The notes under the pieces: model-generated
What the model was told of the DNA's origin: nothing
Database searches by the model: none
What the model saw: only the letters and a program-made list of their open reading frames with translations
Origin: Euglena gracilis
Taxonomy: Eukaryota
NCBI GenBank assembly: GCA_039621445.1
Contig: CP154954.1
Location: 48,339,847 to 48,403,846, forward strand
Length of the DNA: 64,000 nucleotides
Reading direction: 5' to 3'
Shown here: positions 1 through 64,000 of the stretch, piece after piece
Numbering within the stretch: the first letter of the stretch is position 1
How the letters are laid out: every line of letters begins with the position of its first letter
Program-made: the position numbers and the translations under genes

Positions 1-2
1 AC

Positions 3-3000
3 CTCGGGCTCCTGCTTCTCCAGGAGTCCCCACACGAACCGGAGGAGACTGATGGCCAGCTTGATGCCGCACATCACGAGGTCCAGCAGGAGCGTGAAGA
101 GGATGAAGTAGGCCACCATCCGCCAGATGCCGTCTGTGCGAGGCGGAGAGAATAGTGCAGAGAATCTCACACACAGAGAAAATGGCATAGCAGAGGTGAT
201 CGCATCCGTCCATCCGAAGAATGGACTGATGTCGAGAAAATTGGCTCTGTGCACAGATTGGAAAAATATATGCATTTTGCAAATATTTTAAACATATCTA
301 AAACCATTGCATAAATATACAAAAACATATGCATATTATTTATCGTTGACCTTATTCAATTTATTGAATTTACTAACATTGCACATGTATTTATATTTTT
401 ATAAATAGTTCAAAAATAAATGCCTGCAGGGACTGGCAAACTGATTTTATGGCCAATATCTTGAGTTTGACGCTGATAACCAAATAATGACTGCCCTCAA
501 GCCATAAAATAAACCCTGAGTTCATCATTTATCATTTAATTGTTTATTCCACGTTGCTTTCAAAAACTTATACCCACCACTGCAACCACTGCAAAAGACC
601 GCATTATTGGCACACATTATTGGCAAACAGGCTCCTTTGACCCCCGTTTGTCTGGCCTCAGAAGCATAACGTGGACAAGACCAAGCCCACACGAGGCGTC
701 GCACGAAAGTGCAGGCAGGAGGGCGGCACACACTGGGGCTGCCCATGTCCACGTCTGGCAGCCACGCCGGCAGCCACGACGTCCCGTCCTTGATCTTGAC
801 GCAGTAGTGGCTGTTCGCCGCGACACAGCACTCCCGCTGCTTCGGGTGGCACGTCCACGTGGCCTTGAAATCTGGAGGGGGGCAGCGCGACTGAGCGCCT
901 TCCAGACGTTGCTGGCCGGGGAATCCACATATGGCAAGCAAAAAACGGTTTGAAAATGAGAGACGACACAAAGGTACCATCCAAGCATGAAATAGAAGAT
1001 GCACATACCCCACATCAGCAGAAGCTTTGAGGGGTCTGTTTGAGTTTTCGGTCCCATTGTATTAATGGGGAAGACATGAAGATGCACAAAAAAGCTATCG
1101 TTCGTCTCCCTCGTGCTGGACTTTTGAAACTTCAACGACATCGAGTGTTGTCCCCTCCCATCCGGGAAAAAACTGCACGTTCCAGTTTTCAAAACCCCCC
1201 AAAAGACCCTCCATCATTTTTTTCTGCCGGTGCAGGCAGGGGGGGGGGCGTGCGCCACACTTTCGTTGGCGTGGTCCGGGCACGTCAGCAGCTGCAGCCC
1301 GCCGCCCACCGGGCCCGGGGGGAGGCCGAGGCACTTCTGGAACAGCTTGAACCAGGCTGTTTTTTTACCAACCCCGGGGGGGGGGGGGCGGTTTCCGGAG
1401 TGCCTATGAGTGCCTGCCCAGACAGGCACCCCCCCCCCCCGGGGTGGGGTCGGCACCCGAGTAAAATACGGCCTGGCTTGAACGCGCCGAGGGTCGGAGA
1501 GTAATAGAACTGCTGGGCGGCGGTCTTGCTGCAGGACTTCGGGGCGACGTTGACGCGGTTCGGCAGGGCCTCCAGGCAGGCGGTGGAGGTGCCCTTCAGG
1601 TACTGCAGCAGGTACGGCCCTGGGTTTGGAGGGGGGGGGGGCGTGGGGCGGTGGGGCCGGATTGTGTGCAGGGCCCACGGCCATTGTCCATTACTGATGG
1701 TCGGTGTGAGCGAGAGGACACAATGCGAGGTGGGCGGGTGGGCGGGGCGAAGCCATAGCGGTTGCTGAGTCGGGGGCGGTGTTCACCTTTTGTCCAGGCT
1801 GCCGCTGTACCGTGCCGTGACCCCACGGCACCGTGGGGGGGGGGGCAGGCACACCCTGGTCGGAGCGCGGGGTGGGGCTCGGCTGCGCCGCTGCCAGATC
1901 ACACAGCAGCAGGGATGGATGGGAAGCCTTGAGGGGGGGGGGGGGGGCGGACCCCCCCCCTCCTACCTCGAAACTGAGGGGGGGGGGGCGAAAATTTTTC
2001 GATTTCATGGACGGGCAAAGGGCCGGAAATCGGGTCAAAATCGGCCAAAAATCCCTGATTTTTCTTTGAAAATCGATCCAAAATTGCTCATTTTTGAAAT
2101 TTTTTGAACATTTATTTGGGAGAAAACACCAACACATCAAAAAATGGGCAATATGTCCAAAAGTCAGCAAAAGGAGTGTTTTTGCTCAAGAAAATTTTCT
2201 GCTATTTTTGGCACCTGTCAAGCAGGGGGTGGGGGGTCCAGACGCCCCCTCCCAACATCTGGGGGGGGGGGGGTGGTCCGGACCAGGTTTTGAATAGTGC
2301 TGAGCTCTTGATAAGCGCTCACCCACCCCTTCATTGACACCCCCATATAAACCGGCGCACTCCATGGAGCTCTGTTGACTGAAATGCAAAGGTTTTGTGC
2401 CCGAAACAGGGCGCCAGGGGGTGAAGAAACACTCATTTTTGGCTCAAAATACACCTTTTCCGGGTCTGGATAGCCCAAAAAACAGCGCTTTGGGCGAAAA
2501 AAATTTTTTCGATTGTTTCGACTTTTTTTTACCCAAAAATGACCGGAAGTGAGTCGGCGCTGGCCGGTCGAAAAACGTTCATTTTTCGGCCCAAAAACAG
2601 TTTTTCTGGGTCCGGGAGGCCCAAAAACATCGTTTCGGGCAAAAAAAATTTTCGATTTTTTTTCGACTTTTGACCCGAAAATGTCCCACAGTCAATGGGT
2701 TGGCAGCCCAAAACGGGGCACTGGAGGGTCAAAAAACGCTCATTTTCAGCCCAGAAACAGTTTTTCTGGGTGCGGGAGGCCAAAAGAGATCGTTTTGGGC
2801 CAAAAAAAAGTTCGATTTTTTCGACTTTTTTGACCCGAAATGACCCACAGTCAATAGGTTGGCGGCCCAAAACGGGGCGCTGGCGGGTGGGTCGACAAAC
2901 GCCCATTTTCGGCTCAATAATTTTTCTGGGTTCGGGAGGCCCAAAAACATCGTTTCGGGAAAAAATGGTCATGATGGGCATCATGGGTCATGAGGGCCAT

Positions 3001-4486
3001 CGTGGGGTATGATGGCCATCATGGGTCATGATGGGCATCATGGGTCATGATGGCCATCATGGGTCATGATGGGCCTCATGGGTCATGATGGCCATCGTGG
3101 GTCATGATGGGCATCATGGGTCATGATGGGCGTCATGGGTCATGCTGGCCATCATGGGTCATGCTGGCCATCATGGGTCATGATGGCCATCGTGGGTCAT
3201 GATGGCCATCATGGGTCATGATGGCCATCATGGGTCATGCTGGCCATCATTGGTCATGCTGGCCATCATGGGTCATGATGGGAATCAAAACCCATGATTG
3301 GCATCATGGGTCATGATGCGCATCATGGGTCATGATGCGCATCATGGCCATCACAGGTCATGATAGCCATAATGGTTGAAAAACGCCCATTTTCGGCTCG
3401 AAAACCCTTTTTCCGGGTCTGGAGAAGCATGGTTTTGGGGGGAAAAATTTTTCGATATTTTTCGCCTTTTTTGGCCGAAAACGGTTAAGCCCACCAGTGG
3501 AAAAAGTGTACAGAATGGCCAAAATCGGCCAAAAAAACGGCCATATCTCGGGCTACGCGAACAGTTGCGGGGAAATCAAAATACCAGTAGATGGAGTGTT
3601 CCAAGGGCTTCAAATTAGGTCTCCGGACATTTCCTTTGATTTTGCTTCATTTGCAGAAAATTTGAAAATATTGATTTTTGGCCGATTTTTGGCCGAATTT
3701 TGGCCGAAAACGGCTAAGTCGGACAGTGGGAAAAGTGTACAAAATTGCCCGTTGGTCGAAAACGGGCATATCTCGGGCCAGGCGGGGAGTTGCGGGGAAA
3801 TCAAAATACTCGCAGATGGGGCATTCCAAGGGCTTCAATTTAGGTCTCGGACATTTCCTTTGATTTTGCATCATTTTCGATAAATTTTGAAAACATCGAT
3901 TTTTTGACCCCCACCCCCCGAAAATGTCGGACAGTGGGAAAAGCGAACAAAACGGCCATCTGGGCAGAAAAAGGCCGTATCTCGGGCGCGGAAATCAAAA
4001 TACCAATCGATGGGGTGTTCCAAGGGCTTCAAATTAGGTCTCTGCACATTTCCTTTAATTTTGCTTCACTTTGGAGATATTATGAAAATCGACATTTTTC
4101 GGCAGAGTCCAAAGGGCTTACCCAGGGGGGGGGCCGATCCTACCCAGTTTAGACCCCTTCGCGCATGAATAACTCGGGCCTGGCGGGGAGTTGGGGGTCA
4201 ACCCCGGGTGATTCGGAAACTAGAAATCAAATCGCTCGCGATTAAAAAAAAATTCCGGGAACAGGGCCGGGATCATGGTGATAATCCGTCCGTTCTCCAG
4301 GTCCCGACCCGGGGGGGGAGGGTCGAGGGGGGGGTTTCGCCAGGGGTAAGCTTCGCTCTTACCCAGAAAGGGATAAGAGCTCAGCGACCCCCCCCCCTAC
4401 CACCTACCTCAATAGCGAAGGGCTTCCCATCCATCCCTGCACAGCAGGGCGAGGAGGAGGGCGAGGGCCGGGGATGCGGCAAGCAT
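3..4486 (-). CDS. Membrane protein: signal peptide, ricin-B (beta-trefoil)-like Cys-containing domain, transmembrane helix; 3' end runs off the window
   Basis: Exons 4486-4443, 1904-1855, 1619-1479, 1347-1261, 871-734, 133-3 join in frame: MLAASPALALLLALLCDLAAAQPSPTPRSDQGPYLLQYLKGTSTACLEALPNRVNVAPKSCSKTAAQQFYYSPTLGAFKLFQKCLGLPPGPVGGGLQLLTCPDHANENFKATWTCHPKQRECCVAANSHYCVKIKDGTSWLPAWLPDVDMGSPNGIWRMVAYFILFTLLLDLVMCGIKLAISLLRFVWGLLEKQEPE. Three complete GT-AG introns plus two nonconventional ones. The ricin-like call rests on the CL...C...QQF...KCL...L..C pattern (inference). Confidence 0.8.
1353..1475. mobile_element. 123-bp hAT-like MITE forming a nonconventional intron (intron 1348-1478, minus)
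   Basis: TIRs CAGGCTGTTTTTTTAC / GTAAAATACGGCCTG; perfect 8-bp TSD GCTTGAAC (1345-1352, 1476-1483); removing element plus one TSD gives GAFK-LFQKC in frame. Confidence 0.9.
2380..2965. repeat. Degenerate ~150-160-bp tandem repeats inside the 2.5-kb element
   Basis: Recurring CCAAAAACATCGTTTCGGG-like and CGACTTTTTGACCCGAAA-like motifs near 2620, 2780 and 2941. Confidence 0.7.
2966..3375. repeat. 19-bp minisatellite (ATGGGTCATGATGGCCATC)n, about 20 copies
   Basis: Directly visible tandem array containing the palindromes TCATGA and ATGGCCAT. Confidence 0.9.
3480..4100. repeat. Three ~210-230-bp tandem repeats inside the 2.5-kb element
   Basis: CAGTGG(G)AAAAG at 3495, 3724 and 3932; TTCCAAGGGCTTCAA(A/T)TTAGGTCTC occurs three times. 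Confidence 0.8.
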
Positions 4487-4501
4487 GGGGGGGCGTGGGG
4501 C

Positions 4502-4510
4502 CTGCGGAGA
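4502..4510 (-). promoter_or_regulatory. Candidate spliced-leader trans-splice acceptor for gene 1
   Basis: TCTCCGCAG ends 15 nt upstream of the ATG at 4486. Similar acceptors lie upstream of other starts (42181-42182, 52519-52520). Could also be cis acceptors. Confidence 0.4.
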
Positions 4511-5575
4511 GGTTGTTGGGCAGCCCGAACGCAGGGATGGCCTCGGGCACGGATGGGGTCAGACCACTGTTGACCAACTGCGCCGTTCGACTTTCAGAGG
4601 GCCAGCCAGGCAGCCCCGGGAAGCATGGGACACAACGAGGGGCAGCACCGGTGCAGGCGTGGCGGACCGATTTCCACGCGAGGGCATCCCCCAATCCATT
4701 GTCGGCAACGTTGAAAGGTGATGCAAAGAGGAATGCACCGAATCTACAACGGAGACCTGTTTTCGGTGGAATTTCAACAAAGATTTTTTCTTGGATTTCG
4801 TTTTGTGTGTTTCTCAAGCCGTAATCATTTTCCCGCATACCTGGGATGATGGGGTTCCATCAGGTGGCGAGCGCCATGGGGTAAACACACAAATCCGAAG
4901 CAAAAAAGGAAAAAGCCACTATAAGCAAGGTAGTGCACATGGCGAAATCAAAAACCACACCACAAAAAAAAATTGGTTCGGCGGATAATTTGCACGTCCC
5001 ACACTGCTTTTCACCCACAGAATGCAAAAAAAGCACCTCTCAGAAATCTATCAGGGTGGGCTCAAATTAGCCTCGATTTTAATTACGCCTTTAATTTCAA
5101 ACATCATTACTCATCCTGAAGCCAGCGGAACAGACACTAATAAATGTGCCAGAAATGAAAACAAGCAGAAATTCAGTGTCATGCCAAGGTAATAAATGCA
5201 AGGAAAATGTGTCAAAATGGTTTTTGTCCTTTCCGAACAAAATCTGCAAATAGCGAGCACTAAGCGCAGGAATTACGAAGATGTTTTCCTGTTGTTTCTT
5301 TGACTGCCTTAAAAAAGGATGGGGAATTCCAGATGATCCTTCAATGCAGCGGTTTCATTTCAAAGCCCAAGTAATGAACCACACTCTCCTTTTCTTTACT
5401 TGGATTAATTTAATGGATTCGGTTCAATCAAGGAGAAAATGTGACAAAATATCCACGGCATGTCCCAGTTGTCAGTGCCAGTTGCCAGTTGTCAGTTGTC
5501 AGTGCCCAGTCCCCTGATGTCCCCCTGTTCAAGTTCCCATCCACCCTGGGTATCCCTAGGTATCTCCCCACTGCA

Positions 5576-8500
5576 TCAATCCCAGGGGCAGTGCTCAGAG
5601 GAATGGTCAAGTGAGGACAGGTGGATGAGGGCTGAAAAGGTAATCAGACGGAGGTTGGCGAGGGAGGCAGAGCGGTAAATGCACAGAAGTGAGAGTGAGT
5701 CAGGGGTCAATGTGGGCTGGTCGGCGACATTGAGGACGAGTGGGGGGGAAAGCTTCCAGGGGCTGCAGTCACCGCCAGTGGTAGCGTTGAAGCGCAGAGC
5801 GACGAAGAAGGCAGAGGCCGCCGCACTGGTATTAAGCTTACGGCCCGCCTTTGCACGCGCCAACTCCATATGCCAAGTGTGCATGTGGGGACCCTGGAGC
5901 CCCCCCCCATGGTTAAACACAAAGTGCGGGCCAACTTTTGGGGGTGGGGGCAATTCACTTGGTACGACTTTGGTGTTGATGGGGAAAATAAGGCAAATGA
6001 AACTCGAAAATGTGGTGACAAGGTTGCAAAGTTAAACATAGAGAGCTGGGCGAATTGGTACATGTGGAGGGCAACTGCCGGGGCAAGCACCACGGCGGGG
6101 GGGGGGGGGCATATTGGTTAATCCATACATCGATACTTATATCCACCCACCCATTTATCCATTGGCACACCCATCCATTCCACCCAGCAATCAATTCCAT
6201 ATACGCTCGTGCACAAACTTGCATTGAACATAAAAAAAATATAAAAAATATGTGTACACAGATCGACAAAAAATATACATTTTTGGTCAACTTTTAGGGC
6301 TGCCTTAGTTTGATACTAAGACTAGACTACTTAGTTTGATACTAAGCCTAGACTACTTAGTTTGATACTAAGCCTAGTGATATATCTGTGGGGGGGGTCT
6401 CGCTGGACGCCAGCATCTTTTTTTTTTCGTGGCTGGAAAAGGTGCTGGCAACCTGGACCCCCCCCTGGAGGGGAGGGGTGGGGTCTGGCTCAAAGAATTC
6501 CCTGAAGAGCAATTGTTGTCCACCGGTTTTGACGCCTCCGGAAGGATTTCACGAGCCAGCACTCCATCCCACAGGCAGCCTCTGGGCTGGGGGGCAGGCA
6601 GCATCACTGGAGGGCACTGGAAGCCAAAGGAGGGACGACAGGGCAGTGGGGGGCAGGCTTCTTTGTCATACCCGGGCTGCCGGCCCAGGGCCCAGACCCA
6701 GACCCGGACCCGGACCCGGACCCGGACGCCCCCCCCCCGGGGGGTCTTCCAAGTTAAAGAGAAGCCTGGCGGGGGGAGCTGAAGGGTTTGCGACCAGTGA
6801 GACGCTGGGGGCGGGGACGCCCTCCCGGGGCAGCCAACCTTGCGTTTTCGTCGAGGGTGGCCGTCCGGTGGCCCACGGAGGCCCATTAGGTTGGAAACCC
6901 TGAATCAGAAGTCGACCTTTCTGGGCGAAAAATGGGTTGGAAGTGGGGGGAAAGTGACTTGTGGCATCCACTGATCACTTTTGTGGGTGCGACAAATTGT
7001 GTGGAAATGCGGTTCTGCATTTTTAGTGGACCATCAGCAATCCACAAATCACATCACAAGGTGCATTTTTCCTACCTTTAATTTTCAACCCCATTCAAGA
7101 CCAAACCGCCCATCCTCAAGATCCTCAAGCTGCTGTCCTCGGGGAAAAAAAGACCTCCCTTTCACTTAAACAAACTCCCTATCCCCTAGCCATACCATGC
7201 ATTTTACGGTGGGGAAAGGATCTCGATGCTTCACGCCCAGGGACACTCCCCAGCCAGGCAGGCTGTCACACCCCACACCGAAGCAAAAAAAAAAAACAAC
7301 AAAAAGGAGGCGATCCGAAGAAGCAGCAAATTCATGTGGGTCCAGTTAAAAGTCATTCACCCTTGGGGATGCTCCCGCACCGCGTGGATCAGTGTGTTCT
7401 GTCTGCACCACGTGTGGCGCCGGGTGCACCGCACCACATGACAAGAATCAGGTACAAACTGAAAATGACTCCTCGAGAGAGAAACACCTGCGAAAACACC
7501 CAGCGATTCCAAAATTGGAACAACAGAACAATTTGGGTGACATTGGTCCTTTTTAGCTGGTTTCAGCCCACATTTCAGCTGGTTTTGCCACCACATCTCA
7601 ATGATTCTGTTCAAACGGCTATTGCATCTCTGCAAGTGGGCACAAAATGGTCAAAAGTGGCCAAAAATGGGCACAAAAAAATGCCAAAAAAAAGGCCAGA
7701 AATTGATGAAAAAAATTGCATACAAATGGCCAAACGTGGTCTAAATTGCCAGATGCAGCCCAAAATGGCTGAGAGTGGCCAAAAGTGGTCCAAAATGGCC
7801 AAACAATGGAGTCCAACAAAAAAAGGAATGGAAACTGACTAAAAGTGAGGTGCTGATGAAATAATATGTGAAATTGCACAATTGGAAATGATTTTTCTCA
7901 CACAATGCATGCGGTGTGCCACGGGTGCACGCGGTGCCGAGATGTGTGAGAGCGTCCCCCTTACCCCCTGCGAGCTGTCCATTTGAAGAAAGCTAATCAG
8001 CTCTTTGCAGTGCCCGACCCCATTGTCTTGGAAGGGCATGCCCTGTGGTACTATTTTCACTCAGCCCAGCAGGGCAGTGGGGCGCGGGCAGGGGCGGCGG
8101 CAGAGGGTCGCCGGGGTCGTGCGGGGGGCCCGCGGCGGAACATCGAAAGGGCCGGGCCACGGCTGGCGGTTGGGGCCCACAGCACCGAAAGCCCCGGCGG
8201 AGCGCTGCCGGTGGCTCGGTTCGGGGCCACGACCCCCCCCCCAGGTGTCATTGGTCAAACGGAAACCAGTCCAAAAAGCCGAGAACTTATGCCCGGGGAA
8301 TGGGGGGAGGGAGGGGCAAAGATCATGCTGTGTGCCTGCACCTGAGGCATGTGTATGTGTTGATGTGCGCAGGCACAATCGTGTAAATTGGGAAACCCCA
8401 GCAACAAAACAAGATGGCAGCACAGACGATCATGGAACCAAATGCCAGAATACCGCATTCATCGAGACGCCACCCCAAGCCGAGGGAGGCGTGCGCATCT

Positions 8501-10629
8501 TGGGGAAGGCCGGGAAGAGCCGGGGGCGCCCCTGCCGAATATACAACTGTTAGTTCCAGTCAAATGGGGGCAACCGTGGGAGCCGCACAGGTGGGAGACA
8601 GGGGCCCGCTCCACCGTGGGGGGGAGGAGGAGTGCGGCGAGTCGAGGCAGAGGAGGGGGTCAGCGCTGGCAGTGGAGCGGTGGCTTGGGCCCAGGGCCGC
8701 TGCCGGGGCTCCAAGCCGGGGGGCGAGGGCAGGGCTGTGTGGGAACGCCTGGTGGGGGGAGGCAGCCCCTCAGCAGGATTTGATTGAGGGAAGAGGGGAA
8801 GAATGGCCGGGGGGGGGGGGGGATGTGCCAGTCCGGCTCGAAAAATATGCGCAAAAAAAATGATAAAATGATAAAATGCAAAATGATAAAATGCACATAA
8901 ATGTGGTGAAAAGAAGGAAATGACGAAAAACATGTGCCAGAAAGGAACAAATGCGCTGGAAAAGTATTGGAAAAAAATGTGCAAAAAAATGTGATAAAAT
9001 GCACAAAAAATGCACATTTTTGGAAAAACTGCGCAAAAAAAAGGCGCAAAAGGACATCCCCCTGCACTGCCTCGAAATTCTGGCAAGACTGCTCCTGCTG
9101 GCGGTGGTGGTAGAGGATCCCCCCTCTCTACCCCTTCCCTTCTTTACATCGAACCCTGTTCACAGGGGGGGGGGACCCGCCAGGGTAATTAGACAGTTAA
9201 ACATAGGAAAAAATCCTTCGGCACCGAAGGGACCTTCAACCTGAAGAACGGCGGCTCGGGCACACCGGGAAGGGGGCCGACGCCCCCTGGGGCTGGCCAT
9301 CCCGGTTGGCCCTGGGCAGGGGAAGGGGGGCCATCCGGGCGGAAGGGAAGGCAAGGGAAGGCGGAGCGAGGGGAGGCCTGGGGCAAGCACCCATGGCCCT
9401 CCAGAATCCCAGACACAGTCACGCCCGGTCACGCCCAGTCACGGCCAGTCGCGCTCAGTCATTCCATGGGTGCTTGGCTCGGGAGGCCGAGGAAGGCGAC
9501 AGCGAGAGAATGAGACGGCAGCGCGGGCTCTGCCGGCCGCAGGCGTGCTTTGAAGCCCCCCCACCCCCCTGCGTTCAGCGGCCTTGAAACCCAGTGGCCA
9601 GACTTCCCAAAACCCACTGGGACAGGGACCAGAAGGCCGTCACAGCCTATTTTCCCAAACCCAAACGGTTGGGGGGCATACTCTGGGGATACATCATTCT
9701 GGTGCTAACCTCACTCTCAACCTGCCTCAAATCATATTTTGAAACCATTTCGAGCGTTCATAGGAAGGCTCTGCAAAATTTTCCAGAATTTTTTTGCACT
9801 TTGCAATTGAAAGTTTATGGGCTGATCCCACTGGACAAAGCGATACCCAACGTTTCATTTCAGTCGACCAAAAAGGTGGTCCGGCAACCTGAATAATGGT
9901 CCTCTGCTCTGAGCCCTGAGCCAGGTGCCAAAAAGTGCCGGCTGGCAGGACAACAGACAGACGGGGGGGGGGGGTAGAATCCCATGTGGCTCACAAGATC
10001 GGAAATACCTTTGGGCGGCCAGGGTTGGGGGGGAAAGACGCCTGGCCAGCGGTCAGCGCCTCCACGGCCCAAAGTCACCAAAGAGGGGGGAGGAGGTGTG
10101 AGGGCGCAGACCGGGGCGCAGGGATGGGGGGCTTGGGATGTGGCCTCAAACACGGCCGGCCGCAATAGATCTGGCGAGGCAGATGACCCCGGCAGCCGGA
10201 CCTCCAAGCCCAAAAGTCAGACCCCCCCCCGGAAGTCTGACTCAACAGATTTTTTTTATAAAAAGAGCGTTCTTTCTTTTACGGGGGGGGGGTAAATTGT
10301 GTAAACCACGGGTTGACATTGCGGGTTCGCAATGAAGAGTGTAGTGCAAGCGAGAGAGAAAAATAACGCGAGGGAAGATGATGTCTCATTCTGCTCATTA
10401 TTTCTGCTCTGCCCATTGCGCCCCACTAGCAAAATGACACTGCACCCCCATGGTGAAAGAACAGAAGGGCGGAGTGCAACGTGTCACGCAGAGAGCTGCT
10501 AGTATTCATTTTTCATCAGCTGGCAATAGTGCAAAGGCAAAGGCCAGTTTAGCATATTCCGCCAAAATCACGCACGTGGAGTGGTGCATTGTGCAATTCC
10601 AGGTCGGGACAATTCCCACACACATACCG

Positions 10630-10673
<44 letters not shown>

Positions 10674-13400
10674 TTACGCACAGGCACGCACGCACACACA
10701 CACACTTACACACACCTTGACCGACAGACAAAAACACACAACACAAAACCCTTTCACTGTAAAAAGTGGTTACCTGCAGCCTGCAACGAAACAGGCACGA
10801 TTTCTTCCACAACCAACAAAACCAACAGCGGAAAATCCAGAGTTGTTGCTCTGAGTGACAAAGGTCCATTAGGAAATGTGAGACAAACATATTTGATACA
10901 AGAACCGGCAAGGACAGCAGGCCTCCAGCAACCATCCCTGGCAGAAAGCAAGAGGGAAATCGCAGCTGGGCAGCCGGCGCAGCTGAGGCCCCTTTCGGCT
11001 GTCTGCCGAGGGGGCTATTGACTTTGTGCACGGGTGAGGATGGCCGTGTTTGAGGTGTGGGCGTGGGTGGATATGTCTATGGATTGGGAGTTTGTGTGCT
11101 TTGTGTGTCTGTGTGTGCCTCAGAGGCTTTTCCAGGACCTGGGGGGGGAGGGGGAGTCAAGACCTGCCCACCCACCCCTGGGGGGCTTGGGGGGGGGGGC
11201 TCGGGAAACCAACTTTTGGGGTCAATTTTGAGGTCCCAAGAAATTGTTTCGTGCCAAAAATAGAAGGGAATCCCACCTTGGGCGGCGTGCTTGGCCCGAC
11301 CCCCTGGGGGGGGTGGACCCACCCACCCAGCCTCCCCTTCCCCCCTGGGTAAGCACACTTAAAAAAAAAGTCTCTGGTGCACATGTGCAATCCATGCGAA
11401 AGGTGTGTGTGGTAAGAGTGCCACTATCATAAGGCGTCAGGCGGGCGGGAGCAGTGGGATCCTCGGCGAAAGCGCAGGGGCTCACGCGGACGATGAGGCA
11501 CCTGGATTTGGACCAGAGACAGCTCAGTGGGTGCAACACTCCCTGTGGTTTGCAGCACTCCCTGTGGTAGCACGGATAATGCTGGATCTAGATGCCTCAT
11601 GCTGAGCGCCAATGTACGGCCATCGGCTGTCGGGCCAGAGTAGGCTGACATCAACAGCTTGGGGGTGTGCTGTGATTGTTGTTTGTTTTTGAAATTGACA
11701 GTTCATTTATGAGTTGGTGAGCAGGGCGGTCCGAAAGGAAAAAAAAAATCTCTCCGCTGCCCAGCACACAGGAAAATGCGCAAAGAAATTTGGCATTCTT
11801 CGGTGACAACAGGTCGACATCAGGGAAAAAAAACTGAATCTTGGCATCCTTGGACCATCGCCCATCCACCCAAATCATCAAAAAATGTGCTTTTTGGACT
11901 TTTTAGTTTGGGACGTTCAGGTCCAGTTTGCCCGAAAGGGGGGCTGTCCGTAAGAAAATAAAAAAAATACTTTCCTGTCCCTTAAGGACCGCCCTGTTGG
12001 TGAACAGAATTTGTGGCTGGGGGTTGGAGGCTTTTGTGCTGATGGCCACTGCGAAATATGGAAACGCCATGGGTGGGTCCATGCTGTGGCCAATCACCTG
12101 CAAACCCCACGCGATATCTTGAGAATATCCGACTGGAATAGCACCTGAACAGATATAAATAGCACATAAACCGACATAGGAAACCTGCACCTCCTCACAA
12201 TTACACCCCCATCCTTCAGCTGGGGGTGAAAACAACGTGGGCCTTCGTTGTCAAAACACGCAAATCAAACTCAAAACCACTCAAAAACTCAAAAAAAGGT
12301 TGAATTGTAAATTCCTCCAGGGGCTCCCAAGGGTGAACACCTCTTTGTGGGAGAGGAATAAATCGTACATCCTCTGGGGAGAATTATTCATAATGGCATC
12401 CTTGTGGAACTTTTCCGGGAACCCACTGAGCCTCGGTTCAAGAAAACACCAACTTATGAAGACTGTTTTATCATCAAACCGGATCCCATAAAATTTGGGG
12501 TTAAAAAACCAAAAACACTTTAAAAATGCCACTTTTTGGCCAACCTTGACCAGTCAAAAATGCACAAAATGCACAAAAAAAATGTGCATTTTTCCAAAAA
12601 AAATGCGCAAAAAATGTGCAGAATCTGACAGGAAGAGCGCAAGTGTCATGAAAATGGAAAACAGCAACAAATTTACAAGAATTATATGGTACTATGACGA
12701 AAATCCAAGCTTAAGAAGTCAAAAATTTTCAAAAATGCAAAAATGCAAAATTATGAAATTTTGTCCAAAATGCACAAAAAAAAGATAAATGACAAAAAAA
12801 ACACCAAAATGGAAAAAATGTGCTGAAAAAATTCAAGGCAAAAAAAAATGCGATAGATTGCACATGATTGGAAATTGCACACAAACGAGAAAACGTTAAA
12901 TGTCACATCCGAAAATGCACAAAACGCCCAACCCTTGGCTCTCAATTTCTGAAAAACTTCGGCACTCGCGCCGAAAAGTTTTTTGGTCCAGCGTGGCCAG
13001 CTTCGCTAGGCTGGCCCCAACTGTGTTTGGGATCAGCAACCTGGCTGGGAGCTGCTCGCTGATAAAAACGTGCTGGCTGACTGGACCCCTCCTCTGTGGG
13101 TTGGGTCTCCGCCGGCTTAAGGAATCCCGGCAAAACAGTTCAATAACCTGTGAAAAGATGTGGGGGAAAAAACCCACTGAGAAAGAATTCATTTATCCCA
13201 ATGTTCTCCGTCATCAAACACGACACAAACAAACAGGCAAGGTTCATTTGCAGGGAATCTCAACAAGCCAGAAAAACACATATCTGACCACCAAAATGTC
13301 ATTGCTGGTGTGACGGCCGGCAAACGGACACCCACGGCATATCGGCGCTGGGGATTCGGTTCGCTGGGTCAGTGGCCATATATGCAGCGAGCACTGCAGT
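5576..13400 (-). CDS. Poorly resolved multi-exon gene of unknown function
   Basis: Exon-like blocks with splice signals: 5893-5576 (terminal, GPHMHTWHMELAR...CPWD*), 6899 to about 6495 (interrupted by a MITE), an exon ending 7361 (phase-compatible, HPQG-VSNLMG), 8042-7965 (GMPFQDNGVGHCKELISFLQMDSSQG). Further GC-rich blocks run to about 13400. Full model not resolved. Confidence 0.35.
6304..6377. repeat. Three tandem 26-bp units, each containing the hairpin CTTAGT-TTGAT-ACTAAG
   Basis: Units start at 6304, 6330 and 6356. Confidence 0.85.
6654..6768. mobile_element. 115-bp hAT-like MITE, probable nonconventional intron
   Basis: TIRs CAGGCTTCT / AGAAGCCTG; TSD GTGGGGGG / GCGGGGGG (7 of 8); interrupts an exon-like block. 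Confidence 0.7.
10633..10710. repeat. (CA)n microsatellite
   Basis: Directly visible. Confidence 0.9.
11722..11996. mobile_element. 275-bp hAT-like MITE
   Basis: TIRs CAGGGCGGTCC / GGACCGCCCTG; TSD TTGGTGAG / TTGGTGAA. Internal motif GGCATCCTTGGACCATCGCCCATCCACCCAAA recurs near 26379, with a weaker match near 30290. Confidence 0.8.
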
Positions 13401-13574
13401 TCAGGGTCACAGACAGAGTTGAAAGTTTGGGGGGGGGGGCACTGGCAGCGGGAGGGTGTGAGCAGTGGCTAGGTTGGTGGAGGGGTGTGGGTGGTTGTCT
13501 GGTTGTGGGTGTGGGCATGGCTGCAGATGTGGGGGGTGATTTTACTGGAATCCTGCAAAATACAATCACTTATT

Positions 13575-13876
13575 CACTGGCCGACCCTATCCCCCCGGGG
13601 GGTGGATGACTGGCTTTTTCAGAGTGACTGATTGGTTTTTGGCTCAGACCTCCCCCCCCCCCGGAGGGGTCAGCAAAAAAACTACTAAAATGACCCAGCA
13701 CCGAAGGTGCAGGAATTTTTTTTGGCCATTTTTTTTCATGTTTTTGGTCAAATTTCCTTTGGATTCTAGAGTGGCCGACGACCCCCCTGGGGTGGGGAGT
13801 GACGGCCTGGTTTCCCGAAAAAAGTGCCGAACTGATTTTTCGAAGAGTGGAGGGAGTCCGGGGGGGGGGGGTCGGT
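13575..13876. mobile_element. Dispersed MITE-like repeat (AAAAAACCAGTCAGTCACT family), reverse-oriented copy
   Basis: Related to 31470-31791, 21205-21345, about 16000-16150 and about 51420-51480; central hairpin GCACC-GAA-GGTGC at 13698-13710. Confidence 0.65.
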
Positions 13877-14210
13877 AAAAAAAATTGTATGTCCTCGAAC
13901 CTGCTACGATACAAAAGAATGAGCAAACTGCCACACTTTTACAATTGGCATTGGCATTTTTCATGTTGCCGAGTGTTTGATTGGTGGAAATTGTTCATGC
14001 GAGACTCAAAACGAGTCTCGCATCCAGTTTGACCCCGTCTATCAAAACACCACACGGCCCGAACTGGTGGCCAGACGCAGGAACGCAGAGCCAGTGTCAG
14101 CGATACGGCCACAGCTGCTGGCAGTCTGCCATTCCGAGCGGCGGCACCATATCCACCCAAGGAGAGCGAGGGAGCATTTCTTGTCCCTTTCGATCCACCG
14201 AGGGGGGGGG

Positions 14211-17200
14211 TCAATTCATCGTTGCCGAGGCACCGGATGGCACACACTGTGAGCAGAAAGGGCAGCCCGGGCAGCTGAGAACGACGACGTAGATATTCCC
14301 GTATGAATCCCCGAACGCCATCTTGGCCGTCAGGCCGCAGGAGAGGCAATACACGGGGGCCTTGGTCGGCGCCATGGAATCACTTATTGATGGAGGGCGC
14401 GTTTCCCAAGCCCAAACCCACCCACCCGCTCCTTTCTTAAACACCCACCCACGCATGACCCAGGGGGTCAACCCACCCACCCACCATCCACCTAAAACCA
14501 CCTGCCCATTGTGCACCCCCCAGCCCCGTGGGCTGGGGGGCAACCCACCCACCCACACAAATCTCCGGAATCCACCTGTGTGACCCCTTCCATCAGGGGC
14601 AGGCCACACAAGTGTTAAATGAGTCCATGGTCTGGAACGAGACCACCTCCTCCCCCGTTTCCGGGTGGAAGATGTACACCGCCCGGTCGTTGCACACCGC
14701 CACAATGTAGCTGTGTGTGGGGGAGGGTGGCAGGGAGGGGGGACTTGCGCCACATTTGCAGGACGGATACAAACCCCTTCCTCAATCTGAACCCTCCCCG
14801 GTGTGCTGTTTGGGTGAATGAGTTGGGTGAATGGGTCGGATATTGGGTGAATGAGTTGTTTGGACGCCTTATCCGCAGGGTTGCTATTGTTGACCTTACT
14901 CGGGAAGCGTGCATTTGAATGGTTCAAAGCAATTCTTACGGTTAAATTTTCCTGCGTGCATATTTGCCGACCACCAACTGTTGTTATGCATTAAGTGTCC
15001 AGAGGGCAGAAAACATTTGCCTTTGAATTTTTTTCCCCAGAGACATCGGTCAGAAAATGATCATAATAATACCCACATCTTTGGGAAACGCTATTGCCAA
15101 AAGCTTCTGCATGTCCACAAACAACAGCATCAGCACCAAGCAGCAGTTGCAGCGTGTGCAGCAGTGGGGGGGGACTGCAGAGTGGGTGGCATGGCGAGGA
15201 CACATACAAGCCAAAGAGTCCCGGCGCGTAAGTGGAGAGGGTCCAGGCGAGCTTCCGCATGGAGCACTTCTTCCCCAGCGGCTGGACGCTGCGGGCAAGC
15301 AGGCCATCCAACCCAAGTCCCCCCCCCCCCTTCTGGTGACTGAATGTGTGGGAGAGGTCTGAGGGCACCGCGGGGGGGGGGGGGGGGCACAAGCCCACAC
15401 AGGTACACATACAGATCTGATGCAGTTCTGAGGCACCAGGCCTGCATGAGGCCAGCCAGGCCACGCGCAGGCCTGGCCTCCTGGCGTGGCCAGGGGGAAA
15501 GCACAGGCGTGTGGTGAAAGGTGTGCACGAGCGCCCTCGGACCGTCTGCAGGGGTCCAAATGAATGGAGACGGGACGGCGACGTTGGAGCCTCGCGCTCG
15601 GGCATCCCGCTTTTCTTTCCGCCAAGAAAAGGAAAAAGTCTGCTGCTTCCCTGTTTGCTGTCAGCTAAAATAAAATCCTCCCCCCAATGAGACCCCCCTG
15701 CCCATTTTCAGCAAAAAATCCAAATGGTGGAAAGATCAAAAATAGACCCCCTCAAAAATTATGAAGCCGCCCCAAAGGGGTTTTTTTTTGACATTTTCAT
15801 TCTCCATTTTTCGCTCGTGCCAAATTGGCACCTTCTGGGACAGTTTGTGTGCATTGCTGAATATCCTGCTCTTTGGGCATATATTTTGGACCCTCCAGCG
15901 AGAAAGTTTTTTCGGTTGAAACTTTCAGCAAAAAAAAAAATAGAAAATAACAACACCAAAGTGCACACCTGGGGTCTTATATATTTGGAAGAGGGTTGTC
16001 AATAACCCCCGGGGAAGCGGTCGGTTAAATTACGACGCCATCAGGCGTCTGTGATGGTTGGGCCACTGTCGGCCACTTCTGCAATAACCCACCCCCAATT
16101 AGGGGTGGGTTATGACTTCAAAAAAAAAACCAGTCAATCACCCCTGGCCTGGGGGAGGGGGCACACAAATGGCATGGCCTTACCCCAACGGAGACACCGG
16201 GGGATGGACACCTGTTGACCTCGAACATGCGAGTGCAGAGCCCGGTCTCCACGTCCCACACGTGCACGATGCTCTCGTCGTTGGACACCACGCTGCGGCC
16301 GTCTTGAGAATACGTGCAGGCGAGCACGATGCCCCGGTGGCCCCGTAGCACCCGCCTGCCGGGGGTGGGGGAGGAGCTGATGGCCGGGTACTCCGCCCGA
16401 AGGTCATGCACGTCTCTGACCGCAGAGTGGGTTTTGCATTCACGAGTATCAGAGAGGCTGTGAAGCACAATGTGATTTTGCCGAAGTCAAAAGTCAAGTC
16501 AAGTCCCATTTACAACTTGCCTGGAGAGGACCGGGAAGCGGGGGAGAGGGCAGGCAGGGGCATACAGGGTTTGGCCGGTGGTGGCGGACCAGATGCGAAG
16601 TGTTTTGTCCGCGGCGGCAGAGCAGATGCACTCGCCATCTGGTGCATATGACACCGCGACGATGATGCCTGCGGTGCACGCGACCCACATGGATGGGACC
16701 GACAAAGCATGTGTTTGAATGCCAGCCTTTTCCAAAATGTGACACGCTTTTCAATTTCAATCTTGTAAAGCTTTTGCTGATTTTCTGCTACAAAGAAGCT
16801 GTAAATCTTTTTAGAAACCCTTTGCCCTCTACAAAAAAAAGCAAACATCTCCTCCTTATGAATGTGGAATGATCACGACGAATCTTCCAAGGTTAACTTT
16901 TCCAGAAATTTTCTCTAAATCAAAGACCTGGTTTGGCAGCTGATAGTTTTCTCAAGTGTGCAATTACCACGTTGATCTGTTGTTGCTCCTTAACTCAGCC
17001 CACAACCAGACCCGCCATTGTCTCCTTTGTTTATGATAAGCCTCACCCTTGTGGCTCACCATGAAGAAACAAAATCACCCACCATAACCAACCCGGTGTC
17101 CCCTTCTAACTGCACGCAAGGCCGCATTCATTCCACCAAAGATTCCAAGTGGGTGAGAGTTTCAAACCCGAACTCTGCTGGGAGAATTTTGAGGTCACAA

Positions 17201-20200
17201 AATTCAATCTTCAAATTTTGAAATGATGGGAAACCGATGGAAGTGGGCCAGTGGCCTGACATCGCCCAGTGGCCTGACATTAAGTTTGTGAACACCGGCA
17301 GCTCGGGTGAACCATGTCATCGCCATTGCCCAGGTTCAGACCCCCCCAGGGGGGACAGACAAAACGAACAAAACAGCATTTTTATTGCATACACATTCAC
17401 TTGGACCAGCACACAAACCTTCATGCTCAGTGTATGCCAGCACCTCACGCCGCTTACGGATGTCCCATTTGCGACAGATTTTGTCCTGACAGCCTGCAAA
17501 AGGGAGGCGGGCGACGTCGTCTGAAATGCACACCAACACGTACGTACGTTCGCAACGATATGCCCTCAGGATGGCCAGGCTGCCACGGTCCAGAAACAAC
17601 AGGGAGAGGGAGAGCCGGCGGGCTTGTTGTACAGCGGTGGGGGGCCAGAGCGGAGGCGGAGACCTGAGACAACGTACTTCCCGTCGCGGGAGAAACAGCA
17701 GCACAGCACCACCTTCTCGTGGTCGAAGACGGAGACCTGCTGGCCGATGACGGCGTCCCACAGGATCATGGTGTTGTCCCGGGAGGTGGTGGCCAGGAAC
17801 TTGGAGTCCAGCGAGAAGCAGGCGCTGATGACCGTGTCCTGGAGGGCACAGAAAGAAGCGCAGTGGTACAAAGAAGGGGCTGGGCCGCTCGCTCTGCGGT
17901 CTTTCTGCTCGCTATTGCACGGTCAGCTTGGTCGGCAGTGCTGGCCCTGGGCCAGTCGGACCTTGTCAACTATGGCAACGCAGCTGGCTTCCAGGGGGGG
18001 GGGGGGAGCCAATCCCAATGTTTTCCAAATCGACGCTTCGCAATTCCCTCATGGAGTCAATGGCAAAACCTTGGCGGACAGATGCAACACGCATTGCATG
18101 TCCTAAATTGCAAGGAAGGGGCTACACCTCGTGGCCAAAGAAGGACAGGACCTCCCGGCCGGTGTAGATGTCGTACATCACGATGGCTGTGTCCTCGTGG
18201 GCGCACGACACATAATGGTTTTCGCTCGGGGTCAGCGTGGTACACTTCACCCGGCTGGGGGCGGCACCACACCTCGGGGTGAGACGATCACACCTCCCTC
18301 TGGAGCATTCCGATCCAAACAGCATCATCATCGGATTCTTCACTCCTGAAGGAAACACAAAATCCTCACAACAAACAGAAATGGTGGGGACAAACAACCT
18401 CGAAGCAAAGACTGAAGAACTTGACAGAGAAACCCCAAAGACAGGATGCCATCCACTTTGCATGCCAATCTCGGCACCATGCTCTCGTGGTGGGCAACAT
18501 TGGGTGCGTTGTGTGTTTAAGTGGTGTGTGTGTGTCTGTGTGTGTGGCATGTGGATGATAATGTTGTGAGCGCCCGCGTGCTCCTCGACATGCAAATACA
18601 TAACCACACACACCGCCACCACAGAGGTGGCCATCCCCCCTTCGGCCCCTTTCGCCCCATTGCGGGGGGTGGTGCCGGGCGGCGTGGCCCAGCAGCGTAT
18701 ACTGGTCGTAGTGGCGGATGCGGCGCTCCTCGAGGCGGCGGATGTGCAGGAGCTCGTCCAGCCGCGACACGGACCGCCCCGGCGCCGCCGCCGCCTGCAC
18801 GATGGCGTCGTCCAACACCGACTCCATGGCGATGCAGAAGTCCCCGAACTGGAACACCGGCAGGGCCCGGCCTCGCCCCTCGGCGCATGTGCCACTGCGG
18901 TTTGGGGCAGGGATGGTGGTACCACGCCACGCCACGCCACGCCACGCCACGCCACGCCAGACCACATCACACCACACCACGGCACGACACACGGTACCAC
19001 ACCACACCGCGCCGCGCCACACCGCTCCACGCCACGCCACGCCACGCCACGCCACGCCACGCCACGCCACGCCACGCCACGCCACGCCAGACCACATCAC
19101 ACCACGCCACGGCACGGCACACGGTACCACACCACGCCACGCCACGCAACACCGCGCCACGCCACGCCACGCCACGCCACGCCACATCACACCACAACAC
19201 ACCACACACCTTGGGGGATGGAGAGGTGGCGATATAAACAGTTACGTGCCACACACGAGCCAACTAGTGCACGCGATGCAACGCAATATTACTTTGTCCA
19301 GGGTGATTGGTGTTGTCACGTTGCAAAGTGATCAACAGATGCACCCTGACTTTAAAAAACCAGAATTGAATAGATGTGAAAAGCACAAAGCCTCCGGATA
19401 TGACACAGGCAGGGCCCTGCCCATGCCCCCCTCTTCCTTCGCCTCCACCTTTTTGGTTGGCTTGCGAGTCTTCTGGAACGCCGGCTTGGCCAGCTTCTTG
19501 GGCTTCTCTTTCGGCACCGACACCACGAAGTCCGCCGCGCCACCGCGCCGGCCACGGACCCCCCAAACGAGTTCCGTCTTCCGGGTTTTGCCGAGAGGAG
19601 CGGTTGGACCCCCTCCCAGCAATGGATAGCATGAACAAAAATCCATCCACCTCACCCCAAAAAACCAATCATCAATATACACACACACATATATACACAT
19701 ATATGCATATTGATATATATATTTATATATACACATTTACACACTTATGGACACTGCGCGAGACTTTTTAGACCGAGAAAATTGAAAAAAAAGGACCCTG
19801 CATTTGGCGAATGAAGGGAAAATCAACCCCTGGGCGTACGCACTGGATCCCAATTGACAAACAAAGGAATCGGAACCCCTCCCAGGGGGATGGCTAAGCT
19901 GTGCGCCAGTTTTCAAGCATCGGATCTCTCAAAGTTGGGGGGGGGGGCATTAGAACGGCTGAGGTTGTTCCACAAAACCCCTCGCCGTGACCCAAAACAG
20001 CCCCCTTTGCCACGCAGATGCACAGCCCGCCCCCGAGGCACAGCAGCGGCCCCCATACTGGAAGAGCTCGCCCAGCACCACCTGAAGCTCCCCCGACGTC
20101 TCCCCCTCCTCCGACTGGCCCGCCTCGCTCTCCCTCTCCTCCGCGGTGAAATTTAGGGCCGGCCACATCCAGCGGTCGGGCGATATCACTGCCCATGGGT

Positions 20201-20261
20201 TCCTCGCCCGAAAAAGAGAGCCCTCGGTCAGCAGGTGTGATTCAGCGGTGTCAAGCGACAT
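14211..20261 (-). CDS. WD40-repeat protein
   Basis: Exons about 20261-20064, about 19611-19423, 18855-18681, 18256-18128, 17838-17664, 17493-17419, 16668-16566, 16355-16212, 15288-15208, 14710-14633, 14367-14211 join in frame. Repeats include LLGHASRVKCTTL..., [94 protein letters not shown]; C-terminal AFGDSYGNIYVV. Start and first junction less certain. Confidence 0.88.
14373..14629. mobile_element. CATGG-terminated MITE acting as nonconventional intron 14368-14632 in the WD40 gene
   Basis: TIRs CATGGAATCACTTA / TAAATGAGTCCATG; N3/N5 excision gives EEVVSFQ-TKAPVYC; same family as 42512-42789 and 51621-51900. Confidence 0.75.
18257..18680 (-). other. Nonconventional intron (WD40 gene)
   Basis: 5' GCC-CGGCACCAC ... 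GTGGTGCCG-CCCCC 3'; no GT donor; join gives the WD-type GHA-SRVKC. Confidence 0.8.
18856..19422 (-). other. Probable nonconventional intron containing a (CCACG)n microsatellite (18921-19210)
   Basis: 5' GGG-CAGGGCCC ... GGGCCCTG-CCGGT 3'; join EEGGM-FQFGDFC. An in-frame GT-AG alternative also exists. Confidence 0.6.
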
Positions 20262-22276
20262 TGCGATGTGCAGTAATCCCCTCGGTCGACACATTGGACA
20301 CAGCAGACGCACCGCTGACACGACGGTGGTGTAAAGCAAGGTAGGTGTCATTCGAAGGGCAAAAAATAAACAGCAGCAAGGGTGTCACTGAGCCATTTAA
20401 CCATTTAAAGCCAACCCAGGGTACCGCTTAACGTCGGGCGGCTGGTCGAAATTGACCAATGGGGTTGACCAGATCCTAGGCTGAAAGAGGTTGTTGGCTA
20501 GCCCCCCCCCCGTTCCCCTTTGTCTGGAGCTCAAACAGCGTAACTCGCACTAATTTTCCTTTGTCAGTGTGCGCATTTGTGCAAATGGACAGTTTTGACA
20601 TTTTTCACAAAAATGACAATACCTGACTCACAAAACCCAAACATTTAATCAGGATGTGATGTGGTGCCCCAGGACGTAGAGATGAAAGCAGGGATCAGAT
20701 AGGTGTCGCCACAGCTTACGGGGTGCACAATACCCAGCCAGAAACTTCACGTGTGTGCAACTTCACGGCCATGCCATTTAGGCGATTCGGCATTGCTACA
20801 GTCTGAAAATCCTTAAGTGGGCTGAAATTGCTGTGTTTAGGGAGACATATGTGATGCAGCACCCTGACATGGTTTATTTGACCTTCTCAGACATACCACA
20901 CAACATCAGCACAACACCTGCACACGCTGCTCTTCTCCTAACTTTTACTCGCAGTTCTCAGTTTAACTTTACTCGCAGTTCTCACTGTGGTTTTTATGTA
21001 TTTTTGGTAAAATATTCACTTTGGGGAGGTCAGCCCTGGGGGTTTCACAGCTCGGCGACGGGTTTTGGAGAGTCAAGGGCACCATAAATGTACACTGAAA
21101 CCAGGTGCCACCGCTGTGAAAATGTGAACATCAGCAAATGGAGGGATGGCATGTTGCAAAGCAGCTCAAACACACCGGACCCTACCGTGCCACTGCTGGA
21201 CAAGGCCATAGCATTGCTTACTGACCGCCGGGCGGAAGGGGGGGGTCACTTTTCACTTCCAAAAAACCAGTCAGTCACTTGGCAAAAACCAGTCACCCAC
21301 TTCCTAACCTCCCGGGGGGGGGGGTCACCATGGCAACAATGGTGTGACCCCCTAAAACAAAAAATGCGCACACCGACAGAAAAATACGTTAGCACAATGC
21401 TTGATTGGAGCAATACCCTGTACGGAAATTCAAGCAGGGGGAAAAAATGTCAAATGTGGATAAATTTGCTTCGAAAGAAGCCCAATTTCCGTAAGATTTT
21501 GGAGGTTTAAACACTCTTTTGTGCAATTGTGCAAACAACTTTTTGTTTTTGTTGCGCGATTGCGCAAGTGACACAGTTAATTTATCCTCACTGGGACCAT
21601 TTCCTGCGTGATTCTTTGGCTTATTCGAAATGGATTCCTGATAAGATGCCATCTGCCATGTTCCCCTGAAACTAAACAGAGAAAAACGGAACCTCCAAAG
21701 CGAAAGTGCGGGAATGTGAAATGTGGAAATAAACATAAATGAGCTGAGAATGGAAAAATTGACAACGAATAGCACTTCCTGCGATGTGGAAGTTTTCATT
21801 TTGACCAAACTTGACAGAAAGCCATTGCATGTGCACTTTTGTATATTTTGAAAAAAGTGCCAGATTTGGGTTGGGTTGGGCTGGGCGGGGGGGGGGGGCG
21901 ACCGTCAGCTGCACGGGACCAGTGCACTGGCCGCGGGGCCCCTCTCCGCGGGGAGGGCATGGCTCTGGGCGTGGGACTGGACAACCGCCTCCTTACTGAT
22001 CCACCCACATCCCATGAAAAGGCAGCCGCGGGCGACAGGCTGCGAGACGGGAGGGGGATGGGGACAGGCGAGGGGGTTGGATGGATGGGGGGAGGGGTTC
22101 GAGGCTTGGGGGGGGGGGGCGTTGCTGCGTCGCGAGAAAGCCGCCACCCTAAGCAGACCAAAGCAGGCATGCACCCCCTGGGGGGGCACAAAGCTCACAC
22201 AACAAACGCGCGCGGCTCTCGGGGACAGCAGCGATACGCGCCGGGAACGGCTCGACCCGGCTCCTTTTTGCCACCC

Positions 22277-22389
22277 CAGGGTTGTATGGGAAGCTCCGCA
22301 GACATGAGGTGGGTGGTGGGGGGTCCCCCCCCCCTAGGGGGGTAAGGTGGTAGGGGGGGGTCCCCCCCTCGGAGATTCATACAACCCTG
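22277..22389. mobile_element. 113-bp TIR element, possible nonconventional intron in an unresolved gene (about 21900-28500)
   Basis: Perfect 12-bp TIRs CAGGGTTGTATG / CATACAACCCTG; no TSD left; flanks look exon-like but strand and frame are undetermined. Confidence 0.6.
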
Positions 22390-23267
22390 ACGCGGAGAGA
22401 GTTACCGCCTTTGGCACCCTTCCCACCTGTCCACTGCCAGTGGGGTTGAGTTCCGATGAACCCTCTGAAGAAGGAATTATTGACATGTATCGCCCAACCC
22501 ATCCTTCTGGCGGTGGGGATGCGCTTCTGTTTGGACCCCATTTTGCTGATATCCATTGATTTCCTTTAGAAACCCCATGAAACTGGGGGGCGCATTTGTA
22601 GTGGACCGCCGCCTTTGGCAGCCGAGGATTCGCTGTTATTTGGACCGCTGTAGCGACCCCGCACTTCTATTGGGGGGGGCGAGTTTAGGGCTTCCACCGA
22701 GCCCCCCCCCCCTGCCTGAGGGGGGTTAAGGGGACCCAACCTCATGAGAAGTGTTTCAAAATTCGATGCCCTGTCTATTGAGGTGAAATTATCCAGCATG
22801 GCTTCTGGATAATTTTGGTCGGTTTGGGGGGGGGGTCGGTTTTGGGTTCCAGCTCGGAGTGCCCAGGCAAACCTCCCATGTTTGGACCCCGGCGCCTTCG
22901 GTTCTGAAGGAGGGGGTGGGGCAATCAAAAGCGCTAAACCAGATCTACAAACAAAACCAGATCTACTGGGGTCGAAAATGCCTTCACCTCGCCCGAGCTG
23001 AGACCTAAACAGGTGCCACAAAATCGAAGAACAAAAATTCCCCCAAACAACAGCCAATTATGCAAAAAAGTCAATTGACCCAACGTTTGCCTTGGCCAGC
23101 CCATTTCCGACCCATTTCGCCAATTTTGGCCCATTTCTGCACCCCCGAAAGCGAAAAATTTGCTACCATTCAGCTGCCCTTCGGGCGGCTGCAAAATAAT
23201 CAGAACTCGTCGGGGGAGAGGAGTATAGGGCTGGAAAATGGCAGCTGGCTGGAAAACGGTCCATGAC

Positions 23268-24192
23268 CAGGGTTTCCCACTGATTCGTACTTGGGGACTC
23301 CCTTGCCCATTCGTACTTATTCGTACTTATTTGTACTTATTCGTACTTATTCGTACTTCAAAAAAGGGCCATGAAGAGCAATAGGTGACCATTTGGTATG
23401 CTTCCTTGGGCACATCTTCAACGTTCTGAAACCGGGAAAAGCAAGGAAAACAGGTCATTCACTTGAGAAACTATCTAAGTGACGAACTCATGCTGACGAA
23501 GTTTGTGGGGAAAAAAATCGCGCCGTGAGAAAAAAATACAAAACATTACAGATGTTGTCCAGCATGCCATGCACGAACAAATACTCAAGATGAAACGAGC
23601 GGATCGTTCAATGGTGTGCAAAGCGTTGTTTGCAGTTACCATTGCAAAACATGCCAACGGCTGCTTGCCGAAGGTTAGATGACATGTGTTGGCGGTTTTT
23701 GATATCAATCAGTCCTGCCAAACTGAAAGACCGTTCAGACCAGGGCAATTCAATTTTGTGAGCCACGCTTTCTTCCCGCTCAAGGATTTCCTTATGCACG
23801 CAATGTGTGTGGTATACACTCTGTCCCCTCTTTCACACTGCCATGTACAGATGTGCACTTTCGGGTGAGTCCCCTGATGGATGGATGGTCTAACTTGTTG
23901 ATGGGCAAACCTAAAAATTATTTTCGGAGGGAAAGGAGGACATGAGGCGTCCTGCAGCGTAAGATATGCATCACATACAGAGAAGTGTGAGGGGCCCTTC
24001 AATTCAGTGCAATAGTGAAGAAAATTGTACCTTTTTCTACTTGGCAATTCGTACTTATTCGTAACTGGGGAATTTTTCATTCGTACTTATTCGTACTTAT
24101 TCGTACTTATTCGTATTTTGGCAGATCTCGGCAATTCGTACTTATTCGTACTTATTCGTACTTATTCGTGTACGAATCAGTGGGAAACCCTG
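23268..24192. mobile_element. 925-bp non-autonomous TIR transposon with 7-bp TSD
   Basis: Perfect 23-bp TIRs CAGGGTTTCCCACTGATTCGTAC / GTACGAATCAGTGGGAAACCCTG; TSD CCATGAC (23261-23267, 24193-24199); subterminal (TTATTCGTAC)n arrays at both ends. Confidence 0.9.
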
Positions 24193-27100
24193 CCATGACT
24201 CTCGGTATGGACGCGAAGGTTGAATCCTTTTGAATCAGACCCAATCTACACACCAGACTGCAATACCCAAAATAACCCTCCCGGCACCTGACAAGAACGT
24301 TCGGTGAGCATCCCGAGAAATTCCTGCGGTGCCAGGTCGGACAGTGGACCCGGGCTGTCCTGGGTTAGAACTGCGACCAGTCCTTGGGCGTGGCAGCTCA
24401 CTGGGGGGCGGCATCCAATCAGTTAGTCCCCACCCCCAACCCAGTCTCTGACGTTGCCCACTGCCATCAAAAAGAAACCAAGCAGAAAACCCTCTTCCAT
24501 TGCTTTTCTCATCTTGAATGTGGGACCGGACTCTTGGGTATGGCAGCAACGCAACACGGCGTTGTAGGCTCGTCATATCGCACGTCTTCGCAATCACACG
24601 CCACATGCCTTCCGGCAACAAAGGTGGAATCTCAACAATAGTCGACGTTGGGTGAATGGACAGGTAGCGCGGAATGGCTGGAGAAAGGCAACAACGTGAC
24701 TTGTGGGTACCAAATGGCTGATGGTGAGTATCAGCATTGGAGGCTTATTCCTTTTTCATATTTTGAGGTAAATTTTTTTAAAATCTTTCCATGAGTTCAG
24801 GGGGTTCCCTGGATGGATGCCTTCGCACAAATGCCTTTGTGGCTACTATTTGTAGCTACTTCGGTGCACAATGGCTGCTTTGCATCGGTGTGGGGCACAG
24901 GGCTGCAAAATCACTCAAGAGTCCAGCCACCGCGTAGCCAGCCAGATTGGCGGAAGCCACCGGCCAAAAGGTGGGACAGAGCAAGGCGGGGGGGGGGGGG
25001 GCGAGGAGGTCAAAAGGGCATCCGGAAACCACAGAGGGCGGGCACACAACCAGGGGGGGCGGTGGGAGTGGGACGCCTCGGCAGGCCGAACTCCACCGCC
25101 CCGGGAGGGGGGGAGAGAGGGGGGGAGGGACGCACGACCGGAGGATGGAGGGCAGGCACGGCAGGCGGGGGGCGTCCTGCAGAGAGAATGGACGCGCCAG
25201 GGGGGGGGCCAAGAGGAGGAGGCCGGGGCACGGGGCGGAGGGCCAGGCCTCCGGTTGCCCACCCACAGGGGGAGAGGGGAATGGCTGCTACCGCTGGCGG
25301 TGCCCGCCCAGAGCACCGGGTGCATGGGTCTCGTGAAGACAACCATTCCCGGGCCTTCGGGCATCAGCGGAAGGGGGGGGGGCAAGACAATATCACTCAA
25401 ACCCTGAAACCCCAACCCGGATGTGTCAATCCCACATGGATGTCCATAGCAGAAACCCCAGGGGGAGGGGCCACCTTTTAAAAAAAAAAAGCCTGCTTCA
25501 GAATTGCCGAATATAGATTCGCTGTCAGCATTTTGCGGGAGCGGTGAAGAGCGGTGCAGATTGGAGGCACAGGGCTTTGGGAGCACCGCTGAAGGGAATC
25601 CGCGTTGCGAGTCAACAGTAGCTGAGATGCCGGACAGCGAGCACCTGTAGTGAACGCACGCGGATTGTCAGGAAATTGATGGCACCCAACTCTGGGGAAA
25701 AGCACTTTGGGATAATTTGGAGCAAAACAAGAATTGAAACCCATCAGGTCCGACTCACCAGCGGTGTGGGTGGGTTTCAAAAAAAAGTGGGAGGCCAGGG
25801 AGGGAAAAGTTTGCCACTGGGGGGTCACTTCCTGAGTTACTGAGTCACGCGCCGGAGTGACGTTGGCGTGACACTTCCTTTCTTTGGAAAGAAAGCGGCC
25901 CATTGCCCGAACCCACCCGGCCGCTTTCAGAAACCCTGGGGTGAGGGACACATAGGTTAAGCATAAATGTGGCCCGCACCAGAGCCCATCAAACGTAGGG
26001 CGTTGGAAAGGCAGGTGGAGGCATACCGGGCTGGTGGTAAACATCGCACTCCGGGGGGAGACCCGGCCCGACCCGCCGTGGCCGGCCGTGCGGAGCTGCA
26101 TGAATGCCTGGGCGGCCGAAGGGCAGTCTCAGCAGGGGCCACCCCCCGTTCTGGCAGCTATGGAGGATGGCTGCAGGGACCACAAACACTGTTCAGCGTC
26201 GTTCTGGCTTCCTTTCCAGAGCCTCATCCCACACACAACACAGTGGTGATAATATGGCACAGCCACCACACATTCACTGAAAAATCCAGAGGAAAAAAAT
26301 GGTCGAAAAAGTGGCCATGTTTTGGCAAAAAAAAAACACAAACACAAAAAAAACAGGTCGATTTTGGAAGCGATTTCTGGCATCCTTGGACCATCGCCCA
26401 TCCACCCAAAACGTGAAGAAAATGGGGTTTCAACTCCTAATTTTTGACCCTGTTTGAGCACTGGCCAACGCCCGTTGGTCGGCCCTTAAGCCTAATGGGG
26501 GAAAAAGAGTACTGTCCTGATCGTTGGGAACACTTTTCTCTGGCATCAAAAATGACCGGGGCTTCTTTGGAACGTTGTGTCCAAAAGAAAAACAAACAAA
26601 CGGGAATGTTCATGCCGTCCCCTCCCATTTTCCTTGGCAGGATCTTGTCTGCCATCGTTCTCCGGGCGTTTAATCTTCCATTCGGAGAAATTGAGAGACC
26701 TGCCGAGAAAACCCCCACAACGTGCGGCGCAAAGCGGTGGCATACGCTCCAGCCATTCGAGGATGGCGAGGAAGGAGGGCCGGTCTCACAGTGCATCGAT
26801 TCAGGGAGACCATGCAGCGCCCAGCCCAGGCCCAGGACATCGCTCAGCAACGGGGGGGGACCCAGCTGGACGAAAACTGGGCTGGCCAGGAAAAGAGCCC
26901 CCCCCCAGGGGGGGGCATTCCAACAAAGCACTCCTGGCGGCCTCAACCCCGTTCCAGGGAAAGCGACGCCCTGGCCCGGCTAGCGGACGGTGGGCCGCGG
27001 TCAAATTCCTGAGGGGCAGCCGAGGGGTGCAGAAGGTGGAAAGGGGCCCGGGTTCGATGCAACGGATGTGATGGAGGGGGGTCAGGCCCCTTTCTGGTCG

Positions 27101-27571
27101 GGGGGGGGGGTTCCCATTGCGATCCCCGGGATAGCTATTCCGATGTGCCGGCCGGAAATAGTGCCCACGGGTGTGAAAAACATGCGGATATCAAAAAAAC
27201 TAGCCAGATATCGACAGTATTGGAGGGGTGGAAGACGGCCCCAAATGTCAGTACAGCCTGGTCCCCTTAGGGGGGCACCCACACCGAAACAGTGCGCGGT
27301 CCAGGTGACTGACGGTTGGCCAAATGGTGAAGCGCCGGGCCCAAAACTTTGCCTCTCAAAATCGGCCGAACTGTTCCATTTTTGGGTAATTTTTGGGCAA
27401 GGAACTGGCAAAAAGTGCAGTGAACAATATGGTGGAAGACTCTGGAAGGAAAATTTTGACCTTTGAGGGTAGGGGGCGCCAGATACCCTGGGGTTGGACT
27501 AAACCCCGTTGGCAGGTGAGGGGTCCGGACCTCCGGGGGCCAAAGACCAAACCGCGAGCCCATGAAGAAAC

Positions 27572-27866
27572 CATGCTTGTGCTTACCGACCGGGGGGGGT
27601 GCTATAGGGTGCCTGCCCCTAGCAGGCACACCCCCCCCCGGGGGATAGGGGTCCGGGCCGGACCCAGAAATTTTCATTGAAAATGGCCTTTTCCGGGCCC
27701 CCGGCGCCTTCAGCACCGGGGTCGGAGGGGGGTGCCTGCTAGGGGCAGGCACCCCCCAAAACCCTACCCCCCCCGGGGGGGGGGGTCGGATCGGGTGCTA
27801 TGGGGTGCCTGCCCCTAGCACCCACCCCCCCCCCGTGGGGTAGGCACCCGACTAAGCGCAAGCCTG
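27572..27866. mobile_element. 295-bp hAT-like MITE, same family as the intron-forming element at 1353
   Basis: TIRs CATGCTTGTGCTTA / TAAGCGCAAGCCTG; perfect 8-bp TSD GAAGAAAC; shares GTGCCTGCCC and GGCACCCGA motifs with 1353-1475; a related copy starts at 38585. Confidence 0.88.
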
Positions 27867-29230
27867 GAAGAAACAAGAAGAAATAATAATATCAAAAAGG
27901 GCTAAAAATGTTGCCCAGAGCGCGTTCGGAAGCCCCATTATTAGGAAAGAAAATGACACGAACAATGACATCTGTGCAAGGTGACAGACATTTTTTTTGC
28001 TGCCAGCCCCAGCATGCGTGGGGGAGGTGGAGGAAGAGACCTGAAACTGGGTGTCCACCCGGACCCTTTGCCGACCACTGGCTTGACTGGGTGACACACA
28101 GAACTGGGAGAGGAAAGCAATGGAGAATGACAAGAAGGGGGGAAAATCCAACAGAAGAAACAGACCTGTACGTTGGAAAGGCTTGCAATATGTCGAACAC
28201 CCTGCTGGTGGTTGATGCCAGGCATCAAAACGTTTTTTATTATTATTCCAAATCATACACCAATTCCCTTCTTGCAAAAGCTATCTGCCCTCAAAGCTAT
28301 CTGCTATCTGGCTACCGTGCGGGAGGGCACGGAGCCCCACAGGGTTGTGGCTGGGGGTCGGGGAGGGGGGGGGGCAGGCAGCACACCGGCGACTCCCGCC
28401 GGGCGGAAGCCGGGGTGCTGGGGTCGGAGTGGATGGCGCTTTGCTGGTGGGCGAGCTGCGCCGGGCAGGGGCAGGGCAAGGAGAGGGGTCTCTGGGACAA
28501 GCCAGTGAACCGGGGGCGTCGGGAGAGTGGCAACAAGGCGATTTCCCCGCCCGGCAAAAGGAGAGCAAGGCGGATGTCTGCAAAGCCAAGCAACCCCAGA
28601 GGCAAAATAGTGCGAGAGCTGTCTCTTAAAAAGATCGCGCACCACTGCAAAAACATGTGGATAGGAGTGACAAAATTGAGGCGAGCGAATCTGACACACT
28701 GACGAAGCAAACCACTGCTCCCAACTCCGAAAAGATTCTTGTTTTCGTAACGTGAAATCATTAATGTTGGAGGCATGCAATCAAACAATCATATCCAAAA
28801 AACCACATCTCACACAAGTGCATCTGCACAGCAGTGGGATAAAATCACACAACAAGTGCATCAATCAATCTACAACGCACCTGCACCTACGGATACAGTG
28901 TTTTGTATGTACCTGTTTGTGAACAAACACAAACAGGTAGGAACCGTCACGAATAGGCATACAACACCCACAAGACACCACACACTTGATGAGATGCATG
29001 GGCGAAATATTGAGAGCCATTGCTGGCGGAGTCGCATCGCACATGCTGCCGGCCATCGAAATGGACGTTGGAGTACAGCCCGAAACACTGGAGCAGCAGC
29101 CAGGTCACGAGGGGACAAACAGCACCAAATGGAGTCTCCAAAATCCAAGCAACAGAGTTATGTTTCCTCTGGGGAATGAGGCAAGTGCCATTGTTCTGAA
29201 ACCAGGTGTTGTCGGTATTAGGTGCCACAT

Positions 29231-29746
29231 TCACATGCCATCAATCACCTGCAGATACACTTTGACTTCATTGTAAGACGTCACCCTGTGGAATAACAAA
29301 TTTTGTGACACACCTCATGGCAGGGATTGTATGAAAAACTAAACCCCGACTGCCTTTTGCAGGCACATTCCTAATTGGCTGTGTGTTTGAGTATGTTACA
29401 TACCCCTTTTTCCCCTACTAAAATGATGTTGGGGAGTGGGAGCGACTGGTGACGCCTCTCCTGAGCACGTCAGTCAGGGGTCAGGGGGTGCTGTATCAGC
29501 AATGGGGAGGGGGGGGGGGGGGGGGGAAGCTCACAGAACCTGGCAGTCAATATCACAACCCCCATTAAGTGACACGTGGGGGTAGCCTGAAGAGAGGCAA
29601 GGCTCATGAAAATACGGACGCGCGCATGAACGTGCGCATGACATGAGCACCACAGGTGCAAAGGCGCGCGCACCGGTTCAAACGTTCAGATGTGCATGGG
29701 TGAGTAGTGGCACTTGCGCACACAGAACACAGATCACACATATCCT

Positions 29747-29787
<41 letters not shown>

Positions 29788-32700
29788 CCGCAATGCATAA
29801 CACACACACACACACACACACCGCAGTCTCCTCAAAGCCATAGCCAGGAAATCTACGGCTGAACTTGGAGGGACTTCCTTGGTTTCCACTTGGGGAAGGC
29901 GGCCTTTGGGAGATAACACAACAAATGGATTGCACAGGTGCTTTAAACTTTACTAGATCCATGGTAGGGTGTGCACAGGTATGCGCGTATGCGTCAGCCT
30001 CGTTTGCATAATTCCACTAATCAAACAAAAAAAATTGCAATCATTTGGATGATGCATGATTAATTGCATCCACGTGATGATGGGTTATGGGTGATGCTGA
30101 AGGTGAAAGGGTCAGGGTTGACGGTTGGGCATGCACACACGCACGGTCACACACAGACAAACAGGGGTCCTTGCTGCCAAAAAAAAACCTGTTCCATGAG
30201 AAAATTATCAGGGGGAAAAATGGTTAAAAAAAACTCGAAATTTTTGTGGTTAAAACAGGTCCAAAAATCTGGTGTCAGGGGTCATCAGACCTTCGCCCAT
30301 CCGCCTGAAACATCAAAATGTGTTTTCTAGTCATTCAATGTTTGTCCATGTTTGAGCTCTGGACCGGACCACCCTTGGGCCTAAGGGTGGTGGGCGGTCC
30401 TTGAACAAAACAAATGCTGTCCCTTGCCAATAAGTATCCCCAGTGGGTCTTTGCCGTTGCAGCCCATCCCCCCCCCCCCCGCACACCCGGAGGACACTTC
30501 AGACTCCGCGTCCACGAACCGCAAGTGCTTGGCGGGCATGCCCCGAGCCAGAGGGCCCTTCGGCGTGACGCAGGGGAGCCGGAATGCGGAGCCCCGCCGC
30601 TCCTCGATGAGGCTGCCGACGTCCCCGAACAGCGGGCCGCTGCCCCCTCATCGGGTTCGGCGCTGGCATGGCCATCGGGGTTTCATTGGCGTCCTCAATT
30701 CAGAAAAACGAAAACGCGACAAACATAAAATCGTAACAAGGAAATAGGCAGCTGGGGGGCAAAGAAGCAACTCTCGGATTTGTGGTGGTGATGAATGCAT
30801 TGGCGTTGGGGGAACCCACCCAAAAATGGAGAACAAAAAATGAAAAGTGCTGTCCGCAGAAAAATAATAACAACACAAAAACAACATCTGAGCCCTTTTA
30901 GATGATACATATTCAGGTGTTAAGTTTTCCTTATTTGCTCCTGGCCGTTGCTCTTGTAGACATACTCTCGCCAAGCCCACCTGTGAGGATTCCTAAATGG
31001 CGGGGTAGAACGGAGCAGCAATCATATCCTTCCTTTGCAGCACTACAGAGCGATAATATATATGACATATTTAGAGAGGTTAGGCCACTTTCAATGAATC
31101 GGTCTTTGGCGGATGGTGATTGAAAAACAGGCTGTCGGAAAGAGAGAAAGAAAAATACAGCACTTGCAGCTGCGGATGGAGCAGATGAGCTTCTGCGAAA
31201 GAAATCTAATTCGCACCACTTGCATTTGTATTGTTGATATTATTTGACGACCACTTCTGCTGTGGCATCATTCGTTTGGCAAACGTCTTTGAGCGTTATT
31301 AATTCTGATGTTGTTTGTCGGAGAAACATGACATAAATTCTGTGCAGCTTCGAAAGGCATTTGGAATGAGAGGGCAGCAGTAGTTCAAACGTCTTGCGGT
31401 CCAACTTGGCAACGTGCATCTGTTGAGAGGGGCGGCGGTGGCAACGGTGCTTTTAATCTAAAAGCGTTGCGGCCATACCATTGCTCTGCGACCCCCGGGG
31501 GGGAGGGGAGGGTCACTTTCCACTCTGAAAAAACCAGTCAGTCACTTTACCCCCTGGGGGGGATCGGCCACTCTTGAATGATGAGGAGGAGGCAATGAAA
31601 ATTTACCAAAAAGTCTCAAAAATCAAAAAAAATCGGGCGCCTTCGGCGCCAGGCAAGCCACTTTTTCATTTTCGGGCCCACCCCCCAGGGGGGGGGTTCT
31701 TGGCCAGAAAACCAGTCAGTCACTCTGAAAAAACCAGTCAGTAACCCCCCCGGGGGTGGGGTGGGATAGGTGTTAAGCAATGGTATGGTTGTGGCACATG
31801 ACCACGCCATTTCATGATGGTCGCATTCTTTGCTGCTGCCTGGTTTAAACTTTTGACTTTTGAGTACACCAATCAATCGAAATCGAAGCCAGGATTGGGC
31901 AATAATCTGCGATACCTGCCGATGTGTGAGCCCCCCCTGAGCAGCACTAAGGCTTCTTTTCTGTTTATGGCCTGCGCTGACTTCGCCTCTGGCCCAGTTT
32001 GCTGTGTAGTGAGTGGCCACATACCCCTTACACCAGTGCTCTTGTGTTGCTCCGCCTGGCCGGATGAGCAAGTCTGGTGTATTTCCAGTGTGTGTGTGAG
32101 CCCCCCCCCCCCCCGGAACAGTCATCTGACAGGTTGGCGAATAACGGCGGCCTTGACAACTTTCCATCATGACAGGTTGGCAGTTACTGGGGACCCTGAC
32201 AATTTCCAGGGAGGTTCTCCTTTTGGCTTTTGGGAGGGGACAAAAATTTTGCGGTGCCCCCTACTGACTTTCATAGATTTGGATATAATCAAATACCAAT
32301 AATATATCAATTTATTTGTCAACCCCCGAAATTTTCCCGCAATGCGCAATTATTACCCAAATTGGATCACTTCTCATAAAAACTGACAGGTTCAACCTTT
32401 CAAGCCAATTACATTCGACCTGACAGGCTTGGGGACACCAGGAACATGACAACTTCCAATCATAACTTGTTGGCTGGTTCCGGGGACCTTGAAATTTCCT
32501 GGGTGGAACCCTGACAGGTTCGTACAGTCATGACAGTTTCAGGGGGCGGGGGGGGGGGACATTTATAATAGACCTCTCCATGCCTGGCACCAAAGATAAT
32601 GCTTCTGCGTGTGGAGATGACAATTTCATGCAGATCAATTAAAGCCCTTTACAAGAGCACCTGCGTGGATTTTCTCATCGAGTTTATTGATTGCATGAAC

Positions 32701-35700
32701 GAACCCTGGAAAAACTTGTTAAAATACACCAAAGATGCACAGATGCCACAGCACTTTGTGGACACCCCCAATTCTTTTCAGCCTCACTGCTAATTTGAAA
32801 CGATGGCAGATGTGTATCACCCTGTATCACCCTGCCATCATACGAATTCGTCACCTGTTGAGTCTGTGGCTTCGATTCACTTTTCCGAAATACGTACATA
32901 TATGAGCATGATTTATACCTTGCACACATCTTTTGCAGGCATACTGGGGTGACAGCCTTGCAGTCATAGAGGGGTGATTGGCCTGTCAGAAATTCGTTCT
33001 CCCCGATCAGTGTCAGGCGCCCAAGTTTGCGGATCTGCCAGAGAAATGGGGTAGAATGGAACTTGGCCAAACACATAGTCCATTAGAGAAGGAAAAGGCG
33101 AGGCAAATCGCACGACATAACAGAGCGAGTCAAAACAGCGGCACATAAAGATATGAATGTTAACAAATGGAAAAACCACAGCATGAAACCATTCCCACCG
33201 ATTTGGTGGAGCTGAATCGATGTTGGAATCAGAAATTATCCAAAAGTTTCGATACTTTCTCTAAACTTTGTATAATGTTAATAATTCGGTGACAAATCAA
33301 AACAGTTTACAGGAGAGAGCATAGAAAATACCGCAAAAAATATGCATTCACGCTGATACCAGAACCGACCCTATGACGCCTGACAGGGTGGGCACTGGCA
33401 AACCCAATTGCAACGTAACAGACAGAGCACACTGGAACGCTCGCATCCACTTCATCCGTGTGCTTGCGGACTGTGGCAAAGCCTTGGAGGACCAGATAGG
33501 CAGCACAGCAAGGCTACGGGAGTGGGGGAGGTTGCGGTCGGGGCACGGTCCATAGGAGGAGGGCCTCCACCCTCCTCAAAAGTCGGTTGACACCCTCGTG
33601 CACTGTTGTTCGAGGTATGCGGGTGCCCTACATGTGCAACTCCTGTTTGTTGCCGATGCTCATCCGCACGCAACTGTTCAGAGGGCCCTAAAATAACGAA
33701 ATCCCATGTGTTGCGTATGTCCTGTGTGTGATACCTGAATGCATGTGCGCAGGAGGAGGTTCGAGACCCTCCTCGGATGTCGTTTGAGTCCGTTTGAGGA
33801 GGGTCGAGACCCTCCGCAAATGTCGTTCAAAATCGTTCTAAGCCCCCGCTTTAAGCTCAAACGTTCGAGCTTGAACCTTCCCCCCCCCGTGAGATTGGAG
33901 AGGCACAATCATGCGGCTGCATAGACCCCCTCTCACAAAAAAACCCCCAGGTTATAATTTGATGTCAGGGTCCATGGAGGTATTTAGGAGGGTCATTAGT
34001 TGGGCAAATCTTTCGAAATCTAAAATCAATCCTAACGCGCCTCGCAAGGCTTTAAAACTCCCTATGAGGCATTTTAGGGCTCATTGCACAATGGACGCCT
34101 TATTTACATACTTCTTGAACCGATTTCATCCGTTTTGTGATTTTTGCAACATTTCTGCTGATTTTTCCTCTTTTTTTTTCTTTCTGCACAATTGAGGACC
34201 TTTCTTCGTTGGGTCCAAATTTTGACCCTTAATTCTGTCACACAACTGTTTCTAGATGATACAAACACACACCACTGCCACCTCCCCACAACTTCATAAA
34301 TGTCAGCCTTGACACCCTCCAGACCACGAGGTGCAACTTGTGATGGGCTAATTTTTTTTCAGTTTCGGGAAGAGGGTGTGTGATGGGGGTTCCATTATGG
34401 GGGGAGACCAATATATATTGTCTTTGGCCACGAATGCTCAACTTTCGCAACGCCCACTCAAGAATTCGAAAAATTTGTGAAGCGATGTATTTTTGATTTG
34501 GCAACTCAGGCATCAACAATGTGACAACCTCCCAGGGTGGGAAGGTGACAACCTCACGAGGGTGATATTCCCTTAGCGACCGCCACGGGGGGGGGGGGGG
34601 GGACCAGCTCAGAGGCTGGAAAATTTGAGACGGCTGAGAAAAAGGCTGCTCTGACCCCACTCTTCCCCATCGGAGTCCGCCAGCTGGAACTGGGCCTGAC
34701 CCCAGTCGAACCGGGTATAATAAAAAAATCGAAACGCCAAAAATACCCAAGAAGCTGCCAAATATGCGAAAAATCGATCTTTTGACCCCTTATTTGCCCT
34801 GGCCAGCCCAAATCCGACCCTTTTTTCGCACACATTTTTCGCCCATTTTTGCGCACACAAAAGCCAAAAATCTGTCATTTTCCAGACGCCCTTCCGGCGG
34901 CTGGGAAATAACTTGTCGATGCAATGGGGGGGAGGGGGGCCGGGGTTGGAAAACGGCTGGAAAAAGTCTACTGGCTGGCTGGAGGCCCCCTTGGTTGTGC
35001 TGAGGCAGGAGGTCCCCCCCCAACCGGGGAGGGATGGGTCCACTTCAGCCTAAACAACGCCTTGGCAGGCAGCAACACCTATCACTCAGACCAGTCATCC
35101 AGGAGGAAAACGTGTGTAATTGCCCGGAGAGCAGGTGACCGGCACCTGCCCGGCCCGCAGCAGGTGATCCTCCGGCTGCAGTCGGACCCGGTCGGGGAGC
35201 AGGGCCCTGCGCCTGCCAGGCGGCACACAGCAGGAAAGGACAGGCCGGGGGCAGGTGGCATTTGCCGCAGCGAGGGGCCCTGGGGGAAGGCCTCCACGAG
35301 GTAGTGCAGCTCCTGCAACGACAGCACCTGTGAGGGGGGTTGTGTTTATCGCGTGGGGTGCCAACCTGGGCTGAAATAGGGGCACAATGGGACGGAACTG
35401 GTCTTAAAATCATTTCTTTGCTACCCGCCCCCCCCCCCTGGGCAATTGTCGCGCGACAAATTGGGCAGCACGGAGGGGGGTGACAATTGCCCGGGGGCAT
35501 CAATTGCCCTGGGGCGTCAATTGCCCACCCAGTAGGCCACATGAAAAACCAAATGACCAAAAACGCCATCTAAAACACAAATGAATGCGCAAAAATGCAG
35601 CTATGGTTGTGATATTGTGCAGAGCATTTGGTATGTGAAAGTTCTCAGCACGTTGTAGCAAAATAGAAGATCAATCGAGTCGTGTCAGCGAAAAGAAAGT

Positions 35701-38700
35701 TCACAGACATCTTTTGTGGGGGGGGGGACAAATTGGGCAGCACAGAGGGGGGTGACAATTTCCCGGGGTGACAAATTGGCCGGCACAGCCAATGGTGACA
35801 ATTGCCCATAAACTTTTTTTTTAAACTTCAAGGAATCTGTGCGGAAATTTGTGCATAAATCGATTCTGAGACACGAGGTTTGATTTGAAAGGGTTCAAAA
35901 TTTGTCTCTGACTTCGTTTACCAGGGGGGCAGTTGTCAGCCCTGTGCTGCCCCACTTTGTTGCCTCCCAAAATTACCCCTTTCCTTCTGCTGACCCGTTT
36001 GTTGGGCAACGGTTGCACTGCGCTTGGGGGAGGGCAGGTACGTTGCCTGTGGGGAACAGCTGGAAACCCCTTCCCCGCCTGCCGTCTCAGCTCAGGGACC
36101 CTCAGGGAGGTGGGGTTCGAGTTTGAGCAACGTATGCACACAAAACGGCAGGGCGGAAGAACGCTGGCGGGCGCGGCGCACGTGGGCGAAGCTGGACTGC
36201 GCCAGGCAGCGCACGAACGTCTGGATGCGCTGCTTCCCGAGGAACGCCAGCAGGCGGCGGTACACCTTGCGCTTCATCCCATACGTGCGCACCGCTGCGG
36301 GAGGAGGGCAATTTTTTTTAAAAAAAGAAAAAAAGAAACGAAATTGGAGGTGGGATTTGCAGGGCTGCCTGCAACCACAGTTTTCCAGAAAACGCGCAGG
36401 CGCAGCTGTGGACCCTTGCAGTTTGGGGGCTGCGTACTGTATCCCACCACTGCCAGTGTTGACCGTCAAAAGCGACCAGCACGAGGGCACACCAGTCTTG
36501 GCTTGGACGGTGGAGAGGGCGCTGGTGCAGTTCTTCATTGCGCGGCTTCCCAGCGTGTTGCCGGGTCCAGGCGGTGCACGTCTGCAGCCACGTGCATTCT
36601 TTTTTCCCTTGGCAGCTCATGACGGTTTTTTTTTGACCCAGCCCAGCGGTCAAATGCCCAAATGGGGGGCAACCCGTCTGTTCGGGAGGGGGGGTTGTTA
36701 ACGGTGAAAGGAGGCCTTGCCACCCGGGAATTGTCAAACTGATTCCGGTCGAATTGCCAGCGTCCCCAGCCCACCGTCGGGTGCGACTCCGGCCGCCGGC
36801 CACTCCGCCATTCCGGGGAAGCCGGCCACGGCACATCGCCTGGCCGGGGCCGAGCACCCGGACGAAGGTGCCGTTCACGTGGGACTCCGTGCCCGGCCCC
36901 GCCTTGCGACCCAGCCCCGAAAGGCAACACAGCCTCTGCCCCCCCACCCCCCCCCGGCGAGGGGACGGCTCGGCTGGAAGGCAAGGCCGGCGCGCACTGC
37001 CCCTCCATGATGACGTAGAACCACGTGGTGGCGACCGGGGCCGCCCCTGCCGGGGGGGGGGGGGGCTTGTGCTTCGGGGGGCCGGCCCATAACAGGTGCC
37101 CCCCCAAGGGGGTCGGTTTGGATGTGGGGTGGGATGCTTCGGCGTGCCCAGGCTTCTTTTCATGACCTCCAGGGACGCCCGAAGAGGAATCCCCAGGAAA
37201 GGCTCAACGGAGAGAACGCCATTAAAACAACCCTTCAAGCCCCCGTTCTTCATGATGGTCAAACTTGTCTTGCAAATTGCGGGTGTGTGCCGAGGTTTTT
37301 TTGCCTTGTGTGCCTCACAGGTCAAAACCTCAGCACTACATCACCAGCAGTCAACAATTGGCAAAGAAAAATGAACGGGTCCGGCAACGTTTTTTCTTTG
37401 AGTGGCCTCAAAGTCCCTCAACGCTGATTCCTCTGCGTAATTTACGTGACCGACAATGTTGTTGACATTTTTTTGTCGGAAATATCCAAAATATTGGAAA
37501 TATTGGTAGTTTGACTCATGTCGGGGGTCGGATTTTTGACCAGCAATTCATCACCTATATCATCCCCCCCCCCCCCCCCCGTCAACCCACCCCCTTCGGC
37601 CGACCAGCCAAACTGATCCTGCTTTGCCACCAGGGGTCGCAAGATTCACAAGTGGATGGGGGGGAGTATGAACCCAGAGGCCCTATTTCCTGGGAGCCTC
37701 AGGAGTTGGCCTAAACCTCCAAAAACAGTAAAACAAAATCATAAACATTTCTGGCGAAAATTCATCTGAAACGAATGAAAGGGCGTTTTTAAATTAAAAA
37801 AAAAAAAGAAAAGGCGCTGGTAAATTATTGCCCTGGCGAAATTTGGTGCAAATTTTGCCAAGGAAATGCGTTTTCTCAACCACTTTGGAAGGGTCAAATT
37901 TGCAGGAACTGATACCCCCCCCCCCCCGGAGACTGGGGTCAAGCATGCCTGAAAATTCAGCCTTGGTTCCAACCCAGCCAAATTTCCCTTTAAACAAAAT
38001 TTTTTCTGCCACCCGGCAGGGGAGGGTCGAAAAGGTCTTGCTGCCTGACCCTACCCCTTCCCTGCCTCGCGGTGGTGCGACACCTCTCAGAAAGGTAAGC
38101 TGGAACCCCCACCAGGCTTTTGCTTAAGGACCCCCGGGGGGGGGGGGGGTACTGGCTAGCCAATCGGCTAGACACTGGAAAAAGTGGACTAGCTAGACCC
38201 CCCCCCCTCCCCCCCCCGGGGGGGGGGTCTGGGGGGGTCCCCGGACTGGGAAAAAAATTTTCCTCCGGCGCTGCGCGCCGGAGGAAAAATGAGGTTTTTA
38301 ATAGGTTTTTGGCTGATTTTGTTCCAAAAATTTCCAAAATGGCCAAAAAAACCGGGCATTTTTGGCCCATTTTTTGGGGTCCCAAAAAAAATTTTCGGCG
38401 CTTCGCGCCGGTCACTGGAAAAATTTTTTCCACTAGCTAGCCCTGCTAGCAGACCCCCCCCCCGGGGGGGGGGGCTGCTAGAAAACCCACTAGCCAAATT
38501 TGGACTAGCTGCAGTCCAGCCCCCCCCCCCCGGGGGGGGTACTGCAATCCCTTAAGCAAATGCCTGACCCCCACGTATGGGAACCAGACTTCTTTTCACC
38601 AACCCCGGGGGGAGGGAGGTGCCTTGTGCCAGGGGTGCCTGCCCACAGTGGGCACCCCCCGGGGGTCGGTATTGGGTCCCGGTGCCCGCCGACGAAGCGA

Positions 38701-41700
38701 ATATTCCGTCGAAAACGGCCATATTGCCTTCGGCGCCGGGGGGGGTGTGCCATAGCACCCAGCCCGAAGCTGGATTCCTCCAGGGGGGGGGGTCGAAATG
38801 CCCTACCTCCCTGTCTGCTCCCAGCACCTGGAATCTGTCCACCGGCAAGTCGCCAAGAACCTGGGACCCTGGCAGTGGACCACAACGGCACCTCACACTG
38901 TTTGGGACAAATACGCACTCCGTTAACTTTCCCGGGTTGGGATCCCGTTTGTGAATTGCGGGTAACGTCCCACCCCTCCGTGTATGGAATGCCTCAAGTC
39001 AACTTTTTGAGAGGGAAGCCGACGGCAGCCACACCTTCCTCAAAGATCAGCGTCCCGGCCTCGAAGGTCACCTCCTGCAGGGCGTCGATCATTAGGTGCA
39101 GCTCCAGGCTGTCCATTTCGCTGAAGAGGTAATTGTCCCGAAGCGCCTGGGCCACAACGCAGAGCGGCGACGATAGGAGGCCGTGGGAAGCAGGGAGCAG
39201 GGCTGATGCCCGGGGAACGTTGGCAGTGCCTCACCACCGTGAGGAAGGACGCGGTGGGTCGGCCCGTTCCCGATGATTCGGAAAAAGGGTGCAACAAAAA
39301 CGGGCGATCAACGCCGGAAAAAATGGTTCGGATAAACGGCAGTGAAAAAGAAAAAGTGCACCAATAATGTTAATATTTTTGATAATGATTTTGCATTTGA
39401 TAAAGACACTGGTGCCTGCTCAGGGGATTTCACTCCGTTAAATGCCGAAGAAATGTTTCCTTCAGTCGGAATATCTCCGGCCGTGGCCGGCCACGGCTGG
39501 CCACAGATCCAGCCGCGGATGTTGAACCTGAACACTGAAAAGCACTGCGACAACAGTGAGTTCTCAAGAATGTGGCACTTGTGACTGCAATGGGTGTCCA
39601 TATTCGTGGTAACTTGCAGCACCCCAGTAACCCCAAAAAGCCGCCAGCGCCTCGCTCAGGACCCCACGTTTGTGACCCAGGTGCAGGTGGGCGGCTCTTT
39701 CGGTTAACTGAGGCCAATGCAACGACGTTGCCCGGCAATGGTTCAATTTGTGTTCATGCGGATTTAGCCGTAACCCTTCCTTCACAAAAGAAACTCATCA
39801 GAGCGTACACGGTTCAGGGGTTGTCTGAAACCACGGATGATGGCGATGAAACAATGGCCAGCTGACTGCGGCTGGCCGTGCCCGAAGGCGATGCAAACAT
39901 TCCACCCAGTGAAAACAGATGACAAGGTGGTTGGGTCGCCAGCTGCCACCAACTCGGATGCAACATCCCACAGCCATCTCCCCAACCCAGGCACGCACTA
40001 CACCCGCCTCCCTGGCAGTCTCGAAAAGCTTTAAACATTAAAAAAAATTAAATTAAACAAACAAAACAGAAGATATATCCAAAAAAAAGAGGCGCCACCC
40101 CACTGAGAGCTCAGACAAAAAGACCGGAATGATAACACCATTGGCTCATTCTGGGGAGAGAGTGAGGTCAATGGAGGAAATTTTCCCAGGAGAATTTTCG
40201 AACCACTTTGTTGGCTTCAGAGAAAAAAATTTGTCCTCTGTCCTCCCACTTCTGTCCTCCTTCCCTGCATATGATTTAGTACTGGTCCGTTCCCCTCTTT
40301 CAAAAAAAAACAAGAGGAGATAAAAAGATGGAATTTGTTACCTCCCCCCCCCCTATGTCCAACGACCGGTAACCTCTGTCCTCTGACCGGGGGGGGGGGG
40401 GGCAGTCGTTGGACCCACCCTATGTGACCAAAAAGGTGTCCTCTGACCGGGGAGGTGGTCGTTGGACACGGGGTCGGGGAAAAAAAGTTTGCCGAAACCC
40501 CCCCAAGCAGGTCAAAATTTTCTTTCCGGCGCTTCGCGCCTCCATTTCCAGCCCTGTCAACAAATATTTCCTCAAATAGCACCCAAAACGTACCTTCACG
40601 CCGCGGGATTTCACAAAAAAAAACAAAGATACCCAGTCGACAGTCCCTGCATTCTGGTGTCCTCTGACATTGGACATAGGGGGGTCGTTGGACATGGGGG
40701 GGGGTAAAGACAGACAATCCCCCTGGTAGACAATCAAACCCCCGGACCCCCGGCCTCCGGGAAGCGGGGGGGGCATACGTGCAGGCACCTATGGTCACTT
40801 CCCATTTTGGTGCCCTGGTCGGCGCTGGTCGGCCCTGGTCGGCCCTGGTCGGCCCTGGTCGGCAAATAGTCGGCCATAGGTGGGGGTATCCTTCACAGAA
40901 AAAAATGTGAAGGGATGCAATGATTTTCTGAATTGTCTCGCCAAGATCAAAAGGAAGTGCCCCATAAGGCCTCCATTGGCTCCCCAAAAGCAACCAAAAT
41001 GACCTAAAAATGGCTTGAAATAACCAAAAATTACCCCAAAACGCCAACAAAATCCACAAAAGATTGTGAAAAATAACCCAAAATTACCAAAAGGGAGCAA
41101 AATGACATATGCCAAAAGCCCATTTCCAAATCCGGTGGCGCCCCACTGGCTGTGGTTGATATGGGTGTAAAACCCAACAAAGTAGTTAGAAATACCCTTT
41201 TGCTCAAAAGCATCCAGAATCACCCAGCATCGCCCAGCAACACCCTGCATCGCCCAGCATCGCCCAGCATCGGAACCCCACCTCTGGTCTCCAAAAATCC
41301 AGCATCACCCAGCATCGCCCAGCATCGCCCTGCATCGCCCAGCATCATCAAGAGGTGCTTGTTCCAGAGGGAAAGCTGCCGAATTCCTTCATCCATTCCC
41401 CTTCGGTCGGCCAACCACATGCAAGTCGGCCCTAGTCGGCCCTGGTCGGCCCTGGTCGGCCCTGGTCGGCCCTGGTCGGCCCCGGTCGGCCGTAGGTGCC
41501 TGCATACGTGGATGAGAGCGAAAGTGTCGTTGGCGGACTTGGGGAAGGCGGGCAGCTTGAGAGAAAGCGGGGGGCGGAGGCTGGCGATCTGCGCGATGAC
41601 CTCCGTGCGGCGGGCGACGGGGCGCGGCTCGAAGGCGGTGGCGGCCTCCTCGTCGGAGTCGGTGGAGGCCTCCCCGTCCTGAAAGGCAGACCGAGACCGT

Positions 41701-42129
41701 TCTGAACCGCCAAGGAACGAGGGGCGCATAGTCTTTGCCCTGGGCGGGTAGCCCCCAAACAGGTGTTTTCTTCGGACCCCCCCCCCCAAAAGACGTCATT
41801 AGAGTCGAGGTTTTTTTCGGTGAGGGAAAACGTTGAGAGAAGTACCGTCCCATAGAAAGAAAGAAAGAAAGAGTTCACTCCAGAGCGTCGCTCAACCACC
41901 CCACTCAGAGACGGCTGAAAAGGTTGGGCTGACACGAAAAAAGGCCGCTGGCTGACCCCCCCCCTGGCTGGCACTGGACGCCCCCGGGTCCAAATCCCGC
42001 CCGGCACCAAAGGGGCGGGGAGAGAGGGGACACCCAGAGGCAGTCGCCCAGCCGGTACTGCGCCAGCCCCGCCGCGCTGTACGCCTCGTCCTCGACCGCC
42101 ATGAAGGGGGCCGAGCCCCGGTCACTCAT
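29231..42129 (-). CDS. cAMP-dependent protein kinase regulatory-subunit-like protein with two divergent cNMP-binding domains
   Basis: Exons 42129-42034, 41678-41508, 39146-39035, 37046-36994, 36887-36837, 36553-36493, 36294-36182, 35327-35286, 35193-35146, 33513-33433, 33034-32945, then less certain exons near 30635-30485, 29890-29820 and 29248-29231. Translation includes ARRTEVIAQ...FPKSANDTFALIHALRDNYLFSEMDSLELHLMIDALQEVTFEAGTLIFEEG...WFYVIMEGQCESHVNGTFVRVLGPGQALG and a second domain ...AAYLVLQGFATV...LIGENEFL. Confidence 0.8.
31470..31791. mobile_element. MITE-like repeat (AAAAAACCAGTCAGTCACT family)
   Basis: TIRs CCATACCATTGCT / AGCAATGGTATGG; central hairpin GGCGCC-TTC-GGCGCC at 31636-31650; no TSD recognisable. 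Confidence 0.75.
35194..35285 (-). other. 92-nt nonconventional intron (PKA-R-like gene)
   Basis: 5' CCC-CAGGGCCC ... GGGCCCTG-CTCCCC 3' (N3/N6); join LVEAF-DRVRLQPEDHLL. Confidence 0.8.
36888..36993 (-). other. 106-nt nonconventional intron (PKA-R-like gene)
   Basis: 5' GCG-CCGGCC ... GGCCGG-GCACG 3'; join restores the cNMP-type strand FYVIMEGQC-ESHVNG. Confidence 0.75.
38113..38566. mobile_element. 454-bp hAT-like MITE (intronic)
   Basis: TIRs CAGGCTTTTGCTTAAGG / CCTTAAGCAAATGCCTG; perfect 8-bp TSD ACCCCCAC; internal CTAGCTAG motifs. Confidence 0.9.
40341..40704. mobile_element. TA-flanked MITE (Tc1/mariner-type TSD), copy 1
   Basis: TA|CCTCCCCCCCCCCTATGTCCAACGACC ... GGTCGTTGGACATGGGGGGGGG|TA; internal TGTCCTCTGACCGGGG repeats. 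Confidence 0.8.
40782..41502. mobile_element. 721-bp hAT-like element inserted at a GT splice donor
   Basis: TIRs CAGGCACCTATGG / CCGTAGGTGCCTG; perfect 8-bp TSD CATACGTG (40774-40781, 41503-41510); subterminal (GCCCTGGTCG)n and internal (CATCGCCCAG)n repeats. Confidence 0.92.
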
Positions 42130-42511
42130 CGTGGGGGGCGGGCCAATGGCCGGGAGGGAGCCCGGGCCACGGGCTGGTACCTGCGGGGAGCCGGGGGTCA
42201 CGGATCGATGCAAGGGCAAGTGGGGGCAACTCCCCCGTCCAGGAGGGGGGTGGGGGCTATGCCCCCCCCCCCCCACATACAGTGGCGAGGCCGGGGTGAC
42301 CGATTTTTGGCTGAGCGCGAAGTGCGGGGTGGAAAACTTTGCCCCCCGCCCGCCCCAAAAATCGGCCTCAATGCCGTTTTTGTTTTGAGGCAAGTAATTG
42401 CAAAAATCAAAACAGAAAATATATGACCTTTTGGAGGAGGTCCTGGGTACCCCCCGGTGTCTGGTCCAGACCTCCCTTTGGTTCCAAACTGTGGTAGGCA
42501 CCCACTTCCCA

Positions 42512-42789
42512 CATAGATTCACTTAGTGGGGGAGGACATTTCTCCCAGGCCCAAAACCCACCCACCCACTTTTTTCAAAAACCCACCCACACACAAACCC
42601 CCAGGGGAGGGGTCAGACACCCACCCACGCACCCACCCAAAATCATGCCAAAACCACCAAAAACACTGAAAAAATTATCTGGCTGGGCAAAAACCTGACC
42701 CATAACGCACCCGGGGGGGTGAGGCGCACTCTTGAAAACGCACCCACCCCCCGCGGGGAGGGGTCGCACAGGTGTTAAGTGAATATACG
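42512..42789. mobile_element. Intergenic copy of the CATGG-terminated MITE family
   Basis: CATAGATTCACTTA ... TAAGTGAATATACG with an ACCCACCCACCC-rich core, as in 14373-14629 and 51621-51900. Confidence 0.7.
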
Positions 42790-42844
42790 GTCTTGAAATA
42801 AGGCCTGGGTTTATTTTAATCATTGATACAGTGATGCAGCCTCA

Positions 42845-43201
42845 CCTCCCCCCCCTTGTCCAATGACCGCTAAATATCGCTACTGACCGGGGGGGTCGTT
42901 AGATAAGACCGGGGTCAAAAAAAATTTTTCTCCTGCTTCGCTTCAAGGCGAAAAAAAGTTTCCTTTGCCTGACATGGCCACAACTCTCCGCTTCATGATG
43001 AAAAAAGGGAGAAACATGCAGCAATCAACAAGGCACCAACACATGGGAGAACTTGTTGATCAGGTTCAAAATCAGCCATGAAAGTTATTTTAAAAAAAAA
43101 GGCTGGAGGTAAGAACGTGAATCACCTGGAAAAAGATCGCTACTGACCAGGGGAGTGGTCGTTGGACAAGGCCGGTCGTTGGACAATGCGGGGGGGGGGG
43201 G
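42845..43201. mobile_element. TA-type MITE, diverged copy 2
   Basis: CCTCCCCCCCCTTGTCCAATGACC ... GGTCGTTGGACAATGCGGGGG..G|TA. Confidence 0.65.
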
Positions 43202-44199
43202 TATGACTTATGACATTTGAAAATGATTTTTGGGGGTTTTATGCTTGTCGATGTGCAGAGACAGCCGGTGGGATGGGGGGTCAGGAACCAGAGTAAATTT
43301 TAAGATATGACGCCAAATTTGCCCTGTACACTTTCTTCGAGACAGGTCAGTACACACAAAAACACTGGAACTTATGAGAATAGGTTAGCCCTGATGTGTG
43401 CGAAGGTGTGCTCAGAAGAATGTGCTTTTTCCAAGGACTGGATATGATGTGTGTTATTTGTTGGTGCAATGCCCATCAGGTTTTCATTTTTTTGCGGTTT
43501 GTGGCCCGGGGGGGGGGGGGCTATCCTGGCCCCGATCCCCCAGGAGATGGGTGTTGGGCCGAAAGGAGGGACATTTTTTCTCTGCAGCGCCAAAAACTGT
43601 ATTCGCTGAAATGTGCCCGCCCTCTGGCGACGGTAATGTCCATTGCAAAGGCCTTCCCATGCCGCTCCGTCCAAGTCCCCCTCCAGGGTCCATAAGACAG
43701 GAGATGAGGCAGGGGTCCAGTGCAAATGGAGCTGTGCACAGTGGAGATGGGAGGGGAGGGCGATTGTTGTGGGGCTGGCTATGTTGTAGTGTTCTATGCA
43801 AAGAGAGCCGGGGGGGGGGGGGGGAGTGCGAATCTGGGGGCTGTAAACTGTGGTCAGTCAGGGGAACGCACAGAAGGTCAGCTGGAAGGGATGGAGGGCC
43901 CGGTCACAGGGGGTAGAAATGCCCCGCTCCACCGACGTCGCGAACCACCACATTGGGTGGGGGCCACTCCACGGGCAAGCCAGCACTTCCCATGCTGCGC
44001 CTGCCGATTTTCCCGACGCCGCGGTTGCTTGGCACATCGTGGTAGGGATCCGATTTTCCCGGATTTGTGCGCAACCGTGCCTTTCCCACCATCACCCCCC
44101 CCAAACCCAATGAACACCAAGGTGACAATCTAGACGGTCCGAACACCCCCTGTCATTGGGCACGGGCGTTCATTGGGCATGGGGGGGGGGGTACCATCA

Positions 44200-46614
44200 C
44201 CCCCATCGCCAGGAGGGGCCCCAGCGGGGTTGATCTGGCGGATGATGCTCCACAGGGTGTGGGTGCCGAGGGCGATGTCGAACGTCTCGTCGCTGGTGGG
44301 CAGCGACCCGCCGTCCCAGCACAGGTCCAGCTGCTGCAGCGTCGGCCCAGGCCGGCCCCAGGCTGGCCAGGGGGCGATGAGGGGGGAATCCTCCTTAAAG
44401 CGCCGGGCCAACCCTTTTTACCCCAAAAATGACCCAAAACCGCCATGGGCACTGTCTGGGCAACGTTTTGTCAGACTGCCCAAAATATCGGCACAAAGTG
44501 ACGGAAAACTGAATCTTTGAGGCAGTCCCCCCCCCCCCGGCCGGAAACCACCCAGCGGGGGGAAGGAGGCCTTGCGAAAGGGGCTTCAGACGGTCGAAAC
44601 CACCCCACCCTCCTTCGTGCCCAACCCTCTGGGGGGATGCAAGGTCCTTGTGGCCGAGTTGTGCAGAAAGTGGTCTTTTCCAAAGTGCATCCAACAGGAA
44701 CGTTGTTCTGCGTTTGTGGGGCAATGAGTCCAGCACTGTGCGCGGTACATTTAAGAACAAAATGCCTGCCCAGCCTCTTCCCCACGACCACGTCGTCTGC
44801 TGTTCTTTAACACCTCGCCAAACCGTTCGTTTGGCGGTTCCTTTCCTCGGAAAGAAGCCCGTTTCCCACTCAAAACCGAGGCAAAAGATTCGCCGCAGCC
44901 CCGGCCCCGGGGGCCGGCCCGGCGGGAGAGAGCCCACGATGTTGAGGAGCTCGGAGGTGGTGCTGAGGATGGGCCCGATGACGAGGTGCTTGATGTGCGT
45001 GGCCTCCAGCGCCACCGCCTGGCACACCGCGGAGTCTGCGTCCTTCAGCCCCCGCCAGGCGGTGGCGAGGCGGCACCGCAGCCACACACAAAAGGCGGCC
45101 CAAACCTGACCCAAGTTGCTCAGTGGGTCTTCCCAAGAATTACTGGGGGGGTGGGGGTCCCTGCTGGTCTGAGTACGCAGCCACAACAACAAGCAGTCAC
45201 GTGGAACATGATGACTTACGTGGACATGAACACAACACATCGCACACACGGACACCACACCACACCACACCACACCACACCACACCACACCACACCACAC
45301 CACACCACACCACACCACACCACACCACACCACACCACACCACACCACACCACACCACACCACACCACACCACACCACACCACACCACACCACACCACAC
45401 CACACCACATACAACACAAACAAACACAACACAAACATGCACGCACGCGCACACAACATGCACACACTCAACACACACTCATCACACAACTAGAGGCACC
45501 GTCACACTGCTGCTCATCAGATATCCTCATCAGATAGGGGTGAAACGCGGTCTGGGGCTGATGGACACAGCCTGACCCAAGCACTGCCAGTTTGTGTAGA
45601 TTTGCCGGCAGAGGGACACCTTGCTTGAATATTTTGTGCAGTTAGCCAAATAAAATGGTTCACCAGCCTACTGGATAGAAGCCTCAATCAGCACACCATA
45701 AACCGAAGCCAACGTCATGGCAAAACATCACACACAAATGAAATATTTTGAGAAGAAAAAAAAAGAAAAAAAGAAGCTGCAGAAAAGCGCAACGGCTCCC
45801 AGGGCGCACAGAAAATGCAGTGGCTCTCAGGGCGGAAACTTGTGCTGGAGGTCCTTGAGCACGGCACTGGTCAGGGTGTGGATCGGCCCGTGGCTGGCGT
45901 GCTTCCACACGTGGAGGTGCAGCCACTCCAGCGAGGGGTAGGGGTCGGTGGGGGGCACCACGGAGAAGAGGGTGTCGTCCACCTCAGGACGCAGGCCGGA
46001 CCTGCAGGTCGCCGGCCAGCATGCAGCCACGCACATGCATGCGCACATGCCCGCGTGACAGAGAAACCCACATGTGTGCACGCACGCACACACCCACCCA
46101 CCCACACAAACCGCAAACACACACAAATAACAACACACACCAAACGCAACAGAGATTCGAGTGCACAAAGAAAATGAGCGCGTTCACACGACGTGGTTGC
46201 AGACATGTTGGGTCACGGCCTGGAAAGTGCCTCGGCCAAGGAAGTACAGCTCCAGGCGGCGCAGGCCAAAACAAGTGCCAAGCAGGGTGTGGACGAACTT
46301 GTTGGTCACCTCCCCGAAGAGGACACACGCCTGCAGCCGCGAGAAGCGAGCGATGTTGGAAGCCAGGATGGTTGCTCCCAGCGGGCGACCCAAAGAGGTG
46401 TTGCGAACCAACTCTCACAAACACCTTTCACCACGGGCAAACACAACCAAACACACCCAACACATCACACACAGAGAGAGAAGGACAAAGATGCACACAC
46501 AGGCACACGCACACATGGACACGTGCACACAGATGAGCAATACGCATAAGCACCACATCCATCTCATAAACAACGCACGTGCACAGAACACAGGCACACA
46601 CACAGACACACACA

Positions 46615-46654
<40 letters not shown>

Positions 46655-49600
46655 CAAAGAGAGATACAGACAGACAGAGAGAGAAAGAAGACACACATGG
46701 GCGCGCATGCACACTGTGGTTGGACAGGTCGCTGGACAGGGAGGGGAAAGGATACTGCAGCAGGAGGAATGGTTCTTGTAGGCTGCGGTAGCTGTCCCAG
46801 TGCTCCTCCCAGCCCACACTCTCGATGCTGATGCTTTCCAGCGACGGTGCCGGAAGGCCAACTCGGTAGCTTTTGATGGTGACATGAGCAGCATGAGCAA
46901 TGTGAGCATGCTGGACATATGAAAATAACATCAGATCCACTCGAATCCACTGGACCCAATTTTGAAAATATTTTTTGCTTGCATCACATTGAATCAACGG
47001 AAAAAGGTTTGAAGACAACCTTACGTAGGGCTGTTCGGGAAGGTCTGGGGGTCTGGACCCACTCCACCAAGGCAATTCACAACGGAAATTCCTTTGGTTC
47101 CGACCAAGGGCTTTTTTAAGACTGGGGGGGGAGGGCCCCCGCCCACCCACCCACCAGGGTCCCCTGAAAATGGCCAAAAATCGCGAAAAATGCTAAGAAA
47201 TAGCACCTTTCTCAAAAATTTTCGGTGCCAAAAAGTATATCCCACACCCCCCCCCCTACCCCCCTGGGGGGACCCCCCCGGGGGGTGGGGGGGCTCGGCC
47301 GGACCCATCCACACTACCCCCCTCCCCCCGGAGGTCCAAGGCTTAAAAAAAAAAAACCCTGGTTCCAACATACAAAAAAAAGCTGTCGGATTCAGCAGTA
47401 ATTGGCACAGGCAGGAAAAAAATGACAGTGACTTGCTGAGGGGGAAAAAAGCGAAGGCACCAAGGACACACATGCTTCCCCCACCCCAGGGGAGGGGGAA
47501 GTTGGCCCCAATAAATTCGAAAATAAATTTTCGTGAATCCGTAAGTCCGTAAATTTTCCACTTTTGGGAGATCAGTCCATTCCCCTGAGAGGTTGGCCTC
47601 GGGCCTGTCCTCGCCAACCCAGCCTGACAGGGGGTTGGCCTGCCCCTCTGTACTCGCCAACTTGGCTGAAGCCAACTTCCACCCTTCCCTGGGTGGGGGG
47701 GGGGGTACAGAGAGCCTTAACACCCCAGAGACAGCCTCCCGGGCGGCAGGCGGGTCAGGAGCACGTCCAGCGCCGCGTCAGGCAGGCGGGGCTCGGAGTG
47801 CTGGAGGAACGCGGCGGTGTACGGCCGCAGCCGCAGGCACTGCAGCCGGGGGACGCTGTGGGCGATCCGCTCGCAGTCCGCCCGGGAGAAGGCGCACGGC
47901 GCGGAGATCTCCAGCCGCTCCAGCTGGGCCCATGGCCGGGGTGATAATATAGTTTGTGATACATATGATAATAATTCATGATACGCGTCTCTCTCTCTGT
48001 GTGTAATAAAATGCTATGTGCACACACACACATAGTATATTGTTATTGTAGTATATAGTATATTACACATAGTATATTGTATATTGTTATTAATATATAA
48101 TATATATTAAATTGTAACACCATATATGGTATGTAGAGCGTGGTATAATGCATACAGACAAACACTCTGTGGATATGCACAAATGCGCAGACAGATCCTC
48201 TGCAGGAAGGTGTGTTCTGTCAAGCTTGGCTTTTACCCTCCCCCCCCTATGTCCAATGACCGGTAACCTCTGTCCTCTGACCGGGGGGGTGGTCGTTGGA
48301 CATAGGGTAGTGACCAAAAAGGTGTCCTCTGACCGGGGGGGTGGTCGTTGGACATGGGGTCAAAAGAAAATTGGTGGGTACCCGGGTCCCTACCCACCCA
48401 AAAAATGCCCAAATTTTCCCTTCCGGCGCATCGCGCCGAAAATCTTGGGCAATTTTGACAAATTTTTGTCCAAAAAGTGTCAAAAATGGCATTTTGGCCA
48501 AAATTTGGGCAAAATTTTTCGTCCCGGCACTTCACGCCGGGACCAAAAATTTGGTCAAACCTCCGAAAAGGTGTCCTCTGACCGGGGGGGTGGTCATTGG
48601 ACATAGGGGGGTCGTTGGACATAGGGGGGGGGTATGAAGTTTTTGTATTTGCATCCGCTGTGCTTTGCATGTGAGAAGAAGAAGTTTGCCTCCTCATCGA
48701 CCTCACCCCAGAATTGATGGTCCACAGACAGGCCATGTTTGGGGTGACTGGTGGATGATGTGCAATATGTCGCGGAACAGAGGGAGGCGCTCCGATCTTT
48801 GGCAAACATCAGCAAAACCAAGCAGGTCTGCTGACATTATCTTGAGCAGTTTTATACGGCCCAAACCAGGGGTCACCGGCACTGCCACGGGAGGGAAAAG
48901 CAGCCGGCAACCTCCTGGGCACAACACTCCCCAACACACCCCCAAGACAGCACGCCGGAGCAGACAGGGGAGCCTCGGCGGGAGCACCGCACCGGAGGGG
49001 ATGGCGTGGGGGTGCTCGGAGACGCACAGCTCCCGCAGCTGCGGGAAGGCGCAGCACGCGAACCGCGACCGCGCGGCGGGGGCGACGCAGCCGACGTTTT
49101 CGATGTGCAGCACCCGGAGGGCGGGGGCGTCCCGGCCCTGTCTCTCCAAGGTCCATGGCCCGAGGACCCCCACACAAATATGGGATTATGAGGAGGGGGC
49201 AGGTGACCTCTCAACTGAAATGGACTTCGGGCGTTCGATGGCGCCAGGATGCTTCAGTCGCTCATCTCCCGGCAGAAAGGGAGCGTCTAGGGAGGGCAGC
49301 TGAGAAACTTGAGTTGAAATCTGTGGCATGCAAAAGGGTTGGTCAGGAATGCTCCCCGCTCATCGGCATGGAAACCAGCAGCTGGAAGGCTGTTCGATTG
49401 GTGACACATCACAAGGAGGGCAGTGTGGGGGGGGACACCTGAGGTTGACCCCCAGGCGACTCCAGTTCCCTTCTCATGTCGCGGAAATGGGAGGGGGGGG
49501 GCCGAGGGTCGGGGCGGGCGGCGTGCGAGAGGGGCGGCAGCGCCTCCGGCTTGGCGGGCACCGGCGGCCGCGTGAAGCGCACGCCGCCGAGGCGCAGCTC

Positions 49601-52457
49601 CGCCAGGCGGGGGCAGCCCGCCAGGAGGGGGCCGAGCAGCGCGGCGTCCAGCGGCACCTCGCAGCCCCCGCCGCTCGGCGCCGGGTCCGGCCGGTCCGTC
49701 TTCCACAGCCGCTCGGGGGCGGGGCGTCCCGGGGTCCGCCGTCCTCCCATGACACGCAGGAGGGCAGGGGGGGGGGGCTGATCGCACCCGACACATCAAA
49801 TCTCCAGCAGCAGCAAACAGAGGGGTCTCTAAAGGCCCCGTACAACCCCGTTAACCGTGGTTTTTGATGAGGCGGCCTTTCGCATAAACGACACAAACTT
49901 TCCCCAAGAGTAAACTAACAGGGGGAAAAGGACTGTTTGGGGGTGGTGGTGGAGAGTGCCAAGGGGGGACGTGCTTTTGGGGGGGTCTGTTTTTGGACTC
50001 TGGAAATTTGCAGCCAAAAAAAGTTAGCAGCATTCTTCCCTATCATTTGAAAAAAGGCAATATTTGACCGTGTAAAATATGTATAAAAAAAGCAAAAAAA
50101 AAACGATCACGTTTGGGGCAAATACACGTCAATTTTCCCCAAAAAAAATCCCAATGGGGATTTAAATAACTTCAGCAATTTTGATTTGATTTGGGACACC
50201 ACAGCCCATTTGGACGAACGAAGACGCCAAACGTCAGCCAGGTGCTGTGGAGGAGAGCTCCGGGCGAGGTGCTGGCAGTACTTCACCACCTCACGAAGGA
50301 CGCTGTAGTGCAGGGACCCCGTGAACTCGATGACCCGCAGGCCGGGGGACTTCAACAGCAGCAGCCCCAGCACGCCGGCCTGCTTCTCCTCCCAGCGGTC
50401 CCCGGCGATGGACCCCGCCAGCGGGGGGCGGAGCGAGCACAGGGGAAAGTGGCGGGTCCGCACACGAGTCAAACGGTGTGCGAATGCGGGGGTGGGCGGC
50501 AAATGCGCACACCCCGACTCATCCCCAGGACTGGCTTCATTTGGCTTGGGCACCAACCCCCACCCTCGTTAAACTGCGACCAGACAGGTCGGCAAGTGGC
50601 TCCGACACTTTCCTGGGCGGGGGGACCCCCCGTTCGCCAGGGACGCCGGGTTCCCCGAGAATGGGGGTGCCCTGGAACAGAGTGCGGGGTGGTGGCCTGG
50701 CCCCCCCGCTGGCCAGCTTCGTCACCGCCATCACCTGCTGGGCGAGGCCGACGAGGAACACCATCGTGCGGGGCGTGGGCGACCGGAACCGCAGGTCGGT
50801 GGGAGGTGGGCCCCGTTTGGGCTCCGGGGGGCATCCCTACCTCCCCCTCCCCCATCCAGAACACTGACTCCTGACAGCAGATACTGCGTTCCTCGCCCCA
50901 TTGCCCCATACCGCGCGTGTTGTCAATTGTCATGGAAGATCATTGGTTTTTTTGACTTTGGTTGGCCGTCCCTGACAGCTCCCTGGGCATGCCCCAGGGG
51001 AGGGGTTTTTGGTTTTGTGGCCAAACCTGGGAAACTGTCCGCGCCGTCCGACCTGCCACGGTTTCCAAAAACCATTCACTCACCTTTTCCGGAAAACCAG
51101 CCAGTCGCTAGCCCCCGGAGGTGTACACTCTGGAATCCAAGGGGAAATTGACGACAGGTTTAAAGAAACTGGCCGAGAAAAAATTCCAAAGGCGGGCCAT
51201 TTTGGTGGTTTATCCAACCCCTGCACCCACAGGGCGGGGGTGGGTTACCATATTTGGGGATTGCTTATATTTGGGTGTGGGGTGGGCAAAAAATCGGCCA
51301 AAAGGCTGCCTGCATTTGTGGATAGCTTGTTTTAAAGGTTACTTATATATGCGGGGGGGGGGGTGTTGCACACCAATTTGGCCTGTTCCCCTTTAATGTT
51401 GGCACGCCATATGCCACTCCAAACAACCAGTGAGTTACCCCCTCCCCCCCGGGGGGGGAGGTCAGCCAGAGACTAAGTGATTGGCTTAGTGTTACGGTCG
51501 GGGAGTGGGGGCGCCTCGGCAAGGGCAGCGGTGCAGTGGAGGAGGCGGTGCGTCGCTCGGCGCCACTCGGAGGACAGGAGGCACAGCACCTGCACAAAAG
51601 GCAGCCCCAAGTACCTGAACCATGGATTCACTGAAGGAGCTCCATGGGGGGAGGGCAATTCCCCCTGGGCCAAAACCTACCCACCCACTTGTGTGAAACA
51701 CACCCACGACGACCCCCCCCCACGCCACCCATCCAGAAACCCACCCAGAATTAGCTGAACCCCTCAAAAAAAACTGGAGATCCATTGCGAACCCCCCCAG
51801 GGTCCAACACCGCCACTGCGCCAACCCACCCACCTGCCCGCCCACCCACTTTCGAAAAACCCCCAGGGGAGGGGCCACACCCGCAGTCAATGAATCCATA
51901 CCCTGAACACCAGCTCCAGCAAGAAGTCTGGCGGAACAGGCCGCGGCACGGGGGAAAGGTTTCCGAGAAAGGGTGGGCGAGCACAAAGGCCCACATGTGA
52001 CTGCAGGTGTCATGAGCATGGCGGGGCAGGGGATGGGCAACCCAGATGACTGGAACAAAGGGGAAGAATGAAGTGTCTCTCAAAGGGACCCCCAGAGTTT
52101 TGCAAGGCACAGTTTTTGCCGGGGCGGCCCCATGCGTGAAAAACAAAAAAAACCGTAATATTTTCTGAACATTTTTGGGGGGCATTTGGACTTGCCAAGG
52201 GTGCAGTCCTTTAGAGTTTTAGGTGGAAAGCAAGACCTTGCACAACACAGCACAGCCTGCGGAGCTGCGAACACAACACAGAGGACTGTCCTGTGCTCTC
52301 CCCCCAAACACACACACACACACACACACACAATCCCTTTGAAGGCAGCCACCAAGGACAGAGGCCAGGGCAGAGGCTGGGGCCCGGGCGGGGGGTCGAG
52401 GCTGCAGTGGGGCGAAGCGGTGGCCTCGCGCCGCGCCGCCTTGCGATGCGGCTTCAT
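44200..52457 (-). CDS. F-box / leucine-rich-repeat protein (FBXL-like)
   Basis: F-box-like PDFLLELVFR-YLGLPFVQVLCLLSSEWRRAT followed by LRR-type units: SPGLRVIEF, CQHLERLW, CPRLAELRL, ALRVLHI, FPQLRELCV, SPQLERLEI, VPRLQCLRL, LPSLESISI, CFGLRRLEL, YPSLEWLHL, LPTLQQLDL. All resolved junctions are nonconventional. First junction and 3' end unresolved. Confidence 0.82.
45253..45408. repeat. (CACAC)n microsatellite
   Basis: Directly visible. Confidence 0.95.
47105..47361. mobile_element. 257-bp hAT-like MITE nested in nonconventional intron 46846-47744
   Basis: Ends CAAGGGCTTTTTTAAG / CTTAAAA..AACCCTG; TSD GTTCCGAC / GTTCCAAC; same family as 61231-61513. Confidence 0.82.
48236..48632. mobile_element. 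TA-flanked MITE, copy 3, nested in nonconventional intron 47926-48740
   Basis: TA|CCCTCCCCCCCCTATGTCCAATGACC ... GGTCGTTGGACATAGGGGGGGGG|TA. Confidence 0.85.
51621..51900. mobile_element. 280-bp CATGG-family MITE forming nonconventional intron 51616-51903 inside the F-box motif
   Basis: TIRs CATGGATTCACTGA / TCAATGAATCCATA; TSD ACCTGAAC / CCCTGAAC (7 of 8). N3/N5 removal gives VFR-YLG, whereas the nearby GT/AG pair is out of frame. Confidence 0.85.
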
Positions 52458-53370
52458 CGGCGCACGGCGCCGCACCCCGCTGGGCAGCGGGGCGGCCCCA
52501 GGCAGGGAGGGGAGTCACCTGGAACGGCCGGCCGGAGAATGCAAAAAAAAGTAAAATGTATATAAACAAATATATAATAAAATATATAAATATACATATA
52601 TATACAGATACAAATATACAATACCGCAGGGACAGGCGGAGTTGCGATACGGGGGTCGACACGTGCTCATCGCCCGCTATTGCGTCAACAACACCAGAGT
52701 CGGTGCAATGGCTGACTCTGGTCATTGTACAGACTCTGTGCAATGACCGGAGTATGACACAGAGTGCTGCACAATACTCCGGTCACATTGCACATCGGTC
52801 AAAAAAAGATTCCAAAAAACGCTGCCTCTGCCGGTGCTACTGAACAAAAAGAGTCTCCTGGTCTTGGGAATGTGAGGCCCCAAAATTGTCGCAGCCCATT
52901 GGCCGATGGGTCCTTGTCCAGACGAAGTGCTTCTGTCCTGGGGGGTGGTTTGAAACCGCCATTTCCCATCGGCAATTTCACATTCCCGCAGGACCAATGT
53001 GTAATAACCCCAAAGAATTTTATTTTTCGCCATTTTTGACCCTTTTTTAGAAAATTTCTCAATGCTTTGCATCCAACATTTTTTTCGGTCCAAAGCCGGG
53101 CTGGACCGAACTACATTTCAGGAAACCATGAGGGGGAGGGGGGGCAGGGTCTGCAGCCTGGTTGAGAGGTGCTGGCTGGAAAAAATGTGCTGACTGCCCC
53201 CCCCCCCCTGACCTGGGGGTAAGGTCCCCTCCGGCTTAAGAAAACCCTGCCCACAAAAGCAGACAAACAAAAGAGAGAAAATACTAAAATGTAAGGGAGC
53301 TGTTACCAAAAGCGAATCACCCATCAGCATTCAGTAGGACTGCTGGTAGTAGTAGTAGTAGTGGTAGTGT

Positions 53371-53414
<44 letters not shown>

Positions 53415-53734
53415 CAGGTTTGCCTTGCATCCCAGCAAATTGGGAAATGAAGACCAGAACCAGAGTGCACAAAACGGCAATGAAGAACAAAACTTACACT
53501 TGAAACCTGCCTAACATGGGCCCAATTTTCTACGGTGGCTGCAAGGGGATGCAGCTACGATCTTATTATGTACATTGGTGCAGTGTGGCAATCGGCGAGA
53601 GTACTGCAGGGTGGTGAGAGTGGCGAGAGCAGGGTGGCCCCACCTGGGGGGGGGGGGGGAGGGGGGGGGGGGAAGTGCGGCCAACAGTTAGCGCACCAAG
53701 GCAGGAAGTCTAGTCAGCCGCCGGGCGACTGGGG

Positions 53735-64000
<10,266 letters not shown>

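Follow-up and report, generated by a model that had tools for sequence, protein, structure and literature searches.

The nonconventional introns of euglenids are recognized through a splicing code, 5'-N3CDG...CH'GN5-6|R plus pairing beside the motifs, which was derived from knock-ins and synthetic introns (Nomura et al. 2025, PMC12501133). The code calls for CAG/CTG triplets, for a donor spacer of exactly 3 nt, in which a change of +/-1 is not tolerated, for an acceptor spacer of 5-6 nt and for a purine as the first base of the downstream exon; additionally, the pairing next to CAG/CTG is needed for splicing, with selection known for about 12 paired bases (PMC12501133). This code was tried on introns whose lengths ran from about 50 bp up to natural size, none of them a repeat-rich one of 2.5 kb (PMC12501133). 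In E. gracilis, the consensus of these introns is CCAGG at +3 to +7 and CCTG at -9 to -6, the pairing of the terminal 10 nt is typically -10 to -2 kcal/mol, and conventional introns show a GTGTG donor consensus (PMC11170887). Nonconventional introns leave as full-length circles, after the conventional introns (review PMC11282704). Their origin is still called unclear (PMC12501133); a transposon (MITE) origin has been hypothesized, and as of 2013 transposable elements had been identified in no euglenid genome (PMC3935182).

Introners and other transposon-derived spliceosomal introns, as described in Micromonas, dinoflagellates and Fritillaria, form a second related system (PMC11282704). With regard to DNA transposons, hAT elements have an 8-bp target duplication (TSD) and inverted ends (TIRs) of 10-25 bp (PMC3942097), and Merlin elements, the only autonomous 8-bp-TSD DNA transposons that we found reported in Euglena, have TIRs that all start with GG and a TSD of 8-9 bp (PMC8101967). 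MITEs are usually shorter than 1 kb, non-coding, flanked by TIRs and present in high copy number (PMC3935182).

The locus analyzed here lies at the start of a 64,000-nt stretch of E. gracilis DNA (the window), in which a transposon with perfect ends stands at the position of a predicted nonconventional intron. It shares with the euglenid nonconventional introns the CAG at +4 to +6, the CTG at -8 to -6, the 3- and 5-nt spacers, a downstream purine, paired ends, the lack of a GT-AG pair and junction repeats across which the boundary can slide (PMC12501133, PMC11170887); such introns coexist with GT-AG introns in one gene, as they do here, and the length is in the reported range. The major differences from the catalogued introns are that the 19-bp ends of this element are perfect and of much greater length, that the full 8-bp duplication is intact and that the 2.5-kb array cargo makes the transposon identity visible rather than conjectural, whereas the excision is predicted. 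With introners the locus shares a TIR/TSD transposon in an exon, a precise removal (predicted here) and a TSD that helps to set the boundary; however, introners are removed by the spliceosome at GT/AG-type sites supplied by the element or the TSD, whereas the frame-restoring boundaries here are not GT-AG and fit the stem-based code.

Results

Structure of the element

The 2,530-bp transposon occupies positions 1910-4439 and is set in the signal-peptide codons of a minus-strand gene, in which it interrupts codon 15 (Table 1). The TIR CAGGGATGGATGGGAAGCC at 1910-1928 (plus strand) and 4421-4439 (minus strand) is identical at 19/19 positions, and the TSD CACAGCAG at 1902-1909 and 4440-4447 at 8/8, as the first-pass annotation had reported; the span of 1902-4447 given there corresponds to the element together with both TSD copies. 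A scan of the window for the TIR that allowed up to 3 mismatches yields 3 matches against 0.03 expected, and none of 100 shuffles reached 3. These features, read from sequence, support the assignment of the element as a non-autonomous cut-and-paste DNA transposon, in agreement with the earlier proposal of a non-autonomous TIR/TSD insertion in signal-peptide codons.

Table 1. Features of the interrupted gene and of the inserted element, listed in the direction of the gene.
Feature	Position	Strand	Basis
Exon 1 part a: start codon 4486-4484 and first 14 2/3 putative signal-peptide codons	4443..4486	-	tblastn of P0001; gene model
TSD upstream copy, on gene strand CTGCTGTG: 5 nt exonic, then GTG as donor spacer	4440..4447	-	
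Predicted nonconventional intron, 2,538 nt (element + 8), phase 2 in codon 15	1905..4442	-	gene model; code PMC12501133
Putative non-autonomous TIR DNA transposon, hAT-like by its ends	1910..4439	-	TIR and TSD; no Pfam family; interior single-copy in window
Inverted end, intron 5' side on gene strand, CAGGGATGGATGGGAAGCC; CAG at intron +4 to +6	4421..4439	-	0 mismatches; junction read
225-bp tandem array, 1.9 copies, 82% matches	3469..3904	.	
19-bp tandem array, 20.1 copies, 87% matches	2967..3347	.	
160-bp tandem array, 2.5 copies, 82% matches	2566..2965	.	
Inverted end, intron 3' side on gene strand, ...CCCTG; CTG at intron -8 to -6	1910..1928	-	junction read; fold
TSD downstream copy, on gene strand: CTGCT as acceptor spacer; exon restarts with G at 1904	1902..1909	-	
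Exon 1 part b: end of putative signal peptide and start of mature protein	1855..1904	-	tblastn; gene model
Conventional GT-AG intron, GTGTGCC...CCCAG, 235 nt	1620..1854	-	gene model
Exon 2	1479..1619	-	tblastn; gene model
Second nonconventional intron, 131 nt	1348..1478	-	sequence read; gene model
Exon 3	1261..1347	-	tblastn; gene model
Conventional GT-AG intron, 389 nt	872..1260	-	gene model
Exon 4, cysteine-rich ectodomain	734..871	-	homologue alignment; gene model
Probable conventional GT-AG intron, 600 nt	134..733	-	sequence read; gene model
Exon 5, transmembrane anchor; gene continues past window start	1..133	-	tblastn; gene model; hydrophobicity

The interior of the element contains three tandem arrays. 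An extra diverged copy of the 160-bp unit lies upstream of its array, from about 2399, and a partial third copy of the 225-bp unit reaches about 4089. The 19-bp unit includes a perfect 16-nt palindrome, which makes the 19-bp array self-complementary, and this region has inverted arms that reach 192 nt at a 74% match; the element interior can fold into large alternative hairpins. The internal repeats cover 1,606 of the 2,530 element bases (63%). The description of the cargo as consisting only of tandem arrays is thus correct for the three arrays but overstated, in that about 470 bp on the left and about 330 bp on the right are unique. The longest stop-free frames that overlap the element reach 167 aa, and no Pfam family is found at the cut-off in the 4 element frames of at least 128 aa or in the 25 overlapping frames of 58-167 aa (three sub-threshold matches, E 0.018-0.047), which bears out the absence of a recognizable ORF noted previously. 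In blastn searches of the window with the element, no match is observed outside the element itself at E<=1e-5, and at E<=10 the 208 short matches (13-38 nt) are nearly all G/C homopolymer.

The 8-bp TSD and the short inverted ends suggest that the element belongs to a hAT-like superfamily. Like the non-autonomous hAT elements, it has an 8-bp TSD, short TIRs (19 bp here), a size of 2.5 kb and no detected coding capacity; no transposase domain is found by Pfam in the window, and the superfamily is called from the ends. The terminal pentamer presumably agrees with the hAT end consensus. A literature search on the hAT end motif gave unrelated papers and thereby no support for this resemblance. Merlin was also considered, which shares with the element an 8-bp TSD, near-perfect TIRs and, as Merlin elements of E. 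gracilis, the genus; it was rejected, since the TIR starts with CAGG, with the CA/TG pair inside the inverted repeat, rather than with GG. No DDE_Tnp_IS1595 (Merlin) domain is detected by Pfam in the frames of the window. The element is non-coding and has TIRs as a MITE does, but its 2.5 kb exceed the size by which MITEs are usually defined.

Host gene and its homologues

The exons on the minus strand are colinear in tblastn with P0001, a protein from a Euglena longa transcript (the GGOE01 prefix of its source belongs to E. longa; 10.1101/573709). Residues 2-13 of P0001 map to 4474-4439 and residues 12-31 to 1912-1853, i.e., to the two sides of the element. The model with five introns encodes 197 residues without a stop, with an identity of 163/192 to P0001 and 122/189 to a second homologue, P0002. 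The reading frame is open only when 2,538 nt, corresponding to the element and one TSD copy, are taken out: a stop occurs after 25 aa without removal and at aa 41 when the element alone is removed. Removal of the 2,538 nt fuses 4486-4443 with 1904-1855 in frame, and the fused N-terminus aligns with the N-termini of the two homologues and is the most hydrophobic stretch besides the C-terminal anchor, in line with the earlier statement that the flanks join into a signal peptide, here regarded as putative. For the intron at 134-733, the chosen boundaries yield Asn where both homologues have Ser, and none of the alternative registers has GT-AG ends or complies with the code.

The predicted product is a small, C-terminally anchored, cysteine-rich protein with a putative signal peptide. 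No Pfam family is found in P0001 or P0002. A profile search gives 9 representatives at E<=0.001, and a domain scan of 6 of these 9 (P0001, P0004 and P0006 were left out) reveals a ricin-type beta-trefoil lectin domain, strong in P0010 and weak in P0007, which offers a weak lead toward a lectin-like ectodomain in the host protein. The SpaA-like repeat match of P0005 looks spurious, and a DUF3586 match for exon 4 was dropped because it lies in the wrong frame. A search for own-species transcripts, ESTs or proteins gives 1 match among 15, 2 among 224 and 0 among 5 candidates, none identical to the window, in a collection that may hold no transcriptome of that species.

Agreement of the intron ends with the splicing code

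On the gene strand, the predicted intron reads GTG-CAGGG...CCCTG-CTGCT|G. The CDG triplet is located exactly 3 nt inside the 5' end (GTG-CAG), the CH'G triplet is followed by a 5-nt spacer (CCCTG-CTGCT), and the downstream exon opens with a purine, G at 1904; on the opposite strand the purine rule would be broken, as the sixth TSD base there is C. The regions that follow CAG and precede CTG are paired within a stem of 19 contiguous pairs, the end duplex having a free energy of -45.6 kcal/mol, and when the pre-mRNA segment of 2,578 nt is folded, all 19 end pairs are kept in the MFE structure. The removal restores both the frame and the colinearity with the E. longa orthologue, and the splice register slides across the 8-bp repeat without altering the mRNA.

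The intron proposed by the first-pass annotation is therefore the only reading that leaves the gene open, and its ends contain every sequence feature of the code, which indicates that the element is probably spliced out cleanly. The GT start noted there (GTG-CAG) holds in the register of the published code. The suggestion that the end stem alone can define the intron goes too far, as the code also demands the triplets, the two spacers and the purine (PMC12501133), and a length of 2.5 kb is not surprising, given the precedent of catalogued E. gracilis nonconventional introns of 4,682 and 5,931 bp (PMC11170887).

A second intron and elements of the same build

The intron at 1348-1478 is made up of a 123-bp MITE-like element (1353-1475) and a single copy of its 8-bp duplication, which reads GTTCAAGC on the gene strand and occurs, without a mismatch, at both 1476-1483 and 1345-1352. 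Its ends, CAGGCC.../...AGCCTG, show the same CAGG/CCTG as the 2,530-bp element, and 2 of the first 12 end bases mismatch while the duplication is still perfect. The ...GAFKLF... junction of both homologues is recovered only by removing 1348-1478. In contrast to the large element, this sister intron fits the definition of a MITE by its size.

In the window, 5 of 511 CAGG...CCTG end pairs, including the 2,530-bp element, are flanked by a perfect 8-bp duplication, the sequence of which is distinct at each of the five. The corresponding value in 80 shifted registers has a mean of 0.05 and a maximum of 1, and all 30 Markov-simulated windows have none. The CAGG start is shared by the 2,530-bp element and eight other candidates. 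The continuity of ORFs across the other TIR/TSD elements says little on whether these are introns, as most frames are open in this G+C-rich DNA. Only one further element in the window, of 113 bp at 22277-22389, has a related TIR; it shares 16/19 TIR bases and has no TSD. No transposase domain is found by Pfam among the window's 192 stop-to-stop frames that reach 128 aa or more, which give two sub-threshold matches, DUF3586 (E 0.0029) and GMC_oxred_C (E 0.0012), and no RNA genes were detected in the window with Rfam or by a search for tRNAs.

Discussion

The locus is an unusually clean case of a known intron type and involves no new mechanism. We consider it probable that a transposon inserted in codon 15-16 and is excised as a nonconventional intron; the cutting of the RNA in this organism is predicted from the sequence of the locus. 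In the proposed mechanism, set in a Euglena species close to E. longa, the insertion of the 2,530-bp transposon with its CAGG-starting 19-bp ends at codon 15-16 would have generated the 8-bp duplication, and the splicing system would read N3-CAG...paired stem...CTG-N5-6|purine, for which CAG, CTG and the stem would come from the transposon ends. Both spacers, of 3 and 5 nt, would come from the duplicated target, whose sixth base, G on the gene strand, would serve as the purine. Cuts 3 nt before CAG and 5 nt after CTG would remove the element and exactly one TSD copy (2,538 nt). The pre-insertion mRNA would thereby be restored, so that the insertion would be tolerated as an intron with any cargo.

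A plain disruptive mutation, in which the allele is null or hypomorphic or the gene copy died recently, the transposon being retained or excised too inefficiently and the message cut after 25 codons and degraded, is quite unlikely. No own-species protein is found (15, 224 and 5 candidates) though the collection holds the E. longa orthologue, and a silenced or broken allele would likewise leave no own-species transcript; this weighs little, however, if the collection holds no such transcriptome. A very recent knock-out would equally leave the rest of the gene intact, and the long element, which is 63% internally repetitive, contains a self-complementary 380-bp array that might compete with the end stem. 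Against this, all sequence requirements of an experimentally sufficient code are present, the stem of -45.6 kcal/mol is far stronger than the typical -10 to -2 kcal/mol and persists when the full-length segment is folded (MFE), and nonconventional introns of 4.7-5.9 kb exist. That the conventional spliceosome removes the element in the manner of an introner, using the GT at the border between duplication and element, appears highly improbable. The intron does start with GTGCAG in the register of the code, and hybrid conventional/nonconventional introns account for 0.8% of E. agilis introns (PMC12501133), but the GT...AG sites of introners are not found, as the frame-restoring 3' boundary is CT (...CTGCT, without AG). 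The next AGs (...TGGCAG and ...GCGCAG), as read from the sequence, would lengthen the excised segment by 14 or 22 nt and disrupt the frame, and the three conventional introns of the gene start with GTGTG, the E. gracilis consensus, whereas the intron of the element does not.

The age of the insertion is a separate issue. The locus may instead hold an old conserved nonconventional intron, whose ends are kept perfect by selection that acts on the stem and on those TSD bases that are coding; this is unlikely, and it differs from the main explanation in age only and not in mechanism. In its favor, splicing depends on the pairing beside CAG/CTG, 8 of the 16 duplicated bases lie in exons, and the intron at 1348-1478 keeps a perfect duplication despite 2/12 end mismatches. 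Additionally, the array units are 13-18% diverged from one another, although this divergence may predate the insertion. However, selection is known for about 12 paired bases, yet 19/19 are perfect here, and the 8 unconstrained spacer bases are unchanged. The description of the intron as very young is not sustained, since its sole basis is the perfect ends, in which the stem is under splicing selection and only the 8 spacer bases are unconstrained.

Under the preferred reading of a transposon excised as a nonconventional intron, an unmistakable transposon occupies the very position at which the splicing code calls for an intron, a smaller intron built in the same way lies beside it, and the element constitutes a natural test of the code across 2.5 kb of structured cargo. 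The spacers of the code, 3 + 5 nt, add up to the 8-bp length of the TSD. As a more tentative proposal, these spacers could be the RNA image of the 8-bp TSD of CAGG-ended, hAT-like and possibly still active transposons, a link which suggests that the splicing code would be tied to one transposon superfamily. If this is true, an element that inserts into a transcribed exon such that the sixth TSD base is a purine would be born as a precise intron, whatever its cargo, here 2.5 kb of satellite-like arrays, and the 2.5-kb locus and its 123-bp neighbor would represent two stages of one process of intron birth in one gene. In that case, evolution would have shaped the excision machinery to recognize the ends of transposons, or this machinery would itself be derived from the apparatus of transposition.

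Gene content of the window

Scans of the whole window with Pfam, Rfam and tRNA models find almost nothing. The plus-strand segment 28751-29176 may belong to a further gene as one of its exons: in Pfam it resembles the C-terminal domain of GMC oxidoreductases, though below threshold (E 0.0012; 19.2 bits, cut-off 27). Homopolymer runs of G or C, 10-17 long, are scattered over the whole window, and two GGCCGCGGCC-rich arrays adjoin an interstitial telomere-like repeat; these arrays and the long microsatellites are listed in the table.

When the minus-strand frame 528-1061 was used as the query in a word-based protein search, a single protein was returned: P0001, a EukProt entry of 211 aa with the accession prefix of a Euglena longa transcriptome (bioRxiv 10.1101/573709). 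As obtained by tblastn, P0001 is colinear with the minus strand in six pieces, with residues 2-13 at 4474-4439 and residues 12-31 at 1912-1853, just upstream and just downstream, respectively, of a repeat-filled 2.5-kb transposon with terminal inverted repeats (TIRs). The model of this host gene guided by the homologue encodes a stop-free product of 197 residues, which is identical to P0001 at 163 of 192 positions and to P0002, a second homologue, at 122 of 189. These identities place the source of the window in a Euglena closely related to E. longa yet distinct from it. The predicted protein is hydrophobic at its N-terminus (residues 1-21), has ten cysteines and carries a hydrophobic anchor at its C-terminus. 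Its family is small (9 representatives at E<=0.001 in a profile search), and it connects weakly to ricin-type beta-trefoil lectin domains (6/9 representatives scanned).

A comparison of P0001 residues 12-16 with window positions 4443-4447 and 1895-1904 reveals an extra Leu-Cys in the E. longa protein exactly at the insertion site, which could be caused by replication slippage in the CTG/TG-rich stretch or could be an excision footprint.

Coordinates of the features in the window
Feature	Position	Strand	Description
Host-gene exons	4486-4443, 1904-1855, 1619-1479, 1347-1261, 871-734, 133-1	-	homologue-guided model
TIRs of the 2.5-kb element	1910-1928, 4421-4439		perfect, 19 bp
Direct repeats flanking these TIRs	1902-1909, 4440-4447		perfect, 8 bp
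Predicted intron	1905-4442	-	phase 2, in codon 15
Second intron	1348-1478		123-bp MITE-like element 1353-1475; duplications 1345-1352, 1476-1483; fits nonconventional code
Element, 454 bp	38113-38566		CAGG...CCTG, 11/12 complementary ends, perfect 8-bp duplication
Element, 721 bp	40782-41502		CAGG...CCTG, 11/12 complementary ends, perfect 8-bp duplication
Element, 283 bp	61231-61513		CAGG...CCTG, 11/12 complementary ends, perfect 8-bp duplication
CAGG-ended pairs	6654-6768, 11722-11996, 36568-36842, 4607-9380		one-mismatch 8-bp duplication
Telomere-like repeat	54935-54994		CTAACC-type units, 2.5 copies of 24-bp period
Arrays of 42 and 55 bp	54474-54585, 55752-55871		GGCCGCGGCC-rich
Microsatellite	18922-19185		(CCACG)x53
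Microsatellite	45252-45409		(ACACC)x32, perfect
Microsatellite	53951-54076		(TG)x64
Microsatellite	56874-57018		(GTGC)x36

Ends and cargo of the 2.5-kb element

Direct reading of 1500-5000 and a pattern search both recover the perfect inverted repeats and the perfect target-site duplication (TSD) that the first-pass annotation had described, and the element proper (1910-4439) is 2,530 bp long. With up to three mismatches allowed, its TIR has three matches in the window, where 0.03 are expected; none of 100 shuffles reaches three. The description of the cargo as tandem arrays only is too strong: the arrays are present (Tandem Repeats Finder: 2.5 copies of 160 bp, 20 of 19 bp and 1.9 of 225 bp) and internal repeats cover 1,606 of the 2,530 bases in a self-comparison, but unique sequence occupies approximately 470 bp at the left end and 330 bp at the right end. 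The absence of a recognizable ORF is borne out, as the Pfam cut-off is reached neither by the 4 frames of at least 128 aa nor by the 25 frames of 58-167 aa. No second copy of the interior is found elsewhere in the 64-kb window.

The unit of the 19-bp array (2967-3347) contains a 16-nt perfect palindrome, and the 380-bp array is therefore complementary to itself, with inverted arms of up to 192 nt at 74%; it could fold into a large hairpin or cruciform. Homopolymer runs of G or C (10-17) also occur in its two subterminal regions, which lie outside this array. The sole relative of its ends within the window is a 113-bp element at 22277-22389, which has 12-bp inverted ends of its own, matches the TIR at 16 of 19 bases at its left end and shares a similar subterminal G-run/GGTGGTAGG motif; no target duplication is found there, with 1 of 8 flank bases matching.

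Textbook hAT elements have an 8-bp TSD and a 10-25-bp TIR (PMC3942097). Merlin transposons, also with 8-bp TSDs, have been reported from E. gracilis, but every Merlin TIR starts with GG (PMC8101967); the TIR here does not, and Merlin is therefore rejected. Because its TSD and TIR length fit hAT and its TIR start is unlike Merlin, the element is classed as hAT-like, a label that refers to its ends only.

The element as a probable nonconventional intron

When the element is retained, the host frame ends after 25 codons, and when the 2,530 bp alone are removed, both duplication copies are left and the frame stops at codon 41. The frame stays open when 2,538 nt are removed, corresponding to the element and a single duplication copy, and the flanks then join into the hydrophobic N-terminus of the model, previously annotated as a signal peptide. 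From these predicted frames, the host gene is kept open under one reading only, with the element as an intron. The protein searches for the host-gene product recovered none from the species to which the window belongs, a result that a dead allele would equally give.

The intron interpretation is largely right and fits the nonconventional code, defined through knock-ins in E. gracilis by Nomura et al. 2025 as 5'-N3 CDG ... CH'G N5-6 | R (PMC12501133). According to that work, a change of +/-1 in the donor spacer is not tolerated, pairing adjoining the triplets is needed, and 50-bp synthetic introns designed on the code are spliced. On the gene strand, the predicted intron reads GTG-CAGGG...CCCTG-CTGCT|G, and every feature of the code is therefore present. 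The end duplex is computed at -45.6 kcal/mol, and all 19 end pairs are kept when the entire 2,578-nt segment is folded at minimum free energy. In the consensus catalogued for E. gracilis, positions +3 to +7 are CCAGG and positions -9 to -6 are CCTG (PMC11170887), which corresponds to the CAGG/CCTG terminus of the element.

Three parts of the earlier interpretation were overstated. The stem alone does not define the intron, as the code adds triplets, a fixed donor spacer, an acceptor spacer of 5-6 nt and a downstream purine (PMC12501133). The length is not novel: nonconventional introns catalogued in E. gracilis range from 30 to 5,931 bp (PMC11170887), and 2.5 kb is therefore long, yet unexceptional. 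A very young insertion is weakly supported, because the stem is under selection and no more than 8 spacer bases can drift freely; the divergence of the array units (13-18%) carries no information on the insertion date.

A second intron of such build is present in the host gene, at 1348-1478. Its element ends in CAGGCC.../...AGCCTG with a perfect 8-bp duplication, and its removal in the code register reproduces the junction conserved in both P0001 and P0002.

Similar elements across the window

The window was surveyed for CAGG...CCTG end pairs with at least 9/12 complementary bases, 40-6,000 bp apart. A perfect 8-bp duplication is found at 5 of 511 pairs, compared with a mean of 0.05 (maximum 1) in 80 shifted registers and 0 in all 30 Markov-simulated windows. 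When one mismatch is allowed, 9 pairs are found, compared with 0-4 in a control of eight shifted registers; chance may therefore account for some of the additional four, above all for the 4.8-kb pair 4607-9380. All nine begin with CAGG, and the duplication sequence is different at each, as transposition predicts, including the 454-, 721- and 283-bp elements.

Spacers and target duplication

A descent of nonconventional introns from MITEs was suggested in 2013/14 (PMC3935182) and restated in 2018, 2024 and 2025. According to the 2024 review, TIRs have CAG at +4 to +6 and CTG at -8 to -6, and the junctions often show repeats resembling TSDs (PMC11282704). Introns of this kind are therefore already known, and the transposon interpretation is not new in principle. 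Among the open-access main texts searched, none was found to link hAT or a duplication of 8 bp with these introns, and neither "hAT" nor "8 bp" appears in the 2024 review (PMC11282704).

The spacers of the code, 3 + 5 nt, sum to the 8-bp target duplication, and the transposon opens with its CAG and closes with its CTG; a code-guided cut therefore removes the transposon together with one duplication copy. Such a cut would restore the pre-insertion message exactly. We judge this match of 3 + 5 = 8, a quantitative and testable idea, to be the most valuable point.

What the first reader, a model, noticed from the sequence alone, without database searches (positions are those of the whole stretch)
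14368..51903. A CATGG-terminated family supplied introns to two unrelated genes and has a free intergenic copy
14373-14629 (WD40 gene, TSD eroded), 51621-51900 (F-box gene, TSD 7 of 8) and 42512-42789 (intergenic) share CAT(G/A)GA(A/T)TCACT ends, similar length (257-280 bp) and an ACCCACCCACCC core. Homologous introns at non-homologous positions are the hallmark of introner elements. The stem starts CAT/TAT rather than CAG.
Basis: partly seen in the sequence, partly recalled or inferred. Interest (0 to 1): 0.75.

Follow-up and report, generated by a model that had tools for sequence, protein, structure and literature searches.

The report
Transposon-like intron family in Euglena
Three related 260-280 bp inverted-repeat elements sit in this Euglena gracilis DNA, and at least one is cut out of a gene's messenger RNA as an unusual non-GT-AG intron, which supports the old idea that such introns began as small transposons.

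Summary
Copies at 14373-14629, 42512-42789 and 51621-51900 are a real family. They share 12-15 nt terminal inverted repeats and interior similarity well above shuffles. The window is Euglena gracilis: twelve exons on the minus strand rebuild the protein EG_transcript_2331 at 457 of 458 residues.

Copy A is intron 11 of that WD40 gene. It is 265 nt (14632..14368) and is absent from the transcript-derived protein. None of its 6 equivalent border positions is GT/GC-AG. It fits the euglenid nonconventional-intron layout N3-stem...stem-N5|purine, but the stem starts CAT...ATG, not the published CAG...CTG.

Copy C carries a 7/8 target-site duplication. Removing the element plus 8 bp restores an F-box-like frame. 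No transcript, Pfam or structure hit confirms this, because my two capped searches used the wrong frame.

Copy B has no coding context and decayed ends.

Six CAG...CTG elements elsewhere in the window have 7-8/8 eight-bp duplications, against none in 30 shuffles. The best reading is a MITE-like family removed as nonconventional introns. It gives family-level support to a published hypothesis. Genome-wide copy number is unchecked.

The parts
14373..14629 (-). Copy A of the element (257 bp). It lies inside intron 11 of the WD40 gene.
14368..14632 (-). Nonconventional intron 11 (265 nt = element + 8). On the minus strand it reads GAC-CATGGA...TCCATG-GCGCC|G.
   Evidence: 0 residue mismatches to P0001, and 6 slidable positions of which none is GT/GC-AG. 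Only this position gives N3...N5|purine. In the fold a terminal stem closes the intron.
14633..14710 (-). WD40 exon 11 (..YIVAVCNDRAVYIFHPETGEEVVSFQ).
14271..14367 (-). WD40 exon 12 (TKAPVYCLSCGLTAKMAFGDSYGNIYVVVLS).
14271..22015 (-). WD40-repeat gene with 12 exons and 11 introns. Introns 5-10 are GT-AG; introns 1-4 and 11 are nonconventional.
   Evidence: top hit eukprot:EG_transcript_2331; 457 of 458 residues; Pfam WD40.
42512..42789 (.). Copy B (278 bp). It has decayed ends, no target-site duplication (2/8) and no detected coding context.
   Evidence. The fold z-score is only -0.90.
51621..51900 (-). Copy C (280 bp).
51616..51903 (-). Putative nonconventional intron (288 nt = element + 8). 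On the minus strand it reads GGG-TATGGA...TCCATG-GTTCA|G.
   Evidence: 8 slidable positions, none GT/GC-AG; a terminal stem closes the intron. Splicing is inferred, not shown.
51613..51620 (.). Left copy of the 8-bp target-site duplication of C (ACCTGAAC).
   Evidence: 7/8.
51901..51908 (.). Right copy of the 8-bp target-site duplication of C (CCCTGAAC).
   Evidence: 7/8.
51904..51963 (-). Upstream flank of C, read as ..PVPPDFLLELVFR.
   Evidence: GC3 is 15/19 in this frame. There is no Pfam hit.
51497..51615 (-). Downstream flank of C, read as (R)YLGLPFVQVLCLLSSEWRRATHRLL..
   Evidence: GC3 is 33/39 in this frame. There is no F-box hit.

Best explanation
A, B and C are old, diverged copies of a small non-autonomous DNA transposon (MITE-like) of Euglena gracilis. 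It has terminal inverted repeats of about (C)CATGGAWTCAYTT and an 8-bp target-site duplication.

Where a copy landed in a coding exon (A, and probably C), the pre-mRNA is repaired by the euglenid nonconventional-intron pathway. The two inverted repeats pair into a terminal stem. The cuts fall 3 nt before the stem's first base and 5 nt after its last base. The piece removed is therefore the element plus 8 nt, that is, the element plus one copy of the duplication, and the pre-insertion reading frame returns.

What is shown:
- The family relationship, the inverted repeats, and the 7/8 duplication of C.
- A is absent from the transcript-derived protein, has no GT/GC-AG option, and fits the N3/N5|purine layout.

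What is inferred:
- Transposition as the copying mechanism.
- Splicing of C.
- That the 3+5 spacing of the splicing code mirrors the 8-bp duplication.
For: Organism and gene: the top hit for a WD40 exon is eukprot:EG_transcript_2331. Twelve exact exon anchors map to the window. The rebuilt coding sequence equals that protein at 457 of 458 residues.

Intron A: 265 nt, 0 mismatches, 6 slidable positions of which none is GT/GC-AG. The position 14632..14368 reads N3(GAC)-CAT..ATG-N5(GCGCC)|G. The relatives P0002 and P0004 read straight through the same junction (SFHSRAPVY, SFYSKAPVY).

Other introns of the same gene follow the published code: intron 3 is N3-CAG..CTG-N5|G and intron 4 is N3-CGG..CCG-N5|A (code from PMC12501133).

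The family is real. C has a 7/8 duplication of 8 bp. In the minimum-free-energy folds a terminal stem closes all three copies.

The window holds 6 CAG-start inverted-repeat pairs with a 7-8/8 eight-bp duplication, against 0 in 30 shuffles. A fixed 8-bp duplication is therefore a local rule.

Published support: Milanowski 2016 reports 8-nt direct repeats at a recently gained E. agilis nonconventional intron (PMC4770533, passages). A MITE origin has been proposed (PMC3935182 and PMC11282704, passages).

A's duplication is eroded and the copies are only 62-63% identical, yet the exons are intact. An old insertion must therefore be compatible with gene function.
Against: - There are only three copies, 62-63% identical. 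A-C similarity is weak (E 0.006; interior z 3.2).
- The duplication is absent at B (2/8) and weak at A (4/8).
- No transposase domain was found in any of the 541 ORFs of 70 aa or more.
- CAT..ATG (A) and TAT..ATG (C) fall outside the genetically defined CDG/CH'G signature. In the tested intron, single changes in CAG or CTG, including CAG to TAG, blocked splicing (PMC12501133), so C in particular might be poorly spliced.
- C has no transcript support. Pfam sees no F-box in either half. GC3 in the proposed frame (48/58) is only moderately above that of one other frame (43/58).
- P0001 differs from the window at residue 363, so it may come from another allele or strain.
- Fold z-scores are modest (-2.14, -2.26, -0.90).
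Confidence: 0.72

Rival explanations
1. The copies spread through RNA, not DNA. Nonconventional introns leave the transcript as circles. A circle could reverse-splice into another RNA and be copied back into the genome, giving homologous introns at new sites without a transposase.
For: Circular excision of these introns is reported (PMC11282704 passages citing Guminska 2018 and 2021). No transposase was found in the window. A and B share the 3 nt before the stem on the minus strand (GAC), and 7 of 8 right-flank bases on the + strand (GTCTGGAA / GTCTTGAA), as if flank bases travelled with the element.
Against: Reverse splicing should not create a target-site duplication, yet C has 7/8. Six other inverted-repeat elements in the window have 7-8/8 duplications of exactly 8 bp, against 0 in 30 shuffles. 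Copy B lies where no gene was detected. The 5 nt after the stem differ among all three copies.
Confidence: 0.1
2. Copy C is not an intron. It is a gene-breaking or non-genic insertion, and the F-box-like reading is a chance match in G+C-rich DNA.
For: There is no Pfam, PDB or Atlas support for either half in the right frame, and none for 33 short ORFs nearby. Long ORFs are common here: the median best ORF spanning a random 288-nt excision is 165 codons. The 5' stem base is T, and CAG to TAG was defective in the published assay.
Against: Excising the element plus 8 bp joins ..PPDFLLELVFR to YLGLPFVQVLCLLSSEWRR.., which has the spacing of an F-box as I recall its consensus. GC3 is 15/19 and 33/39 in that frame on the two sides. 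The T pairs with G as a wobble in the sense RNA, so the 14-position stem has no mismatch.
Confidence: 0.3
3. Copy A is not spliced at this locus. The transcript behind P0001 comes from an allele or paralogue that lacks the insertion.
For: P0001 differs from the window at 1 of 458 residues (T363I). No nucleotide-level cDNA was available.
Against: The insertion is old: the duplication is eroded to 4/8, the inverted repeats match at 12/16, and the copies are 62-63% identical. Yet all 12 exons are intact and 457/458 identical. The intron obeys the N3/N5|purine layout, as do introns 3 and 4 of the same gene.
Confidence: 0.05
4. The likeness among the three copies is only shared low-complexity sequence (CCCACCC and GGGGAGGGG runs) plus a chance inverted repeat.
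For: The sequences are strongly biased, with 16-18 runs of three or more G on the sense strand. The terminal 12-mer alone is at chance level.
Against: Interior-only scores exceed all 200 dinucleotide shuffles for A-B and B-C, and exceed all 383-392 random window pieces for all three pairs. The matching blocks are collinear at both ends. Lengths and inverted repeats agree.
Confidence: 0.03

Closest known systems
Euglenid nonconventional introns (E. gracilis, E. agilis): code 5'-N3-CDG...CH'G-N5-6|R, terminal stem, direct repeats at the borders (PMC12501133, PMC11170887, PMC3935182, PMC4770533)
   Same: No GT/GC-AG borders. A terminal stem starts at +4 and ends at -6. The spacers are 3 nt and 5 nt, and the next exon starts with a purine. 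The borders are slidable because of direct repeats. CA/TG sit at +4,+5 / -7,-6. These introns share a gene with GT-AG introns.
   Different: The third stem pair is T:A, giving CAT..ATG (TAT..ATG in C), instead of the G:C of CAG..CTG. This falls outside the genetically defined signature. In addition, these introns have recognisable relatives elsewhere in the window, which the papers I read do not report.
Introner elements of Amoebophrya (non-canonical introns with inverted and direct repeats; PMC7789003)
   Same: Families of repeated non-GT-AG introns with 8-20 nt terminal inverted repeats, direct repeats across the borders and a hairpin joining the ends. They are MITE-like and no transposase has been found (passages).
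   Different: The lineage is different (a dinoflagellate relative). The direct repeats reported there are 3-5 nt, against 8 bp here, and there is no CAG/CTG-type register.
Classic introners (Micromonas, Aureococcus, fungi, dinoflagellates and others; PMC9860276, PMC12130899: search listings and abstracts only)
   Same: Homologous introns at unrelated gene positions, transposon hallmarks and copies outside genes.
   Different: Classic introners are removed by the spliceosome at GT-AG sites built from the element and its duplication, and they occur in hundreds to thousands of near-identical copies. Here the borders are nonconventional, only three diverged copies were seen, and the copy number is unknown.
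hAT-type MITEs (8-bp target-site duplication, termini of the form YARNG; recalled, not from a call)
   Same: An 8-bp duplication (C 7/8; six CAGG-terminated elements in the window at 7-8/8). The termini start with CA.
   Different: CATGG has T at the third position. No hAT transposase or other transposase domain was found in the window. The superfamily is therefore not established.

Membership tests
Euglenid nonconventional intron | Removed from the mature transcript | tested here: met
   Copy A: the rebuilt coding sequence without 14368-14632 equals the transcript-derived P0001 at 457/458 residues, with 0 mismatches around the junction. Copy C: not tested, because the searches used the wrong frame.
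Euglenid nonconventional intron | No GT/GC-AG borders at any equivalent (slidable) position | tested here: met
   A: 0 of 6 positions. C: 0 of 8 positions.
Euglenid nonconventional intron | Terminal base pairing that brings the intron ends together | tested here: met
   A closing stem appears in the minimum-free-energy folds of A, B and C. In the sense RNA, 13, 13 and 14 of 14 positions pair when G.U is counted.
Euglenid nonconventional intron | Spacers of 3 nt (5') and 5-6 nt (3'), with a purine as the first base of the next exon | tested here: met
   A: GAC / GCGCC | G. C: GGG / GTTCA | G.
Euglenid nonconventional intron | C-D-G at +4..+6 paired with C-H'-G at -8..-6 (PMC12501133) | tested here: not met
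   A has CAT/ATG and C has TAT/ATG. The paper finds the signature in 61.2% of nonconventional introns, so the rest also lack it. The older CA/TG consensus (PMC3935182) is met by A.
Euglenid nonconventional intron | Excised as a circular RNA after conventional splicing | not testable with these tools
   This needs RT-PCR with outward-facing primers or RNA-seq.
Introner (transposon-derived intron family) | Sequence-similar introns at non-homologous positions in unrelated genes | tested here: inconclusive
   A is a confirmed intron. C is similar to B (E 4e-14) and weakly similar to A, and its intron status is only inferred.
Introner (transposon-derived intron family) | Many copies genome-wide, including recent ones | not testable with these tools
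   There are only 3 copies in 64 kb.
Introner (transposon-derived intron family) | Transposon hallmarks: terminal inverted repeats and a fixed-length target-site duplication | tested here: met
   Inverted repeats of 12-15 nt are present in all three copies. The duplication is 7/8 in C, 4/8 in A and 2/8 in B. The 8-bp rule is supported by six other elements, against 0 in 30 shuffles.
hAT MITE | 8-bp target-site duplication | tested here: met
   C is 7/8.
hAT MITE | Autonomous partner encoding a hAT transposase with matching inverted repeats | tested here: not met
   None in the window: Pfam on 541 ORFs of 70 aa or more found only WD40 and one spurious FAM27 match. The rest of the genome was not searchable.

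The most novel reading that the evidence does not exclude
Euglena's nonconventional introns are, in bulk, still-recognisable families of transposons with an 8-bp duplication. The 3+5-nt spacing of the nonconventional splicing code exists because it removes exactly one element plus one duplication. The pathway would then act as RNA-level 'precise excision' tuned to this transposon class, and possibly recruited from it. The CATGG family further shows that the stem's third pair can be T:A. On that view the machinery reads the outer C-A / T-G pairs plus stem geometry, not the CAG/CTG sequence itself.
Probability: 0.35. Interest if true: 0.85.

Novelty: new variant of a known kind. Interest (0 to 1): 0.62.

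Why it matters
The origin of euglenid nonconventional introns is still called unclear in the 2025 paper that defined their splicing code (PMC12501133, discussion). A MITE origin has been a hypothesis since 2013, based only on inverted and direct repeats at single introns.

A family with related copies inside and outside genes is the kind of evidence that established introners in other lineages. It turns the hypothesis into a genome-wide test: count the copies, measure the duplication length, and look for the autonomous partner.

Copy A also matters on its own. It is a naturally spliced intron whose stem starts CAT..ATG, which lies outside the genetically defined CDG/CH'G signature. It is therefore a ready test case for what the unknown excision machinery actually reads.

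In five searches of the held library I found no paper that reports families of Euglena nonconventional introns, or that links them to hAT-type or 8-bp-duplication transposons. Subscription journals and bioRxiv supplements were not searchable.

Tried and rejected
1. Wrong reading frame. I took ORF 51346-51627(-) and piece 51466-51618(-) for the downstream F-box exon. They are in another frame. As a result, five calls say nothing about the F-box gene: the search for homologous proteins (no hits), the search of protein representatives (4 hits, all repetitive unrelated proteins), the third protein, Atlas and PDB. The caps of the first two tools were then spent.

2. Right frame (P0022 51476-51619(-), P0023 51890-52009(-)). 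Pfam at E up to 10 gave no F-box, only a weak 2TM_P5A-ATPase match at E 0.087. The PDB search found nothing and the Atlas gave no usable hit. For 33 minus-strand ORFs of 30-69 aa in 48.5-53.5 kb, the only match was a weak Ac76 hit.

3. The first search, with 14630-14923(-), found nothing because most of that ORF is intron.

4. The length of the ORF spanning an excision does not discriminate. Random 288-nt excisions give a median best ORF of 165 codons, and the true frame at A is not among the top three.

5. Codon and GC3 tests give only modest support for C.

6. An unfiltered scan for inverted-repeat pairs was swamped by low-complexity DNA. It was replaced by a filtered scan.

7. Rfam and tRNA scans of the window found nothing.

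8. I considered GT-AG solutions for A and C by hand. They would delete conserved residues or shift the frame, and for A they are excluded by P0001.

9. I considered Amoebophrya and diplonemids as the source organism. They are rejected by the exact match to the E. gracilis transcript protein.

10. The supplement of PMC11170887 holds no intron sequences.

No genome-wide copy search was therefore possible.
Full report
**What is in the sequence**

- Sizes: A 14373-14629 (257 bp), B 42512-42789 (278 bp), C 51621-51900 (280 bp).
- All three lie in the same orientation on the + strand.
- Each ends in an inverted repeat: 15 nt at 87% complementarity in A, 12 nt at 92% in B, 13 nt at 92% in C.
- The terminal 12-mer by itself is not above chance: 10 matches against 9.64 expected. 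Five of those ten matches are the copies' own ends, arranged as inverted pairs.
- The interior is rich in ACCCACCCAC: 19 hits against 0.38 expected, with 12 of the 19 inside the three copies.

Similarity is not confined to the ends.

- blastn gives A-B 74% over 137 bp (E 5e-18), B-C 69% over 142 bp (E 4e-14) and A-C E 0.006.
- With 20 nt trimmed from each end, local alignment scores are 11.2, 8.9 and 3.2 standard deviations above 200 dinucleotide shuffles. None of 383-392 random pieces of the window reaches them.
- The copies are nevertheless old: only 62-63% of aligned columns are identical in the three-way alignment.
- A profile of the three finds no fourth clear copy in the window; the next best hit has E 0.0017.

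**Which organism and which genes**

ORFs near A carry WD40 repeats on the minus strand. A search with the largest of them returned eukprot:EG_transcript_2331 as the best hit. That identifier style is used in Euglena gracilis papers (search listing only).

Twelve segments of this 458-residue protein map exactly onto the minus strand from 22015 to 14274. A coding sequence rebuilt from the window equals the protein at 457 of 458 residues; the one difference is T for I at residue 363. The window is therefore E. gracilis nuclear DNA or a very close relative.

The gene has 11 introns.

- Six are GT-AG with C-rich tracts (introns 5-10).
- Five have no GT/GC-AG option (introns 1-4 and 11).
- Intron 3 reads N3-CAG...CTG-N5|G.
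- Intron 4 reads N3-CGG...CCG-N5|A.

These two forms are exactly those defined genetically for Euglena nonconventional introns, 5'-N3CDG-/-CH'GN5-6|R (PMC12501133; abstract, Results and Discussion read).

**Copy A is an intron**

Intron 11 is 265 nt, which is copy A plus 8 nt. The protein reads ..EEVVSFQTKAPVYCLS.. straight across it with no mismatch. Two relatives from other sources read SFHSRAPVY and SFYSKAPVY at the same place.

Six border positions give the same mRNA, and none starts GT or GC and ends AG.

The stem begins CAT...ATG rather than CAG...CTG. It keeps the outer C:G and A:T pairs, which are the CA/TG consensus of Milanowski 2014 (PMC3935182, passages). It replaces the third G:C pair by T:A. 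That puts it outside the CDG/CH'G signature, which the 2025 paper finds in 61.2% of nonconventional introns.

The minimum-free-energy fold closes the intron with this terminal stem. The z-score is a modest -2.14.

**Copy C is probably an intron**

C is flanked by ACCTGAAC and CCCTGAAC, a 7/8 match. On the minus strand the flanks read ..PVPPDFLLELVFR and YLGLPFVQVLCLLSSEWRRATHRLL...

Removing the element plus 8 nt (288 nt, 51903..51616) joins them in frame. The element itself has an in-frame stop after four codons. By eye, the joined peptide has the spacing of an F-box; the consensus is recalled and did not come from a call.

All eight equivalent borders are non-GT/GC-AG. The one with 3-nt and 5-nt spacers reads GGG-TATGGA...TCCATG-GTTCA|G.

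Support beyond that is thin.

- GC3 in that frame is 15/19 upstream and 33/39 downstream. It is 0.86 in the WD40 exons, but one other frame reaches 14/20 and 29/38.
- Pfam, the PDB and the ESM Atlas see nothing in either half, nor in 33 short ORFs nearby.
- I could not submit the joined peptide to any tool.
- My two capped homology searches for this gene used an ORF in the wrong frame. Whether a transcript spans this junction therefore stays unchecked.
- The first stem base is T. It pairs with G as a wobble in the sense RNA. In the published assay, however, CAG to TAG was defective.

**Copy B**

B has decayed ends, a 2/8 flanking match and a fold no better than shuffles (z -0.90). No Pfam domain or convincing frame lies beside it. 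'Intergenic' is therefore an absence of evidence for a gene, not a demonstration.

**The wider setting**

A filtered scan for inverted-repeat pairs used 10-nt arms, at most one mismatch and a separation of 40-3000 bp. It finds six CAG-starting pairs flanked by 7-8/8 eight-bp direct repeats:

- 1910-4439
- 6654-6768
- 11722-11996
- 38113-38566
- 40782-41502
- 61231-61513

Thirty dinucleotide shuffles gave none. All six begin CAGG, matching the CCAGG/CCTG consensus reported for E. gracilis nonconventional introns (PMC11170887, section read).

A further CAT...ATG element at 31474-31787 has a 7/8 duplication. It shares the subterminal AGGTGTTAAG with B's 3' end. The CAG-type pair 61231-61513 / about 47100-47365 shares a subterminal module with the CATGG family, GGGGGAGGG...CCCC...CCCACCCACCCAC. 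The CATGG family thus looks like one branch of a larger set of related small elements.

No transposase domain is present in any of the 541 ORFs of 70 aa or more.

**How it most likely works**

These are copies of a non-autonomous inverted-repeat transposon that makes an 8-bp target-site duplication. In an exon, the transcript is rescued by the nonconventional pathway.

- The inverted repeats form the terminal stem.
- The cuts fall 3 nt outside the stem on the 5' side and 5 nt outside it on the 3' side.
- 3 + 5 = 8, so the excised piece is the element plus one duplication, and the original coding sequence is restored exactly.

That equality is my inference. It is not stated in the passages I read. 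A review does call the border repeats TSD-like (PMC11282704), and Milanowski 2016 noted 8-nt repeats at a newly gained intron (PMC4770533).

According to that review's passages, these introns are removed after conventional splicing and appear as circles, and the machinery is unknown.

In the sense RNA, four of the six inverted-repeat mismatches across the three copies are G.U wobbles; in the antisense RNA none is. This hints at selection on the RNA stem, but with four transitions the chance probability is about 1 in 16.

**Rivals**

- RNA-mediated spread of excised circles is possible. It does not explain exact 8-bp duplications.
- C may be a non-spliced insertion.
- The WD40 transcript could in principle come from an allele without A. 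But A is old (eroded duplication) while all exons are intact.
- Shared low complexity is rejected by the controls.

**Comparison with what is known**

The thing works like a euglenid nonconventional intron. It meets every defining feature I could test except the CDG/CH'G trinucleotide.

It resembles the introner elements of Amoebophrya most closely among transposon-like intron families (PMC7789003, passages). It differs from classic spliceosomal introners in its borders and in its mechanism of removal.

hAT affinity (8-bp duplication, CA-starting termini) is a lead from memory. It is not established.

**Novelty**

A MITE origin for these introns is a published hypothesis. The introns themselves, their stems and their border repeats are known.

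In the held library I did not find a report of sequence families of Euglena nonconventional introns with copies outside genes, or a link to 8-bp-duplication transposons. Subscription journals and preprint supplements were not covered.

I rate this a new variant of a known kind. It is of moderate to good interest, limited by three old copies, an unverified copy C and an unknown genome-wide copy number.

Noticed in passing
window 1910-4439, 6654-6768, 11722-11996, 38113-38566, 40782-41502, 61231-61513: Six elements have CAGG...CCTG terminal inverted repeats and 7-8/8 eight-bp flanking duplications (four are exact: cacagcag, acccccac, catacgtg, attggggg). Thirty shuffles gave none. The termini match the E. 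gracilis nonconventional-intron consensus. Whether any of them lies in a gene was not determined.
   Followed up: partly
window 31474-31787; relatives near 21204-21350 and 13546-13830: A second CAT...ATG-terminated element (314 bp, duplication gttgcggc/gttgtggc, 7/8) shares the subterminal AGGTGTTAAG with the 3' end of copy B. The relative near 13.5 kb carries AATCACTTATT, as in copy A's 5' arm.
   Followed up: partly
window 61231-61513 and about 47100-47365: This CAG-type pair (about 70% identical) shares a subterminal module with the CATGG family, G-run/AGGG...CCCC...CCCACCCACCCAC. That suggests one larger superfamily with diverged termini.
   Followed up: partly
window 14271-22015 (minus strand): The WD40 gene mixes 6 GT-AG introns and 5 nonconventional introns. 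Intron 1 (1754 nt) has CAG..CTG arms but its spacers sum to 12, and intron 2 pairs CGC..GCG. Neither fits the published N3/N5-6 CDG/CH'G form.
   Followed up: partly
copies A, B, C (sense = minus strand): The transcript strand is G-rich, with 16-18 runs of three or more G per copy (GGGUGGGUGGGU repeats). The intron RNA could form G-quadruplexes. All three copies have the same orientation.
   Followed up: no
window 14630-14637 and 42790-42797: The right flanks of A and B are 7/8 identical (GTCTGGAA / GTCTTGAA), and C's is CCCTGAAC. This may be a target-site preference or a few extra element bases.
   Followed up: no
window 40668-42865: A 2.2-kb pair of CATTGGACA...TGTCCAATG arms (one mismatch in 10, flanks 5/8) encloses copy B. 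B may be nested in a larger CAT-terminated element. A repeat starting near 42845 recurs at 48237-48293.
   Followed up: no
window 2965-3375, 54450-56030, 18921-19209 with 45231-45507, 10617-10750 with 53920-54090 and 56844-57023: Several satellite or simple-repeat blocks are present, some palindromic and some shared between distant places. One lies inside WD40 intron 3.
   Followed up: no
window about 16240 (WD40 exon 9): There is one residue difference from EG_transcript_2331: T in the window, I in the transcript protein, at residue 363. This points to another allele, strain or paralogue as the source of the transcript.
   Followed up: no

What the first reader, a model, noticed from the sequence alone, without database searches (positions are those of the whole stretch)
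45986..51903. F-box/LRR gene in which every resolved intron (at least nine) is nonconventional
Introns 51616-51903, 50775-51503, 50414-50714, 49715-50265, 49123-49519, 47926-48740, 46846-47744, 46374-46737 and 45986-46225 each have a terminal stem with N3/N5 spacing (one N3/N6) and give in-frame LRR joins such as CQHL-ERLW, SP-QLERLEI and LP-SLESISI. The WD40 and PKA-R-like genes are mostly GT-AG. Inference: this gene may have arrived intronless (retrocopy or gene transfer) and gained its introns by transposition.
Basis: partly seen in the sequence, partly recalled or inferred. Interest (0 to 1): 0.72.

Follow-up and report, generated by a model that had tools for sequence, protein, structure and literature searches.

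The report
Euglena gene with only nonconventional introns
This is an ordinary Euglena gracilis F-box/leucine-rich-repeat gene whose 15 introns all belong to the stem-defined "nonconventional" class that is already known to be the majority intron type in this organism.

Summary
The window is Euglena gracilis nuclear DNA. One exon is 100% identical to transcriptome protein EG_transcript_6946.

That 569-aa protein maps on the minus strand from 52457 to 43904 in 16 exons and 15 introns. The spliced product is 565 of 569 identical.

eight of nine are exact. One (50775-51503) is misplaced; the true intron is 50798-51520. Six more were missed.
- **Borders:** none of the 68 protein-compatible boundary placements is GT-AG, GC-AG or AT-AC.
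- **Terminal stems:** 11 of 15 introns have a stem of at least 4 bp at N3/N5-6 before a purine, against 9.5% at random positions.
- **Comparator:** the neighbouring WD40 gene has 6 GT-AG introns of 11. No PKA-R-like gene was located.

Nonconventional introns make up 57% of E. gracilis introns (PMC11170887). Genes with only such introns, such as rbcS, are already described (PMC6221363).

The gene has a Eutreptiella orthologue. At least five intron positions recur in 62-68%-identical homologues. A recent intronless arrival is therefore not supported, and the published transposon-origin idea stays untested here.

Verdict: real, a new member of a known kind, of low interest.

The parts
43904..52457 (-). 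Coding span of the F-box/LRR gene (ATG at 52457-52455, stop at 43906-43904); 16 exons, 15 introns, 1707 nt of CDS
   Evidence: tblastn and junction enumeration of P0001. The in-silico spliced product is 565 of 569 identical to EG_transcript_6946 and stops at the same place.
52390..52457 (-). Exon 1 (coding part), aa 1-22
51933..52389 (-).
   Evidence: Nine protein-consistent placements, none GT/GC-AG (one is GG-AG). 5-nt direct repeat CCGCC. Stem CGGGCC/GGCCTG of 6 bp, but at N3/N4 rather than N3/N5.
51904..51932 (-). Exon 2, F-box start (PPDFLLELVF)
51616..51903 (-). Intron 2, 288 nt, nonconventional
   Evidence: 14-bp stem (2 G-U) at N3/N5, G at exon start, 7-nt direct repeat GTTCAGG. Core is TAT/ATG, not CDG/CH'G.
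51521..51615 (-). Exon 3
50798..51520 (-).
   Evidence: The transcript and orthologues read TAAL|DLRFRSPTP. 4-bp stem GAGG/CCTC at N3/N5, G at exon start.
50715..50797 (-). Exon 4
50414..50714 (-). Intron 4, 301 nt, nonconventional, meets the published code
   Evidence: N3-CAG...CTG-N5|G, 10-bp stem.
50266..50413 (-). Exon 5
49715..50265 (-). Intron 5, 551 nt, nonconventional, meets the code
   Evidence: N3-CGG...CCG-N5|G; only the 3-bp core pairs.
49520..49714 (-). Exon 6 (65 aa), the query that identified the transcript
   Evidence: 100% identical to P0001, E = 5.3e-34.
49123..49519 (-). Intron 6, 397 nt, nonconventional
   Evidence: 7 placements, none conventional. 6-nt direct repeat CCGCCC. 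2+4 bp with one defect at N3/N5. An intron at this position also occurs in homologue fragment P0016.
48980..49122 (-). Exon 7
48779..48979 (-).
   Evidence: GCC-GAGGC...GCCTC-CCTCT|g, 5-bp stem at N3/N5. P0016 reads straight across this position.
48741..48778 (-). Exon 8 (38 nt)
47926..48740 (-). Intron 8, 815 nt, nonconventional
   Evidence: AAA-CATGGCC...GGCCATG-GGCCC|a, 7-bp stem at N3/N5. Holds three copies of an interspersed repeat. Position shared with P0016.
47745..47925 (-). Exon 9
46846..47744 (-). Intron 9, 899 nt, nonconventional, meets the code
   Evidence: N3-CGG...CCG-N5|G, 10-bp stem (3 G-U). Position shared with P0017, which is the P0002 homologue.
46738..46845 (-). Exon 10
46374..46737 (-). 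Intron 10, 364 nt, nonconventional, meets the code; begins GT but ends GC
   Evidence: GTC-CAGCG...CGCTG-GGAGC|a. Position shared with P0017.
46226..46373 (-). Exon 11
45986..46225 (-). Intron 11, 240 nt, nonconventional, meets the code with N6
   Evidence: TTC-CAGGCCG...CGGCCTG-CGTCCT|g, 7-bp stem at N3/N6. Position shared with P0020. P0018 (the P0038 homologue) breaks 6 codons later.
45834..45985 (-).
45604..45833 (-).
   Evidence: 3 placements, none conventional. Weak stem (1+3 bp with a T-T mismatch) at N3/N5, A at exon start.
45578..45603 (-). Exon 13 (26 nt)
45051..45577 (-).
   Evidence: GGT-CAGGC...GCCTG-GCGGG|g. Holds a (CCACA)n array.
44924..45050 (-). Exon 14
44344..44923 (-).
   Evidence: GCC-GGGCCGGCC...GGCCGGCCT-GGGCC|g, 11-bp stem at N3/N5.
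44226..44343 (-). Exon 15
43955..44225 (-).
   Evidence: GCT-GGGGCC...GGCCCC-CACCC|a, 6-bp stem at N3/N5.
43904..43954 (-). Exon 16 (coding part) with the stop codon

Best explanation
This is the Euglena gracilis nuclear gene for an F-box/leucine-rich-repeat protein (transcript EG_transcript_6946). The protein is probably a substrate receptor of an SCF ubiquitin ligase.

Its pre-mRNA carries 15 introns, all of the euglenid nonconventional class. Each lacks GT/GC-AG. Its two ends instead pair into a short helix. The helix places the 5' cut 3 nt upstream of its 5' arm. The 3' cut falls 5 nt (once 6 nt) downstream of its 3' arm, directly before a purine. This matches the experimentally defined code 5'-N3CDG-/-CH'GN5-6|R. 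By analogy with studied Euglena genes, such introns are removed by a still unknown, probably spliceosome-independent machinery, after conventional splicing, and are released as circles.

The all-nonconventional make-up is most simply explained as follows. The gene belongs to a euglenid-restricted branch of F-box/LRR proteins that had no ancient spliceosomal introns to inherit. It then collected nonconventional introns, the majority class in this genome, over a long time rather than after a recent arrival. At least five of the positions are older than the split from 62-68%-identical homologues.

Shown here: the organism, the exon-intron map, the absence of canonical borders, the terminal helices and their register, the fold class, and the existence of orthologues.

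Inferred: the excision chemistry, circular products, SCF function, and why conventional introns are absent.
For: Identity.
- Exon 49520-49714 is 100% identical to eukprot EG_transcript_6946. It was the only hit at E <= 0.01 among 962 candidates.
- The spliced product is 565 of 569 identical with the same stop.

Intron class.
- 0 of 68 protein-consistent placements are GT/GC-AG.
- Stems of at least 4 bp at N3/N5-6 before a purine occur in 11 of 15 introns, against 9.5% of 20,000 random placements. Stems of at least 5 bp occur in 10 of 15 against 4.25%.
- In a deliberately generous control, the 5' and 3' ends of different introns were paired in all registers (210 pairs). It gave 39.5% at >=4 bp, 19.5% at >=5 bp and 3.8% at >=7 bp, against 73%, 67% and 40% observed.
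- End-to-end folding energy (10 nt + U7 + 10 nt) is <= -2.5 kcal/mol in 15 of 15 introns (random 37.7%) and <= -7 in 10 of 15 (random 6.3%).
- All 15 chosen placements have a purine at the exon start. The 5' consensus is cc|GCC-C(A/G)G.
- The strict code is met by 6 of 15. Nomura et al. find it in 61.2% of E. agilis nonconventional introns (PMC12501133, section 11 read).

Protein class.
- The family profile hits SKP2 (E = 3.7e-7), FBXL2, FBXL5 and FBXL3.
- Pfam F-box-like matches 5 of 13 family members.
- The AlphaFold2 model has pLDDT 82.1 and pTM 0.81, with alternating strand-helix repeats.
- Of the 40 Foldseek rows listed, the first 17 (ranks 1-23) are all F-box/LRR proteins except rank 22, a ribonuclease inhibitor. 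The best are FBXL2-SKP1 (1.9e-11), COI1, D3/MAX2 and TIR1.

Age.
- There is a Eutreptiella gymnastica orthologue at 63% identity, plus two unnamed full-length ones at 61-69%.
- Only 19 hits at E <= 1e-3 were found in 1.84 billion representatives.
- Homologue fragments P0016, P0017 and P0020 break off exactly at the I6, I8, I9, I10 and I11 positions.

Background.
- 16,151 of 28,337 E. gracilis introns (57%) are nonconventional (PMC11170887, section 4 read).
- Genes with exclusively nonconventional introns, such as rbcS, are described (PMC6221363, passage read).
Against: - Junctions rest on a protein, not on cDNA nucleotides, so cut sites within the direct repeats are not fixed.
- Four introns fit the register poorly. 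I1 has 6 bp, but at N3/N4. I5 has only a 3-bp core. I6 and I12 have interrupted stems.
- Nine of 15 introns do not meet the CDG/CH'G core. The cores seen are GAG/CTC twice, GGG/CCC, GGG/CCT, CAT/ATG and TAT/ATG, with no intact core pair in I1, I6 and I12.
- P0001 itself gives no Pfam F-box hit at E <= 1. Its only hit is LRR_At5g56370 at E = 0.0016, below the cut-off.
- Under independence with a 57% share, 15 of 15 has probability 2.2e-4. Some cause beyond chance is therefore likely, but it is not identified.
- The fragments that show shared intron positions could be unspliced RNA or genomic DNA. They prove that an intron is present at a position, not what type it is, and they do not prove that an intron is absent elsewhere.
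Confidence: 0.72

Rival explanations
1. The gene entered the genome intronless, as a retrocopy or a transferred gene. It then acquired all its introns by insertion of MITE-like mobile elements that the nonconventional machinery removes.
For: - No conventional intron among 15, against 6 of 11 in the WD40 neighbour (Fisher p = 0.002).
- Inverted termini in register.
- TSD-like direct repeats with a mean of 2.8 nt against 0.71 at random, and 3 nt or longer in 8 of 15 against 6.3%.
- 13 of 15 junctions lie at YY|R sites and 8 of 15 at CC|R sites, of which there are 94 in 1707 nt.
- A MITE-like origin is a published hypothesis (PMC3935182 and PMC11282704, passages read).
Against: - Orthologue in Eutreptiella and two further full-length homologues, so any arrival predates the divergence of Eutreptiella and Euglena.
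- No donor-like hits: 19 hits in all among 1.84 billion representatives.
- Five intron positions are shared with 62-68%-identical homologues.
- No intron end matches any other sequence in the window.
- The conventional introns of the WD40 gene also show 3-4-nt repeats (AGG, CAGG), so junction repeats alone do not indicate transposition.
- No parent gene is known.
Confidence: 0.2
2. Chance. Intron types are scattered at random among genes. With 57% nonconventional, a few long genes will be all-nonconventional without any cause.
For: - The baseline is 57% in E. gracilis (PMC11170887) and 71.8% in E. agilis (PMC12501133).
- 0.718^15 = 0.007. Among tens of thousands of genes, such cases must exist.
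Against: - 0.57^15 = 2.2e-4 per gene.
- In the WD40 gene the six GT-AG introns are consecutive (introns 5-10). This suggests the types are clustered rather than independent.
- The literature already lists genes of pure type: rbcS is all nonconventional and tubG all conventional (PMC6221363).
Confidence: 0.1
3. Conversion. Some or all of these introns began as conventional spliceosomal introns. They lost their GT-AG borders by mutation after acquiring end-pairing, passing through an 'intermediate' stage.
For: - This is the first hypothesis of Milanowski et al. (PMC3935182, abstract passage read).
- I10 begins with GT. I1, I2 and I8 each have a placement that ends in AG.
- Several positions are old.
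Against: - No intron keeps both canonical ends.
- The same paper reports that conventional positions are conserved while nonconventional positions are lineage-specific, which argues for separate origins.
- Fifteen independent conversions in one gene would be needed, while the neighbour kept six conventional introns.
Confidence: 0.08

Closest known systems
Nonconventional introns of euglenid nuclear genes (rbcS, lhcp2, gapC, tubA/tubB; code of Nomura et al. 2025, PMC12501133)
   Same: - No GT/GC-AG borders.
- Terminal helix with a 3-nt 5' spacer and a 5-6-nt 3' spacer.
- Purine at the start of the downstream exon.
- Pyrimidine|purine junctions and short direct repeats that make the borders slidable.
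- Lengths of 201-899 nt.
- rbcS is likewise a gene with only such introns (PMC6221363).
   Different: - Only 6 of 15 carry the CDG/CH'G core, against 61.2% genome-wide in E. agilis. Several use G..G/C..C or CAT/ATG cores in the same register.
- Fifteen in one gene is a larger all-nonconventional set than any gene named in the passages I read.
- Excision of these particular introns has not been studied.
F-box/LRR proteins of SCF ubiquitin ligases (SKP2, FBXL2, TIR1, COI1, D3/MAX2)
   Same: - N-terminal helical F-box-like segment followed by an LRR solenoid.
- Profile and fold matches.
- Atlas look-alikes are F-box clusters scoring 0.97.
   Different: - 12-17% identity in the fold matches, with TM-scores of only 0.32-0.49 normalised to the query.
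- No Pfam F-box hit for this protein itself.
- SKP1 binding and the substrate are unknown.
- The family is narrow, with 19 detectable homologues.
Transposon-derived introns ('introners', MITE-derived introns of Micromonas, dinoflagellates, Fritillaria; review PMC11282704)
   Same: Inverted terminal repeats, TSD-like repeats at the junctions, and non-canonical borders.
   Different: No family of near-identical copies was seen for any of these introns within the window. Genome-wide copy number could not be examined.

Membership tests
Euglenid nonconventional introns | Absence of canonical GT/GC-AG (and AT-AC) borders | tested here: met
   0 of 68 protein-consistent placements over 15 introns are canonical.
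Euglenid nonconventional introns | [quoted passage not shown] | tested here: met
   At least 4 bp in 11 of 15 introns against 9.5% at random. I1, I5, I6 and I12 are weak or off register. End-to-end folding energy is <= -2.5 kcal/mol in 15 of 15.
Euglenid nonconventional introns | CDG / CH'G core trinucleotides (Nomura code) | tested here: inconclusive
   Met by 6 of 15: I4, I5, I9, I10, I11 and I13. The code itself covers only 61.2% of E. agilis nonconventional introns (PMC12501133).
Euglenid nonconventional introns | Purine as the first base of the downstream exon | tested here: met
   15 of 15 at the chosen placement, 11 G and 4 A.
Euglenid nonconventional introns | Removed from the mature mRNA | tested here: met
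   The transcriptome protein is colinear with the 16 exons, 565 of 569 identical. This is protein-level evidence only.
Euglenid nonconventional introns | Excised as full-length circles by a non-spliceosomal route, after conventional splicing | not testable with these tools
   Known from other genes (passages in PMC11282704 and PMC6221363). No RNA data were available for this locus.
F-box/LRR (FBXL-type) proteins | F-box motif near the N-terminus | tested here: inconclusive
   No Pfam F-box hit for P0001 at E <= 1. F-box-like matches 5 of 13 family members, best E = 2e-4. Family profile positions 51-122 align to SKP2 residues that include its F-box, E = 3.7e-7.
F-box/LRR (FBXL-type) proteins | C-terminal leucine-rich-repeat solenoid | tested here: met
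   The AlphaFold2 model (pLDDT 82.1) shows about 18 strand-helix units. The best Foldseek hits are F-box/LRR proteins at E = 1e-11 to 1e-8.
F-box/LRR (FBXL-type) proteins | Binding to SKP1 in an SCF complex | not tested
   No complex prediction or experiment was run.
Transposon-derived introns (MITE-like / introners) | Many near-identical copies sharing termini | tested here: not met
   blastn of all 15 introns against the 64-kb window matched only microsatellites and internal repeats, never an intron terminus. The test covers the window only, not the genome.
Transposon-derived introns (MITE-like / introners) | Terminal inverted repeats and target-site-duplication-like direct repeats | tested here: met
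   Stems as above. Direct repeats have a mean of 2.8 nt against 0.71 at random, and 8 of 15 are 3 nt or longer. The conventional WD40 introns also show AGG/CAGG repeats.
Retrocopy or horizontally transferred gene | Absent from related lineages, or closest relatives in a donor lineage | tested here: not met
   Orthologue in Eutreptiella gymnastica at 63% identity. No other group of hits was found among 1.84 billion representatives.

The most novel reading that the evidence does not exclude
Nonconventional introns in this gene may be old and placed according to structure.

Three of them (I9, I12, I14) split the same proline codon, in the same phase, of the LRR motif P-x-L-x-x-h-x-h. A fourth (I8) lies 2 nt away and can slide onto the same spot. 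At least five positions recur in 62-68%-identical homologues.

If this holds, either nonconventional introns were copied along with LRR units, or their insertion or retention is targeted to a defined site. All-nonconventional genes would then mark gene families born inside euglenids. That would give a way to date the spread of this intron class.
Probability: 0.2. Interest if true: 0.55.

Novelty: new member of a known kind. Interest (0 to 1): 0.25.

Why it matters
Mostly it does not change the picture. Nonconventional introns are the majority class in Euglena, and genes that hold only such introns have been described since the rbcS work.

The locus is still useful in three small ways.

1. **A natural reporter.** This transcript's maturation depends fifteen times over on the unknown nonconventional machinery. 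It could serve as a read-out in knock-downs of candidate factors.
2. **Exceptions to the published code.** Nine of its introns are evidently spliced although they lack the CDG/CH'G core (GAG/CTC, GGG/CCC, CAT/ATG and others in the same register). They are ready-made test cases for extending the code.
3. **Age of the introns.** The intron positions shared with homologues, and their recurrence at one codon of the LRR unit, hint that some nonconventional introns are older than the tubulin studies suggested.

There is also a practical point. Public protein sets contain mis-predicted ORFs that run from these exons into the introns. This shows how such introns mislead gene finders.

Tried and rejected
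Splicing the nine given introns keeps one frame open. But there is no start codon, and a false stop arises by reading into intron 12. The transcript-based model replaces it.
Rejected. It would give ...TAALAEAPPLPRTMVF..., whereas the transcript and all aligned homologues have ...LDLRF.S.TP....
- **PKA-R-like gene.** Pfam scans of 596 stop-to-stop ORFs of 45 aa or more outside the gene (150 + 150 + 114 + 102 + 80; low-complexity ORFs were dropped first) found only WD40-type matches at 14596-17922. No cNMP-binding or RIIa match appeared. Two regex scans for recalled motifs found nothing convincing.
- **Naming the unnamed homologues.** The organisms behind P0002-P0020 and P0038 stay unknown.
- **Prokaryotic relatives.** The search for related loci on genome contigs with alignment A1 failed because it had no conserved stretch to search with. 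It was not repeated. Absence of bacterial relatives therefore rests only.
- **Whole-intron repeat families.** None was seen in the window.
- **Structured RNAs in the introns.** No Rfam family at gathering score and no tRNA in the window.
- **Intron type in homologues.** I considered inferring it from the read-through codon before each exon. I dropped the argument because a boundary inside the next codon could still end in AG.
- **Not reachable.** The SI appendix PDF of PMC12501133 cannot be read here. The supplementary docx of PMC11170887 and the spreadsheets of PMC12501133 were listed but not opened. Per-gene intron tables there, if any, could bear on how common all-nonconventional genes are.

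Full report
**What the window is.** The finding lies on the minus strand. I translated the largest proposed exon (49520-49714) and searched it against the large protein collection, allowing longer proteins. It returned a single hit among 962 candidates. The hit is a 569-aa protein named eukprot:EG_transcript_6946, 100% identical over all 65 residues, E = 5.3e-34. The window is therefore nuclear DNA of Euglena gracilis. This is the organism in which nonconventional introns were first described.

**Gene model.** tblastn of this protein (P0001) against the window gave a colinear chain of 16 exon matches from 52457 down to 43907. For every pair of neighbouring exons I enumerated all donor and acceptor positions that reproduce the protein across the join. 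The spliced coding sequence is 1707 nt. Its translation is 565 of 569 identical to P0001 and ends at the same stop. The four differences are H17R, R33G, R51H and A251V, which look like allele or strain differences.

Splicing them does keep one frame open.
- Eight are correct.
- The ninth, 50775-51503, is not. The transcript and all aligned homologues read TAAL|DLRFRSPTP, which puts the intron at 50798-51520.
It missed four downstream ones as well (45604-45833, 45051-45577, 44344-44923, 43955-44225).
- Its model ended at a false stop produced by reading into intron 12.

**Are they nonconventional?** The enumeration gave 68 protein-consistent placements for the 15 introns. None is GT-AG, GC-AG or AT-AC.
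- I10 starts with GT but ends GC.
- I1, I2 and I8 each have a placement that ends in AG but does not start with GT or GC.

I then measured the longest uninterrupted helix, G-U allowed. It had to start 3 nt inside the 5' end and 5 or 6 nt inside the 3' end, and the downstream exon had to start with a purine.
- For I1 to I15 the values are 2, 14, 4, 10, 3, 2, 5, 7, 10, 5, 7, 2, 5, 11 and 6 bp.
- At least 4 bp is reached by 11 of 15 introns. In 20,000 random placements in the same strand, with the same freedom to slide, it is reached by 9.5% (tail 5e-9).
- At least 5 bp is reached by 10 of 15 against 4.25%.
- A deliberately generous control paired the 5' end of one intron with the 3' end of another in every register (210 pairs). 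It gave 39.5%, 19.5% and 3.8% for >=4, >=5 and >=7 bp, against 73%, 67% and 40% observed.
- The end-to-end folding energy used by Gao et al. (10 nt + U7 + 10 nt) is <= -2.5 kcal/mol in 15 of 15 introns (random 37.7%). It is <= -7 in 10 of 15 (random 6.3%).
- Four introns fit poorly. I1 has a 6-bp helix at N3/N4, I5 pairs only through its 3-bp core, and I6 and I12 have interrupted helices.

**Fit to the published code.** Nomura et al. defined 5'-N3CDG-/-CH'GN5-6|R by knock-in assays and found it in 61.2% of E. agilis nonconventional introns (PMC12501133; abstract and sections 5 and 11 read).
- Here 6 of 15 meet it strictly: I4, I5, I9, I10, I11 and I13.
- Six others keep the register but use other cores. 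These are GAG/CTC (I3, I7), GGG/CCC (I15), GGG/CCT (I14), CAT/ATG (I8) and TAT/ATG (I2). I1, I6 and I12 have no intact core pair in register.
- All 15 chosen placements are followed by a purine. The 5' consensus is cc|GCC-C(A/G)G, close to the CCAGG consensus of Gao et al. (PMC11170887, section 10 read).
- Junctions carry direct repeats with a mean of 2.8 nt against 0.71 at random. Eight of 15 are 3 nt or longer against 6.3% at random. This is the 'slidable intron' phenomenon reported for 84.4% of E. agilis introns.

**Comparators and baseline.** Pfam scans of 596 ORFs outside the gene found WD40-type matches only, at 14596-17922.
- One WD40 ORF retrieved eukprot:EG_transcript_2331. It maps to 22015-14274 on the minus strand in 12 exons.
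- Of its 11 introns, six (numbers 5-10) have a GT-AG placement and five (1-4 and 11) do not. 'Mostly GT-AG' is thus only just true.
- No PKA-R-like gene was located.
- The contrast of 0 of 15 against 6 of 11 gives Fisher p = 0.002.
- Genome-wide, 16,151 of 28,337 E. gracilis introns (57%) are nonconventional (PMC11170887, section 4 read), and 71.8% in E. agilis. The older draft-genome figure of 8.5% came from 271 introns (PMC6366073, passage read).
- Under independence, 15 of 15 has probability 2.2e-4. This is uncommon for one gene but not remarkable across a genome.
- Gumińska et al. state plainly that some euglenid genes hold exclusively nonconventional introns (rbcS), some solely conventional ones (tubG), and some both (PMC6221363, passage read).

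**What the protein is.**
- Pfam gives P0001 only a sub-threshold LRR match.
- A scan of 1.84 billion representatives found 19 relatives at E <= 1e-3.
- A profile of 13 of them (A1) matches SKP2 (E = 3.7e-7), FBXL2, FBXL5 and FBXL3.
- Five of the 13 match Pfam F-box-like.
- The AlphaFold2 model (pLDDT 82.1, pTM 0.81) has two N-terminal helices followed by about 18 strand-helix units.
- Its best PDB matches are FBXL2-SKP1, COI1, D3/MAX2 and TIR1 (E = 1e-11 to 1e-9, TM 0.35-0.48).
- Language-model look-alikes are F-box clusters scoring 0.97.
- 'F-box/LRR' is therefore supported, with the F-box resting on profile and fold evidence rather than on a direct Pfam hit.

**Age of the gene and of its introns.** Full-length homologues are P0002 (68-69% identity), P0038 (61-62%) and a Eutreptiella gymnastica protein (63%). 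Several short representatives are ORFs that run from an exon into unrelated sequence.
- P0014 and P0015 are E. gracilis itself, reading into the window's introns at 94-98% identity.
- P0017 has an exon part identical to P0002 and is bounded at the I9 and I10 positions.
- P0020 (91% to P0002) begins at the I11 position.
- P0016 (62% to P0001) runs from the I6 position to the I8 position without a break at I7.
- P0018 (98% to P0038) crosses the I11 position and breaks six codons later.
- P0005 (94% to P0038) breaks four codons after I6.

Introns therefore exist at five of the 15 positions in homologues of 62-68% identity. Two are displaced in the P0038 lineage. These fragments may be unspliced RNA, so they do not prove that an intron is absent. 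They also do not reveal the intron type.

**Transposition.** blastn of all 15 introns against the window matched only three kinds of sequence: microsatellites, a (CCACA)n array, and internal interspersed repeats in I2, I8 and I9. It never matched an intron end. The inverted ends and junction repeats agree with the MITE-like hypothesis of Milanowski et al. (PMC3935182; review PMC11282704; passages read). But the conventional WD40 introns also have AGG/CAGG repeats. The locus neither supports nor refutes transposition beyond what is already published.

**A pattern seen on the way.**
- Eight of 15 junctions lie at CC|R, of which there are 94 sites in 1707 nt.
- Eight of 15 introns fall 0-5 residues before a predicted LRR strand. 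That zone covers 108 of 569 residues (p = 0.003, post hoc).
- I9, I12 and I14 split the proline codon of P-x-L-x-x-h-x-h in the same phase. I8 lies 2 nt further on and can slide onto that spot.
- Five other such motifs in the LRR region carry no intron, and four of those five have CCC as the proline codon.
- Either site preference or copying of introns with LRR units could explain this. I cannot tell which.

**Mechanism and verdict.** The intron ends pair. The helix sets the cuts 3 nt before its 5' arm and 5-6 nt after its 3' arm, ahead of a purine. The exons are then joined. The register is shown here. The chemistry, the circular product and the order relative to conventional splicing are taken from other genes (passages in PMC11282704 and PMC6221363).

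The kind of thing is already known.

Noticed in passing
window 14274-22015, minus strand: WD40-repeat gene (eukprot EG_transcript_2331, 458 aa) in 12 exons. Its six GT-AG introns are consecutive (introns 5-10). Introns 1-4 and 11 are nonconventional, so the two intron types are clustered along the gene rather than mixed.
   Followed up: yes
It would replace DLRFRSPT by AEAPPL. It could be a decoy or an alternative nonconventional splice pair nested around the real intron 3.
   Followed up: no
window 46846/47744, 45604/45833, 44344/44923 and 47926/48740 (junctions of I9, I12, I14, I8): Three introns split the same proline codon, in the same phase, of the LRR motif P-x-L-x-x-h-x-h. A fourth lies 2 nt away. 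Five other copies of the motif in the LRR region have no intron, and four of those five use CCC for the proline.
   Followed up: partly
window 48236-48630 (inside intron 8); also 40338-40475, 42845-42899, 43130-43206, 63032-63119: An interspersed repeat of about 40-130 nt occurs three times inside intron 8 and at four other places in the window, at 78-97% identity. Parts of intron 9 (about 47105-47351) resemble 61231-61507 at 77-82%. Part of intron 2 (about 51647-51707) resembles 42528-42590 at 81%.
   Followed up: partly
window 45231-45490 (intron 13) and 18921-19151 (intron 3 of the WD40 gene): Long (CCACA)n-type pentanucleotide arrays sit in introns of both genes. (CA)n and (GA)n runs lie in introns 1 and 10 and at 10617-10749, 29715-29821, 53951-54079 and 56844-57024.
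   Followed up: no
window 49493-49657 and 50131-50512, minus strand: Public protein sets contain short 'proteins' (P0014, P0015) that are ORFs running from exons of this gene into its nonconventional introns. These are gene-prediction artefacts caused by the unusual intron borders.
   Followed up: yes
window about 52519-52550, minus strand, upstream of the ATG at 52457: A pyrimidine-rich run ending in TTCCAG lies about 61 nt upstream of the start codon. It may be the acceptor for the spliced leader. No transcript nucleotide sequence was available to check.
   Followed up: no
whole window: No Rfam family at gathering score and no tRNA gene in 64 kb.
   Followed up: partly
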